NCBI GenBank assembly: GCA_964016885.1
Contig: OZ024759.1
Span: 4,278,001 to 4,342,000 of the forward strand
Direction: 5' to 3'
Length of the DNA stretch: 64,000 nucleotides
From: Eledone cirrhosa
Lineage: Eukaryota
How positions within the stretch are numbered: the first letter of the stretch is position 1; each line of letters opens with the position of its first letter. The notes under the pieces are model-generated. The model was not told the DNA's origin, searched no databases, and was given only the letters and a program-made list of their open reading frames with translations. Positions 1 to 64,000 of the stretch are shown piece after piece. A program made the position numbers and the translations under genes.

Positions 1-3000
1 TCCTCTGTTAGTGGTATCAATTGCAAATTTTATACCATCAGGATCGCACACTCGAGATGCAGCAACATAGAGTTGCCCATGGCTGGATCATTCAAGCAGA
101 TACCGACTCGCTTGAAAGTCTGTCCCTGTGCCTTGTTGACAGTCATGGAGAAGGCCAAATTGACGGGAAACTGTCTCCTTTGCCAAATAAATGGCAGCAG
201 ATCTTCACTTGGTCTCAGCATGATCCTCGGAATGAGAACCGATGCCTCTCTGCCTGGGAGTTTAGCTTCTAAAACTCTTCCGTTAATCAATCTCTCAACA
301 ATCAATCTGGTACCATTGCAAAGACCCATTTTATGATTGATATTTCTAAGCAATATAATCGGCAAACCCTTTTTCAACCTCAAAATATGTGGGGGAAATC
401 CGGGTATTTGAAGTGAATTCAGATACTCAGTCGGAACATCCATACTGTTCTGCTGATTAGGCTCCATTGCAGGAAACATTCCGGCTACTTGTGAATTTAT
501 TTCATCGACCGTTGCATTCGTATGAGTTAGAATAACACGTTCCGATATTCAGGAGATATTCTGCCAAAAAGCATTCAAATTAGGGAACACCCAGTCAATC
601 AATCAAGCCTTGGCGGTCCAGTGGCATGACCAAATGGTCTGGGATTTATACAGTCTGATTATCACCAGCGTGTGGCAATTCATCGTTTCCCAACTGCATC
701 AACCATCGGCCGTATGTCTCAGCCTCTTCGTTTTGCCCGAACATAGGAAGTCGCATATTATCGTGTAATCGCAAAACTCTGAAATGGCGCCACAACGGGG
801 ACTTTTTCAGACATGCATTGACAATTTGTGCTCTTTGAGCATTCCTAACAATTGGTAGCACCTGTCTGAAATCGCCACCAACAACGATAGTCTTACCACT
901 GAATGGCAGGTCACTACCGCAGATATCTCTCAAAGTTCTGTCCAATGCCTCCAGCAAATATCTGTGTGCCATTGGAGCCTTGTCCCAAATAATCAGAGAC
1001 GTATTGCGTATAAGGCCCGCGAGTTCACTTTGTCCTGTAATATTACAGAAACTCAACTCATCTGGAGCCAATGGAGCCTTGAAGCATGAGTGGAAGGTCC
1101 TTCCACCACTCAGCAAAGTGGCAGCGATGCCCCTGGTGGGCACAGGGAGAGCAATCTTCCTCTGAGCTCTGACTGCCGATAACATAGTGTTGAAACAGAA
1201 TGTCTTTCCGGTGCCTCCTGGAACATCTATGAAAGCACAAAGTTGCTCATTAGTGGAAATCGAGTGGAGAGCGCCATCAACCAATTCTCTGTGAGATTAG
1301 GTCAACATTGGCATACGTTCATCCACAATACGTTGCTTTTCCAGTGGATCAAACTGGAATAGTTCCCTCCGATCGAGTGGCAACCGTCTAAGCTGCAATC
1401 TCATGTTCAATGCTAAGACACGTTGCCGCATTTCTTCATCAGGAATTGGTAAATTGAAATCTGTTAAACATTTCAAATGAACTTCGAGCAGTTGCTCAAT
1501 ATTGAGCAAAACAATAGCTTTCAGCAAATTTTCATCATAGACCTGAAGATGGTGCCTAAAATCATCAGCCATAATTCCCCAATGGCGTTCGAATAACTCT
1601 CTTGGATCGGCAGGATTGCAGAATCCTAGAATCGTGACAAACAACTGCCTTATTCGAGCTGGCATCTGTGTTGTTCCTGCAGCTTCCATGGCGTTATACC
1701 ATTCAGCGTCATCCTGAAGGAGTCCCAGATGCTGACACACAGCCTGGTATCTTTTATATTCCACGCCATTGATTGTTTTCAAATCAGCGAAGCTCTGTTT
1801 ACCTCTCGAAAAATCACTATGCAACAGAACTCGGAGATAAAACACATCACCAGATGCTGGATGGACATTACAAACCCGTCCAATAGTCATGAATCTCAAC
1901 TTTTGTTTTCTATCATTCCATTTCTTTCCCTTCTTATCCCACGTATAGTGCGAAGGGAAATCGCAGTAGAGTTGCTTTTGATCCGGGTTCAAAGCATGTT
2001 CCCTATTATGCTTGAACCACTCAGTCAATTCCGTCTTAGGAGGTGGTGCGTTAGCAATTCTTTCGATACCTCTTCTAGTGTCCTTAAAACAGACCATTTG
2101 CCTATTCTCTAAGTGAACCGTCAGTTTCTGAACGCTGTGTTTGCGTTCATTGAGATCAAAATCGAACAATCTCCAGCAAGCTTCGCTAGATCCAATCGAG
2201 CGAACATCCTGGAACCTGCCAACTTCATCTCCTTGGTTCACTTCCTCATTCCTGACATTCATCATTGCCCCATCATGACCTTTGTAAACATATTTGAATA
2301 GATATTTGCAAGCTTTCACTGAGCTACAAATTTCCACATTAATATGACAACGATATTTCATAATCAAATATGGATTGTATGGCACAACCCATTGATTTGT
2401 AACCTGTCGACCGTTTACATTTTCGACCAAACCGCCATCGGCAGGCGACCGTCTTCTGTATGAGGGATGAGCATCCCCATCATTCCAGGAAGTGTTCGTG
2501 ACAAAAGATTTCAGAAAGTGCTTACTGCATTGGCCATTTTTCATGCAAGGCGCTTTCCGATTTGCCACTCCGCATTGGTTGTGCACCATTGACTTTGCCA
2601 CCAAGTTGCATAGTACCTCATTCTCCGGCAGTTCAGCACACACAATGCTGTCGACATCCTCAGCACATCACAATTTGCAATGTCTATGTAAAATGATCAG
2701 CAAATGTGCATGTGGCAATCCTCTTTTTTGGAATTCAATTACGTATGTAAAAGCAACTATACTTCCAAAGATTCCCTCTTTTTCCACATCATCCATTATC
2801 TTTTTCAGATATCCTTTGAATACTCTTGCCACAATATCAGGACGGTCCTTTGGCTGTTGTCCTGGCAAAAGTGCATCCTTAATATCAGTCCATTCAGGAT
2901 TGCATGTAACCGTTATAAACAAATCTGGCTTTCCAAACTTTCTGACAATAGCCATTGCATCCTGATAGCGAATGTTCATATATCTCGGGCCGCCGATGAA

Positions 3001-4345
3001 CGACGATGGCAAAATGATGCGTCGACCAATTTGCTTGTAATTGGCATCATCGGCTGTTATCGCATCCTGTATATTATTATACAATTCAGCTCTGATATGT
3101 TGCTGATGTGTAGCTATATAATTTAGCCTTTGATTTTCGATCTTTGCGTATGCCATACAACAGTATTCCTGGAACAATCTGCTGGCTTGAAATAGCGCAT
3201 TTCTCTGTTGATTCCTCTCGTTCAAATGGAACGCGTAAAAGTCGCGAATCGAATTATTGTGTCTATTGCCACCTCCCTGTTGATGCTGATTCTCATGATC
3301 ATCTAAATGAACAGACATGTTCCATCCATTTTCACCTTTTGGGAATAAAAGAACATAATGCAATGGATGGTATGTCCTATTTGACTCATTGATAGTTTTG
3401 AGACCACCATCTCTGCGATTGAGGGCGATATCTCTCGATCCAGGCTTATCGTCCATCAACACAGCAACTTCACGAAATCCTTCAGGGGCATTATATCGCC
3501 GTTCGTGTTGATTCCTTGGCACTGCGTTAGCCTTAATCATCAATGTTTGTTGCTGAACATTCTGCAGTTCAGCCACCAACATGAAATCCATAACATAAGG
3601 ATTACACTGTCTAAGCCATGATTGCAAATCATGGATCAAATCACTTAACCTTTGCCGTTCAAGTTCAGTTATATTTCCCGGCAACTTCATCCAACCGATC
3701 CTGATATCCTCCTCCGATTCACTATAATCTGGATCGTTAACGTAAATTTGAGCGAATCAAGGCCTCTCTCCTGGGGTAACTTCTAAATTACCGATACAAT
3801 GATACAAACGGCATTGAATGACGACATTCGGTTGCCATGCTCCACTCTCAAACATCTAACTCTCTGCGATGCTAAAGCTAATAAATTGTTAATTTGCCGC
3901 GAATATTTGCGCAGTAATCTACCTCGGTCTCATTGATCACCCCACATACTTAGTATTTTAAACTTCGGTGACTCCCCATCATCCGGCATTCGCAAAGGTT
4001 CTAGTTGAACTGCTCCTTTGTGACAGCACATTGTGGTCCACGTCTTTTCGTGCCACCAAAGCAATGCTCCACAATGTGGAGACCCTGCTCGTCCACCAAT
4101 CTGACAGTGACACGGTTGCCATGATCCATTTTTGATATCATTCGTTCGCCTTCTAGCCTCTTTACTGGAATGAGGAGCACTTTGCGACACATTCCCTGAA
4201 CTTCTGTATTGCGCTGGTGCTGTTCAGCCAGCTCCTCTTCATCCATCGGAGCACGCCATTGCTGCTGAATTCTGGCCACCTGCTGATGATGCTCAGCCAG
4301 TTCGTTTTTCAACCATCGCAGCACTCCGTCGCCGCTGTAGTTCAC
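1..4345 (-). mobile_element. Degenerate Helitron (Rep/PIF1 helicase), runs off window start
   Basis: Fragmented minus-strand ORFs 2668-3690 (KFGKPDLFITVTCNPEW, EFQKRGLPHAH Rep motif), 1297-2643 (YLFKYVYKGHD), 646-1284 (PGGTGKT, GDFRQVLP) and 30-479 (RQFPVNLAFSMTVNKAQGQTF) reconstruct a Helitron RepHel protein broken by stops and frameshifts. Confidence 0.93.
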
Positions 4346-5631
4346 TGTTTGATAAAGTCGAATTGCTTTTCTTATCAGTATTCATTTGGAGCAATTGTAA
4401 AAAAAAATGACACAATAATAAATATAAAAGATGTCCGTCAATGTAAAGAAAGGTCCCTATTTACTCCCTTCACAACTCTGTGTATGACAGACAGGCACAC
4501 AGACAGATAAACTGCGCGGCGATTGTGGAACGTCACACACATACACGCATGGAAACGCGCACACGCCCGCAAACTTACACACGCACACACTCACACATGT
4601 TGATAGTTTTTACTTTCTGTGGAACACTGCACGCACGCACACACACATAAACATACGCGCACATACATACACACGCATACATGTTAATAGTTATTGAACA
4701 CAGTGTTCACACTCTCCCCTCTCACTCCCTCATTGGCATTATGCATATTAATTTCAGTTTGGCGTCGTTGGGGTGGGCGGAGTCGTTTGAAACCTATGAA
4801 CCAATGATAATCGAGAATTGTGACACACGGAATACTGACGTTCTTCAAATTAATATATAGATATATATATATCATCATCATCATCATCATTTTACGTCCA
4901 CTTTTCTCTGCTTGCAAGCCATGTGCCTCTTCCTATATATACATATATACTATATACATATACACACATATACATATATATATATGTATGTATATATATA
5001 TATGTATATATATATATACGTACTTAATACATGCATACATTTATTTTTTTAAAATTAATTGAGTTCTTAACACGCAGGATTAAAATTGTTTTTAAAAAAA
5101 CTAATTAACCCACGTGTATATTATTTTACTTTCTTATGTTTCGCGATTGCCTCCCTTTTCCGCTTCGTGACGCTGTGAAATTCCTCAGTCTAGGACTGCT
5201 GGAATTTCAAATTTGGCGGTCATTATGATGCGTGAAGGGACGACTTAGCTGACACAAAAATAATTGCGGTAAGAAATTTTTTCTTATATCAATGTTTGAA
5301 GGGCATCCACTGATGATTTATAAGTGCCCACCTGCATATGTTCTTACAGAAAAATATGTAGGCTTCTACATAAACAAGAAACATTCTCCCAACTTGTAGA
5401 AAACTTATAATGAAACAATTGTTTGGAAAGAGAGATATATTTTAATTTTAATTATATCTCATATAAAATAATACAACTGGCTTTCCACAAAATACATATA
5501 GTTAGCACCCCAAACACAAAATTGGGATTATACTAAGGTATATCCTAATGTTTGTTGAGTGAGATGGTAGCCAGTCAGAGTTTAGCTTAAAGCTTTCTCT
5601 GTTACTGTATTAAATATATGTATCTATATAT

Positions 5632-8600
5632 ATCACCTTGACCGACCAGTCTGTCGGGCGTCCATTCGGCGCCGCTGGTCACAGCACGCCGTCCATTCCT
5701 CTCTGGATTGTGCTTTCCTCATCCATGTAGTCCCAATCATATTCCTAAAATGATCTGCCACCTTCATGGAGGCCTTCCGAGTGGTCGCTTCCACTCGCAC
5801 GGGTACCACTCCGCAACTGCGCAGGTCCAGCGATTATCGGTGAACCGGGCGACGTGTCCAGCCCATCTGAACTTGCTGCGTATATATTGCGCGATGACGT
5901 CCCTCACGTCGGACTTCTGTCTGATGACTTCGCTCCTGATGTGCTCTCTCAACGAGATTCCTAGCATTGATCTCTCCATGGCTCTTTGAGCCGTTACCAG
6001 CCTCTGCTCTTCTCTCTTCGTTGTAGCCCAAGTTTCACTGCCATATAACTTTGTAGGTAAAACTGTGCTATTGAAGAAGTTGGCTTGGGCGATCTTGTCT
6101 AACCTCCCCTTGAGCACATCCCTTATGCCGCTGAACACCTTCCATCCGGCCTTTACTCTCTGCGAGATCAGCCTCTCAATGTCTCAGCGCATGTTCACTT
6201 CTTGTCCTAGGTAGACGTATTCCTCCACCTCCTCTATTTCATCACCGCCAACCACCATTCGACCTGTTGGTATGTTGTCGGACCGCATGAAGTTCATTTT
6301 CATGCTGTTCATCTTGAGGCCTACTGCAGAGCTTTTGATGTCGAGCTCCGTCAGCATGGTCTGAAGCCGATCCGTGGTTTCAGCGATGAGTACGATGTCA
6401 TCAGCGAAACGGAGGTGGGTAAGTATCTCCCCATTGATGGTGACACCGCCTTGCCAGTCAATGCCTCTGATGATCTGCTCGAGACACGCGGTGAAAACTT
6501 TTGGAGAGATCGTATCTCCTTGCTTCACTCCCTTCTCGACCGGCACTCGTACGGGTGATGACAGCAGAGCTGTGTCGGTGGTGCATCCGGAATTCGCCTC
6601 CTTGAGCAGTTGAACATATTGCGCCTCGACTCCTTGCCTCTGCAGCGAGTTCAGCACTGCGTTGATTTCGACGCTGTCGAAGGCCTTCTTGTAGTCTACG
6701 AACGCGACGCAAAGAGGCATCTTGTACTCTTTTGCTTGCTCAAGCAGTTGTGTCAGAGTAAATATGTGGTCCATCGTGCTGTAGTTCTTCTGGAAGCCGG
6801 CTTGCTCTTTCGGTTGCGGTTCGTCCAGATGATGTGATAACCTGTTCAGGATTATCTTCGTGAACAGCTTGTACACGTGAGACAGCAGGAATATGGGTCA
6901 GTAGTTCTTCAGATCTTCTCTATCGCCCTTCTTTTATAGCAGGATGGTATTCGACTCTTTCCACTGCGAGGGTATTCTTCCCTCGTCCAGATCGTGTGTG
7001 AATCGCTCGGCGAGGATTTCCAGAGCTGCTCTCCGCCTGACTTCAACACCTCCGATGTTATTCCGTCTTTCCCTGGCGCCTTTCCGCTTTTCATTACACC
7101 AACGGCTCTTTCGACCTCACCGACAAGGATGGGTGGCACATTTTCTTCCTGTTGGAGTGACGGCAACGGCTGCACATTCCCGGCAGACTTGAAGAGCTTG
7201 GTGTAGAAGTCTTCGTAAATCTTTTCCATCTCATTCTTGTCGCTGACCGGTACTCCAGCTGTGTTCTTCAGGGTCGTCACCTTCGATCTGTACATTGCCA
7301 TGTCCGTCTCGCATTTCTTGAGGCTCTTCTTTTCCTCTGCGGCCTTCAGGAGCTTCCCCATCCGGTATGCCTCGAAGTCTCTCTTCAGTTGACGTATCAC
7401 TCTGCTGAGAAGGGAATATTCGAGGTGATTTTCAGGTGTCCTCTTCATAATCTTCCTCTTCTCAAGCAACTTCATAGTTTCCTCCCAGACTCTTCCCTTC
7501 CGCTCCTTCGGGAACACACCCTTAGCCTTCCTCAAGCACTCCTTCAGTTTCCTTACCAGTGAGTCGTAGTCAGCGTCTATGCCGTCTCCTTTACACCACT
7601 TTTCCTGCATGATGGCTTCCTGCTGCTGCGCCTCGTTGAAGACCCAGACGCATTCTCCCCTTGCCGCCAAATGCAGCGCCTTCTTCTCCCTCGTCCGATC
7701 GATGACGACCTTCGCCCTCACCAGACGATGATCACTGCCAGTGTTAAATGGCGTTATGACGGAGACGTCCTGCAGTATACGTGGCTTGTCGACCAGGATG
7801 TAGTCGATCTCGTTTCCGTGCTCAGAATTTAGCGATACCCAGGTCCATCTTTTCTCCTCCTTCTTCCTGAATAGGCTGTTTCCGATGTAGAGCCGTCTCA
7901 TCTCCGCCATGGTGACCAGACACTCTCCTCTCTCATTTCGATATCCCAGGCCGAATTTTCCTACATACTCTTCCCCTTGCCGTCCCTGTCCGACCTTTGC
8001 GTTGAAGTCTCACATCACGACGGTGTAAGTGGACTTCACAGTTAGCACTTTGTCTAGCTGGCGATAGAATTCTTCCACTTCCTCGTCGTCGCTGGCATTT
8101 GTGGGAGCGTAGGTCTGGATGATCTTGAGGGTGGCCTTCCCTGAGAGGTTTACGTTCAGTACACCAATCCGTGACGATATGAACTGGCAAGAAGCGACCT
8201 TCGAAGCCCATTCCTTGCTTACGATAAACCCTATACCAATCTGGCATCCTCTGCTTTCCCGAGTCTCACGGCGCATCCATCTTGCCATCGGGAATTCTCC
8301 TCCTTCTTCTGGCGGGTCTCGCACAGCCCTAACACGTCCCACCTGATCTTCTTCTTCTCCTCCATTAGGTGGTTCAGTCCTTGCCCCCCCCCCCCTGCCA
8401 AAGACCTGGAGTTGTATGTGCATATGGCAAGGTTAGTCCTGTTCCATGGCGGCCTTCGGGAACCTGTGATTTTTAGCAGCCTCTCGTCGCTCGTGTCGCA
8501 CTCCGCCGTCATGGAGCAGCCCGATTGACTCGCAGGGTACTGAGGCCCTTTTCTTTGTGCTGTTTTAACCATAAGATGACGCCATCCCATTGGCTGGGCG

Positions 8601-8680
8601 GGCAGGCCGGTACCTCTTCAGTTTAGCTAGCTTTTGAACTCTAGAAGATGATGAATCATCTCTAGGACCCAATTCGGGTC
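5632..8680 (-). mobile_element. Degenerate near-full-length RTE-clade LINE (APE endonuclease + RT)
   Basis: ORF pieces 8010-8590 (TYNSRSL, DVLGLCETR, YAPT), 6909-7910 (EIDYILV, SDHRLV), 6184-6876 (QAGF, DYKKAFDSV, GVKQGDTISP, LRFADD), 5764-6138 (YGSETW, KFRWAGHVAR); multiple frameshifts. Confidence 0.92.
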
Positions 8681-8694
8681 AAACAAATAAAAAA

Positions 8695-8725
<31 letters not shown>

Positions 8726-8727
8726 CA

Positions 8728-8865
8728 TATACTTGGGGAGGTTCATATTGTTGTAATAATGTTGCCAGAAATAATAACAGAACACACTCACTGTTTGGTT
8801 GGTTTTCGCTTCTGTATCTTTTATATCTCCATAGTTAATTTATTTGGCAATCAAAGAACTTTGTT

Positions 8866-8924
<59 letters not shown>

Positions 8925-9069
8925 CTGTATATTTAACCATTGGTCAATCAATGCCAAATAAATTAACTATGGAGATATAAAAGATACAGAAGCGAAAACC
9001 AACCAAACAGTGAGTGTGTTCTGTTATTATTTCTGGCAACATTACAACAATATGACCCACTCCAAGTAT

Positions 9070-9070
<1 letters not shown>
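8728..9070. repeat. Long inverted repeat (~120-bp arms) around a (TA)n spacer
   Basis: 8728-8849 is a near-perfect reverse complement of 8952-9070. Confidence 0.9.
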
Positions 9071-9792
<722 letters not shown>

Positions 9793-12700
9793 TCATCATC
9801 ATCATCATCGTTTAACGTCCGTGTTCCATGCTTGCATGGGTTTGGACGAGAGTTTTCCCACTTGAGGCAAGAGTGGTTGTCTTGCTCGCATAGGACTGTC
9901 CTGGCGGGTTTTCTACAGCTGGATGCCCTTCCTAACACCAACCACATTTACAGTGTGGACTGGGAGGTTCTTACCGTGTTGCCTACACGGTCACATTACA
10001 GCGTGGACTGTGTGTTTTTTTTTGTCGTGACACCTACACGACCTCATTTGTTTCGGCCTGGATTTTGTGGCACCAACATAACTTTACATTGAAAGGGGTG
10101 GTGTGGATGGGGTGGTGGTGGTGGGACGGGGGTGTATTTTGTTAGAGATGCCTACTGACTGTAGTAGGTTTTACTTTGTATTTAGGTAACGCGGGTCTTC
10201 TCTATTACTGAGTACCGCCAAAGCTCTCGGTCCAGTGACATTGTCTTGGAGAGGTGTAAGTGTGTGAGGTCGGAATTTATCAGCTCGTCCCAGGTTTTTC
10301 TGGGTCTGCCTACTCCGTGGCTACCGTCTATTTTTATTGCCCTGCACTTTGCTATACAGCTGTCGTCTTTCATGCGCATCACGTGACCATACCAACGTAG
10401 CCTTCTCTCGAGTAAACAACATCTGATCCCTCTTATTTCTAATTTTTTCCTTAGTTGGTTTATGCTTTGCCGTTCGCGTATATTACTATTACACATCCAG
10501 CGGAGCATGCAAGCTTCGTTCCTCTCTAGTCTGCGTATATCCTCTGCACACAATGCCCAGGTCTCACTGCCATGCGACATTGCTGTTCGTATGCAGGCAT
10601 CATACAACCTGCCTTTCATTTTTTGGGAGAACCCTTTAGCGGCTAATAGTGGTATAAGCTCTCTGAACTTTTTCCATCCAGTTCGGACTCTAGCTACTGT
10701 ACTTTCAGAGCACGATCCCCCACTGCTGATTTTGTCACCCAGGTAACGGAAGCTGTCCACTATTTCTATAGAACCTTCTGCGCAGTTGAAAGAGCTAGTA
10801 TTTTGTGGGCACTTGCTGCTACTTATTGCACCAGAGCACCGGCCACATGTAAAATCTGTGTTCTTCGTTAGCTTACCTGTGATCCCACTACATCTTTTAT
10901 GCACCCATACTTTGCATTTGGGACATAAAATGGAGTTTCTACCTACGCCTTTCCTACACACTGAGCATGGCCATTTCCCGGAAGGGACCGGCGCCTTATT
11001 TTCTTTCCTACAAACTAGAACTTTGGTCTTAGCCAGGTTAATTTTAAGTCCTTTTGACTCTAGGCCGTGCTTCCATGTTTGGAATTTCTTCTCTAGCTCG
11101 GCCATCGATTCAGCTATGAGCGTTAGGTCATCTGCGTATAGGAGTTCCCATGGGCAGCCTGTCTTGAACTCCTCTGTTATAGCCTGAAGAGCAATAATGA
11201 ATAGTAGGGGGCTAAGAACAGAGCCCTGATGGACACCAACTTTTACGCTAAACTCTTCACTATATTCGTTGTTAATTCTAACCTTGCTCACTGTTTCTTT
11301 ATACATGGCTTGTATAGCTCTCACAAGCCATTCGTCAACACCTAGTTTTCTAAGAGCCCACCATATAATAGAATGGGGGACTCTGTCGAAGGCTTTCTCC
11401 AAGTCGACAAAGGCTAAGTATAGGGGTTTACTTTTAGTTAGGTACTTCTCCTGTAGTTGTCGTACAATGAAAAGAGCGTCTGTGGTACTTTTGCCTGACA
11501 TAAACCCGAACTGCATTTCATCTAGATCGATTCTCTCTCTCATTAGTTGCACTATTACTTTTTCCGTGACCTTCATGACCTGGTCGATTAATTTAATCCC
11601 TCTATAGTTACTCCTATCTAGGGCGTCTCCTTTACCCTTGTAACAGTTAATGATGATGCTGCTACGCCAGTCCTTCGGAACAACCCCATTCTGTATGACT
11701 TGGTTTACTATCCGGGTGACCATGGTGTGTCCCACCGTTCTAGAGGCCTTCAGCATCTCAGCAACTATTTCCGAAGGCCCAGCCGCCTTACCCGTCTTCA
11801 TATCTTTGCTTGCCTTACTTATTATACTACCTTCAACTAACACTGCTGGTCCCTCTATTGGATCGGTCTGGGGGAGACTATCCTTCTCCCATTTATTCTC
11901 CTCATTTAGTAGCCTCTCGTAGTGACACTTCCAAGCGACCTTCTTATCAGCGTCAGTGATGGCGAGTACGCCATCATCATTTAGTACACACTTCTCCCCA
12001 ACAATAAAACGGTTTTCCTTGACACATTGCCTAGCAATCCTGAACACCTCACGTTTTTGGTCCTCGCGTTGTAGAACATGCTTGAACTTTCTTTCCTCTG
12101 CTTCCCTTCTTGCGAAGTACACTTGTCTCCTAGCTTCCCTCCTGGCCACTTGATAGTCTTCTCTACTTCCCCCATCCCGCCATATTTTCCAAACCTGCTT
12201 TTTGGCCTTAATTGACTCCTTCACCTTACTGTTCCACCACCATGTTACTCTCCTCCTGCCTATAGGCCTGCTCCGGCCACAGACTTCATCTGCCGCCAGC
12301 AGCAGGTTTGCTTTCAGGAATTCCCACTGTTCCTCTATATTGTCCGACTCTAAATGTTCTTCCTTACTGTCGAAAGCATCAAGTAATATGCTTTGAAATT
12401 TATTTCTGGCTGTGGGGTCCTTTAGCTTCCATATTTTTCTCTTGAGGATAGTCCTCTTCTGCTGTCGAGTACGTCTCGTCCTGACTATGAGGTCGCTAAT
12501 TATCAGTCTACGTTGGGAGGTGCATTCTTCATGGGGGAGGGATTTAGTGTTTACAACAGTCACTCTGTCACGTCTTCTGGTAAGGATATAATCTACCTGG
12601 CTTGTGTGTTCCCCGGATCTATAGCTGATCAGGTGATTGTCTCGTTTTTTTAAGTTAGTGTTACAGATAGTTAGGTTATTTGCGTCACAGAATTCCAGGA

Positions 12701-13218
12701 TTCTGGAACCTTCCTCATTTCTAGTACCAAACCCATAGCCTCCATGGATTTCATCATAGCCGTCACAATGTTGTCAAACGTGACCATTTAGGTCGCCAGC
12801 AATAATTATATAGTCACTGTCGGTTATTTGGGAGGTAGTGAGCATCAGTGTCTCATAGAAAGTGTCCTTTATAGCGCCAGGCAGTCCGGATTGGGGCGCG
12901 TACGCAGATATTATCGTCACAGTAGTTCTATTTAGAACAAGTCTTATTTTAATTATTCTGTCATTCACTCTATTTACGTCTATTATCTTATCCACCCATT
13001 TTTCTGCTAACATGATTCCTACCCCACCCAGCCCATTGTCATTTCCCACCCAGAAAAGCTTATAGCATCGTTTTTTACCCACAATGAATCTAGCAGACCC
13101 GCCCCTCCACCTGGTCTCTTGGATGCGGCAGACATCAACCTCCTTACGTTCAAGCATTTCTACAACCTCGTTTGAGAGGCCTTTTAAGGTCCCTACATTC
13201 ATGGTACCTACATTCATG
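9793..13218 (-). mobile_element. Young RTE LINE, nearly intact EN-RT-PHD ORF (10182-13217) with one in-frame stop
   Basis: ORFs 12774-13217 and 10182-12563 are in the same frame, separated by a single TGA at 12774-12776; EN motifs QETRW, YAPQ, GDLNGHV; RT motifs DLEKAFD, GVHQGSVLSP, YADD; 3' UTR ends in (GAT)n. Confidence 0.95.
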
Positions 13219-13223
13219 GTATG

Positions 13224-13308
<85 letters not shown>

Positions 13309-13500
13309 GAGGGTGTTAAAGTTTGCTTGAAGCATTGTGAAATGTGTAAAATACGTATTTAAGAAAGCCACAACAATGCAGAGGGAAATCTCGAGGTAGG
13401 AAGTGAAAGATAAATAGGAAAAACAGGTGAAAGTGAAAATTGAGAGAGACAAAGATGAAAACAAAACAAAGGTAGAAGGGTTACCATAGTAGAGATTTAA

Positions 13501-13537
13501 TCCCAATATTTCGGACTCACGCCCATCAACGGGGGAA
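13501..13537 (-). ncRNA. Degenerate minimal hammerhead ribozyme motif in the inverted Penelope pLTR
   Basis: Minus strand TCCC-CCGTTGAT-GGGC-GTGA-GTCC-GAAA-TATT-GGGA: stems I and II pair, but the core differs from CTGATGA at 2 positions. Confidence 0.45.
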
Positions 13538-14365
13538 AGTTCCAAAAGGGGGGGGGGGAAACAGGCCAAGCGGAGAAAGTTGTGATGTCGTTAAGACAGG
13601 AATGCCGTTATGGGGAGAAAATTATTTAAAATTTAAACGAGGGAAAGAATGCGCGTGCGCGTGATAGGCTGTGGCAAAAGCTACTGACCAAATGGGTTAA
13701 ATCAAGAGGGTGCGCTAGCGTGTGAAAGCCGTAAGATATGTGTGTGTAAATATATATGTGTGTGTAACTGTGTGTGTATAAGTGTAAGTGTGTATATGTG
13801 TGAGTGTGTGTGTGTGTGTGAAAGATAGTGGGCTGTAGAAGTTGGAAATCAAAGGGTGTGAAAGGTGGTAGGTTGTAAAATATGTGTGCGTGTATAAATA
13901 TAGATGTGTGTGTGTAAGCGTATGGGTATACATGTGTGTGTAACTGTGTGTGTATATGTGTGAGTGCGTTTGTGTGTGAAAGATAGTGGGCTGTAGAAGC
14001 TGGAAATCAAAGGGTGTGAAAGGTGGTAGGTTGTAAAAACATGTGTGCGTGTATAAATATAGATGTGTGTGTGTGTGCGTATGGGTATGCATATACGTGC
14101 GTGTGTGTGAAGATAGCAGGCCGTAGGCTGTGAATGGTCACTATGGTTAAGTTAGCCATGTCAGCTCATTTCTCTCAGCCCGGTTGAATTCTGTGTCATC
14201 TCGAGAGAGACCTACAACAACTTAGCTCTCCAACATCTTAATGACCACAGCCTCTACTCGAAAGTCACAGGGACCTCCTCGACTCTAATCGAGGAAGGCA
14301 TTAACACCATATGGACTAACATCTGTGTCCAACGAAAACTGCCAAAGAAGGTAAAAAACAACTTA

Positions 14366-15838
14366 ATGACTCTAAACAGCAAATTACCCACCTTCTACCA
14401 CCTGGTCAAAACACATAAACAAGGACCCGATTTGAAAATCAGGCCCATTGTCTCTAGCGTGGAGGGCCCACTCTACAAAATATCGTGGCTGCTCTCCACA
14501 CTACTGAAACCTATTCTACACACACTACCAGCCCACGTCTGCAGCTCAAAGGAAGTCTTGGAGCGACTACACCATCTGGCGCCCAACACCAGAAAGGACA
14601 ACGGTTATGCCTTCAGTCTTGATGTGGTCGCCCTTTATACCTCCGTACCAGCATCCCCAGCTGTCGACCTGTTGACCGAACGAGTCCGAGCATCTAACTT
14701 ACACTGCTTCGGACCCACACACACGGACATCCACCAACTCCTCTCCTTCGTTGTGGATAATGCACTCTTCAATTTCCTCGGCCACACGTACAAACAAATC
14801 TCTGGGCTACCTATGGGCTCTAGTCTGTCCGGCATACTTGCGATCTCGTACATGGACCACCTGGAACGCAAGGCACTCAATACCTGCCAACCCAACGCCG
14901 TCGCCTTCTACTCCAGATACGTTGATGATATCCTGATACTTACTTCTTCCCGGGAGATGGCGAATGAAATTCACCAAATCTTCAACGATACTGACCATCA
15001 CATCGATTTCACCATCGAACACCCAGGAGAAGACGGGTCACTCGCCCTCCTCGACTTCCGTATCAACATCTCGGAAGAAGGAGACATAAACACCACCTTC
15101 TACCGCAAGGCAGCGTGCAAGGACTTATTTGTGCATTATAACTCAGCCCTCCCCAACAACGCTAAGAGAGGCTATGTCCTAAATGAACTGACATGGATCA
15201 CTAATAGATGCAGCGACCCGATGGGTGGTCTCACCCATACCACGCAATTCCGTAATCTACTCAGATCTAATGGTTATCCCAAGCGACTGATTAACGGAAT
15301 TAGAGACCCCAGACCCAATAGACAGACACCCACTAGAAAACTTAATAATAGCAGGTGCTTCATTAAAATCCCCCACCTGAGTGAATATACCACGAACGCC
15401 ATCCGCAGGGCCATACGGACGGAGGGACTTGACATACATTTGGCCCACACAGGACCTTCGCTGCGAAGATGCCTCTCCAACAAACCCGACGAGTCAGATG
15501 GGACGTGTTCCCTCAGCAACTGCCCGATACGGGGGGCAGATTGCCTACGCACCTATGTCGTATATAAGATTCAATGCGATAAATGTAACAAGTTTTACAT
15601 AGGTAGCACCATCCGACCCCTACATGTTCGTATCAAGGAACATATCAACACCAACGCATCTTCCTTCCGTAAACACATCCTTAAATGCGGAAACCCACAG
15701 GGTAGACCCTTGGTCACAGTCCTAGCGACTGAACGCAGCATCGGATCCTTAAGGATAAAGGAAGCACTTGTTATTAAGAACCTCAGACCCCCACTTAACA
15801 ACCGGGCTGAGAGAAATGAGCTGACATGGCTAACTTAA
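14366..15838 (+). CDS. Penelope-like RT + GIY-YIG endonuclease ORF (N-terminally truncated)
   Basis: 490-aa open frame carrying the PLE RT and GIY-YIG motifs. Confidence 0.88.
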   Translation: MTLNSKLPTFYHLVKTHKQGPDLKIRPIVSSVEGPLYKISWLLSTLLKPILHTLPAHVCSSKEVLERLHHLAPNTRKDNGYAFSLDVVALYTSVPASPAVDLLTERVRASNLHCFGPTHTDIHQLLSFVVDNALFNFLGHTYKQISGLPMGSSLSGILAISYMDHLERKALNTCQPNAVAFYSRYVDDILILTSSREMANEIHQIFNDTDHHIDFTIEHPGEDGSLALLDFRINISEEGDINTTFYRKAACKDLFVHYNSALPNNAKRGYVLNELTWITNRCSDPMGGLTHTTQFRNLLRSNGYPKRLINGIRDPRPNRQTPTRKLNNSRCFIKIPHLSEYTTNAIRRAIRTEGLDIHLAHTGPSLRRCLSNKPDESDGTCSLSNCPIRGADCLRTYVVYKIQCDKCNKFYIGSTIRPLHVRIKEHINTNASSFRKHILKCGNPQGRPLVTVLATERSIGSLRIKEALVIKNLRPPLNNRAERNELTWLT

Positions 15839-16149
15839 CCATAGTGACCATTCACAGCCTACGGCCTGCTATCTTCACACACACGCACGTATATGCATAC
15901 CCATATGCATACACACACACATCTATATTTATACACGCACACATGTTTTTACAACCTACCACCTTTCACACCCTTTGATTTCCAGCTTCTACAGCCCACT
16001 ATCTTTCACACACAAACGCACTCACACATATACACACACAGTTACACACACATGTATACCCATACGCTTACACACACACATCTATATTTATACACGCACA
16101 CATATTTTACAACCTACCACCTTTCACACCGAGTCAAGATATATGTGTG

Positions 16150-16345
16150 TGTGTGTGTATGTATGGAGGGGGAATATCAGGTGCAGTGTTAGCGAATTTC
16201 AGGCAACATGGAGGTTTTAAAGGATGCAGTGTCCCGGCAGCACACAACTGATGCGGGTAGTTTGTTCCATGCTTCAGTGAATTTCAGGAAGCATGGAGGT
16301 TTTAAAGGATGCAGTGTCTTGGCAGCACACAACTGATGCGGGTAG
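16150..16345 (-). mobile_element. CR1 3'-end fragment with internal duplication
   Basis: Reverse complement of the 3' end of the CR1 at ~26380-26510 (AEAWNKLPASVV region). Confidence 0.8.
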
Positions 16346-16511
16346 TTTGTTCCATGTTTCAGCAAATTTTTATATATATCGATTGACCAACAGTTAAAAA
16401 ATATAAATATAAATATAGTTTCTCAGAGTTTTTTCATCACACATCTGTGACATCATCAGTGATATTTCTATGCTTGTCATATTCCTGTGATGTTTTCTTA
16501 TTCTATTTTAT

Positions 16512-16558
16512 TTATTTGCAGTAGTTCCAACGTAAAAGACTTTCATAATAGTTGATCA
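16512..16558 (-). CDS. Candidate terminal exon of the multi-EGF gene, (V)INYYESLLRWNYCK*
   Basis: Branch-like CCTAAC and TTATTTATAG acceptor at 16559-16560; phase 1 matches the upstream EGF exon; stop overlaps AATAAA. Confidence 0.55.
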
Positions 16559-16934
16559 CTATAAATAACAGTTAGGAAAACCAGATAAAGTACATGTGGA
16601 GATAGAAAGAAGTAGACGGAGGGTCCTGTAAGGAACAGGTGCAAGTTTGCTTCCTTGCAAATACTTCTGTCTACATCTACCTTTCTCCTGAGATACTTTA
16701 CTACCCACATTAACCTGTCACCTGTGGTCCATTACTGTCTACCAGGAATAATAATTGTTTCTACTTTAGGCACAAGGTCAGCAATTATCCCAGTGTATTA
16801 CTGGTACTTTATTTTATCGACCACGTAAGGATGAAAGGCAAAGTTAACTTCGGTGGGATTTGAACTCAGATTGTAAAGGGACATAACTATGCTGGAAAGC
16901 ACGGCATCCGACTCTCTACTGATACTGCCATAAT

Positions 16935-17340
16935 ATAGTTAGACTAGTTAGAAGTAGAAATAAAAGACTATTAAACATATGTAGTCATTAATAATATAGT
17001 TATACTAGTTAGTGGTAAAAGTGAAAGAGTAATACACCTATGTAGTCATTAATAATATAGTTATACTAGTTAGTAGTAAAAGTAAAAGAGTAATAAACCT
17101 ATGTAGTCATTAATAATATAGTTATACTAGTTAGTAGTAAAAATAAAAGAGTATTAAACATATGTAGCCATTAATAATATAGTTATACTAGTTAGTAGTA
17201 AAAGTGAAAGAGTAATACACCTATGTAGTCATTAATAATATAGTTATACTAGTTAGTAGTAAAAGTAAAAGAGTAATAAACCTATGTAGACATTAATAAT
17301 ATAGTTATACTAGTTAGTAGTAAACGTAAAAGAGTATTAA
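16935..17340. repeat. 61-bp AT-rich minisatellite (~6.5 copies) abutting an exon donor
   Basis: Unit TATGTAGTCATTAATAATATAGTTATACTAGTTAGTAGTAAAAGTAAAAGAGTAATAAACC. Confidence 0.93.
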
Positions 17341-17346
17341 ACCAAC

Positions 17347-17484
17347 CAGTTTGACAATCAGTTCCTATATAGCCTGGTTCACCGTTGCCCTCTTCACAAA
17401 CACCATTGGTTCTGTTGCAGTATTTACTTTCTTCACAATGACAAACCTTTTGACAGTTAGACCCAAAAGTATTGCTTGGACAGA
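17347..17484 (-). CDS. EGF-like exon CPSNTFGSNCQKVCHCEESKYCNRTNGVCEEGNGEPGYIGTDCQT (7 Cys)
   Basis: 138 nt, CAG acceptor, GTTGGT donor, phase 1-1, open frame. Confidence 0.88.
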
Positions 17485-17694
17485 CTGGATGAAATAAAGG
17501 ATCAAACAGAAATTTAGTAAATTTAACCCTTTAGCATTTACATTACTTTATATATATATACTATTGTATTTTTACAGTAAACACTTTATCACATATTATG
17601 GAATCTACGAGATTTTGATGATGATATTATTTATTTTGAGAAGAATACCTTAATGTCAGTATTGGTGACCGGTTATTGAAAGAAGTCAATATAT

Positions 17695-20406
17695 AACCCA
17701 TTAGCATTTACATTACTCATAGACATTCAATGTAGAAGAGAACTGGGAGTTCCTAAAAAATAACTTACTAGAGGCAACGGATGAGGTCTGTGGCTGGAGT
17801 AAGACCTCAAGCAGGAGGAGAGTGACTTGGTGGTGGAACAATAAGGTATATGAGGCAGTTAAGGCCAAGAGACAGGCATGGAAAGAATGGAAGAACGGGG
17901 GGAGCAGGGTAAATTACATAGAGAACAAGAGGGAAGCTAGGCGACAAGTATACTTAGCTAGGAGGGAAGCAGAGGATAGAAAATTCAAGCATGTTTTGCA
18001 ATGTAAGGACCAGAAACAGGAGGTGTTCAAGATTGCGAGGCAGTGTGTCAGAGAGAATTGTGATGTCATTGGAGAGAAGTGTATCCGGAATGATAAAGGT
18101 GAGCTTGCCCTCACAAGTGCTGAGAAGAAAGATGCATGGAAGAGTCATTATGATAGATTACTAAATGAGGAGAATGCATGAGAAGAAGAGACCCTACCCC
18201 AAGTAGACCCTACAGAGGGGCCAGCAGTACAAGTCAGCAGCAGCGTAGTAAGTAAGGCAATCAAAGATATGAAGATGGGGAAGGCAACCGGTCCATCGGG
18301 TATAGCTGCTGAGATGCTGAAGGCATCTGGGTCTGTAGGTCACACTATAACCACACGTATTGTTAACCAGGTAATACTAGAAGGTGTCATACCAAAAGAT
18401 TGGTGCAGTAGCATTATTGTCAACTGCTACAAAGGTAAAGGTGATGCACTAGATAGAGGAAACTATAGAGGTATAAAGCTGATGGACCAGGTCATGAAAG
18501 TAACAGAAAGAGTTATAGCACAGTTGATTAGGGACCGGGTGAAACTAGATGAGATGCAATTTGGGTTTGTACCAGGAAGAGGCACCACTGATGCCCTCTT
18601 CCTTGTGAGGCAGTACAGGAAAAGTACCTAGCTAAAAGCAAGCCACTCTACCTGCCATTTGTCGATCTCGAGAAAGCCTTTGACAGAGTTCCACGTGCTG
18701 TAATCTGATGGGCTCTTAGAAAACTAGGAGTAGATGAATGGCTTGTGAAAGCGGTACAAGCCATGTATAGGGGAGCAGTCAGCAAAGTTAGGATTAGCAA
18801 TGAGTATAGCGAGGAATTTAGCGTACAGGTTGGGGTCCACCAGGGCTCTGTTCTTAGCCCCCTCCTGTTCATCATAGTCATGCAGGCAATAACGGAGGAG
18901 TTTAAGACCGGATGCCCATGGGAACTCCTGTATGCTGATGACCTCGCACTTATAGCTGAATCTATGGTAGAGCTAGAGAAGAAATTCCAAACTTGGAAGC
19001 AGGGACTAGAAAGAAAGGGTCTCAAAGTCAACATGATAAAGACTCAGGTCCTTGTAAGTAGACGAGAAAACAGAACCCAGATCCCCTCAGGGAAATGGCC
19101 TTGCTCAGTATGTAGGAAAGGTGTAGGTAGGAACTCCATTCCCTGCCCCAAATGCAAACAATGGGTACACAAGAGATGTAGCGGGATCTCAGGAAGCTTA
19201 ATTAAGAATGTAGGCTTCACATGCAGCAGCTGTGCTGGAACAGCACGCAGCAAAAAGCCACAGGAAACAAGTACCACCAATCTCTCGGAGGGCTCTGTAG
19301 AAAGAGTAGACAGCTTCTGCTACCTAGGTGACCGAATTAGCAGCGGAGGTGGGTGTTCAGAAAGTACAATAACTAGGGTAAGAACGGGATGGAAGAAGCT
19401 TAGGGAACTACTACCACTGCTAGCTGCAAAAGGCTTTTCCCTCAAAATGAAAGGCAGACTGTATGATGCGTGTATCCGAACAGCAATGTTGCATGGTAGT
19501 GAGACCTGGGCGCTGAAGGTGGAAGACTTATGTAGATTAGAGAGAAACGAAGCCTGCATGCTCCGATGGATGTGTAACAGTAATATACGCGAACGACAAA
19601 GCATAAATGAATTGAGAGAGAGACTGAGCATAAGAGGAATCAAATGCTGTGTGCAGGAGAGGCAGTTGCGTTGGTATGGACATGTGATGCGTATGAAGGA
19701 TGACAGCTGCATAAAAAGGTGCAGAGCACTAGAAGTCGATGGAAACCGCGGAGTGGGGAGACCCAAGATGACCTGGGATGAGGTGATAAAAACCGACCTT
19801 ACCCAATTCCACCTCTCAAAGGCGATGACACATGACCGTGACCTCTGGCGCCTCGCAGAAATACAGAGTACCCGACCTCCCATGGGTACAAGCTGATGCA
19901 TATAGACAATAAGCCCCCACACCCCCCACTTCAAGGTGGTCGTGGAGGTGCCACGGCAAAAAGCACCCAGCCCACACTGTAAAGTGGACGTGTAGGCAAC
20001 ACGAAAAAGCACCCAGCACTCACTGTAAATTAGGTTGGTGTTAGGAAGGGCATCCAGCTGTAGAAATCAAGCCAAATCAGTTCCTGTATGAGCAAAGCAT
20101 AGTCAGCCGACCAGACACTGCCCACAACAGGACAATCCGTCTAACCCATGCTAGCGTGGAAGAACGGACGTAAAACGGTGATGATGATGATGATGATGAT
20201 GACTCTATATATACTATTGTATTTTCATGGTAAAGGCTTTACCTCACATAAGTATCTCATAATGTCGAATCTATGAGATTTTGATTTTATCTATTTTGAG
20301 AAGAATACCTTAATGTCAGTATGAGTGGCCAGTTATGGCCGGTTTCAACAGAAAGAGGTGAGAGGATTCTGGTCAGATATGGCCGGTTTAAATGCTAAAG
20401 GGTTAA
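17695..20406. mobile_element. piggyBac-type MITE interrupted by an RTE insertion (partial sister copy at 17523-17690)
   Basis: Ends TAA-CCCATTAGCATTTA and TAAATGCTAAAGGG-TTAA; the internal sequence resumes after the RTE tail. Confidence 0.7.
17719..20201 (+). mobile_element. 5'-truncated RTE LINE, diverged subfamily, degenerate
   Basis: ORF pieces 17822-18181, 18269-18631 and 18745-19896 are homologous to 10182-12563; (GAT)n tail; ACTC on both sides. Confidence 0.93.
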
Positions 20407-20659
20407 ACACCCCAGTGTTGAAATGTGGTAGTGCTGGTGCCATGATAAAGTGCACCAAGCCTACACTGGAAAATGGAAGTGTTTGATGCTGTGATAAAAT
20501 GCATCCAGCCCATACTGTAAAGTGTTAGTGTGGTACCATGATAAAAGTAGCAAGACCACCCTGGCATGTGGTAAAGGTGGTGCCATGAGGAAATGCACCC
20601 AGTACATGCTGTGAGGTAGTGTTAGGAAGGGCATCCAACAATAGAAACTATGCTAGAGA

Positions 20660-21415
20660 AACACTGGCACACTTGGAAAATTAGAAGCACACAGGTACAG
20701 TGGGAACATCAGAGACACAGTGGGTACTCAAGAGGCACAATGGCTCACTGTGAACATCCAGAAGCACACTGGGATATTAGAGGCATACTGGCATACTGGG
20801 AACATTGGAGCACAGTGGGAACATCAGAGGCACACTGGAATATCAGTGGACACTAGGTACATAGGAGGCATACTGAGAACATCAGAGGCTCACTGGGCAC
20901 ATCAGAGACACACTGGGAATACAAGAGGCACACTGGGAACATCAGAAGCACAGTAGGCACATCCGAGGCACACTAGGTATATCAGAGACACACTGGGAAC
21001 ACAAGAGGCAGACTGGGAACATCAGAAGCACAGTAGGTACATCAGAGGCACACTAGGTATATCAGAGACACACTGGGAACACAAGAGGCAGACTGGGAGC
21101 ATCAGAGGCACAGTTGGCACATCAGAGGCACACTAGGTATATCAGAGACACATTGGGAACACAAGAGGCAGACTGGGAGCATCAGAGGCACAGTTGGCAC
21201 ATCAGAGACACACTGGGAACACAAGAGGCAGACTGGGAGCATCAGAGGCACAGTTGGCACATCAGAGGCACACTGAGCACATCAGAGACACACTGGGAAT
21301 ACAAGAGGCATACTGGGAATACAAGAGGCATACTGGGAACATCAGAAGCAGAGTAGGTACACAAGAGGCAGACTGGGAACATCAGAGGCACACAGGGCAC
21401 ATCAGGAGGCACGCT
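20660..21415. repeat. 20-bp minisatellite (CACTGGGAACATCAGAGGCA-type)
   Basis: Direct reading, ~35 degenerate copies. Confidence 0.92.
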
Positions 21416-21457
21416 GTTAATAAATGAACATTTACAGTTTAAAATAAGCATACTAAC

Positions 21458-21595
21458 AAGCTTGGCAGTCATGACCAGTAAAACCAGGTAGACACTTGTT
21501 GTTTGGACAGTGTCCAGTTTTAGGGTTACAGTTTGCACTGTCCTTGCATTTACAGGGATTTGAACAATGGACACCAAAATAACCAGCTTTACACA
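21458..21595 (-). CDS. EGF-like exon CKAGYFGVHCSNPCKCKDSANCNPKTGHCPNNKCLPGFTGHDCQA
   Basis: 138 nt, TTTTAACAG acceptor, GTTAGT donor, phase 1-1, 8 Cys. Confidence 0.9.
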
Positions 21596-21979
21596 CTGTT
21601 AAAATAAAACAAACAAGTAGAAATATCTAACATTACTTTACAAATATATACAGGGTGCAGCATAAATACTGTTACAAAATATCAAATGAGTTTAAGTCAT
21701 AATATTAATTACTTTATGCTTTGTAGCATAGAGTTACGGCCCTTTATGATCTGAGTTCAAATCCCGCCCAGATTAACTTTGCCTTTCATCCTTACTGGGT
21801 CGATAAAATAAAGTACCAGTCACACACAGGGAGCGCTTTAATAGACCCCCCCCCCCCCACAAATTTCTGGCCTTATGCTTATATAAGAAACCAATAATAA
21901 TTACTTTATTATTGATCTGATTGCTCAAATATTAACCTAATACTATATACTAACTGTTTTGGGGGTTATATAAGGATTC

Positions 21980-22250
21980 ATTGCACATTTTTTCATGTTC
22001 AGAGTTGCTGAAGCATGGAACAAATTACCTGCATCAGTTGTTAGCTACTGGGACACTACATCCTTTAAAACCTCCATGCTTCCTGAAATTCGCCAACACT
22101 ACACCTGATATCCCCCTTCCATACACACGCATGCATGTGTGTGTATTTCATGACTCATACACTGTTCACTTTCCTGACCTTTATACATTATTCTATGTAC
22201 TATATATGCACCTGAGCAGTGTACACAATAATTTCATTATTATTATTATT
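21980..22250 (+). mobile_element. CR1 3'-end fragment with (ATT)n tail
   Basis: Matches 26360-26768. Confidence 0.85.
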
Positions 22251-22289
22251 TAAATGTCCTTAGAATTGAAAGGAAAATTCATAATTGGA

Positions 22290-22590
22290 CAGCATGAAAA
22301 AAAGTAGACTCCACCTCAGATTTTTATAACTGGAAAACAGCTTGAAATTAACAGAATGCTCATAAAAAGGACCATTGATCACTTCAAAGAAACTTCCTCA
22401 ACAAAAGCCAAGATCAGGACGTCCTAGCACCTTCTGAACACCAAAACTAATCAAATACATGCATGAGAAAATCAGATGTAAGCCAAAAAGATTCATGAGA
22501 AAAATGGTGAAAGAGGCCGAAATTTCAGAGAGATCCATGAGGAGGCTATGTAAAGATGATCTCGAGATGTGAGAACAAAAGGAAAGCATA
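22290..22590 (+). mobile_element. Tc1/mariner transposase N-terminal remnant
   Basis: Frameshifted translation INRMLIKRTIDHFKETSS..PRSGRPS..KIRCKPKRFMRKMVKEAEISERSMRRLCKDDL resembles the HTH/GRPR region. Confidence 0.6.
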
Positions 22591-24405
22591 TCAAATAAGA
22601 TTTCATGGTGTTAATAAACATTTTATTAATTACATTGTGCCACAATTGTAGCTAGGTACAATAAATATTGAAGGAGTTATAAGCATTTTATTTTGTAACA
22701 GTATTTATGCCGTACTATGTAGTATTATGTGGTCAGAAACTCTCAAGAAAGTTGGACAGGAGAAGGTCACCAGAGAAGAACCACCCTCTCACCTCATGCA
22801 AGGGTTTCAGCCATTAACCCAGGCATGGGCAACCTTTTTCGAGAAGCGGGCTGCATGAGATATGGCTCATCATCAGGGAGGCCGCAAGCGCTAATTTACA
22901 TTTGTGCCCACATTAAAAAAAAAGGGTGATAACTCAGGTTGTTTTGATTTGTTTCTTCAGAATTCGTACACGTTGTTTTCCTCAATCGTTAAAAATTATA
23001 GAAAGATAAATTACGACTGAAAAGTTGGGGTAAAAAAATCAGAAAGATTTCACTTAGGTGATTTAGGTGAGTCATTTAGAAAGCTTTGTGGGCTGCAGGT
23101 TACCCATGACTGCCTTAATCTATTTAACATTTACATTACTGTGTTTAAGTGTGTGTGAGTGAGTGCATTTGTGTGTTTTAATGTGAGTGTGTTTGTGTGT
23201 TTTAGTGTGTGAGTACATTTGAGCATTTAAGAGTGTGAAAGAGTATGTGTGTGAGTGTGTTTGTGTGTTTTAGAGTGTGAGTGCATGTGTGTGTTTATGT
23301 GTATGTGTGTGTGAACTCTTTTATTCACCTCTTACAATAGGAAAGGACACTGTGCCAGTTATTTTGTGTCTCAACTAATTGCAACAAAGCTAATAAACTT
23401 TCATGCTCTATTTAACACTAACACAAGTGTAAATGGTGTTAAACTTACAATCATGTTCTGGGTTTCATTCTTGGACTGGGTTGTGTGTTATGTTCTTGAG
23501 CAAAACATTATACTCAGTATGTATGAATGGTCCTGTAACTCCTGACAGAGTCGTAGAGGTGCCGTATTAACAGACATCATTTCTTGGGTATTTTAAGCCA
23601 GGCGGAGCCCATCCCTGTCCAGGCCTGAATACAGCAGATTTCTTCCAGAGAAAGATAGAAAGTGAGAGAGAGGAAATGAGAAAGAGATATAGAAGAAGAA
23701 TCGACCCCAGTACTAGACTGGTACTTTTTTATTGACATCAAAAGGATGAAAGGCAAAGTTGACCTCAGCGGGATTTGAACTCAGAGAGCAGAGAGTTGGA
23801 ACGAATACCACAAAGCATTCTATCTGATGTTCTAACGACTCTGCCAATTCACTGCCTATATACTCAGTATACTCAGTTGGAAATGAGTATCAACAATTGG
23901 TGGGGGGTTTCTCTGCAATGGACTGGTGTCCTGTCCAGGCTGGAATTGTTTACTGTCAGTCACTTAACACCATGGAAACCAAGGTAAACACTGGCCTGAT
24001 TAGCATCCAGGCTTGAGACAAACTGTGCAGGATGGAATTTAAAATCCCCCAGCAATTGCTGGTACTCATTTTCAACTGAGTATACTACGCAAGAATGTTT
24101 TGCTTAAGAACGCAATGCACATCCAAGTCCAGGAATCAAACCCACAACATTATGATTGTAAATCCAACAGCTTTACCACTTGTGTTAGTGTTAGATAGAG
24201 ATGACAGTTCATTGATCTCATAACTAGTTTAAACTGTAAACAACTGACACAGTGTCCTTACATATTATAAAGAGGTGAATAAGATATTGAAAAAGATACT
24301 GTCAATTCACCAGCTTTTATTTTAATTTACAAATCTGCCCCCCCCCCCCCTCACTCCCATAAAAAAAAAAGAAAGAATGGAAATTCGATATTTAGTTTTA
24401 CTCAC

Positions 24406-26884
24406 CATTTTGGCAGTTTCTTCCTTGTACTGCACTGAGCTACAGCGCCCAAACTGGCATGAGATGTATAACTCTGGAGATGTGAACTCTATACTCCAGA
24501 GCATCCTGGACTCAATATGGATAGCGTGTGCAGCATCAGTGCCACAGAAGCGGAAAAATAACCACCCCAAAAGTGCAATCTGGGAAACTTCAGCGGTCCG
24601 ACTTGCCAGGAAAGAACGTCGGAACGCTGAACGGGAATATAAACTGCATAGATCAGATGCCAACAGAAAAAAGTGGAATAAATCTTCTAACCATCTCAAG
24701 CAAGTGACAAAGAAGGCAGTGCTTGAATTTGAACAGTGCATCGCAACCAATCCTGACAGTAAGGTGTTCTGGAAATATGTTCATTCAAAGCAGAGACCTC
24801 ACTCTCCAGTTGGTCCTCTTCGCAATCCCCACACAAGCCAGATCACTGACGATCCCAAGGAATGCGCAGAACTCATTGCTGAGTGCTATGCAAGTATTTT
24901 TACTGTTGAAAACCAGAATGTACCATCTTCACCATCTCTAACATCAAATTCCATAACAACTATGGAATTTACACCTGCAATGTTGCGACGTCACCTTAAG
25001 AATAAGCGCAACTATGCCTCCCCTGGTCTTGATGGTGTGACATACCTGCTTCTCAAACGTGGCGGGGATTTCCTTTTGCGCCAGCTTTCTTTTTTCTTTC
25101 AATACTGTCTCTGCAATGGTGCTACTCCGGAGCAGTGGAAAACTGCCAGTGTCATTCCCCTGTTCAAAAAGGGCAACCGCATGTCACCTGTCAACTATCG
25201 TCCAGTCAGTCTTACTAGCTGTATGGCCAAACTGATGGAATCCTGTGTCAGAGAAACACTTTGGAACTTCTGGAGCTCTCACAGCCTCATCCGGCCCTCA
25301 CAGTTTGGATTTATCCCTAACTCCAGCTGCTGTGATCAGCTTATCGAGTTCCTTGAGGACATCACCCGGATCACTGACAGCGGCTCATGGGTGGATTTTG
25401 TTTATCTTGACTTTGCTAAGGCTTTTAATTCTGTGCCACACAAAAGACTTATGGCAAAACTCTCTGCAATGGGTGTGAGGGATGATCTTTTCGACTGGCT
25501 GAAATCCTTCATTCTCAGCCGAAAGGAAGTAGTCACGGTTCTAGGACAGCATTCTTCACCATATGAGATGTCATCTGGTGTACCACAGGGATCTGTTCTT
25601 GGTCCTCTTTTGTTTGTGGCATATATTAATGACATAGATGCCAACTTACAGAATGCCACGGTACTAAAATATGCAGATGACATCAAGCTGTACCTTGAAA
25701 TCAAAAGGACTGATCCTGAAATTTACAACTCTTTCCTACAATCAGACCTGGACACAATGCAGCAATGGATCACAGACTGGCAACTGAAGCTGGCTGTGGA
25801 CAAGTGTACCACCATGCATTTTGGAAGGAAAAATCCAGCGTCCACATACTCCCTCCACAACACTGACATCAAAAAGTCCTCTTGTGAACGTGACCTGGGC
25901 ATTACTGTCAGCAACGATTTCCGTTGGACAAAGCATGTCTCTAAGATTGTCAAGAAGGCCGAGGGTGTCTTGGCATCACTCAGCAGGATCTTTGTTAGCC
26001 GCTCTCCAGCCATCTATTTAAAACTGTATACAGCTATGGTGCGACCACACTTGGAATTCGCATCATCAGTCTGGAACCCCTATCTTGCTCGGAACATTGA
26101 CCTCCTGGAAACTGTTCAGAGACGTGCAACCAAGCGCATACTCTCCATCAGACACCTACCATACTCTGAACGCCTTGCTTCCCTGGGCATGGATTCATTG
26201 AAGCTCCGACGTCTGGCAATGGACTTGGTGAATACCCACAAAGTTTTTAACCATCTCGCCAACTGCAACCCTGAGCGCCTCTTTGATCTCCATGTGTCTA
26301 ACACACGTGGACATGCCTACAAGATAAGAAAACAGCACAGCTCCCATGACTTTCGCAGACATTTTTTCACGCTCAGAGTTGCTGAAGCATGGAACAAACT
26401 GCCTGCGTCAATTGTTAGCTGCCGAGACACTGCATCCTTTAAGACACTCATGCTTCCCGAAATACGCCAAAACTACACCTGATGTGCCCCTTCCATACAC
26501 ATGCACACATGTGTGTATCATGACTCGTGCACTGTTCATTTTACTGATGTTTGTGCATTGCCCTATGTACTGTACATGCACTTTTTTGATGGGTTGTGGG
26601 GCACCTGGGCACTGTGCACAATATTTCATTATTGTTATTGTTATTATATCATGACTCATACACTGTTTATTTTCCTGACATTTGTACATTATTCTATGTA
26701 CTATACATGCACCTTTGATGAGTTGTAGTGCACCTGAGCACTGTACACAATAATTTCATTATTATTATAAAACCAGCAACACATCTTCCGTCAGAACATA
26801 TTCCTGTCACTGAGTCACATTTGTTGCTGTCTACACAGTGACATATACCTTCACAGTTGCTGCCAAATCTACCATTCTGGCAGA
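24406..26884 (-). pseudogene. EGF-like exon copy split by a CR1 insertion (pieces 26769-26884 and 24406-24426)
   Basis: The two pieces total 137 nt and match exon 28265-28402 with one base lost at the junction. Confidence 0.93.
24427..26768 (+). mobile_element. Young 5'-truncated CR1 LINE
   Basis: Uninterrupted RT frame to 26482 (YRPVSLTS, YLDFAKAF, GVPQGSVLGPLLF, YADD, ERDLG, RPHLEFA, WNKLP); partly duplicated 3' UTR and (ATT)n tail; no TSD. Confidence 0.95.
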
Positions 26885-27171
26885 CTTTCAAAGAAACAAA
26901 AACATTGTTTGTTAATAAAAAAAAAAGCAAACCCTTTTTTTTTCAGAAACTTCTGGCGGAATCCCAAAGTCTCATATTTTTATATGGTTTGAATATAAAT
27001 ATACTTCTCTACCTTTTTTTCATGGAACCCCAGACATTCCTTTGCAGAACCCTTGGGTTCCATGGATCCCACTTTGGGAATGACTAATAAAGAACAACCT
27101 AAAGTTTTGAGAGATAAAACAAGAATTCATATATGTTGCACAGAGTAATTAGCTTCTTTCATTTCACTCAC

Positions 27172-27309
27172 CTGTTTGACAGTTGTTACCTTTATAGCCA
27201 GGTGTACACCCACCACTCGAACAGGTACCAGATTTAGGGTTACACGTGCTATTGTCATAGCAGTGACAGCTATAGCTACAATCTTTACCAAACTTGCCAC
27301 TGGAGCACT
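27172..27309 (-). CDS. EGF-like exon CSSGKFGKDCSYSCHCYDNSTCNPKSGTCSSGGCTPGYKGNNCQT (duplicate copy)
   Basis: 138 nt, TTTCAG acceptor, GTGAGT donor; appears identical to 28690-28827. Confidence 0.88.
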
Positions 27310-28264
27310 CTGAAATATAGAGCTATTATTTATTATTTATTCATGAGTGAATAAGAATTGTTTCGACTTTTGACACAAGGCCAGCAATTACCCCAGTGCA
27401 TTACTGGTACTTTATTTTATCGACCCCGTAAGGATGAAAGGCAAAGTTGACCTCAGCGGGATTTGAACTCAGAGAGCAGAGAGTTGGAACGAATACCACA
27501 AAGCATTCTATCTGATGTTCTAACGACTCTGCCAATTCACTGCCTATATACTCAGTATACTCAGTTGGAAATGAGTATCAACAATTGCTGGGGGGTTTCT
27601 CTGCAATGGACTGGTGTCCTGTCCAGGCTGGAATTGTTTACTGTCAGTCACTTAACACCATGGAAACCAAGGTAAACACTGGCCTGATTAGCATCCAGGC
27701 TTGAGACAAACTTTAGACTCAGAACAAGTAACAGCCAAATTATAGATTAGTATGATAAAAAGGAAAGGACACATTAAATAGTGTAGTCCTAGTTATGCAA
27801 TGCCTGAGAGAAGGGTGGAATGTGCTTATCTCGGTTTCCATGGTGTGAAGCAACTGAGAGTATAGAATTCCATCCTGCACAGGACTCCTGTCCTGTGCAG
27901 GATGGAATTTAAAATCCCCCAGCAATTGCTGGTACTCATTTTCAACTGAGTATACTACGCAAGAATGTTTTGCTTAAGAACGCAATGCACAGCCAAGTCC
28001 AGGAACCAAACCCACAACATTATGATTGTAAATCCAACAGCTTTACCACTTGTGTTAGTGTTAGATAGAGATGACAGTTCATTGATCTCATAACTAGTTT
28101 AAACTGTAAACAACTGACAGTGTCCTTACATATTATAAAGAGGTGAATAAAAGATATTGAAAAAGATACTGTCAATTCACCAGCTTTTATTTTAATTTAC
28201 AAATCTGCCCCCGCCCCATAAAAAAAAAAGAAAGAATGGAAATTCGATATTTAGTTTTACTCAC

Positions 28265-28402
28265 CATTTTGGCAGTTTCTTCCTTCAAAACCAGCAACAC
28301 ATCTTCCGTCAGAACATATTCCTGTCACTGAGTCACATTTGTTGCTGTCTACACAGTGACATATACCTTCACAGTTGCTGCCAAATCTACCATTCTGGCA
28401 GA
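28265..28402 (-). CDS. EGF-like exon CQNGRFGSNCEGICHCVDSNKCDSVTGICSDGRCVAGFEGRNCQN
   Basis: 138 nt, AAG acceptor, GTGAGT donor, phase 1-1. Confidence 0.9.
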
Positions 28403-28689
28403 CTTTCAAAGAAACAAAAACATTGTTTGTTAATAAAAAAAAAAGCAAACCCTTTTTGGTTCAGAAACTTCTGGCGGAATCCCAAAGTCTCATATTTTTA
28501 TATGGTTTGAATATAAATAAACTTCTCTACCTTTTTTTCATGGAACCCCAGACATTCCTTTGCAGAACCCTTGGGTTCCATGGATCCCACTTTGGGAATG
28601 ACTAATAAAGAACAACCTAAAGTTTTGAGAGATAAAACAAGAATTCATATATGTTGCACAGAGTAATTAGCTTCTTTCATTTCACTCAC

Positions 28690-28827
28690 CTGTTTGACAG
28701 TTGTTACCTTTATAGCCAGGTGTACACCCACCACTCGAACAGGTACCAGATTTAGGGTTACACGTGCTATTGTCATAGCAGTGACAGCTATAGCTACAAT
28801 CTTTACCAAACTTGCCACTGGAGCACT
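28690..28827 (-). CDS. EGF-like exon CSSGKFGKDCSYSCHCYDNSTCNPKSGTCSSGGCTPGYKGNNCQT
   Basis: 138 nt, TTTCAG acceptor, GTGAGT donor. Confidence 0.92.
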
Positions 28828-28879
28828 CTGAAATATAGAGCTATTATTTATTATTTATTCATGAGTGAATAAGAATTGT

Positions 28880-29070
28880 TTCGACTTTTGACACAAGGCC
28901 AGCAATTACCCCAGTGCATTACTGGTACTTTATTTTATCGACCCCGTAAGGACGAAAGGCAAAGTTAACCTTGGCGGGATTTGAACTCAGACCGTAAAGA
29001 ACCATAACTCTATGCTGCAAAGCATGGCATCCGACGCTCTACCGATACTGCCAATCCACCACCCTCGCGA
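28880..29070 (-). mobile_element. tRNA-derived SINE family A (other copies ~16760-16930, 21730-21900, 23700-23850, 27360-27540, 33760-33950, 39335-39440, 57250-57400)
   Basis: B-box-like GAGTTCAAATCCC followed by conserved GCCTTTCATCC..GGGGTCGATAAAATAAAGTACCAG. Confidence 0.8.
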
Positions 29071-29472
29071 TTCAATAATAATTATTTCTACTTTTTGCAC
29101 AAGGCTAGCAATTATCCCAGTGTATTACTGGTACTTTATTAGTAATACACTGGATAACAATAATGTTATAATAGTATTATAATATCATTAATATTCAGTT
29201 TGTTTGCCAGCAAACAGCCTCATAAACACCACGTGTGTTTTCTAGATGAACAATGTCATCCTTTTGTTGTAAAAGGGAAAGAAATGGGAAGAACTGTTGG
29301 AGTGTTTGTTGGATGAAATGCTTTGCAGAACTTCTGAGTTCTGAGTTCAAATCTTGCTCAGGTCAAACTTGAATGTCATTTTTACAAGCTTGATAAAATA
29401 ATGTACCAGTTAAATACTGGGGTAGATATAATCAACTGACTTTCTCTTTACTCCAAAATTAAGAAATCATTA

Positions 29473-29700
29473 TTAACCCTTTACCATTCACATTACTCTA
29501 TATATAATATTGTATTTTCATGGTAAAGGCTTTATCTCACATAATTATCTCACATAATATCGAATCTATGAGATTTTGAAAGTATTTATTTTGAGAACAA
29601 TACCTTCACATCAGTTTGAGCGACCAGTTACAGCCAATATCAACAGAAAGAGGTAGAGAATTCTGGCCGGTTTGGGCCGGTTTGAACACGAAAGGGTTAA
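29473..29700. mobile_element. piggyBac-type MITE (~225 bp)
   Basis: TTAA-CCCTTT ... AAAGGG-TTAA ends; homologous to the copies at 17.7/20.2, 34.5 and 62.8-63.3 kb. Confidence 0.75.
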
Positions 29701-30429
29701 TTAAAAACATTGGTACATTTGTGCTTTACATAGGTTTGGCTTGGTTTTACTGGTTGGGTATTCCTCTTGTAACCAACCACTTTACTGAGGGGCCTGGGTG
29801 CACCAGTTCTTGAGAGGTTGTACTAATTAGGGTGGCACCAAGTGGATACAAAATGTGGGACGAAAAGAAGAGAGAGGAGTCAGTTGAAAATGTCTGAGTG
29901 GAGGTGGCATGAACCTAGAATACTCCGAGGAACAGAGTCCAATATAGTAGTGGTGGAAAGCAGGAGGAGAAGGCACATGGGGAGAGTATCAGTGAAGTAG
30001 AGAAAAAATGGTGTATCCATTTGGTTTATAGTCAAGTTTTATTTTTTTTAAACAAGCACCTTTATAGGGTTAGTCGGCCTCCTATGAGGTTGTCACCCCA
30101 TAGGAAGTATTCTGGGTGTTTCAATGGTAAGGACACCATGCCTATCATGTTGTTGTTACAGCTCACATTTATGTAGGTTTGGCTGGCCCCCTACAAGGAT
30201 GCACTCCATAGGAAATATTCTGGGTGTTTTAATAATAAGGCCCCCAGGCCTATCATGTTGTTACAGCTCTACCTATGTAGGTTTAACTGGCCTCTGACAA
30301 AAATGCACCCCAAAGGAGCCTCGGTCTTTTCATGTCACTCTTTCCTTGGTAAGTTTGGAATCTCACTTTGAAGTGCCATATGCTCACCTAGACATACAAA
30401 TAGCATAGAAGATCTACTGAATGACTCAC

Positions 30430-30567
30430 CTGTCTGACAATTGCTACCTTGATAGCCAGCTTCACAGCCACCACTGGAACATACACCTGTGATGGGGTCA
30501 CACTTGCTGTTGTTGGCACAGTGACATGAGTTAATACAGTTGTCACCAAATTTACCACTTCTACACT
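30430..30567 (-). CDS. EGF-like exon CRSGKFGDNCINSCHCANNSKCDPITGVCSSGGCEAGYQGSNCQT
   Basis: 138 nt, CAG acceptor, GTGAGT donor. Confidence 0.92.
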
Positions 30568-30599
30568 CTGTGTACATTAAATATGAAGAATATAGAAGT

Positions 30600-32055
30600 T
30601 AGATGGAATGAGATGTGAAATGTATGTGATATACAATGTATGAGTTGTGAAATGTATGGGATGGGAAATGTAGGAATATGAAATGTAGTGGGTGTGAAAT
30701 GTAGGGATGGGGAATGTAGGAGATGTGAAATGTAGGGATGAGGAATGTAGGGATGAGGAATGTAGGAGATGTGAAATGTAAGGATGTGAAATGTAGGGAT
30801 GAGGAATGTAGGAGATGTGAAATGTAGGAGATGTGAAATGTAGGAGATGTGAAATGTAGTAGATATGAAATGTAAGAGATGTGAAATGTAAGAGATGTGA
30901 AATGTAAGAGATGTGAAATGTAGGAGATGTGAAATGTAAGGATGTGAAATGTAGGAGATGTGAAATGTAAGGAGATGTGAAATGTAGTAGATATGAAATG
31001 TAGGAGATGTGAAATGTAGGAGATGTGAAATGTAAGAGATGTGAAATGTAAGATATGTGAAATGTAAGAGATGTGAAATGTAAGAGATGTGAAATGTAAG
31101 AGATGTGAGATGTAAGAGATATGAAATGTAAGATATGTGAAATGTAGGAGATGTGAAATGTAAGGATGTGAAATGTAGGAGATGTGAAATGAAAGGATGT
31201 GAAATGTAAGAGATGTGAAATGTAGGAGATGTGAAATGTAAGAGATGTGAAATGTAGGAGATGTGAAATGTAGGTGATGTGAAATGTAAGGATGTGAAAT
31301 GTAAGATATGTGAAATGTAAGAGATGTGAAATGTAAGAGATGTGAAATGTAGGCGATGTGAACTGTAGGAGATGTGAAATGTAAGAGATGTGAAATGTAG
31401 GAGATGTGAAATGTAAGAGATGTGAAATGTAGGAGATGTGAACTGTAGGAGATGTGAAATGTAAGAGATGTGAAATGTAGGAGATGTGAAATGTAAGAGA
31501 TGTGAAATGTAAGAGATGTGAAATGTAGGAGATGTGAAATGTAGGAGATGTGAAATGTAGGAGATGTGAAATGTAGGAGATGTGAAATGTAAGAGATGTG
31601 AAATGTAAGGATGTGAAATGTAAGAGATGTGAAATGTAGGTGATGTGAAATGTAGGAGATGTGAAATGTAGATGTGAAATGTAGGAGATGTGAAATGTAG
31701 GAGATGTGAAATGTAAGGGTGTGAAATGTAAGAGATGTGAAATGTAGGAGATGTGAAATGTAAGAGATGTGAAATGTAGGAGATGTGAAATGTAGATGTG
31801 AAATGTAGATGTGAAATGTAAGAGATGTGAAATGTAGGAGATGTGAAATGTAGGAGATGTGAAATGTAGGAGATGTGAAATGTAGGAGATGTGAAATGCA
31901 TGAGATGTGAAATGCATGAGATGTGAAATGTAAGGATGTGAAATGTAAGAGATGTGAAATGTAGGTGATGTGAAATGTAGGATATGTGAAATGTAAAGGT
32001 GTGGATTGTATAATGTGAAATATAGATGTGAATTGTGTGAGATGTGAAATGTAGA
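30600..32055. repeat. 16-bp minisatellite (GAGATGTGAAATGTAG/A)
   Basis: Direct reading, ~90 copies. Confidence 0.96.
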
Positions 32056-32112
32056 GAATGTACAAGAATAACAGTAAACATCAATAACTACAACAGCAAC
32101 CATCATCAACAA

Positions 32113-33400
32113 TAGTGGTGGTGGTGGTGGTAGTGGAGGTGGTGGTGATGGTGGTGGTGGTAGTGGTGGTGGTGGTCGATGTGGTGGTGGTGGTGGCGGT
32201 AGTGGATGTGGTGGTGGTGGCGGTAGTGGCAGTGGTGGTGGTGGTGGTAGTGGTGGTAGGGTGGTGGTGGTACTGGCAGTGGTGGTAGTGGTAGTGGCAG
32301 TGGTGGTAGTGGTAGTGGTGATGGTGGTGGTAGTGTTGGTGGTGGTGGTGGTGGTGGTAGTAGTGGTGGTGGTGGTGGTAGTTGTGGTGGTAGTGGTGGT
32401 AGTGGCGGTGGTGGTAGTGGTGGTGGTGGTAGTGGTGGTGGTGGTAGTGCTGGTGGTGGTGGTAGTGGTGGTGGTGGTAGTGGTGGTGGTGGTGGAGGTG
32501 GTGATGGTAGTGGTGGTGGTGGTAGTGGTGGTGTTGGTAGTGGAGGTAGTGGTGGTGGTGGTGGTCGTGGTAGTGGCAGTGGTGGTGGTGGTGGTGGTAG
32601 TAGTGGTAGTGGTGGTGGCATTGGTGGTGGTGATGGTAGTGGTGGTGGTAGTGTTGGTGGTGGTAGTGGTGGTGGTGGTTGTAGTGGTGGTGGTGGTGGT
32701 GGTGGTGGTAGTTGTGCTGGTAGTGGCAGTGGTGGTGGTGGTGGCAGTGGTGGTGGTGGTGGTGGTGGTGGTGGTAGTGGCAGTGGTGGTAGTGGTGGTG
32801 GTGGTGGAGGTGGTGGTGGTGGTAGTGGTGGTGGTAGTGGTGGTGTTGGTAGTGGAGGTAGTGGTGGTGGTGGTGGTCGTGGTAGTGGCAGTGGTGGTAG
32901 TGGTGGTGGTGGTAGTAGTGGTGGTGGTGGTGGTAGTGGCAGTGGTGGTAGTAGTGGTGGTGGTGGTGGTAGTGGCAGTGGTGGTAGTGGTGGTGGTAAT
33001 GGCAGTGGTGGTAGTGGTGGTGGTAATGGCAGTGGTGGTAGTGGTGGTGGTGGTGATGATGGTGATGATGGTAGTGGTGGTGGTGATGGTAGTGGTGGTG
33101 GTGGTGGTGGTAGTGTTTGTGGTAGTAGTGGTGTGGGGGTGGTAATGGCAGTGGTGGTAGTGGTGGTGGTGATGGTGGTGGTGGTAGTGGTGGTAGTGGT
33201 GGTGTTGTGGTAGTGGTGGTGGTAGTGGTGGTGGTGGTAGTGGTGGTAGTGGTGGTAGTGGTGGTGGTGTGGTAGTGGTGGTGGTAGTGGTGGTGGTGGT
33301 GGTGGTAGTGGTGGTGGTGGTGGGGGTAGTGGTGGAGCTGGTGGTGGTGGTAGTGGTGGTGGTGGTGGTAGTGGTGGTGGTAGTGGTGGTACTGGTGATG
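32113..33400. repeat. (GGT/AGT)n trinucleotide array, ~1.3 kb
   Basis: Direct reading. Confidence 0.97.
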
Positions 33401-33452
33401 ATGATGATAATAACAATGATGATATTTATGATGATGATAGTACACCACTTAC

Positions 33453-33590
33453 CTGTCTGACAGTTGCCACCTTCATATCCAGGAGCACATCCTCCATTAG
33501 AGCAGCTACCAGTCTGTGGCTTACATTTACTCTTGTCAGCACAATGACACATGTTTCGACAGTTTGGTCCAAATTTTCCTCTCTTACATC
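33453..33590 (-). CDS. EGF-like exon CKRGKFGPNCRNMCHCADKSKCKPQTGSCSNGGCAPGYEGGNCQT
   Basis: 138 nt, TTTGTAG acceptor, GTAAGT donor. Confidence 0.92.
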
Positions 33591-33959
33591 CTACAAATCA
33601 ATCAATAACAAATATATATTTTGGTGTGTATTTGTGTGGCCTTGTGGTAAGGGTGTTGGACTTACAATCATAATGTTGTGAGTTCTATTCCTCAACTAGG
33701 TTGTGTGTTGTGTTCTTGAGCAAAAGTATTTCCATTCATGTTGCTCCAGTATAATAATAATTGTTTCTACTTTTGACACAAGGCCAGCAATTGCCCAGTA
33801 CATTACTGGTACTATATTTTATCGACCCCGTAAGGATGAAATGCAAAGTTAACCTTGGTGGGATTTGAACTCAGATCATAAAGGGACGTAACTCTATGCT
33901 TCAAAGCATGGCGTCCGACTCTCTACCAATACTGACAATCCACCGCTCCAGTATAATAA

Positions 33960-34145
33960 TAATAATAGTGAAATTATTGTGTACAGTGCTCAGGTGCACT
34001 ATAACTCATCAAAGGTGCATGTAAAGCACATAGAATAATGAACAAATGTCAGGAAAATGAACAGTGTATGAGTCATGATAAACATATGTACGTGTGTATG
34101 GAGGAGGGATATCAGGTGTAGTGTTGGCGAATTTCAGGAAGCTTG
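33960..34145 (-). mobile_element. CR1 3' UTR fragment
   Basis: Reverse complement of the CR1 3' end, including the (ATT)n tail. Confidence 0.82.
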
Positions 34146-34508
34146 GAGATCAGTGCCAGTAATAGCTGGTGATTTAACCTTGGGATGGACTGGTGCCCTG
34201 TCCAGGGGAAGTTCTGTATTTTAAGTCACTTCATGCCATAGATAGCACTGGCCTGATGACCCTCAGCACTCGAGACACACTTTAGACATTTTTTGTTTTT
34301 GTATATTCAACAGCCCAGTCCTTCTAACTGTCGGTAGGTATCACACTGAGCAGAGTCCACTGTATTCCCCACACCTGGACAGGATGCTAGTCCATTGCAT
34401 GGTATTTCACTGCTATATTATTCTATCTACTCCAAAAGTATGACAGAAAAAGTTGATTTTGGTGGGATTTGAATACCGTTTTAAAAAAGAAATCAAAATC
34501 ACAACCCA

Positions 34509-34728
34509 TTAAAACCTTTAGAATTTAAACCGGCCACAATTCTCTCACTTCTTTCTGTTCAAACCAGCCATAACTGGCTGCTCATACTTATGTTAAGGTA
34601 TTGTTCTCAAAATAGATAATATCAAAATCTCATAGATTTGATATTATGTGAGATAATTATATGAGATAAAGCCTTTACTGTGAAAATATAATAGTGTATA
34701 TGAAGTAGTGTAAATGCTAAAGGGTTAA
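34509..34728. mobile_element. piggyBac-type MITE copy (opposite orientation to 29473)
   Basis: Ends in TAAATGCTAAAGGG-TTAA; internal homology to the other copies. Confidence 0.72.
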
Positions 34729-34944
34729 TCTGTAACACTACTGCCCCTGCTACTCACATCTTCCTCATGATGAACATTTAACATTCACTTCCCCTGTAAC
34801 CAAGAGTGGGATGTGTCAACAGAGATCGACTCAGAACTTAATCGGAGCTACTGACCTCTCAGATGTTACTGGATACATTTCATCATGACTGAAGAGGACA
34901 TTCATCCATTTGTCTGGTAGATTTTCTAAAGAAATAGAACTACA

Positions 34945-37900
34945 AAAGAGCACACACGTGTCTGACAGGTGCTACCTTATAACCAGGACCACACCATCTA
35001 CTGTAACACACCTGTCTGACAGATGATACCTTATAACCAGGACCACACCATCTACTGTAACACACGTGTCTGACAGGTGCTACCTTATAACCAGGACCAC
35101 ACCATCTACTGTAACACACCTGTCTGACAGATGATACCTTATAACCAGGACCACACCATCTACTGTAACACACCTGTCTGACAGGTGCTACCTTATAACC
35201 AGGACTACACTATCTACTGTAACACACTTGTCTGATAGATGATACCTTATAACCAGGACAACACCATCTACTGTAACACACCTGTCTGACAGGTGCTACC
35301 TTATAACCAGGATCACACCATCTACTGTAACACATCTGTCTGACAGCTGCTACCTTATAACCAGGACCACACCTTCTACTGTAACACACCTGTCTGATAG
35401 ATGATACCTTATAACCAGGACCACAGCATCTACTGTAAGACACCTGTCTGACATGTGCTACCTTATAACCAGGACCACACCATCTACTGTAACACACCTG
35501 TCTGACAGGTGCTACCTAATAACCAGGACCACACCATCTACTGTAACACACCTGTCTGACAGCTGCTACCTTATAACCAGGACCACACCATCTACTGTAA
35601 CACACCTGTCTGAAAGATGATACCTTATAACCAGGACCACACCATCTACTGTAACACACCTGTCTGACAGCTGCTACCTTATAACCAGGACTACACTATC
35701 TACTGTAACACACTTGTCTGATAGATGATACCTTATAACCAGGACCACACCATCTACTGTAACACACCTGTCTGACAGCTGCTACCTTATAACCAGGACC
35801 ACACCATCTACTGTAACACAACTGTCTGACAGGTACTACCATATAACCAGGACCACACCATCTACTGTAACACACCTGTCTGACAGCTGCTACCTTATAA
35901 CCAGGACCACACCATCTACTGTAACACAACTGTCTGACAGGTGCTACCTTATAACCAGGACCACACCATCTACTGTAACACACCTGTCTGACAGCTGCTA
36001 CCATATAACCAGGACCACACCATCTACTGTAACACACCTGTCTGACAGGTGCTACCTATTAACCAGGACCACACCATCTACTGTAACACACCTGTCTGAC
36101 AGCTGCTACCTTATAACCAGGACTACACTATCTACTGTAACACACTTGTCTGATAGATGATACCTTATAACCAGGACAACACCATCTACTGTAACACACC
36201 TGTCTGACAGGTGCTACCTTATAACCAGGATCACACCATCTACTGTAACACATCTGTCTGACAGCTGCTACCTTATAACCAGGACCACACCTTCTACTGT
36301 AACACACCTGTCTGATAGATGATACCTTATAACCAGGACCACAGCATCTACTGTAAGACACCTGTCTGACATGTGCTACCTTATAACCAGGACCACACCA
36401 TCTACTGTAACACACCTGTCTGACAGGTGCTACCTAATAACCAGGACCACACCATCTACTGTAACACACCTGTCTGACAGCTGCTACCTTATAACCAGGA
36501 CCACACCATCTACTGTAACACACCTGTCTGAAAGATGATACCTTATAACCAGGACCACACCATCTACTGTAACACACCTGTCTGACAGCTGCTACCTTAT
36601 AACCAGGACTACACTATCTACTGTAACACACTTGTCTGATAGATGATACCTTATAACCAGGACCACACCATCTACTGTAACACACCTGTCTGGCAGCTGC
36701 TACCTTATAACCAGGACCACACCATCTACTGTAACACAACTGTCTGACAGGTACTACCATATAACCAGGACCACACCATCTACTGTAACACACCTGTCTG
36801 ACAGCTGCTACCTTATAACCAGGACCACACCATCTACTGTAACACACCTGCCTGACAGGTGCTACATTATAACCAGGACCACAGCATCTACTGTAACACA
36901 CCTGTCTGACAGGTGCTACCTTATAACCAGGACTTCACCATCTACTGTAACACACCTGTCTGACAGGTGCTACTTTATAACCAGCACCACACCATCTACT
37001 GTAACACACCTGTCTGACAGGTGCTACCTTATAACCAGGACCACACCATCTACTGTAACACAACTGTCTGACAGGTGCTACCTTATAACCAGGACCACAC
37101 CATCTACTGTAACACACCTGTCTGACAGGTGCTACCTTATAACCAGGACCACACCATCTACTGTAACACACCTGTCTGACAGCTGCTACCATATAACCAG
37201 GACCACACCATCTACTGTAACACACCTGTCTGACAGGTGCTACATTATAACCAGGACCACACCATCTACTGTAACACACCTGTCTGATAGATGATACCTT
37301 ATAACCAGGACCACACCATCTACTGTAACACACCTGTCTGACAGGTGCTACCTTATAACCAGGATCACACCATCTACTGTAACACACCTGTCTGACAGCT
37401 GCTACCATATAACCAGGACCACACCATCTACTGTAACACACCTGTCTGACAGGTGCTACATTATAACCAGGACCACACCATCTACTGTAACACACCTGTC
37501 TGACAGGTGCTACCTTATAACCAGGACTTCACCATCTACTGTAACACACCTGTCTGACAGGTGCTACCTTATAACCAGGACCACACCATCTACTGTAACA
37601 CACCTGTCTGATAGATGATACCTTATAACCAGGATCACACCATCTACTGTAACACACGTGTCTGACAGGTGCTACCTTATAACCAGGACCACACCATCTA
37701 CTGTAACACACCTGTCTGACAGGTGCTACCTTATAACCAGGACCACACCATCTACTGTAACACACCTGTCTGACAGGTGCTACCTTATAACCAGGACTTC
37801 ACCATCTACTGTAACACACCTGTCTGACAGGTGCTACTTTATAACCAGGACCACACCATCTACTGTAACACACCTGTCTGACAGCTGCTACCTTATAACC

Positions 37901-39040
37901 AGGACCACACCATCTACTGTAACACACCTGTCTGATAGATGATACCTTATAACCAGGACCACACCATCTACTGTAACACACCTGTCTGATAGATGATACC
38001 TTATAACCAGGACCACACCATCTACTGTAACACACCTGTCTGACAGGTGCTACCTTATAACCAGGACCACACCATCTACTGTAACACACCTGTCTGACAG
38101 GTGCTACCTTATAACCAGGACTTCACCATCTACTGTAACACACCTGTCTGACAGGTGCTACCTTATAACCAGGACCACACCATCTACTGTAACACACCTG
38201 TCTGATAGATGATACCTTATAACCAGGACCACACCATCTACTGTAACACACCTGTCTGACAGGTGCTACCTTATAACCAGGACCACACCATCTACTGTAA
38301 CACACCTGTCTGACAGGTGCTACCTTATAACCAGGACCACACCATCTACTGTAACACACCTGTCTGACAGGTGCTACTTTATAACCAGGACCACACCATC
38401 TACTGTAACACACCTGTCTGACAGCTGCTACCTTATAACCAGGACCACACCATCTACTGTAACACACCTGTCTGACAGGTGCTACCTTATAACCAGGACC
38501 ACACCATCTACTGTAACACACCTGTCTGACAGGTGCTACCTTATAACCAGGACCACACCATCTACTGTAACACACCTGTCTGACAGGTGCTACTTTATAA
38601 CCAGGACCACACCATCTACTGTCACACACCTGTCTGACAGCTGCTACCTTATAACCAGGATCACACCATCTACTGTAACACACCTGTCTGACAGCTCCTA
38701 CCTTATAACCAGGACCACACCATCTACTGTAACACACCTGTCTGACAGGTGCTACTTTATAACCAGGACCACACCATCTACTGTCACACACCTGTCTGAC
38801 AGCTGCTACCTTATAACCAGGACCACACCATCTACTGTAACACACCTGTCTGACAGCTGCTACCTTATAACCAGGACCACACCATCTACTGTCACACACC
38901 TGTCTGACAGCTGCTACCTTATAACCAGGACCACACCATCTACTGTAACACACCTGTCTGACAGGTGCTACCTTATAACCAGGACTTCACCATGTACTGT
39001 AACACACCTGTCTGATAGATGATACCTTATAACCAGGAAC
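34945..39040 (-). repeat. 54-bp tandem satellite (~75 copies) derived from the EGF exon 3' half
   Basis: Unit (minus) CAGACAGGTGTGTTACAGTAGATGGTGTGGTCCTGGTTATAAGGTAGCACCTGT aligns to exon CAGACAGGTGTGTGTTCTAGTGGAGGATGTACTGCTGGTTATGAAGGTAGCAACTGT. Confidence 0.95.
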
Positions 39041-39126
39041 ACACCTTCCACTGGAACACACACCTGTCTCTGTCTTACACCTACTATCATCTTGACTAAA
39101 TATATTAAGTAGCAAACAAAGCTTAC

Positions 39127-39264
39127 CTGGCTGACAGTTTCTACCTTCATAACCAGCAGTACATCCTCCTCTAGAACACACACCTGTCTGTTTGTTACAT
39201 TTACTGTTGTCAACACAGTGACATGTGTTGCCACAGTTGGCTCCAAATTTTCCATTTCTACAGA
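39127..39264 (-). CDS. EGF-like exon CRNGKFGANCGNTCHCVDNSKCNKQTGVCSRGGCTAGYEGRNCQP
   Basis: 138 nt, TTTCCACAG acceptor, GTAAGC donor. Confidence 0.9.
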
Positions 39265-39519
39265 CTGTGGAAATAAAAATATGAGAACAATGACAATAAC
39301 AACAACATATAACACTATACAAGATAATGCTTTCTGATTTAGGCACAAGGCCAGCAATTTTAGGGGAGGAGAAAATCAATTAAATCGACCCCAGTGTGTG
39401 ACTGGTACTTCATTTTATCAACCCTGTTGGGATGAAAGGGATAGCTACCACAATTCTATCATCTATATTATAGCGTTGTCATCTATACTATATCTATATC
39501 ATCTGAACTATATTTGTAT

Positions 39520-40245
39520 CATCTTAATTTCCATGTTTCTAACACCCATGGATATGCCTACAAAGTCAGAAAACAGCACAGCTCCCATGACTTTCGGAAT
39601 CATTTTTTCAAGCTCCGAGTTGCTGAAGCATGGAACAAACTACCTGCATCAGTTGTTAGCTGTCGAGACACTGCATCCTTTAAAACCTCCATGGAACAAA
39701 CTGCCTGCATCAGTTGTTAGCTGTCGAGACACTACATCCTTTAAAACCTTCATGGAACAAACTACCTGCATCAGTTGTTAGCTGTCGAGACACTGCATCC
39801 TTTAAAACCTCCATGGAACAAACTACCTGGATCAGTTGTTAGCTGTCGAGACACTACATCCTTTACAACCTCCATGGAACAAACTACTTGCATCAGTTGT
39901 TAGCTGTCGAGACACTACATCCTTTACAACCTCCATGGAATAAACTACCTGCATCAGTTGTTAGCTGTCGAGACACTGCATCCTTTAAAACCTCCATGGA
40001 ATAAACTACCTGCATCAGTTGTTAGCTGTCGAGACACTGCATCCTTTAAAACCTCTATGCTTCCTGAGATTCGTCAACACTGCACCTGATGTCCCCCCTT
40101 CCATACACACGCACACATGTATTCCATGACTCATACACTGTTCCTTTTCCTGACATTTAAACATTATTCTATGTACTATACATGCACCTTTGATGAGTTG
40201 TAGTGCACCTGAGCACTGTACACAATAATTTCATTATTATATTAT
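39520..40245 (+). mobile_element. CR1 3' fragment containing a 61-bp tandem expansion (~7 copies, 39629-40060)
   Basis: Unit CATGGAACAAACTACCTGCATCAGTTGTTAGCTGTCGAGACACTGCATCCTTTAAAACCTC is the CR1 WNKLPASVVSCRDTASFKT segment. Confidence 0.92.
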
Positions 40246-40414
40246 TTTATACTCCAGTGGTATGACCTAAACTATATATAATCCATACTATATCTATACA
40301 ATCTATATGATTTCCGTAACATCGATATTATGTCTATATACTTGCCGATTCTCTACACTCCATACCAATGTTATACTATATATTCATGAGGCTATAATAT
40401 CCCCTTTATATTGT

Positions 40415-40750
40415 AAGCACATAGCTTAGAAGTTAGAGCATTGGCCTTGCAATCGAAAGGTTGTGAGTTCAATTCTCAGACCGGGTGATGTGTTGTTTCC
40501 TTGAGCAAGACACTTTATTTCACATTGCTCCAGTTTACTCAGCTGTAGAAATGAGATGATAGGGACTGGGGTCAATATCATTCCACTGCAAAGTGGTCCT
40601 CGAGGTGCCACGGCAAAAAACACCCAATACTCACTGTAAATGAGGCTGGTGTTAGGAAGGGCATCCAGCTGTAGAAATCAAGCCAGAATCAGTTTCCGTC
40701 CCACCCTTGTAAGCAGGGAAAAGCAGACGTAAAATGATGATGATGATGAT
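40415..40750 (+). mobile_element. tRNA-headed SINE family B with RTE-derived 3' tail
   Basis: A/B-box-like head (..GTTAGAGCATTGGCC..GTGAGTTCAATTC); tail GTTAGGAAGGGCATCCAGCTGTAGAAATC..(GAT)n shared with the RTE 3' UTR at 20040-20200. Confidence 0.85.
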
Positions 40751-40776
40751 TGTAGCTCCAAAACAGTTTAAATCTA

Positions 40777-40885
40777 CCTGTCTCACAGGTGTTACCTTCA
40801 TAACCAGGACTACACTTTCCACTAAAACACACACCTGTCTCTGTGTTACACCTAGCTGTGTGTTACACCTACTGTCATCTTGACT
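40777..40885 (-). pseudogene. Half-exon relic of the EGF repeat (others at ~39020-39095, 47345-47395, 50690-50745, 51879-51960, 52015-52095, 54105-54160)
   Basis: Degenerate ..RCN..TGVC..G.C.PGYEG..C.T segment lacking the 5' half and acceptor. Confidence 0.8.
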
Positions 40886-40927
40886 CAATATATCATGTTA
40901 GAAACAAAGCTATACTACACCACTTAC

Positions 40928-41065
40928 CTGTCTGACAGTTGCTACCTTCATAACCAGCAGTACATCCTCCACTAGAACACATACCTGTCTGTTTGTTACA
41001 CCTGTTATTATCAGCACAGTGGCATGTGTGTTTACAGTTAGCTCCAAATTTACCAATGTGACAGG
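40928..41065 (-). CDS. EGF-like exon CHIGKFGANCKHTCHCADNNRCNKQTGMCSSGGCTAGYEGSNCQT
   Basis: 138 nt, TTACAG acceptor, GTAAGT donor. Confidence 0.9.
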
Positions 41066-41140
41066 CTGTAATATGAAATGTAATGTAAACAGTTTGAACA
41101 ATTTCAAGATATAATATTTAGAATTATTAACCTTTTTGAT

Positions 41141-42290
41141 TAAGTAGAAATATGGTAATGAAAGGGTTAATGATATAGACAGTGTCTTTAAGTAGAGATA
41201 TGTAATGAAAGGGTTAATAACATAGACAGTGTCTTTAAGTAGAGATATGTAATGAAAATGTTAATGACATAGACAGTGTCTTTAAGTAGAAATATGTAAT
41301 GAAAGGTTTAATTACATAGACAGTGTCTTTAAGTAGAAATATGTAATGAAAGGTTTAATGACATAGACAGTGTCTTTAAGTAGGAACTTGGTAATGAAAG
41401 GTTTAATGACATAGACAGTGTCTTTAAGTAGAAATATGGTAATGAAAGGTTTAATGACATAGACAGTGTCTTTAAGTAGAAATATGGTAATGAAAGGTTT
41501 AATGACATAGACAGTGTCTTTAAGTAGAGATATGTAATGAAAGGGTTAATGACATAGACAGTGTCTTTAAGTAGAAATATGTAATGAAAGGTTTAATGAC
41601 ATAGACAGTGTCTTTAAGTAGAAATATGTAATGAAAGGTTTAATGACATAGACAGTGTCTTTAAGTAGGAACTTGGTAATGAAAAGTTTAATGACATAGA
41701 CAGTGTCTTCAAGTAGAAATATGGTAATGAAAGGTTTAATGACATAGACAGTGTCTTTAAGTAGAAATATGGTAATGAAAGGTTTAATCACATAGACAGT
41801 GTCTTTAAGTAGAAATATGTAATGAAAGGTTTAATGACATAGACAGTGTCTTTAAGTAGGAACTTGGTAATGAAAGGTTTAATGACATAGACAGTGTCTT
41901 CAAGTAGAAATATGGTAATGAAGGGTTTAATGACATAGACAGTGTCTTTAAGTAGAAATATGGTAATGAAAGGGTTAATGACATAGACAGTGTCTTTAAG
42001 TAGAGATATGGTAATGAAAGGTTTAATGACATAGACAGTGTCTTTAAGTAGAAATATGGTAATGAAAGGTTTAATGACATAGACAGTGTCTTTAAGTAGA
42101 AATATGGTAATGAAAGGATTAATGACATAGACAGTGTCTTTAAGTAGAAATATGGTAAAGAAAGATTAAATGATATAGACAGTGTCTTTAAGTAGAGATA
42201 TGGTAATGAAAGGGTTAATGACAGAGACAGTGTCTTTAAGTAGAAACTTGGTAATGAAAGGTTTAATGACATAGTCTATGTCATTAAACC
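41141..42290. repeat. 47/48-bp minisatellite (variant ..CTTTAAGT..)
   Basis: Unit AGAAATATGGTAATGAAAGGTTTAATGACATAGACAGTGTCTTTAAGT; related short array at 42630-42822. Confidence 0.94.
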
Positions 42291-42838
42291 TTAATCCAAA
42301 TATTCAATTACTTTCAAGCAAGAAACAAATGCAAATATCCAACTAACTTGAATTTTCCATCGGATTTTAAAATTATTTTACGTATTTTTGCTATATTAGT
42401 TTTTTTAACTTAATATTATTATTTTTCTATTGTATTTCTTTATAATTATGTGAATACAAAAATATTTTATGTTGTAACTTTTTATGTTAAATAATAAATG
42501 ACTATAAAACTATACAAAAACTATAATAATTTCACAAAAGTCGCATTTATAGGTATATCAACTTATGCGGCCTCCTTTATTACTGCCTAATTTAAATGTG
42601 GCCTCTAATGGTAAAAAGGTTCCTCTCCTCTGACATAGACAGTGTCTTTCATTAGAAATATGGTAATGAAAGGGTTAATGACATAGACAGTGTCTTTCAT
42701 TAGAAATGTGGTAATGAAAGGGTTAATGACATAGACAGTGTCTTTTATTAGAAATGTGGTAATGAAAGGGTTAATGACATAGACAGTGTCTTTCATTAGA
42801 AATATGGTAATGAAAGGGTTAATTACTACACCATATAC

Positions 42839-42976
42839 CTGTCTGACAGTTGCTACCTTCATAACCAGCAGCACATCCTCCACTAGAACACACACCTGTC
42901 TGTTTGTTACATTTACTGTTGTCAGCACAGTGACATGTGTTGCCACAGTTGGCTCCAAATTTACCTGATTTACAGA
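42839..42976 (-). CDS. EGF-like exon CKSGKFGANCGNTCHCADNSKCNKQTGVCSSGGCAAGYEGSNCQT
   Basis: 138 nt, TTTCCAG acceptor, weaker GTATAT donor. Confidence 0.78.
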
Positions 42977-43084
42977 CTGGAAATAAAATATGAGAACAAT
43001 GACAATTATAACAACATTTACACTATACAAGATAATAAATATCACAATATTATATCATCTATATTATAGTGTTGTCATCTATAC

Positions 43085-46000
43085 CAGAGGTCGGCATCCT
43101 TTTGGGGTGTGCGGGCCACATTGCTATGGAGTGTCACACAGGCAGGCCACATTTCTATGCAGTGTCTCACTGGCAGGCCACGTTGTTACGAAGTGTCTTG
43201 TCAGTTGCTCACATTGTTATACAGTGTCTTGTCAGCAGGCCACATAGCTATGGAGTGTCTCACCAGCAGGCCACATTGCTATACAGTGTCTTGTCAGCAG
43301 GCCACATAGCTATACAGTGTCTTGTCAGCAGGCCATATTGCTATGGAGTGTCTCACCAGCAGGCCACATAGCTATGGAGTGTCTTGTCAGCAGGCCACAT
43401 AGCTATGGAGTGTCTCGCCAGCAGGCCACATAGCTATGCAGTGTCTTGTCAGCAGGCCACATTGCTATGCAATGTCTTGTCAGCAGGCCACATTGCTATA
43501 GAGTGTCTTGTCAGCAGGCCACATAGCTATGGAGTGTCTCACCAGCAGGCCACATTGCTATGCAGTGTCTCACCAGCAGGCCACATAGCTATGTAGTGTC
43601 TCACCAGCAGGCCACATAGCTATACAGTGTCTTGTCAGCAGGCCATATTGCTATGCAGTGTCTTGTCAGCAGGCCACATAGCTATGGAGTGTCTCACCAG
43701 CAGGCCACATTGCTATGCAGTGTCTCACCAGCAGGCCACATTGCTATGTAGTGTCTCACCAGCAGGCCACATTGCTATGTAGTGTCTTGTCAGCAGGCCA
43801 CATTGCTATGCAGTGTCTTGTCAGCAGGCCACATAGCTATGGAGTGTCTCACCAGCAGGCCACATAGCTATGCAGTGTCTCACCAGCAGGCCACATAGCT
43901 ATGCAGTGTCTCACCAGCAGGCCACATAGCTATGCAGTGTCTTGTCAGCAGGCCACATAGCTATGCAGTGTCTCACCAGCAGGCCACATTGTTACGAAGT
44001 GTCTTGTCAGTTGCTCACATTGCAATACAGTGTCTTGTCAGCAGGCCACATAGCTATGGAGTGTCTCACCAGCAGGCCACATAGCTATACAGTGTCTTGT
44101 CAGCAGGCCACATAGCTATACAGTGTCCTGTCAGCAGGCCACATAGCTATGGAGTGTCTCACCAGCAGGCCACATAGCTATACAGTGTCTTGTCAGCAGG
44201 CCACATAGCTATACAGTGTCTTGTCAGCAGGCCATATTGCTATGGAGTGTCTCACCAGCAGGCCACATAGCTATGGAATGTCTTGTCAGCAGGCCACATA
44301 GCTATGGAGTGTCTCACCAGCAGGCCACATAGTTATGCAGTGTCTTGTCAGCAGGCCACATAGCTATACAGTGTCTTGTCAGCAGGCCACATTGCTATAG
44401 AGTGTCTTGTCAGCAGGCCATATTGCTATGCAGTTTCTCACCAGCAGTCCACATAGCTATGTAGTGTCTTGTCAGCAGGCCACATAGCTATACAGTGTCT
44501 TGTCAGCAGGCCACATTGCTATAGAGTGTCTTGTCAGCAGGCCATATTGCTATGCAGTTTCTCACCAGCAGTCCACATAGCTATGTAGTGTCTTGTCAGC
44601 AGGCCACATTGCTATGCAGTGTCTCACCAGCAGGCCACATTGCTATGCAGTGTCTCACCAGCAGGCCACATTGCTATGCAGTGTCTTGTCAGCAGGCCAC
44701 ATAGCTATGGAGTGTCTCACCAGCAGGCCACATAGCTATGTAGTGTCTTGTCAGCAGGCCACATAGCTATACAGTGTCTCACCAGCAGGCCACATTGCTA
44801 TGTAGTGTCTCACCAGCAGGCCACATTGCTATGTAGTGTCTTGTCAGCAGGCCATATTGCTATGCAGTTTCTCACCAGCAGGCCACATAGCTATGTAGTG
44901 TCTTGTCAGCAGGCCACATTGCTATGCAGTGTCTTGTCAGCAGGCCACATAGCTATGGAGTGTCTCACCAGCAGGCCACATAGCTATGCAGTGTCTCACC
45001 AGCAGGCCACATAGCTATGCAGTGTCTTGTCAGCAGGCCACATAGCTATGCAGTGTCTCACCAGCAGGCCATATTGCTATGTAGTGTCTCACCAGCAGGC
45101 CACATAGCTATGGAATGTCTCACCAGCAGGCCACATAGCTATGGAGTGTCTCACCAGCAGATCACATAGCTATGGAGTGTCTCACCAGCAGGCCACATAG
45201 CTATGTAGTGTCTTGTCAGCAGGCCACATTGCTATGGAGTGTCTCACCAGCAGGCCACATTGCTATGTAGTGTCTCACCAGCAGGCCACATTGCTATGTA
45301 GTGTCTCACCAGTAGGCCACATAGCTATGGAGTGTCTCACCAGCAGATCACATAGCTATGGAGTGTCTCACCAGCAGGCCACATAGCTATGTAGTGTCTT
45401 GTCAGCAGGCCACATTGCTATGGAGTGTCTCACCAGCAGGCCACATTGCTATAGAGTGTCTCACCAGCAGGCCACATAGCTATGCAGTGTCTCACCAGCA
45501 GGCCACATTGCTATGCAGTGTCTTGTCAGCAGGCCACATTGCTATGCAGTGTCTTGTCAGCAGGCCACATAGCTATGCATTGTCTCACCAGCAGGCCACA
45601 TAGCTATGCAGTGTCTCACCAGCAGGCCACATAGCTATGTAGTGTCTCACCAGCAGGCCACATAGCTATGTAGTGTCTCGTCAGCAGGCCACATAGCTAT
45701 AGATTGTCTCACCAGCAGGCCACATAGCTATGTAATGTCTCACCAGCAGGCCACATAGCTATGTAGTGTCTTGTCAGCAGGCCACATAGCTATGGAGTGT
45801 TTCACCAGCAGGCCACATAGCTATGTAGTGTCTCGTCAGCAGGCCACATAGCTATGCAGTGTCTCACCAGCAGGCCACATTGCTATGTAGTGTCTTGTCA
45901 GCAGGCCACATAGCTATGCAGTGTCTCGTCAGAAGGCCACATAGCTATGTAGTGTCTTGTCAGCAAGCCACATAGCTATGCAGTGTCTCACCAGCAGGCC

Positions 46001-47067
46001 ACATAGCTATGTAGTGTCTCATCAGCAGGCCACATAGCTATGCAGTGTCTCACCAGCAGGCCACATTGCTATGTAGTGTCTTGTCAGCAGGCCACATAGC
46101 TATGTAGTGTCTCACCAGCAGGCCACATTGTTATGTAGTGTCTCACCAGCAGGCCACATTGCTATGCAGTGTCTTGTCAGCAGGCCACATAGCTATGTAG
46201 TGTCTCACCAGCAGGCCACATAGCTATGGAGTGTCTTGTCAGCAGGCCACATAGCTATGCAGTGTCTCGTCAGCAGGCCACATAGCTATGTAGTGTCTTG
46301 TCAGCAAGCCACATAGCTATGTAGTGTTTTGTCAGCAGGCCACATAGCTATGTAGTGTCTTGTCAGCAGGCCACATAGCTATGTAGTGTCTCGTCAGCAA
46401 GTCACATAACTATGTAGTGTCTCGTCGGCAGGCCATGATATCAAATAAGTAATGAGAACATATGTAAAAATGAATGCAGTAATATAATAAAATACTCTGA
46501 CATTTTTAATAAACTCTGACAAAGCCATGACACCTGACAGTGTATTTAAACCAGGGTTGCCATTTGTTCATTGAACATATTTACTTCTAATAATACTGAA
46601 CACTTTTAACATAGAAAAATAAATAAACATTGATTATTATCAAATACAAACCCTTACAGATATTTTGCTACCAGACAGTTAACTAAAATGAACAATTTTG
46701 AGGATGAAATGAAATAACTATGTCAGACATACTGACTTTTTTAGGTAAGTCTGGGTCATTTCACATCACTGCCATACAGATACTATGTATGTACATATAT
46801 ACATGAATACACACACACAGTCCCTTTGACCTCGATGTCTGACTATTCTATCTCTCTGAGTTTGATTGTTTCTTACTGTCACATTAAAACATTACGTTCA
46901 GTTAAGTGAGTCTTGAGGTTAGACGTGTTCTCTAGTTGGTATTTTAATCCCAAATAATTCAGAACACTTTTTCAGGGATCGCTTAGTCTAAGATTGAAAC
47001 CTGTCGGCAGGCCAGATGTGGCCCGCGGGCTAGATGTTCCCACGGGCCAGGGATTTAATGACCCCTA
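43085..47067. mobile_element. Non-autonomous hAT (Charlie-like) element containing a 31-bp satellite
   Basis: Ends CAGAGGTC.. and ..GACCCCTA; 8-bp TSD ATCTATAC at 43077-43084 and 47068-47075; subterminal GCGGGCC/GGCCCGC motifs. Confidence 0.85.
43110..46435. repeat. 31-bp satellite (~105 copies)
   Basis: Unit CAGCAGGCCACATAGCTATGCAGTGTCTTGT with a CTCAC variant. Confidence 0.96.
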
Positions 47068-47429
47068 ATCTATACTATAGTGATATCAACTATTTTATAT
47101 CTATATCATCTGTACTATATCCCTACAACCTATATTATATCTATAGCTGTACTATATCTATTCCTCTATATTATATCTATTGAAGGCGCAAGGATTAGTG
47201 GTAAGAGCGTCAGGCTTACAATCATAAAGTTGTGAGTTCGATGCCTGAATCTTGCTGTGTTTTGTGTTCTTGAACAAGTCACTTTATTTCATGTTGCTCA
47301 AGATACTCAGCTATAGAAATGAGTTGTGATGTCACACTTTCAATGGGAACACACACCTGTCTCTAAGTTACACCTGCTGTTGTTTTGTTTCAATATATTA
47401 TGCTACAACAAAGTTATGCTACATCACTT

Positions 47430-48180
47430 ACCTTATTAGAAATATGGTAATGAAAGGGTTAATGACATAGACAGTGTCTTTCATTAGAAATATGGTAATG
47501 AAAGGGTTAATGACATAGACAGTGTCTTTCATTAGAAATATAGTAATGAAGGGGTTAATAACATAGGTAGTGTCTTTAATTAGAAATATAATAATGAAGG
47601 GGTTAATGACATAGACAGTGTCTTTCATTGGCAATATGGTAATTAAAGGGTTAATGACATATACAGTGTCTTTCATTAGAAATATGGTAATGAAAGGGTT
47701 AATGACATAGACAGTGTCCTTCATTAGAAATATGGTAATGAAAGGGTTAATGACATAGACAGTGTCTTTCACTAGAAATATGGTAATGAAAGGGTTAATG
47801 ATATAGGTAGTGTCTTTCATTAGAAGTATTGTAATGAAAGGGTTAATGACATAGACAGTGTCTTTCATTAGAAATATGGTAATGAAGGGGTTAATGACAT
47901 AGACAGTGTCTTTCACTAGAAATATGGTAATGAAAGGGTTAATGATATAGGTAGTGTCTTTCATTAGAAATATTGTAATGAAAGGGTTAATGACATAGAC
48001 AGTGTCTTTCATTAGAAATATGGTAATGAAAGGGTTAATGACATAGACAGTGTCTTTCATTAGATATATGGTAATGAAAGGGTTAATGACATATATAGTG
48101 TCTTTCATTAGAAATATGGTAATGAAAGGGTTAATGACATATACAGTGTCTTTCATTAGATATATGGTAATAGAAAGTTT
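47430..48180. repeat. 48-bp minisatellite (..CTTTCATT.. variant)
   Basis: Unit AGAAATATGGTAATGAAAGGGTTAATGACATAGACAGTGTCTTTCATT. Confidence 0.95.
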
Positions 48181-48198
48181 AATTACTATACTATTTAA

Positions 48199-48336
48199 CT
48201 CTCTGACAGTTGCTACCTTCATAACCAGCAGCACATCCTCCACTAGAACACACACCTGTCTGTTTGTTACATTTACTGTTGTCAGCACAGTGACATGTGT
48301 TGCCACAGTTGGCTCCAAATTTACCTGATTTACAGA
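48199..48336 (-). pseudogene. EGF-like exon copy with destroyed donor site
   Basis: Open 138-nt frame almost identical to 42839-42976, but ACAG|GTA is replaced by AGAG|TTAAAT. Confidence 0.75.
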
Positions 48337-48444
48337 CTGGAAATAAAATATGAGAACAATGACAATTATAACAACATTTACACTATACAAGATAATAAAT
48401 ATCACAATATTATATCATATATATTATAGTGTTGTCATCTATAC

Positions 48445-50415
48445 CAGAAGTCGGCATCCTTTTGGGGTGTGCGGGCCACATTGCTATGGAGTCTCACACA
48501 GGCAGGCCACATTGCTATGCAGTGTCTCACTGGCAGGCCACATTGTTGGGAAGTGTCTTGTCAGTTGCTCACATTGCTATACAGTGTCTTGTCAAGCAGG
48601 CCACATAGCTATGTAGTGTCTTGTCAGCAGGCCACATTGCTATGGAGTGTCTTGTCAGCAGGCCACATTGCTATACAGTGTCTTGTCAGCAGGCCACATA
48701 GCTATGTAGTGTCTTGTCAGCAGGCCACATTGCTATGGAGTGTCTTGTCAGCAGGCCACATTGCTATACAGTGTCTTGTCAGCAGGCCACATAGCTATGG
48801 AGTGTCTCACCAGCAGGCCACATAGCTATACAGTGTCTTGTCAGCAGGCCACATAGCTATGGAGTGTCTTGTCAGCAGGCCACATTGCTATACAGTGTCT
48901 TGTCAGCAGGCCACATAGCTATGGAGTGTCTCACCAGCAGGCCACGTAGCTATGTAGTGTCTTTTCAGCAGGCTACATAGCTATGGAGTGTCTCACCAGC
49001 AGGCCACATTGCTATACAGTGTCTTGTCAGCAGGCCACATAGCGATGCAGTGTTTCAGCAGCAGGCCACATAGCTATGCAGTGTCTTGTCAGCAGGCCAC
49101 ATAGCTATGGAGTGTCTTGTCAGCAGGCCACATAGCTATGCAGTGTCTCACCAGCAGGCCACATAGCTATGGAGTGTCTCACCAGCAGGCCACATTGCTA
49201 TGCAGTGTCTCGTCAGCAGGTCACATAGCTATGCAGTGTCTCACCAGCAGGCCACATAGCTATGTAGTGTCTCGTCAGCAGGCCACATAGCTATGTAGTG
49301 TCTCACCAGCAGGCCACATAGCTATGTAGTGTCTCGTCAGCAGGCCACATAGCTATAGAGTGTCTCACCAGCAGGCCACATAGCTATGTAGTGTCTCGTC
49401 AGCAGGCCACATAGCTATGCAGTGTCTTGTCAGCAGGACACATAGCTATGCAGTGTCTCACCAGCAGGTCACATAGCTATGTAGTGTCTCGTCAGCAGGA
49501 CACATAGCTATGCAGTGTCTCACCAGCAGGCCACATTGCTATGTAGTGTCTCCTCAGCAGGCCACATAGCTATGCAGTGTCTTGTCAGCAGGCCACATAG
49601 CTATGGAGTGTCTCACCAGCAGGCCACATAGCTATGTAGTGTCTTGTCAGCAGGCCACATAGCTATGGAGTGTCTCACCAGCAGGCCACATAGCTATGCA
49701 GTGTCTCATCGGCAGGTCACATAGCTATGTAGTGTCTTGTCAGCAAGCCACATTGCTATGTAGTGTCTCGTCGGCAGGCCATGATATCAAATAAGTAATG
49801 AGAACATATGTAAAAATGAATGCAGTAATATAATAAAATACTCTGACAATTTTAATAAACTCTGACAAAGCCATGACACCTGGTAGTGTATTTAAACCAG
49901 GGTTGCCATTTGTTCATTGAACATATTTACTTCTAATAATACTGAACACTTTTAACATAGAAAAATAAATAAACATTGATTATTATCAAATACAGTCCCT
50001 TACAGATGTTTTACTACCAGACAGTTAACTAAAATGAACAATTTTGAGGATGAAATGAAATAACTATGTCAGACATACTGACATTTTTAGGTAAGTCTGG
50101 GTCATTTCACATCCCTGCCATACAGATACTATGTATGTACATATATACACGAATACACACACACAGTCCCTTTGACCTCGATGTCTGACTATTCTATCTC
50201 TCTGAGTTTGATTGTTTCTTACTGTCACATTAAAACATTACGTTCAGTTAAGTGAGTCTTGAGGTTAGACGTGTTCTCTAGTTGGTATTTTAATCCCAAA
50301 TAATTCAGAACACTTTTTCAGGAGATTGCTTAGTCTAAGATTGAAACCTGTCGGCAGGTCAGATGTGGCCCGTGGGCCAGATGTGGCCTATGGGCCAGGG
50401 ATTTAATGACCCCTA
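48445..50415. mobile_element. Duplicate copy of the hAT element with a shorter 31-bp satellite (48470-49780)
   Basis: Same ends, same ATCTATAC TSD and same flanks as 43085-47067. Confidence 0.85.
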
Positions 50416-50779
50416 ATCTATACTATAGTGATATCAACTATTTTATATCTATATCATCTGTACTCTATCCCTACAACCTATATTATATCTATAGCTATAC
50501 TATATCTATTCCTCTATATTATATCTATTGAAGGCGCAAGGATTAGTGGTAAGAGCGTCAGGCTTACAATCATAAAGTTGTGAGTTCGATGCCTGAATCT
50601 TGCTGTGTTTTGTGTTCTTGTACAACTCACTTTATTTCATGTTGCTCAAGATACTCAGCTATAGAAATGAGTTGCGATGTCACACTTTCAATAGGAACAC
50701 ACACCTGTCTCTAAGTTACACCTGCTGTTGTTTTGTTTCAATATATTATGCTACAACAAAGTTATGCTACATTACTTAC

Positions 50780-51860
50780 CTTATTAGAAATATGGTAATG
50801 AAAGGGTTAATGACATAGACAGTGTCTTTCATTAGATATATGGTAATGAAAGGGTTAATGACACAGGCAGTGTCTTTCATTAGAAATATGGTAATGAAAG
50901 GCTTAATGACATAGAGTGTCTTTCATTAGAAATATGGTAATGAAAGGGTTAATGACATAGACAGTATCTTTCATTAGATATATGGTAATGAAAGGGTGAA
51001 TGACATATACAGTGTCTTTCATTAGATATATGGTAATGAAAGGGTTAATGACATAGACAGTGTCCTTCATTAGAAATATGGTAATGAAAGGGTTAATGAC
51101 ATATACAGTGTCCTTCATTAGAAATATGGTAATGAAAGGGTTAATGACATAGACAGTGTCTTTCATTAGAAATATGGTAATGAAAGGGTTAATGACATAG
51201 AGTGTCTTTCATTAGAAATATGGTAATGAAAGGGTTAATGACATAGACAGTATCTTTCATTAGATATATGGTAATGAAAGGGTGAATGACATATACAGTG
51301 TCTTTCATTAGATATATGGTAATGAAAGGGTTAATGACATAGACAGTGTCCTTCATTAGAAATATGGTAATGAAAGGGTTAATGACATAGACAGTGTCTT
51401 TCACTAGAAATATGGTAATGAAAGGGTTAATGCCATATACAGTGTCTTTCACTAGAAATATGGTAATGAAAGGGTTAATGACATATACAGTGTCTTTCAT
51501 TAGATATATGGTAATGAAAGGGTTAATGACATAGACAGTGTCTTTCATTAGAAATATTGTAATGAAAGGGTTAATGACATATACAGTGTCTTTCATTAGA
51601 TATATGGTAATGAAAGGGTTAATGACATAGGTAGTGTCTTTCATTAGAAATATGGTAATGAAAGGGTTAATGACATAGGTAGTGTCTTTCATTAGAAATA
51701 TGGTAATGAAAGGGTTAATGACATAGACAGTGTCTTTCATTAGATATATGGTAATGAAAGGGTTAATGACATATATAGTGTCTTTCATTAGAAATATGGT
51801 AATGAAAGGGTTAATGACATATACAGTGTCTTTCATTAGAAATATGGTAATAGAAAGTTT
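50780..51860. repeat. 48-bp minisatellite
   Basis: Same unit as 47430-48180. Confidence 0.95.
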
Positions 51861-52138
51861 AATTACTATACTACTTAACTCTCTGACAGTTGCTACCTTC
51901 ATAACCAGCAGCACATCCTCCACTAGAACATACACCTGTCTCTATGTTACACCTGATGTTGTTTTGTTTCAATATATTAAGCTACAGACTAAGCTATACT
52001 ACACAACACACTTTATTGGAACACACACCTGTCTCTGTGTTACATCTCGCTGTTTGTTACACCTCTCTGTATGTTACACCTGCTGTTGTCTTGACCCACT
52101 ATATTAAGTTATAAACAAAGCTATACTACACCACTTAC

Positions 52139-52276
52139 CTGTCTGACAGTTGCTACCTTCATAACCAGCAGTACATCCTCCACTAGAACACACACCTGTC
52201 TGTTTGTTACATTTACTGTTGTCAACACAGTGACATGTGTTGCCACAGTTGGCTCCAAATATACCATTTCTACAGA
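52139..52276 (-). CDS. EGF-like exon CRNGIFGANCGNTCHCVDNSKCNKQTGVCSSGGCTAGYEGSNCQT
   Basis: 138 nt, TTTCCACAG acceptor, GTAAGT donor. Confidence 0.9.
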
Positions 52277-52344
52277 CTGTGGAAATAAAAATATGAGAAC
52301 AATGACAACAACAACAACATATAACACTATACAAGATAATCATC

Positions 52345-52860
52345 ATCCTCATCATTACCATTTAATGTCCATTTTCTATGCTAGCATGGGTTAGATATAC
52401 TGTCCCATTGTGAGAAAAGTTGGGTCAGATGGCCATGTCTTGCTTATGCAGAACTGATTTGGGATTGGTTTTGATGGCTGGATGCCCTTCCAAATGCCAA
52501 CCACTTTACAGTGTGGACTGGGCACTTTTTGTTGTGTCACCAACTTGGCCACTTTACAATGAGAGCTGAGCACTTTTTGTTGTGGCATTATCACAACCAT
52601 TTTACAGTGTGTGCTGGGCACTTTTTGTTGTGGCACTATCACAAGCACTTTATAGTGTGGGCTAGGCACTTTTTGTTGTGGCACTATCACAAGCACTTTA
52701 TAGTGTGGGCTGGGCACATTTTGTTGTGGCACTGTCACAACCACTTTACAATGAGGGCTGGGCACATTTTGTGTCACCAACATGACCACTTTATAGTGTG
52801 GGCTGGGCATTTTCGTTGTGGCACTATCGCAACCACTTTACAGCGTGGACTGGGGACTTG
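52345..52860 (-). mobile_element. RTE 3'-UTR-type fragment with ~49-bp tandem repeats (52500-52850)
   Basis: GGATGCCCTTCC..CCAACCACTTTACAGTGTGG motif of the RTE tail, reiterated. Confidence 0.7.
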
Positions 52861-53019
52861 AGTAGGGCAGTTGCATGGGTATTGAGGAGGTAGATTTAGG
52901 GGCATGGGTGAGGGGTGGGGATTTAGTAGCTCACTGAACTTTCTTCAACCCATTCTCACACTGGCTACTGTGCTTTCAGAACACCTTCCTCCACTGCAAG
53001 TAACAGAAACTATGTACCA

Positions 53020-53214
53020 CTTCTTCATAACCAGCACCACACCCTCTACTGTAACACACCTGTCTTACAGTTGCTATCTTCATAACCATCACCACACACT
53101 TCACTGGAACACACACCTGTCTCTGTGTTACATCTAGCTGTTTGTTACACCTGCTGTTGTTAGTACAGTGACATGTGTGTTTACAGTTAGGTCCAAATTT
53201 ACCTGTTTTACACC
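53020..53214 (-). pseudogene. Degenerate EGF exon with internal insertion, followed by a proto-satellite unit
   Basis: TTTTCAG acceptor, CKTGKFGPNCKHTCHCTNNSRCNKQ, then a frameshifting duplication; continues into GACAGGTGTGTTACAGTAGAGGGTGTGGTGCTGGTTAT. Confidence 0.8.
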
Positions 53215-53377
53215 CTGAAAATAAAAATATGGAATGTTCTGCATGAGTATGCGGTCGAAGGACAGCTCCTTGCTCCGATAAATCATGTCACTTCTAACAC
53301 ATGTAGCATACATGTTTCCCTTCCATGTAATAACCCAATATATTAAGTTAGAAACAAAGCTATACTACACCACTTAC

Positions 53378-53514
53378 CTGTCTGACAGTTGCTACCTTCA
53401 TAACCAACAGCACATCCTCCACTAGAACACACACCTGTCTCTTTGTTACACCTGCTGTTATCAGCACAGTGTCATGTGTATTTACAGTTGGGTCCAAATT
53501 TACCTGTTTACAGA
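53378..53514 (-). pseudogene. EGF pseudo-exon (137 nt; 1-bp deletion and TGT>TGA)
   Basis: Compared with 54202-54339, one A is missing after TGTAAA and Cys14 is TGA; both splice sites are still canonical. Confidence 0.85.
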
Positions 53515-53604
53515 CTGTGGGTATTAAATATGAGAACAATGACAATTATAGCAACATATAACACTATACAAGATAATAAATATCATAATTATATCATCTA
53601 TATA

Positions 53605-53935
53605 TATGGTGGCACATAGCTTAATGGTTAGAGCATTGGCCGTGCAATCGAAAGGTTGTGAGTTCAATTCTCAGACCGGGTGATGTGTTGTTTCCTTGAG
53701 CAAGACACTTTATTTCACATTGCTCCAGTTTACTCAGCTGTAGAAATGAGATGATAGGGACTGGGGTCCCTATCATTCCACTGCAAACTGGTCGTGGAGG
53801 TGCCAAGAATGCACCCAGTACTCACTGAAAATAAGGTTGGTGTTAGGAAGGACATCCAGCTGTAGAAATCAAGCCAGAATCAGTTTCCGTCCCACCCTCG
53901 CAACCAGGGAAAAGTGGACGTAAAATGATGATGAG
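53605..53935 (+). mobile_element. SINE family B copy
   Basis: Homologous to 40415-40750. Confidence 0.87.
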
Positions 53936-54201
53936 TCTAACCCATGCTGGTGTGGAAGATGGACGTTAAACGAAGATGATGATGATATTATAGTGTTGTC
54001 ATCTATGATATAGTGATATCATCTATACTATATCTCTACAACCTATATGATATCTATATCATCTGTATTATATCTATATCATCTGTATTATATCTATATC
54101 ATCATAACCAGCAACACACCTGTCTCTGTCTGTTTTTTTACACCTGCTGTTGTTTTGTTTCATATATCAAGGTAGAAACAAATCTGTACTACAGTACTTA
54201 C

Positions 54202-54339
54202 CTGTTTGACAGTTGCTACCTTCATAACCAGCAGCACATCCTCCACCTGAACACACACCTGTCTCTTTGTTACACCTGCTGTTATCTGCGCAGTGACATG
54301 TGTATTTACAGTTGGCTCCAAATTTACCTGTTTTACAGA
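54202..54339 (-). CDS. EGF-like exon CKTGKFGANCKYTCHCADNSRCNKETGVCSGGGCAAGYEGSNCQT (most 5' exon found)
   Basis: 138 nt, TTTTCAG acceptor, GTAAGT donor. Confidence 0.92.
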
Positions 54340-54707
54340 CTGAAAATAAAAATATGGAAGTCTAAATATATTTAATAATTCACATTAATTTCTGATATTT
54401 TCATATTTTACATGGTAGACATTATTTGAATTTTGAAAATGTGAGACCAGAGAAATTGCTTCATGTGACACTGTAAGAAAACATTAAAGAAAACATTAAA
54501 AAATGAAATGTATATCTTCTTCTTTATCATTAAGTATGTCAGCAGCAGCAGCACCACATACACACACACATATATATATACAGAGAGAGAGAGAGAGAAG
54601 AGAGAGAAGAGAGAGAGAGTAGTTAATAATAAATACAAAGACCAAAACCTAGAGAGGGCTCAATAAGATAAGAGTTTTATGTATATATATACATATATAT
54701 ATATGTA

Positions 54708-55043
54708 TCATCATCATCATCATCATCATTTTACGTCCACTTTTCCCTGGTTGCGAGGGTGGGACGGAAACTGATTCTGGCTTGATTTCTACAGCTGGAT
54801 GTCCTTCCTAACACCAACCTCATTTACAGTGAGTGCTGGGTGCTTTTTTGCTGTGGCACCTCCACGACCACTTTGCAGTGGAATGATAGGGACCGCAATC
54901 CCTATCATCTCATTTCTACAGCTGAGTAAACTGGAGCAATGTGAAATAAAGTGTCTTGCTCAAGGAAACAACACATCACCCAGTTTGAGAATTGAACTCA
55001 CAACCTTTCGATTGCAAGGCCAATGCTCTAACCACTAAGCCAT
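54708..55043 (-). mobile_element. SINE family B copy, inverted relative to 53605-53935
   Basis: Reverse complement of family B, (CAT)n tail at left. Confidence 0.87.
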
Positions 55044-55135
55044 AGAGAGAGAGAGAAGTGAGAGAGTAGTTAATAATAAATACAAACACCAAAATCTGGA
55101 GAGGGCTCAATAAGATAAGAGTTATATATATATAT

Positions 55136-57249
55136 CATCATCATCATCATCATCATCGTTTAACGTCCATGTTCCACGCTTGCATGGGTTTGGACGGGAG
55201 TTTTCCCACTTGAGGCAAGAGTGGTTGTCATTGCTCGCATAGGACTGTCTGGCGGGTTTTCTACAGCTGGATGCCCTTCCTAACACCAACCGCATTTACA
55301 GTGCGGGGCTGGGAGGTTTTTACCGTGTTGCCTACACGGCCACATTACAGCGTGGACTGTGTGTTTTTTTGTCGTGACACCTACACGATCTCATTTGTTT
55401 CGGCCTGGATGTTGTGGCACCAACATAACTTTACATGGAAAGGGGCGGTGTGGATGGGGTGGGGGTGGTGGGACGGGGGTGCATCTTGTTAGATATGCCT
55501 ACTGACTGTAGTAGGTTTCACTTTGTACATAAGCAAGGCAGGTCTTCTCTATTACTGAGTACCGCCAAAGGTCTCGGTCCAGTGACACTGTCTTGGAGAG
55601 GTGTAAGTGTGTGAGGTCGGAATTTATCAGCTCGTCCCAGGTTTTTCTGGGTCTGCCTACTCCGTGGCTACCGTCTATCTTTATTGCCCTGCACTTTGTT
55701 ATACAGCTGTCGTCTTTCATGCGCATCACGTGACCATACCAACGTAGCCTTCTCTCGAGTAAACAACATCTGATCCCTCTTATTTCTAATTTTTTCCTTA
55801 GTTCGTTTATGCTTTGCCGTTCACGTATATTACTATTACACATCCAGCGGAGCATGCAAGCTTCATTCCTCTCTAGTCTGCGTATATCCTCTGCACATAA
55901 TGCCCAGGTCTCACTGCCATGCAACATTGCTGTTCGTATGCAGGCATCATACAGCCTGCCTTTCATTTTTAGAGAGAACCCTTTAGCGGCTAATATTGGT
56001 ATAAGCTCTCTGAACTTTTTCCATCCAGTTCTGACTCTAGCTACTGTACTTTCAGAGCACCCTCCCCCACTGCTGATTTTGTCACCCAGGTAACGGAAGC
56101 TGTCCACTATTTCTATAGAACCATCTGCGCAATTGAAAGAACTAGTATTTTGTGGGCACTTGCTGCTACTTATTGCACCAGAGCACTGGTCACATGTAAA
56201 ATCTATGTTCTTAGTTAGCTTACCTGTGATCCCACTACATCTTTTATGCACCCATACTTTGCATTTGGGACATAAAATGGAGGTTCTACCTACGCCTTTC
56301 CTACACACTGAGCATGGCCACTTCCCGGAAGGGACCGCCGCCTTATTTTCTTTCTTACAAACTAGAACTTTAGTCTTAGACAGGTTAATTTTAAGGCCTT
56401 TTGATTCTAGGCCATGCTTCCATGTTTGAAATTTCTTCTCTAGTTCGGCCATTGATTCAGCTATGAGCGTTAGATCATCTGCGTATAGGAGTTCCCATCG
56501 GTAGCCGGTCTTGAACTCCTCTGTTATAGCCTGAAGGGCAATAATAAATAGTAGGGGGCTAAGAACAGAGCCTTGATGGACACCAACTTTTATGCTAAAC
56601 TCTTCACTATATTCATTGTTAATTCTAACCTTGCTAACTGTTTCTTTATACATGGCTTGTATAGCTCTCACAAGCCATTCATCAACACCGAGTTTTCTAA
56701 GAGCCCACCAGATAATGGAACGGGGAACTCTGTCGAAGGCTTTCTCCAAGTCGACAAAAGCTAAGTACAGGGGTTTACTTTTAGCTAGGTACTTCTCCTG
56801 TAGTTGTCGTACAATGAAAAGAGCGTCTGTGGTACTTTTACCTGACACAAACCCGAACTGCATTTCATCTAGATCAATTCTCTCTCTGATTAGTTGCGCT
56901 ATTACTTTTTCTGTGACCTTCATGACCTTGTCGATTAATTTAATGCCTCTATAGTTACTCCTATCTAGGGCATCTCCTTTACCCTTGTAGCAGTTAATGA
57001 TGATGCTGCTACGCCAGTCCTTCGGAACAACCTCATTCTGTATGATTTGGTTTACTATCCGGGTGACCATGGTGTGTCCCACCGTTCCAGAAGCTTTCAG
57101 CGTTTCAGCAACTATTTCTGAAGGCCCAGCCGCCTTACCCGTCTTCATGTTTTTGATTGCCTTACTTATTATACTACCTTCGACTAACACTGCTGGTCCC
57201 TCTATTGGTTCGATGTGGGGGAGACTGTCTTTCTCCCATTTATTCTTCT
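55136..57249 (-). mobile_element. 5'-truncated RTE LINE (ORF 55499-57190)
   Basis: Very similar to 9793-13218; RT and PHD-like finger in an open frame; (GAT)n tail. Confidence 0.95.
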
Positions 57250-57407
57250 ATAAAGGCCAGCAATTATTCCAGTGAATTACTGGTACTTTATTCTATCGAC
57301 CCCGTAAGCATGAAAGGCAAAGTTAACCTCGACAGGATTTGAACTCAGATCATAAAGGGAGGTAACTATGCTGGAAAGCATGGCGTCCAATCCTCTACCG
57401 ATAAAAT

Positions 57408-57737
57408 ATCATCATCATCATTTCATTTTACGTCCACTTTTCCCTGCTTGCAAGGGTGAGACGGGAACTGATTCTGGCTGGATGCTCTTCCTAACACCAA
57501 CCTCATTTTCAGTGAGTGCTGGGTGCTTTTTTTTCCGTGACACCTGCACGACCACTTTGCAGTGGAATGATAGTGACCCCAGTCCCTATCATCTCATTTC
57601 TACAGCTGAGTAAACTGGAGCAATGTGAAATAAAGTGTCCCGCTCAAGGAAACAACACATCACCTGGTCTGAGAATTGAACTCACAACCTTTCGATTGCA
57701 AGGCCAATGCTCTAACCACTAAGCCATGTGCCTCCAT
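57408..57737 (-). mobile_element. SINE family B copy
   Basis: Head GGAGGCACATGGCTTAGTGGTTAGAGC on the minus strand, RTE-like tail. Confidence 0.87.
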
Positions 57738-57809
57738 GTATATATATATAATATATAGTATATAAGGGAGAGGATCAGGAGTGTGTAACACACCACTTAT
57801 CCACTCTTA

Positions 57810-57855
57810 TGCTCTGATGAGTCCCACTTATAGTGTGGACGAAACACTGTCAGCA
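57810..57855 (+). ncRNA. Type I minimal hammerhead ribozyme
   Basis: TGCT-CTGATGA-GTCC-CACTTATAGTGT-GGAC-GAAA-C-ACT-G-TC-AGCA: intact core, stem I TGCT/AGCA, stem II GTCC/GGAC, short stem III, GUC cleavage triplet. Confidence 0.8.
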
Positions 57856-57899
57856 AGTAAAGATATACCTATGCTCTAAGCGTTCTTTGTTGTTAATTA

Positions 57900-57934
57900 T
57901 ATATAATATATAATAATTTCTATACTTTTTCATT

Positions 57935-57975
<41 letters not shown>

Positions 57976-58072
57976 GTATATATATATATATGAGTATATG
58001 CATACACAGACACACACACACGTATATGTGTGTGTGTGTGTGTATGTATATATATATGTGTGTGTGTGTATG

Positions 58073-58103
<31 letters not shown>

Positions 58104-58324
58104 ATGTATATATATATATATGTGTGTGTGTGTGTATGTATATATATGTGTGTGCGTGTATGTATATATATGTGTGTGTGTATGTATATATATATGTGTG
58201 TGTGTATGTATATATATATATATGTATGTGTGTATCTATATATATATATGCGTGTGTGTGTGTATGTATATATATATATGTGTGTGTGTGTGTATGTATA
58301 TATATATATATATATATATGTGTG
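57900..58324. repeat. (TA)n/(TG)n compound microsatellite
   Basis: Direct reading. Confidence 0.95.
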
Positions 58325-59948
58325 TCATCATCATCATCATCATCAGGTTTAGCGTCCGTGTTCCACGCTTGCATGGGTTTGGACGGGGGTTTTCCCACTT
58401 GAGGCAAGAGTGGTTGTCTTGCTCGCATAGGACTGTCTGGCGGGTTTTCTACAGTTGGATGCCCTTCCTAACACCAACCACATTTACAGTGTGGGGCTGG
58501 GAGGTTTTTACCGTGTTGCCTACACGGCCACATTACAGCGTGGACTGTCTGGCGGGTTTTCTACAGCTGGATGCCCTTCCTAACACCAACCACATTTACA
58601 GTGTGGGGCTGGGAGGTTTTTACCGTGTTGCCTACACGGCCACATTTACAGCGTGGACTGTGTGTTTTTTGTCGTGACACCTACACGATCTCATTTGTTT
58701 CGGCCTGGATGTTGTGGGACCAACATAACTTTACATTGAAAGGGGCGGTGTGGGTGGGGTGGAGGTGGTGGGACGGGGGTGTGTTTTGATAGAGGTGCCT
58801 ACTGACTGTAGTAGGTTTTTACTTTGTATTTAGGTAAGGCGGGTCTTCTCTATTACTGAGTACCGCCAAAGGTCTCGGTCCAGTGACATTGTCTTGGAGA
58901 GGTGTAAGCGTGTGAGGTCGGAATTTATCAGCTCGTCCCATGTTTTTCTGGGTCTGCCTACTCCGTGGCTACCGTCTATCTTTATTGCCCTGCACTTTGT
59001 TATACAGCTGTCGTCTTTCATGCGCATCACGTGACCGTACCAACGTAGCCTTCTCTCGAGTAAACAACATCTGATCCCTCTTATTTCTAATTTTTTCCTT
59101 AGTTCGTTTATGCTTTGCCGTTCACGTATATTACTATTGCACATCCAGCGGAGCATGCAAGCTTCGTTCCTCTCTAGTCTGCGTATATCCTCTGCACACA
59201 ATGCCCAGGTCTCACTGCCATGCAGCATTGCTGTTCGTATGCAGGCATCGTATAACCTGCCTTTCATTTTTAAGGAGAACCCTCTAGCGGCTAATAGTGG
59301 TATAAGCTCTCTGAACTTTTTCCATCCAGTTCTGACTCTAGCTACTGTACTTTCAGAGCACCCTCCCCCACTGCTGATTTTGTCACCCAGATAACGGAAG
59401 CTGTCCACTGTTTCTATAGAACCCTCTGCGCAGTTGAAGGAGCTAGTATTTTGTGGGCACTTGCTGCTACTTATTGCACCAGAGCACCGGCCACATGTAA
59501 AATCTATGTTCTTAGTTAGCTTACCTGTGATCCCACTACATCTTTTATGCACCCATACTTTGCATTTGGGACATAAAATGGAGTTTCTACCTACGCCTTT
59601 CCTACACACTGAGCATGGCCATTTCCCCGATGGGACCGCCGCCTTATTTTCTTTCCTACAAACTAGAACTTTAGTCTTAGCCAGGTTAATTTTAAGGCCT
59701 TTTGATTCTAGGCCGTGCTTCCACGTTTGGAATTTCTTCTCTAGTTCGGTCATTGATTCAGCTATGAGCGTTAGATCATCTGCGTATAGGAGTTCCCATG
59801 GGCAGCCGGTCTTGAACTCCTCTGTTATAGCCTGAAGGGCAATAATAAATAGTAGGGGGCTAAGTACAGAGCCCTGATGGACACCAACTTTTATGCTAAA
59901 CTCTTCACTATATTCGTTGTTAATTCTAACCTTACTGACTGTTTCTTT
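58325..59948 (-). mobile_element. 5'-truncated RTE LINE (ORF 58830-59753), 3' UTR with ~115-bp duplication
   Basis: Near-identical to the 3' part of 9793-13218. Confidence 0.95.
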
Positions 59949-59961
59949 GTGTGTGTGTATG

Positions 59962-59992
<31 letters not shown>

Positions 59993-59995
59993 ATG

Positions 59996-60028
<33 letters not shown>

Positions 60029-60132
60029 ATGTATATATATATACATAGATTGATATCTATCTTTACTGGTGACCCATCACAGACAATGACTAAACTATAC
60101 AGAGGTTTTTCAACTTACGTCAATGTAACAGA

Positions 60133-60384
60133 TACACACACACACATATATATATATACATGTACACACATGGCAGGTATTTACATAGGTGCAATCACAC
60201 ACACACACACATATATATATATATGTACACACACGTCAGGTATTTACATAGGTGCAATCACACACACACACACATATATATATACATGTACACACACGTC
60301 AGGTATTTACATAGGTGCAATCACACACACACACATATATATATATACATGTACACACACGTCAGGTATTTACATAGGTGCAAT

Positions 60385-60421
<37 letters not shown>

Positions 60422-60455
60422 GTACACACACGTCAGGTGTTTACATAGGTACAAT

Positions 60456-60492
<37 letters not shown>

Positions 60493-60790
60493 GTACACAC
60501 ACGTCAGGTATTTACATAGGTGCAATCACACACACACACACATATATATATATATGTACACACACGTCAGGTATTTACATAGGTGCAATCACACACACAC
60601 ATATATATATATATACATGTACACACACGGCAGGTATTTACATAGGTGCAATCACACACACACACATATATATATATATACATGTACACACACGTCAGGT
60701 ATTTACATAGGTGCAATCACACACACACACATATATATATACATGTACACACACGTCAGGTATTTACATAGGTGCAATCACACACATACC
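60133..60790. repeat. ~60-70-bp minisatellite: constant core plus variable (CA)n(TA)n
   Basis: Core TGTACACACACGTCAGGTATTTACATAGGTGCAATCAC, ~10 copies. Confidence 0.92.
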
Positions 60791-61594
60791 AATGAAACAA
60801 AGTGCCTAGGGCACTGATTTCAAGTGGCACTGAAAAGGCAGATATGCAAGAATTTCGAAGATTGTCACCTAGCTTTGAGAGAAAGGAGAGGTAATTGCAG
60901 GGGTTAGGGATGAATTTGTAGAGAAAGACACAATGTCCAACATGGTTTATATCAAAAACAAGGTTGAAGTATATACATTGTGGAAACAAGTGAATGATAA
61001 TAATAATAATAATGTAAACAGAACATTTTGAAATTGGGGAAGAGAGATAGCTGTAGAATAGAAATAATCTATGGAAGTCTGGGATATAAGTTATATATAT
61101 ATATGTTGTGATGTCACTGGTGCCAAGCTGTATCACAGCCATTGCCTTTCCCTTGGACAACATATATAGCGTATTATATATATTGTACACAGTGTATATA
61201 TAATATATATATTGTGTATATATACTGTAGACAGTGTATATATGATATATATATAGTATATATATATGTAGTGATGTAACTGGTACCAAGCTGTATCAGC
61301 TATTACCTTTCCCTTGGACAACATCGGTGGCGTGGAGAGGGTAGACTGGTATACTTGGGTGACTGCTGGTCTTCCTCAAACAACTGGACTTGTGCCTCCG
61401 AAGGGAACTTTCTAGTTGCAAATCACATGGTCATTCTTGACCGACAGAGGTCTTCGATATGTTAGGTGTGTATATATAGATGTGTATTGATGTCCATGTG
61501 GGAGTCATTGATACCAATGCTAGGGATGGCTGGTCTTCTATATTACTGTATAACACCAAAGATCTCGATCCTGTGTCATTTTCTTTGAGAAGTG

Positions 61595-62697
61595 CAATTG
61601 TGTGAGGTCAGCTGTTATCACCTCATCCCAGGTCTTCCTACTTCATAGCTTCCATCAATTGTGTGAGGTCAGCTGTTATCACCTCATTCCAGGTCTTCCT
61701 ACTCCATAGCTTCCATCAATTGTGTGAGGTCAGCTTTTATCACCTCATCCCAGGTCTTCCTACTTCATTGCTTCCATCAGTTGTGTGAGGTCAGCTGTTA
61801 TCACCTCATCCCAGATATTCCTACTTCATAGCTTCCATCAATTGTGTGAGGTCAGCTGTTATCACCTCATCCCAGGTCTTCCTACTTCATATCTTCCATC
61901 AATCGTGTGAGGTCAGCTTTTATCACCTCATCCCAGGTCTTCCTACTCCATATCTTCCATCAATTGTGTGAGGTCAGCTTTTATCACCTCATCCCAGGTC
62001 TTCCTACTCTATAGCTTCCATCAATTGTGTGAGGTCAGCTGTTATCACCTCATCCCAGGTCTTCCTACTCTATAGCTTCTATCAATTGTGTCAGGTCAGC
62101 TGTTATCACCTCATCCCAGGTCTTCCTACTCTATAGCTTCCATCAATTGTGTGAGGTCAGCTGTTATCACCTCATCCCAGGTCTTCCTACTCTATAGCTT
62201 CCATCAATCGTGTCAGGTCAGCTGTTATCACCTCATCCCAGGTCTTCCTACTCCATAGCTTCCATCAATTGTGTGAGGTCAGCTGTTATCACCTCATCCC
62301 AGGTCTTCATACTTCATAGCTTCCATCAATTGTGTCAGGTCAGCTTTTATCACCTCATCCCAGGTCTTCCTACTCTATAGCTTCCATCAATTGTGTGAGG
62401 TCAGCTATTATCACCTCATCCTAGGTCTTCCTACTTCATAGCTTCCATAAATTGTGTCAGGTCAGCTGTTATCACCTCATCCCAGGTCTTCCTACTCTAT
62501 AGCTTCCATCAATTGTGTCAGGTCAGCTTTTATCACCTCATCCCAGGTCTTCCTACTTCATAGCTTCCATCAATTGTGTCAGGTCAGCTGTTATCACCTC
62601 ATCCCAGGTCTTCCTACTCTATAGCTTCCATCAATTGTGTCAGGTCAGCTTTTATCACCTCATCCCAGGTCTTCCTACTTCATAGCTTCCATCAATT
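61595..62697 (-). repeat. 61-bp satellite (~18 copies) derived from the RTE ORF C-terminus
   Basis: Minus-strand unit reads DGSY.VGR / KTWDEVITADLTQL; the left flank reads HFSKKMTQDRDLW, as at the end of the RTE ORF. Confidence 0.9.
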
Positions 62698-62794
62698 TTA
62701 TAAAATGCTTGAAAACAACTTAGAAAAAATGTTAATCAAAATCCAAATTTAATCCCAAAGAGAGGAAATTGGAACATTATCCACTGAAAGTTGC

Positions 62795-63273
62795 TTAACC
62801 CTTTAGTGTACAAACCAGCCCAAACTGGCCAGAATTCTCTACCTCTTTCTGTTGAAACTGACTGTAACTGGTCGCTCAGACTGATGTTAAAGTATTGTTC
62901 TCAAAATAAATACTTTCAAAATCTGATAGATTCAATATTATGTGAGATAAAGCCTTTACCATGAAAATATAATAGTATATATAAAATAATGTGAATGCTA
63001 AAGGGTTAACCCTTTAACATTTAAACCGGCAATAACTGGCCAGAGTTCTGTCCTCTTTTTCTTTTTAAACCACCCGTAACTGGCCACTCATACTGATGTT
63101 AAAGTATTGTTCTCAATATAAATAATATCAGATTTGATATTATGTGAGGTAAAGACTTTACCATGGAAATATAATAGTATATATATAGAGTAATGTAAAT
63201 GTTATGTGAGATAAAGACATTACCATGGAAATATAATAGTATATATAGAGTAATGTAAATGTTAAAGGGTTAA
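62795..63273. mobile_element. Two tandem piggyBac-type MITEs sharing a TTAA
   Basis: TTAA at 62795-62798, 63006-63009 and 63270-63273, each next to CCCTTTA/TAAAGGG termini. Confidence 0.8.
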
Positions 63274-63274
63274 A

Positions 63275-63310
63275 CCCTGAAGAAAGGACTTTTAGGTCCC
63301 GAAATATTGG
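63275..63310 (+). ncRNA. Possible degenerate minimal hammerhead motif
   Basis: CC-CTGAAGA-AA-GGAC-TTTTAG-GTCC-C-GAAA-TATT-GG; mismatch at the base of stem II and only a 2-bp stem I. Confidence 0.4.
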
Positions 63311-64000
63311 ACAGATAAAAGAACAACAAAAAAACAAAACAAAGATTACCAGGTAACTTTTACTTTTCCTTACCTCATCTTATAGTCCATTTTGCATTGT
63401 TTAGCCTTCTATCTCTTTCAACGTTATATTTTATATAGAATGCTTCAAACAAACTACAACATTTAATTATATATCATCATCATCATCTTCAATTAACGTC
63501 CATCTTCCACACTAGCATGGGTTAGACGGGTCCCATTTAGAGGCAAGTGTGGGCTGGATGCTTTTTTGCTGTCTTCTACACGTCCAGTGTGGGTGAGATA
63601 TATATATATATGTATGTATATATCATCACCATTTAGCGTCCATTTTTCCATTCTTGCATGGGTTAGACGGGTCATCCACGCCAGGAGGCAAGTCTGGCCA
63701 GGGTTGGCCATGTGTCGCACCTTGCTCAGGTGAGGTCTGTAAATTTAGTGGGGTATTTTACAGCTGGATTCTCTTCCTAACATCAACCATGTTTACAGTG
63801 TGGAACTGGATGGTTCTGTTATGAGGAGGGACAGGCCAGTTGGTAACTGCAGTGAACTCATCTCACAGTGGAACTATAATTTTGGGGGCCTGGTACTGGG
63901 TGGCACCACTGTGAGGAGGGGTAGCCAGTCAGCTGCTCCAAACTCATCTCACGAGGTTACCACAGTTTTGGGGCCCTGTACTAGATGATCCCGCTATAGT

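Follow-up and report, generated by a model that had tools for sequence, protein, structure and literature searches.

The EGF exon array of an Eledone cirrhosa contig is a twice-deleted unit of a segmental duplication, likely a pseudogene copy from a very long predicted receptor gene

The window, by which we mean the whole 64,000-nucleotide stretch of Eledone cirrhosa DNA that was analysed, is a twice-deleted unit of a tandem segmental-duplication array and not a gene. The middle of one intact source gene on contig C22 exists in at least 26 near-identical copies that lack head and tail, and the window is one of these. We regard it as highly probable that the window is a young segmental-duplication unit, that the copies are likely pseudogenes, and that the C22 source is a receptor gene whose stalk is likely being lengthened by tandem exon duplication.

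Profile and BLAST scans of the window located 16 full- or near-full-length EGF exon copies in 17,347-54,339, all on the minus strand, and none in 16,512-17,346, where the preliminary description had begun the array. Twelve of the 16 are 138 nt long, bounded by AG..GT, in phase 1-1 and stop-free, and four are disabled, each differently. These scans confirmed the earlier count of at least 16 phase 1-1 copies, 12 intact and four disabled in four ways, and the half-exon relics reported between them were located, eight in all. In exon-level Pfam searches EGF families matched 11 of 11 exons, all under the curated cut-offs. The exons and relics are as follows.

54202..54339, minus strand: EGF exon e, intact; opens the fragment in the window unit
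53378..53514, minus strand: EGF exon f, dead by a 1-nt deletion and a TGA; its C22 source counterpart is intact
53060..53214, minus strand: EGF exon g, dead by a 17-nt insertion and frameshift; its source counterpart is dead too
52139..52276, minus strand: EGF exon h, intact
48199..48336, minus strand: duplicate of exon i, disabled, donor lost
42839..42976, minus strand: EGF exon i, intact
40928..41065, minus strand: EGF exon j, intact
39127..39264, minus strand: EGF exon k, intact
33453..33590, minus strand: EGF exon l, intact
30430..30567, minus strand: EGF exon m, intact
28690..28827, minus strand: EGF exon n, intact
28265..28402, minus strand: EGF exon o, intact
27172..27309, minus strand: duplicate of exon n, intact, within a 1,518-bp-offset duplication (99.0%)
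26769..26884, minus strand: duplicate of exon o, dead, truncated at 116 nt
21458..21595, minus strand: EGF exon p, intact
17347..17484, minus strand: EGF exon q, frame kept, Cys34 to Gly; closes the window unit
39009..54154, minus strand: eight half-exon relics, at 54098-54154, 53023-53066, 52003-52095, 51882-51963, 50681-50732, 47333-47384, 40779-40860 and 39009-39096

The mean nucleotide identity was 89% (83-99%) among six 5' exons of the window and 59% (51-70%) among its six distinct 3' exons. The gradient described earlier is thus present, but to call the 5' exons nearly identical overstated it, and the polarised expansion that was read from it does not hold because truncation produced the gradient: the 18 intact young exons are central in the complete gene and old exons lie at both ends. 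Dead exons had also been taken to imply regulated skipping. Only one of the four, exon g, is dead in the source as well; two are either intact single exons of the source that were broken in the copies or broken duplicates private to the copies, and one is a truncated duplicate unique to the window. With three of the four not dead in the source, regulated skipping is not required. The 1,518-bp-offset duplication that holds the duplicate of exon n is absent from units A, C and D and from the source. Since the copies are likely dead, the broken exons of the window are likely decay and not regulated splicing, and pseudogene decay together with truncation mostly explains both the dead exons and the 5'-3' gradient.

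Neither inside the window nor beside it did we find a head, a lectin exon or a membrane exon. LINE pieces and repeats fill 55,135-60,833, where the lectin exon and the first EGF exons are absent, and exon r was removed at the other end. The two deletions and the mobile elements of the window are given below.

55135..60833, no strand: 5' deletion junction; the spacer of the upstream unit stops near 60,833 and source-intron homology starts from 55,135
9259..16130, no strand: 3' deletion/replacement, exon r removed
14156-15838, plus strand: RT+GIY-YIG element, inside the 3' deletion/replacement
10182-12773, minus strand: RT+PHD LINE, inside the 3' deletion/replacement
30..3756, minus strand: Helitron Rep/PIF1 frames, split by stops, belonging to the duplicated spacer

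The duplicon units, four of which (of at least 26) were read whole, are about 110-130 kb long and each carries an internal fragment of about 76 kb of the source gene. In genome searches, where the best candidates alone were scored and common words were skipped, the lectin exon gave 27 matches at 98-100% (all 27 candidates scored), exon r at least 34 at 97-100% (best 40 of 135 candidates scored) and exon e at least 19 at 99-100% (best 40 of 358). Exon 2 of the source, the first source exon outside the copied region and the exon of the membrane helix were each single-copy (one match, one candidate). The 5' breakpoint at C22:1,669,018 is common to six of the eight copies examined, the 3' end of contiguous homology is identical in all three copies bearing exon r, and these shared breakpoints sit in repeats, the 5' one in an LTR-like element and the 3' one in a palindromic repeat. 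Four neighbouring units differ one from another in exon set, lesions and minisatellite lengths, and in the upstream stretches of seven dispersed copies exon q was present in six and exon p in four, by motif counts. A probable course of events is that one repeat-mediated duplication put the source fragment into a transposon-rich spacer and that unequal crossing-over and ectopic recombination then built the head-to-tail arrays and dispersed them. Splice-site, hydropathy and profile scans of the duplicon spacer gave no convincing signal or membrane exons; one hydrophobic candidate exon was rejected as LTR-like sequence.

The source locus, C22:1,663,979-1,788,847, has AG..GT at 60 of 60 exons and a stop-free open frame of 2,818 codons. 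Its predicted product, a very long single-pass cell-surface receptor, has an F-type-lectin-like domain, 54 eight-Cys repeats and one membrane helix. Exactly 138 nt and 8 Cys were found in 50 of the 52 listed repeat exons, and the membrane helix exon (C22:1,788,775-1,788,847, in frame) was assigned by hydrophobicity and position and not by a predictor. For the signal-peptide and cytoplasmic exons there are weak candidates only, and no source exons were found upstream of exon 2. A profile built from 12 homologue tails gave no phosphatase match within 110 kb downstream of the source, although very distant or divergent exons could escape it, and none of the 94 PF00102 matches in the genome is near the source or the arrays. 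Since no phosphatase was found near the arrays or the source, we set aside the idea of a protocadherin-like array whose members share one constant PTP tail through splicing. In the young part of the source array 11 of 18 introns have a partner at 0-1.2%, under the 2.2% capture divergence, and it appears from these sequences that the 18 central exons were duplicated or homogenised after the fragment was copied, duplication or homogenisation being the putative mechanism. Such duplication would be tolerated because phase 1-1 exons preserve the frame. In these young exons dN/dS is 0.29-0.31 and the first and second positions of Cys codons vary at 0 of 16 sites versus 31 of 74 others (p=8e-4); the source gene is under purifying selection, with dN/dS about 0.3, and its exons have likely multiplied recently. 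No exon-exon joints were seen among the 15 listed of 721 rows in which four contig sets were compared to source exons d-h; these contigs span introns and have no bearing on expression. For 28,260-30,580 of the window no RNA data set was among those listed. By analogy with its homologues the receptor may recognise carbohydrates or pathogens at the cell surface, its reach being set by repeat number. The preliminary description had proposed an accordion-like locus for a recognition, immune or matrix protein. Duplication does alter the number of exons, and the receptor concerned is of a recognition type, but the accordion is located in the C22 source, and the window, a fragment with neither start nor end, is not itself that gene.

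Between the source and four copies there were 52 replacement or stop differences to 14 silent ones, in an unpolarised comparison (no outgroup) in which two rows are probably mis-paired paralogues. This agrees with the neutral share of 0.77 (p=0.88) and a dN/dS of 0.3 is rejected (p=3e-6). All five Cys losses lie in the copies, as do the stops and frameshifts. Introns are retained, ends are absent, change is neutral and disabling lesions are present, as in unprocessed pseudogenes, and the copied fragments are likely pseudogenes in neutral decay. Source and copies diverge by 1.0-1.4% in exons and 2.1-2.2% in introns, copies diverge from each other by 0.73-1.0% in exons versus 1.16-1.25% in introns (five non-independent pairs), and units C and D differ at 1 of 2,744 exon sites versus 33 of 30,444 intron sites. 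The slightly lower divergence of exons between copies would be compatible with weak constraint or conversion. It is unlikely that the roughly 3 Mb of silent lectin-plus-stalk arrays are a gene-conversion library for the C22 receptor or yield long soluble or decoy chains by head-to-tail splicing, because stops, frameshifts and Cys losses build up in the copies, neither promoter nor signal exon was found in the spacer, and intron sites differ by about 2.2% between the source and each of the four copies, which argues against frequent exchange. Besides the lower exon divergence, what speaks for such a library is that the templates number at least 26 and are 98-100% identical, that five differences in exon h form a cluster, and that the last and first copied exons are frame-compatible, the exon r donor and the first copied exon's acceptor both being in phase 1, so that units could splice head to tail in frame. 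In addition, PMC12297450 links a snail parasite-resistance region to variable EGF number in this family. If it were true, the donor arrays would diversify the receptor as pseudogene donors diversify antigen and antibody genes.

The 36 best Helitron matches (98-100%; best 40 of 315 candidates scored) are on duplicon-bearing contigs, most of them 8-20 kb downstream of exon r and oriented alike, as might be seen if a Helitron had captured the fragment and spread it by rolling-circle transposition. We find this quite unlikely because homology crosses both Helitron 3' ends in five aligned dispersed stretches on C19/C26, it continues for at least 4 kb past the 3' ends in the two stretches followed further, and the source has no such Helitron alongside. 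In Helitron gene capture the moved unit would end at the Helitron 3' terminus and at the two mapped 3' ends it does not; a third 3'-end-like motif is present as well. The Helitron behaves as a passenger.

That the window is itself a working gene, which diversifies by exon duplication and by cassette skipping of its dead exons, is very improbable and is largely refuted by structure. The missing head, lectin and membrane exons, the single-copy end exons on C22 and the neutral replacement to silent ratio all stand against it. Frame and splice sites are indeed kept in 12 of the 16 exons, every exon is in phase 1-1 and exon sets vary among units, but at about 1% exon divergence most exons survive intact without selection. 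Least probable of all is that the arrays are assembly artefacts, a reading to which the difference of only 0.11% between units C and D, an assembly gap at the top of the C20 array and the small size of contig C16, maybe unplaced or redundant, lend some weight, but units diverge by 1.2% with private deletions, insertions and minisatellite lengths, and copy-type alleles are the majority in DNA contigs of the three runs X1-X3 at word depths of 645-1,219, where depth is not copy number and the runs may come from the assembled individual.

The closest known relatives of the duplicated source are molluscan MEGF/galactose-binding-domain (GBD) receptors and not Draper/MEGF10. The earlier assignment to the MEGF10/11, Draper/CED-1, SCARF type was right in that the eight-Cys repeat resembles SCARF/MEGF, with a match to SCARF1 (8hna, E 6e-12), but not as to the family. 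Draper and PEAR1 were among the homologue matches but those rows have no F5/8C domain, and the source is far richer in repeats than MEGF10/11, Draper, CED-1, PEAR1 and SCARF1. MEGF10/11, Draper and CED-1 have NPxY and YxxL motifs in the cytoplasmic part and an N-terminal EMI domain, and are not known to carry a lectin domain. In the source, as far as its exons were found, there was no sign of an EMI domain, and exon 2 has no Pfam match. Molluscan MEGF/GBD receptors (Biomphalaria SudRes1 RPTPs, PMC12297450; Octopus sinensis P0001, O. vulgaris P0133, O. bimaculoides P0252) have their domain order in common with the source: N-terminal Cys module, a single EGF, F5/8C-type lectin-like domain, EGF run and one membrane helix. 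PMC12297450 also describes paralogues in clusters and, between haplotypes, rearrangement and the loss of EGF domains. GBD, multiple EGF repeats and a single helix are SudRes1-type features present in the source, and the intracellular PTP, not found within 110 kb, sets it apart from that type and likens it to the phosphatase-less P0252. It differs from these receptors also in its 54 repeats and in that the multiplied unit is a headless fragment and not a whole gene. The lectin exon shares no more than 39-40% identity with the Octopus proteins named above, with one 62% match in the homologue search. Its galactose-binding/F5-8C domain, in the source and in full units, was recognised in one exon by PF22633 (E 1.2e-4, under the cut-off), and it matches the F-type lectins 1k12, 3cqo and 2j22 at E 2.5e-8 to 3e-5. 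The F-type lectin fucose motif is His, 26 residues, Arg-x-Asp-x4-Arg/Lys; in an alignment read by eye, the His of the binding-site region is retained and the Arg residues are not.

Dscam1-type cassette arrays have many homologous symmetric exons in one gene. In the genomic sequence of the source, unlike in these, every intact exon joins one open frame and there is no sign of mutually exclusive choice. Primate core duplicons and exon-repeat accordions, such as NBPF/Olduvai and LPA kringle IV-2, and the Drosophila tinkering loci (10.64898/2026.08.09.743762) are alike in the tandem expansion of exon units inside a gene and in gene fragments that are spread by duplication at transposon sequences. 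Unlike in these, here one 76 kb fragment is amplified in 110-130 kb units, known from DNA alone.

The better target is the C22 gene, an unusually long member of a family that PMC12297450 links to a snail parasite-resistance region. It shows recent, selected exon-number change, so that its ligand and any polymorphism in stalk length can be tested directly. The copies, at least 26 and likely dead, would lead annotation and read mapping astray, and likewise any count of "expanded MEGF immune genes". Our literature search, whose coverage excluded most subscription papers, found no description of the locus.

As a dated series (0.1%, 1.2%, 2.2%) the copies are of use for exon decay and for the conversion of half-exons to minisatellites, of which the window has the following.

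34952..39061, minus strand: 54-bp minisatellite, 76 copies, amplified from a 3' half-exon relic

The preliminary description had overlooked this half-exon origin, as well as the missing head, lectin and membrane exons. Word counts of the minisatellite unit are 2 in the source and 34, 72, 204 and 129 in units A, B, C and D, respectively.

Scans of the minus strand located 16 EGF exon copies in the window, 12 of which are 138 nt long, bounded by AG and GT, of phase 1-1 and open in frame, one of the 12 having lost a Cys. The other four are dead through a frameshift with a stop, a 17-nt insertion, loss of the donor and truncation, respectively, and eight half-exon relics are interspersed among the copies. 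This confirms the preliminary description, which had counted at least 16 homologous phase 1-1 exons, 12 intact and four disabled in four ways, with relics between them.

Features of the window (window positions)
30-3756: Helitron Rep/PIF1 frames, interrupted by stops
10182-12773, 17728-19881, 55483-57226 and 58784-59947: copies of an RT+PHD LINE family
14156-15838: Penelope-like frame with RT and GIY-YIG, 560 codons
17,347-54,339, minus strand: 16 EGF exon copies
34,952-39,061: 54-bp minisatellite, 76 copies, an amplified half-exon relic

The Penelope-like frame is bracketed by a 332-bp inverted repeat of 99% identity (13855-14186 and 15799-16130), and three of the LINE copies are 95-96% alike.

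The window is very probably a pseudogenic gene fragment. It is unit B of four units, A to D, within the surrounding 464 kb of its contig, C20 (window at 4,278,001-4,342,000), in a genome of 3.0 Gb, and these units carry copies of an internal fragment of an intact gene on contig C22 (1,663,979-1,788,847), hereafter the source. The first window exon, lettered e, matches at least 19 places on five contigs at 99-100% (best 40 of 358 candidates scored), spaced on C20 at about 120-130 kb, and the last shared exon, r, matches at least 34 on seven contigs at 97-100% (best 40 of 135 candidates scored). Units C and D start with three exons, of Cys, EGF and F-type-lectin-like kind, the last of which has 27 genome matches at 98-100% (C20 14, C27 8, C16 2, C23 2, C22 1). 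The window unit has neither the lectin exon nor exon r; its front was deleted at a junction near 60,833-55,135 and its exon r was lost through replacement at 9,259-16,130. Private indels and repeat lengths distinguish the units, and we estimate that the fragment copies total roughly 3 Mb. In DNA contigs of runs X1-X3, which may be from the assembled individual, copy-type alleles make up nearly all the depth beside exon e, depth not being equal to copy number. It is quite unlikely that the fragment arrays are a donor library or are spliced head to tail. The inter-unit sequence was searched for signal, membrane and phosphatase exons and none was found. In unit A, a 17-bp unit is repeated in tandem over 27 kb (C20:4408319-4435329) where several EGF exons are missing. 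An assembly gap tops the C20 array and adjoins a Helitron-like 3' end, and past it lies a SINE-like tandem array of about 10 kb (C20:5304294-5314000).

Consistent with the window being a pseudogenic fragment, the copies appear to decay and the source is under selection. Comparing the four units with the source gave 52 differences of the replacement or stop kind and 14 silent ones, unpolarised and including two probably mis-paired rows; this fits the neutral share of 0.77 (p=0.88) and rejects a dN/dS of 0.3 (p=3e-6). Five Cys losses, frameshifts in f and c and a lost donor are on the copy side. When C22 1,707,500-1,725,500 was excluded, the divergence of copies from the source was 1.0-1.4% in exons and 2.1-2.2% in introns, as is expected if constraint acts on the source alone. 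Among the copies it was 0.73-1.0% in exons and 1.16-1.25% in introns, and these slightly lower exon values count against decay.

The preliminary description had the locus diversifying by exon duplication, a reading that is borne out in part. The accordion is real but it resides in the source, which is intact and recently expanded. At C22:1,713,794-1,724,983 there are 18 intact exons encoding 12 distinct peptides, with spacings mostly alternating between 650 and 524 bp, whereas in the corresponding region three exons, two of them broken, occur in units C and D and none in units A and B. The introns of 11 of the 18 have a partner within 0-1.2% and those of the other seven are at 2.7% or more, so much of the array was duplicated or homogenised after copying. 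The dN/dS is 0.31 for the 27 young source exons and 0.29 for the 18-exon array, and in the young exons none of 16 first and second positions of Cys varies compared to 31 of 74 others. The polarity described for the window holds in that mean identity is 89% among its six 5' exons and 59% among its six distinct 3' exons. In the source, however, nearest-neighbour exon identity is high mid-gene and mostly 0.57-0.79 towards either end, and thus the window gradient is one half, left by truncation, of a pattern that is youngest at the centre. The 54-bp minisatellite has 2 units in the source and 34-222 in the copies, and also occurs at C20:4189413-4201395; another exon-derived array, with a 38-bp unit, lies near C20:4,184,800-4,186,100.

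Six of the eight copies examined begin to match the source at C22:1,669,018 (no such breakpoint was seen in unit A under the 95% filter, and the C23 copy begins later), in LTR-like sequence which in the units adjoins a Gypsy-like pol frame (labelled by eye). Such pol frames lie in the spacer beside this breakpoint at C20:4119959-4122500. The homology ends at about C22 1,744,700-1,745,100 within a palindromic repeat, and each unit is completed by a transposon-rich spacer of 40-50 kb with a Helitron. The Helitron co-occurs with exon r, but it is apparently a passenger rather than the driver of spread because homology runs across its 3' ends. On the contigs that bear the duplicon it has at least 36 matches at 98-100% (best 40 of 315 candidates scored); it also has free relatives at 97% on C2, C3, C8 and C17, and two tandem 3' ends. 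The arrays would have arisen from a single repeat-mediated duplication that was later multiplied by unequal crossing-over and spread ectopically.

Among the best 40 of 135 exon r candidates scored, exon r is followed by further, diverged EGF exons on C22 only. Beyond the copied exons C22 adds two upstream exons, twelve EGF exons and one membrane exon, and genome matches are single for exon 2, for the exon next after r and for the membrane exon. With exon g, full-length but dead in the source, left out of the frame, the source has 60 exons, all with AG and GT, 2,818 codons, no stops and 452 Cys. It has 54 eight-Cys repeats (52 listed and two of 144 and 135 nt), and one EGF exon of 183 nt (C22:1761361-1761543) carries an in-frame poly-Gly microsatellite insertion. 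A signal exon and a cytoplasmic tail were searched for around the gene and not found. The predicted product is a receptor that crosses the membrane once and presents its lectin-like domain on a rod that is long and disulfide-bonded. The length of this rod could change without a frameshift as the exons are symmetric. The lectin-like domain does not retain the fucose motif.

The best homologue of the receptor is an Octopus sinensis protein with F5/8C, EGF, membrane and PTP parts, and the best named homologues suggest that the DNA is from a cephalopod. MEGF/GBD receptors in the Biomphalaria SudRes1 resistance region are reported to be clustered and rearranged with EGF domains lost (PMC12297450). 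Because of this family a recognition role may be suggested for the source receptor. It was not classed as MEGF10/Draper, nor as an RPTP, a phosphatase having been sought and not found within 110 kb. Intronless PTP domains in open frames of 387-1,254 codons occur at C22:17643413, C10:12086702 and C14:9149860-9164507, the last being three in tandem.
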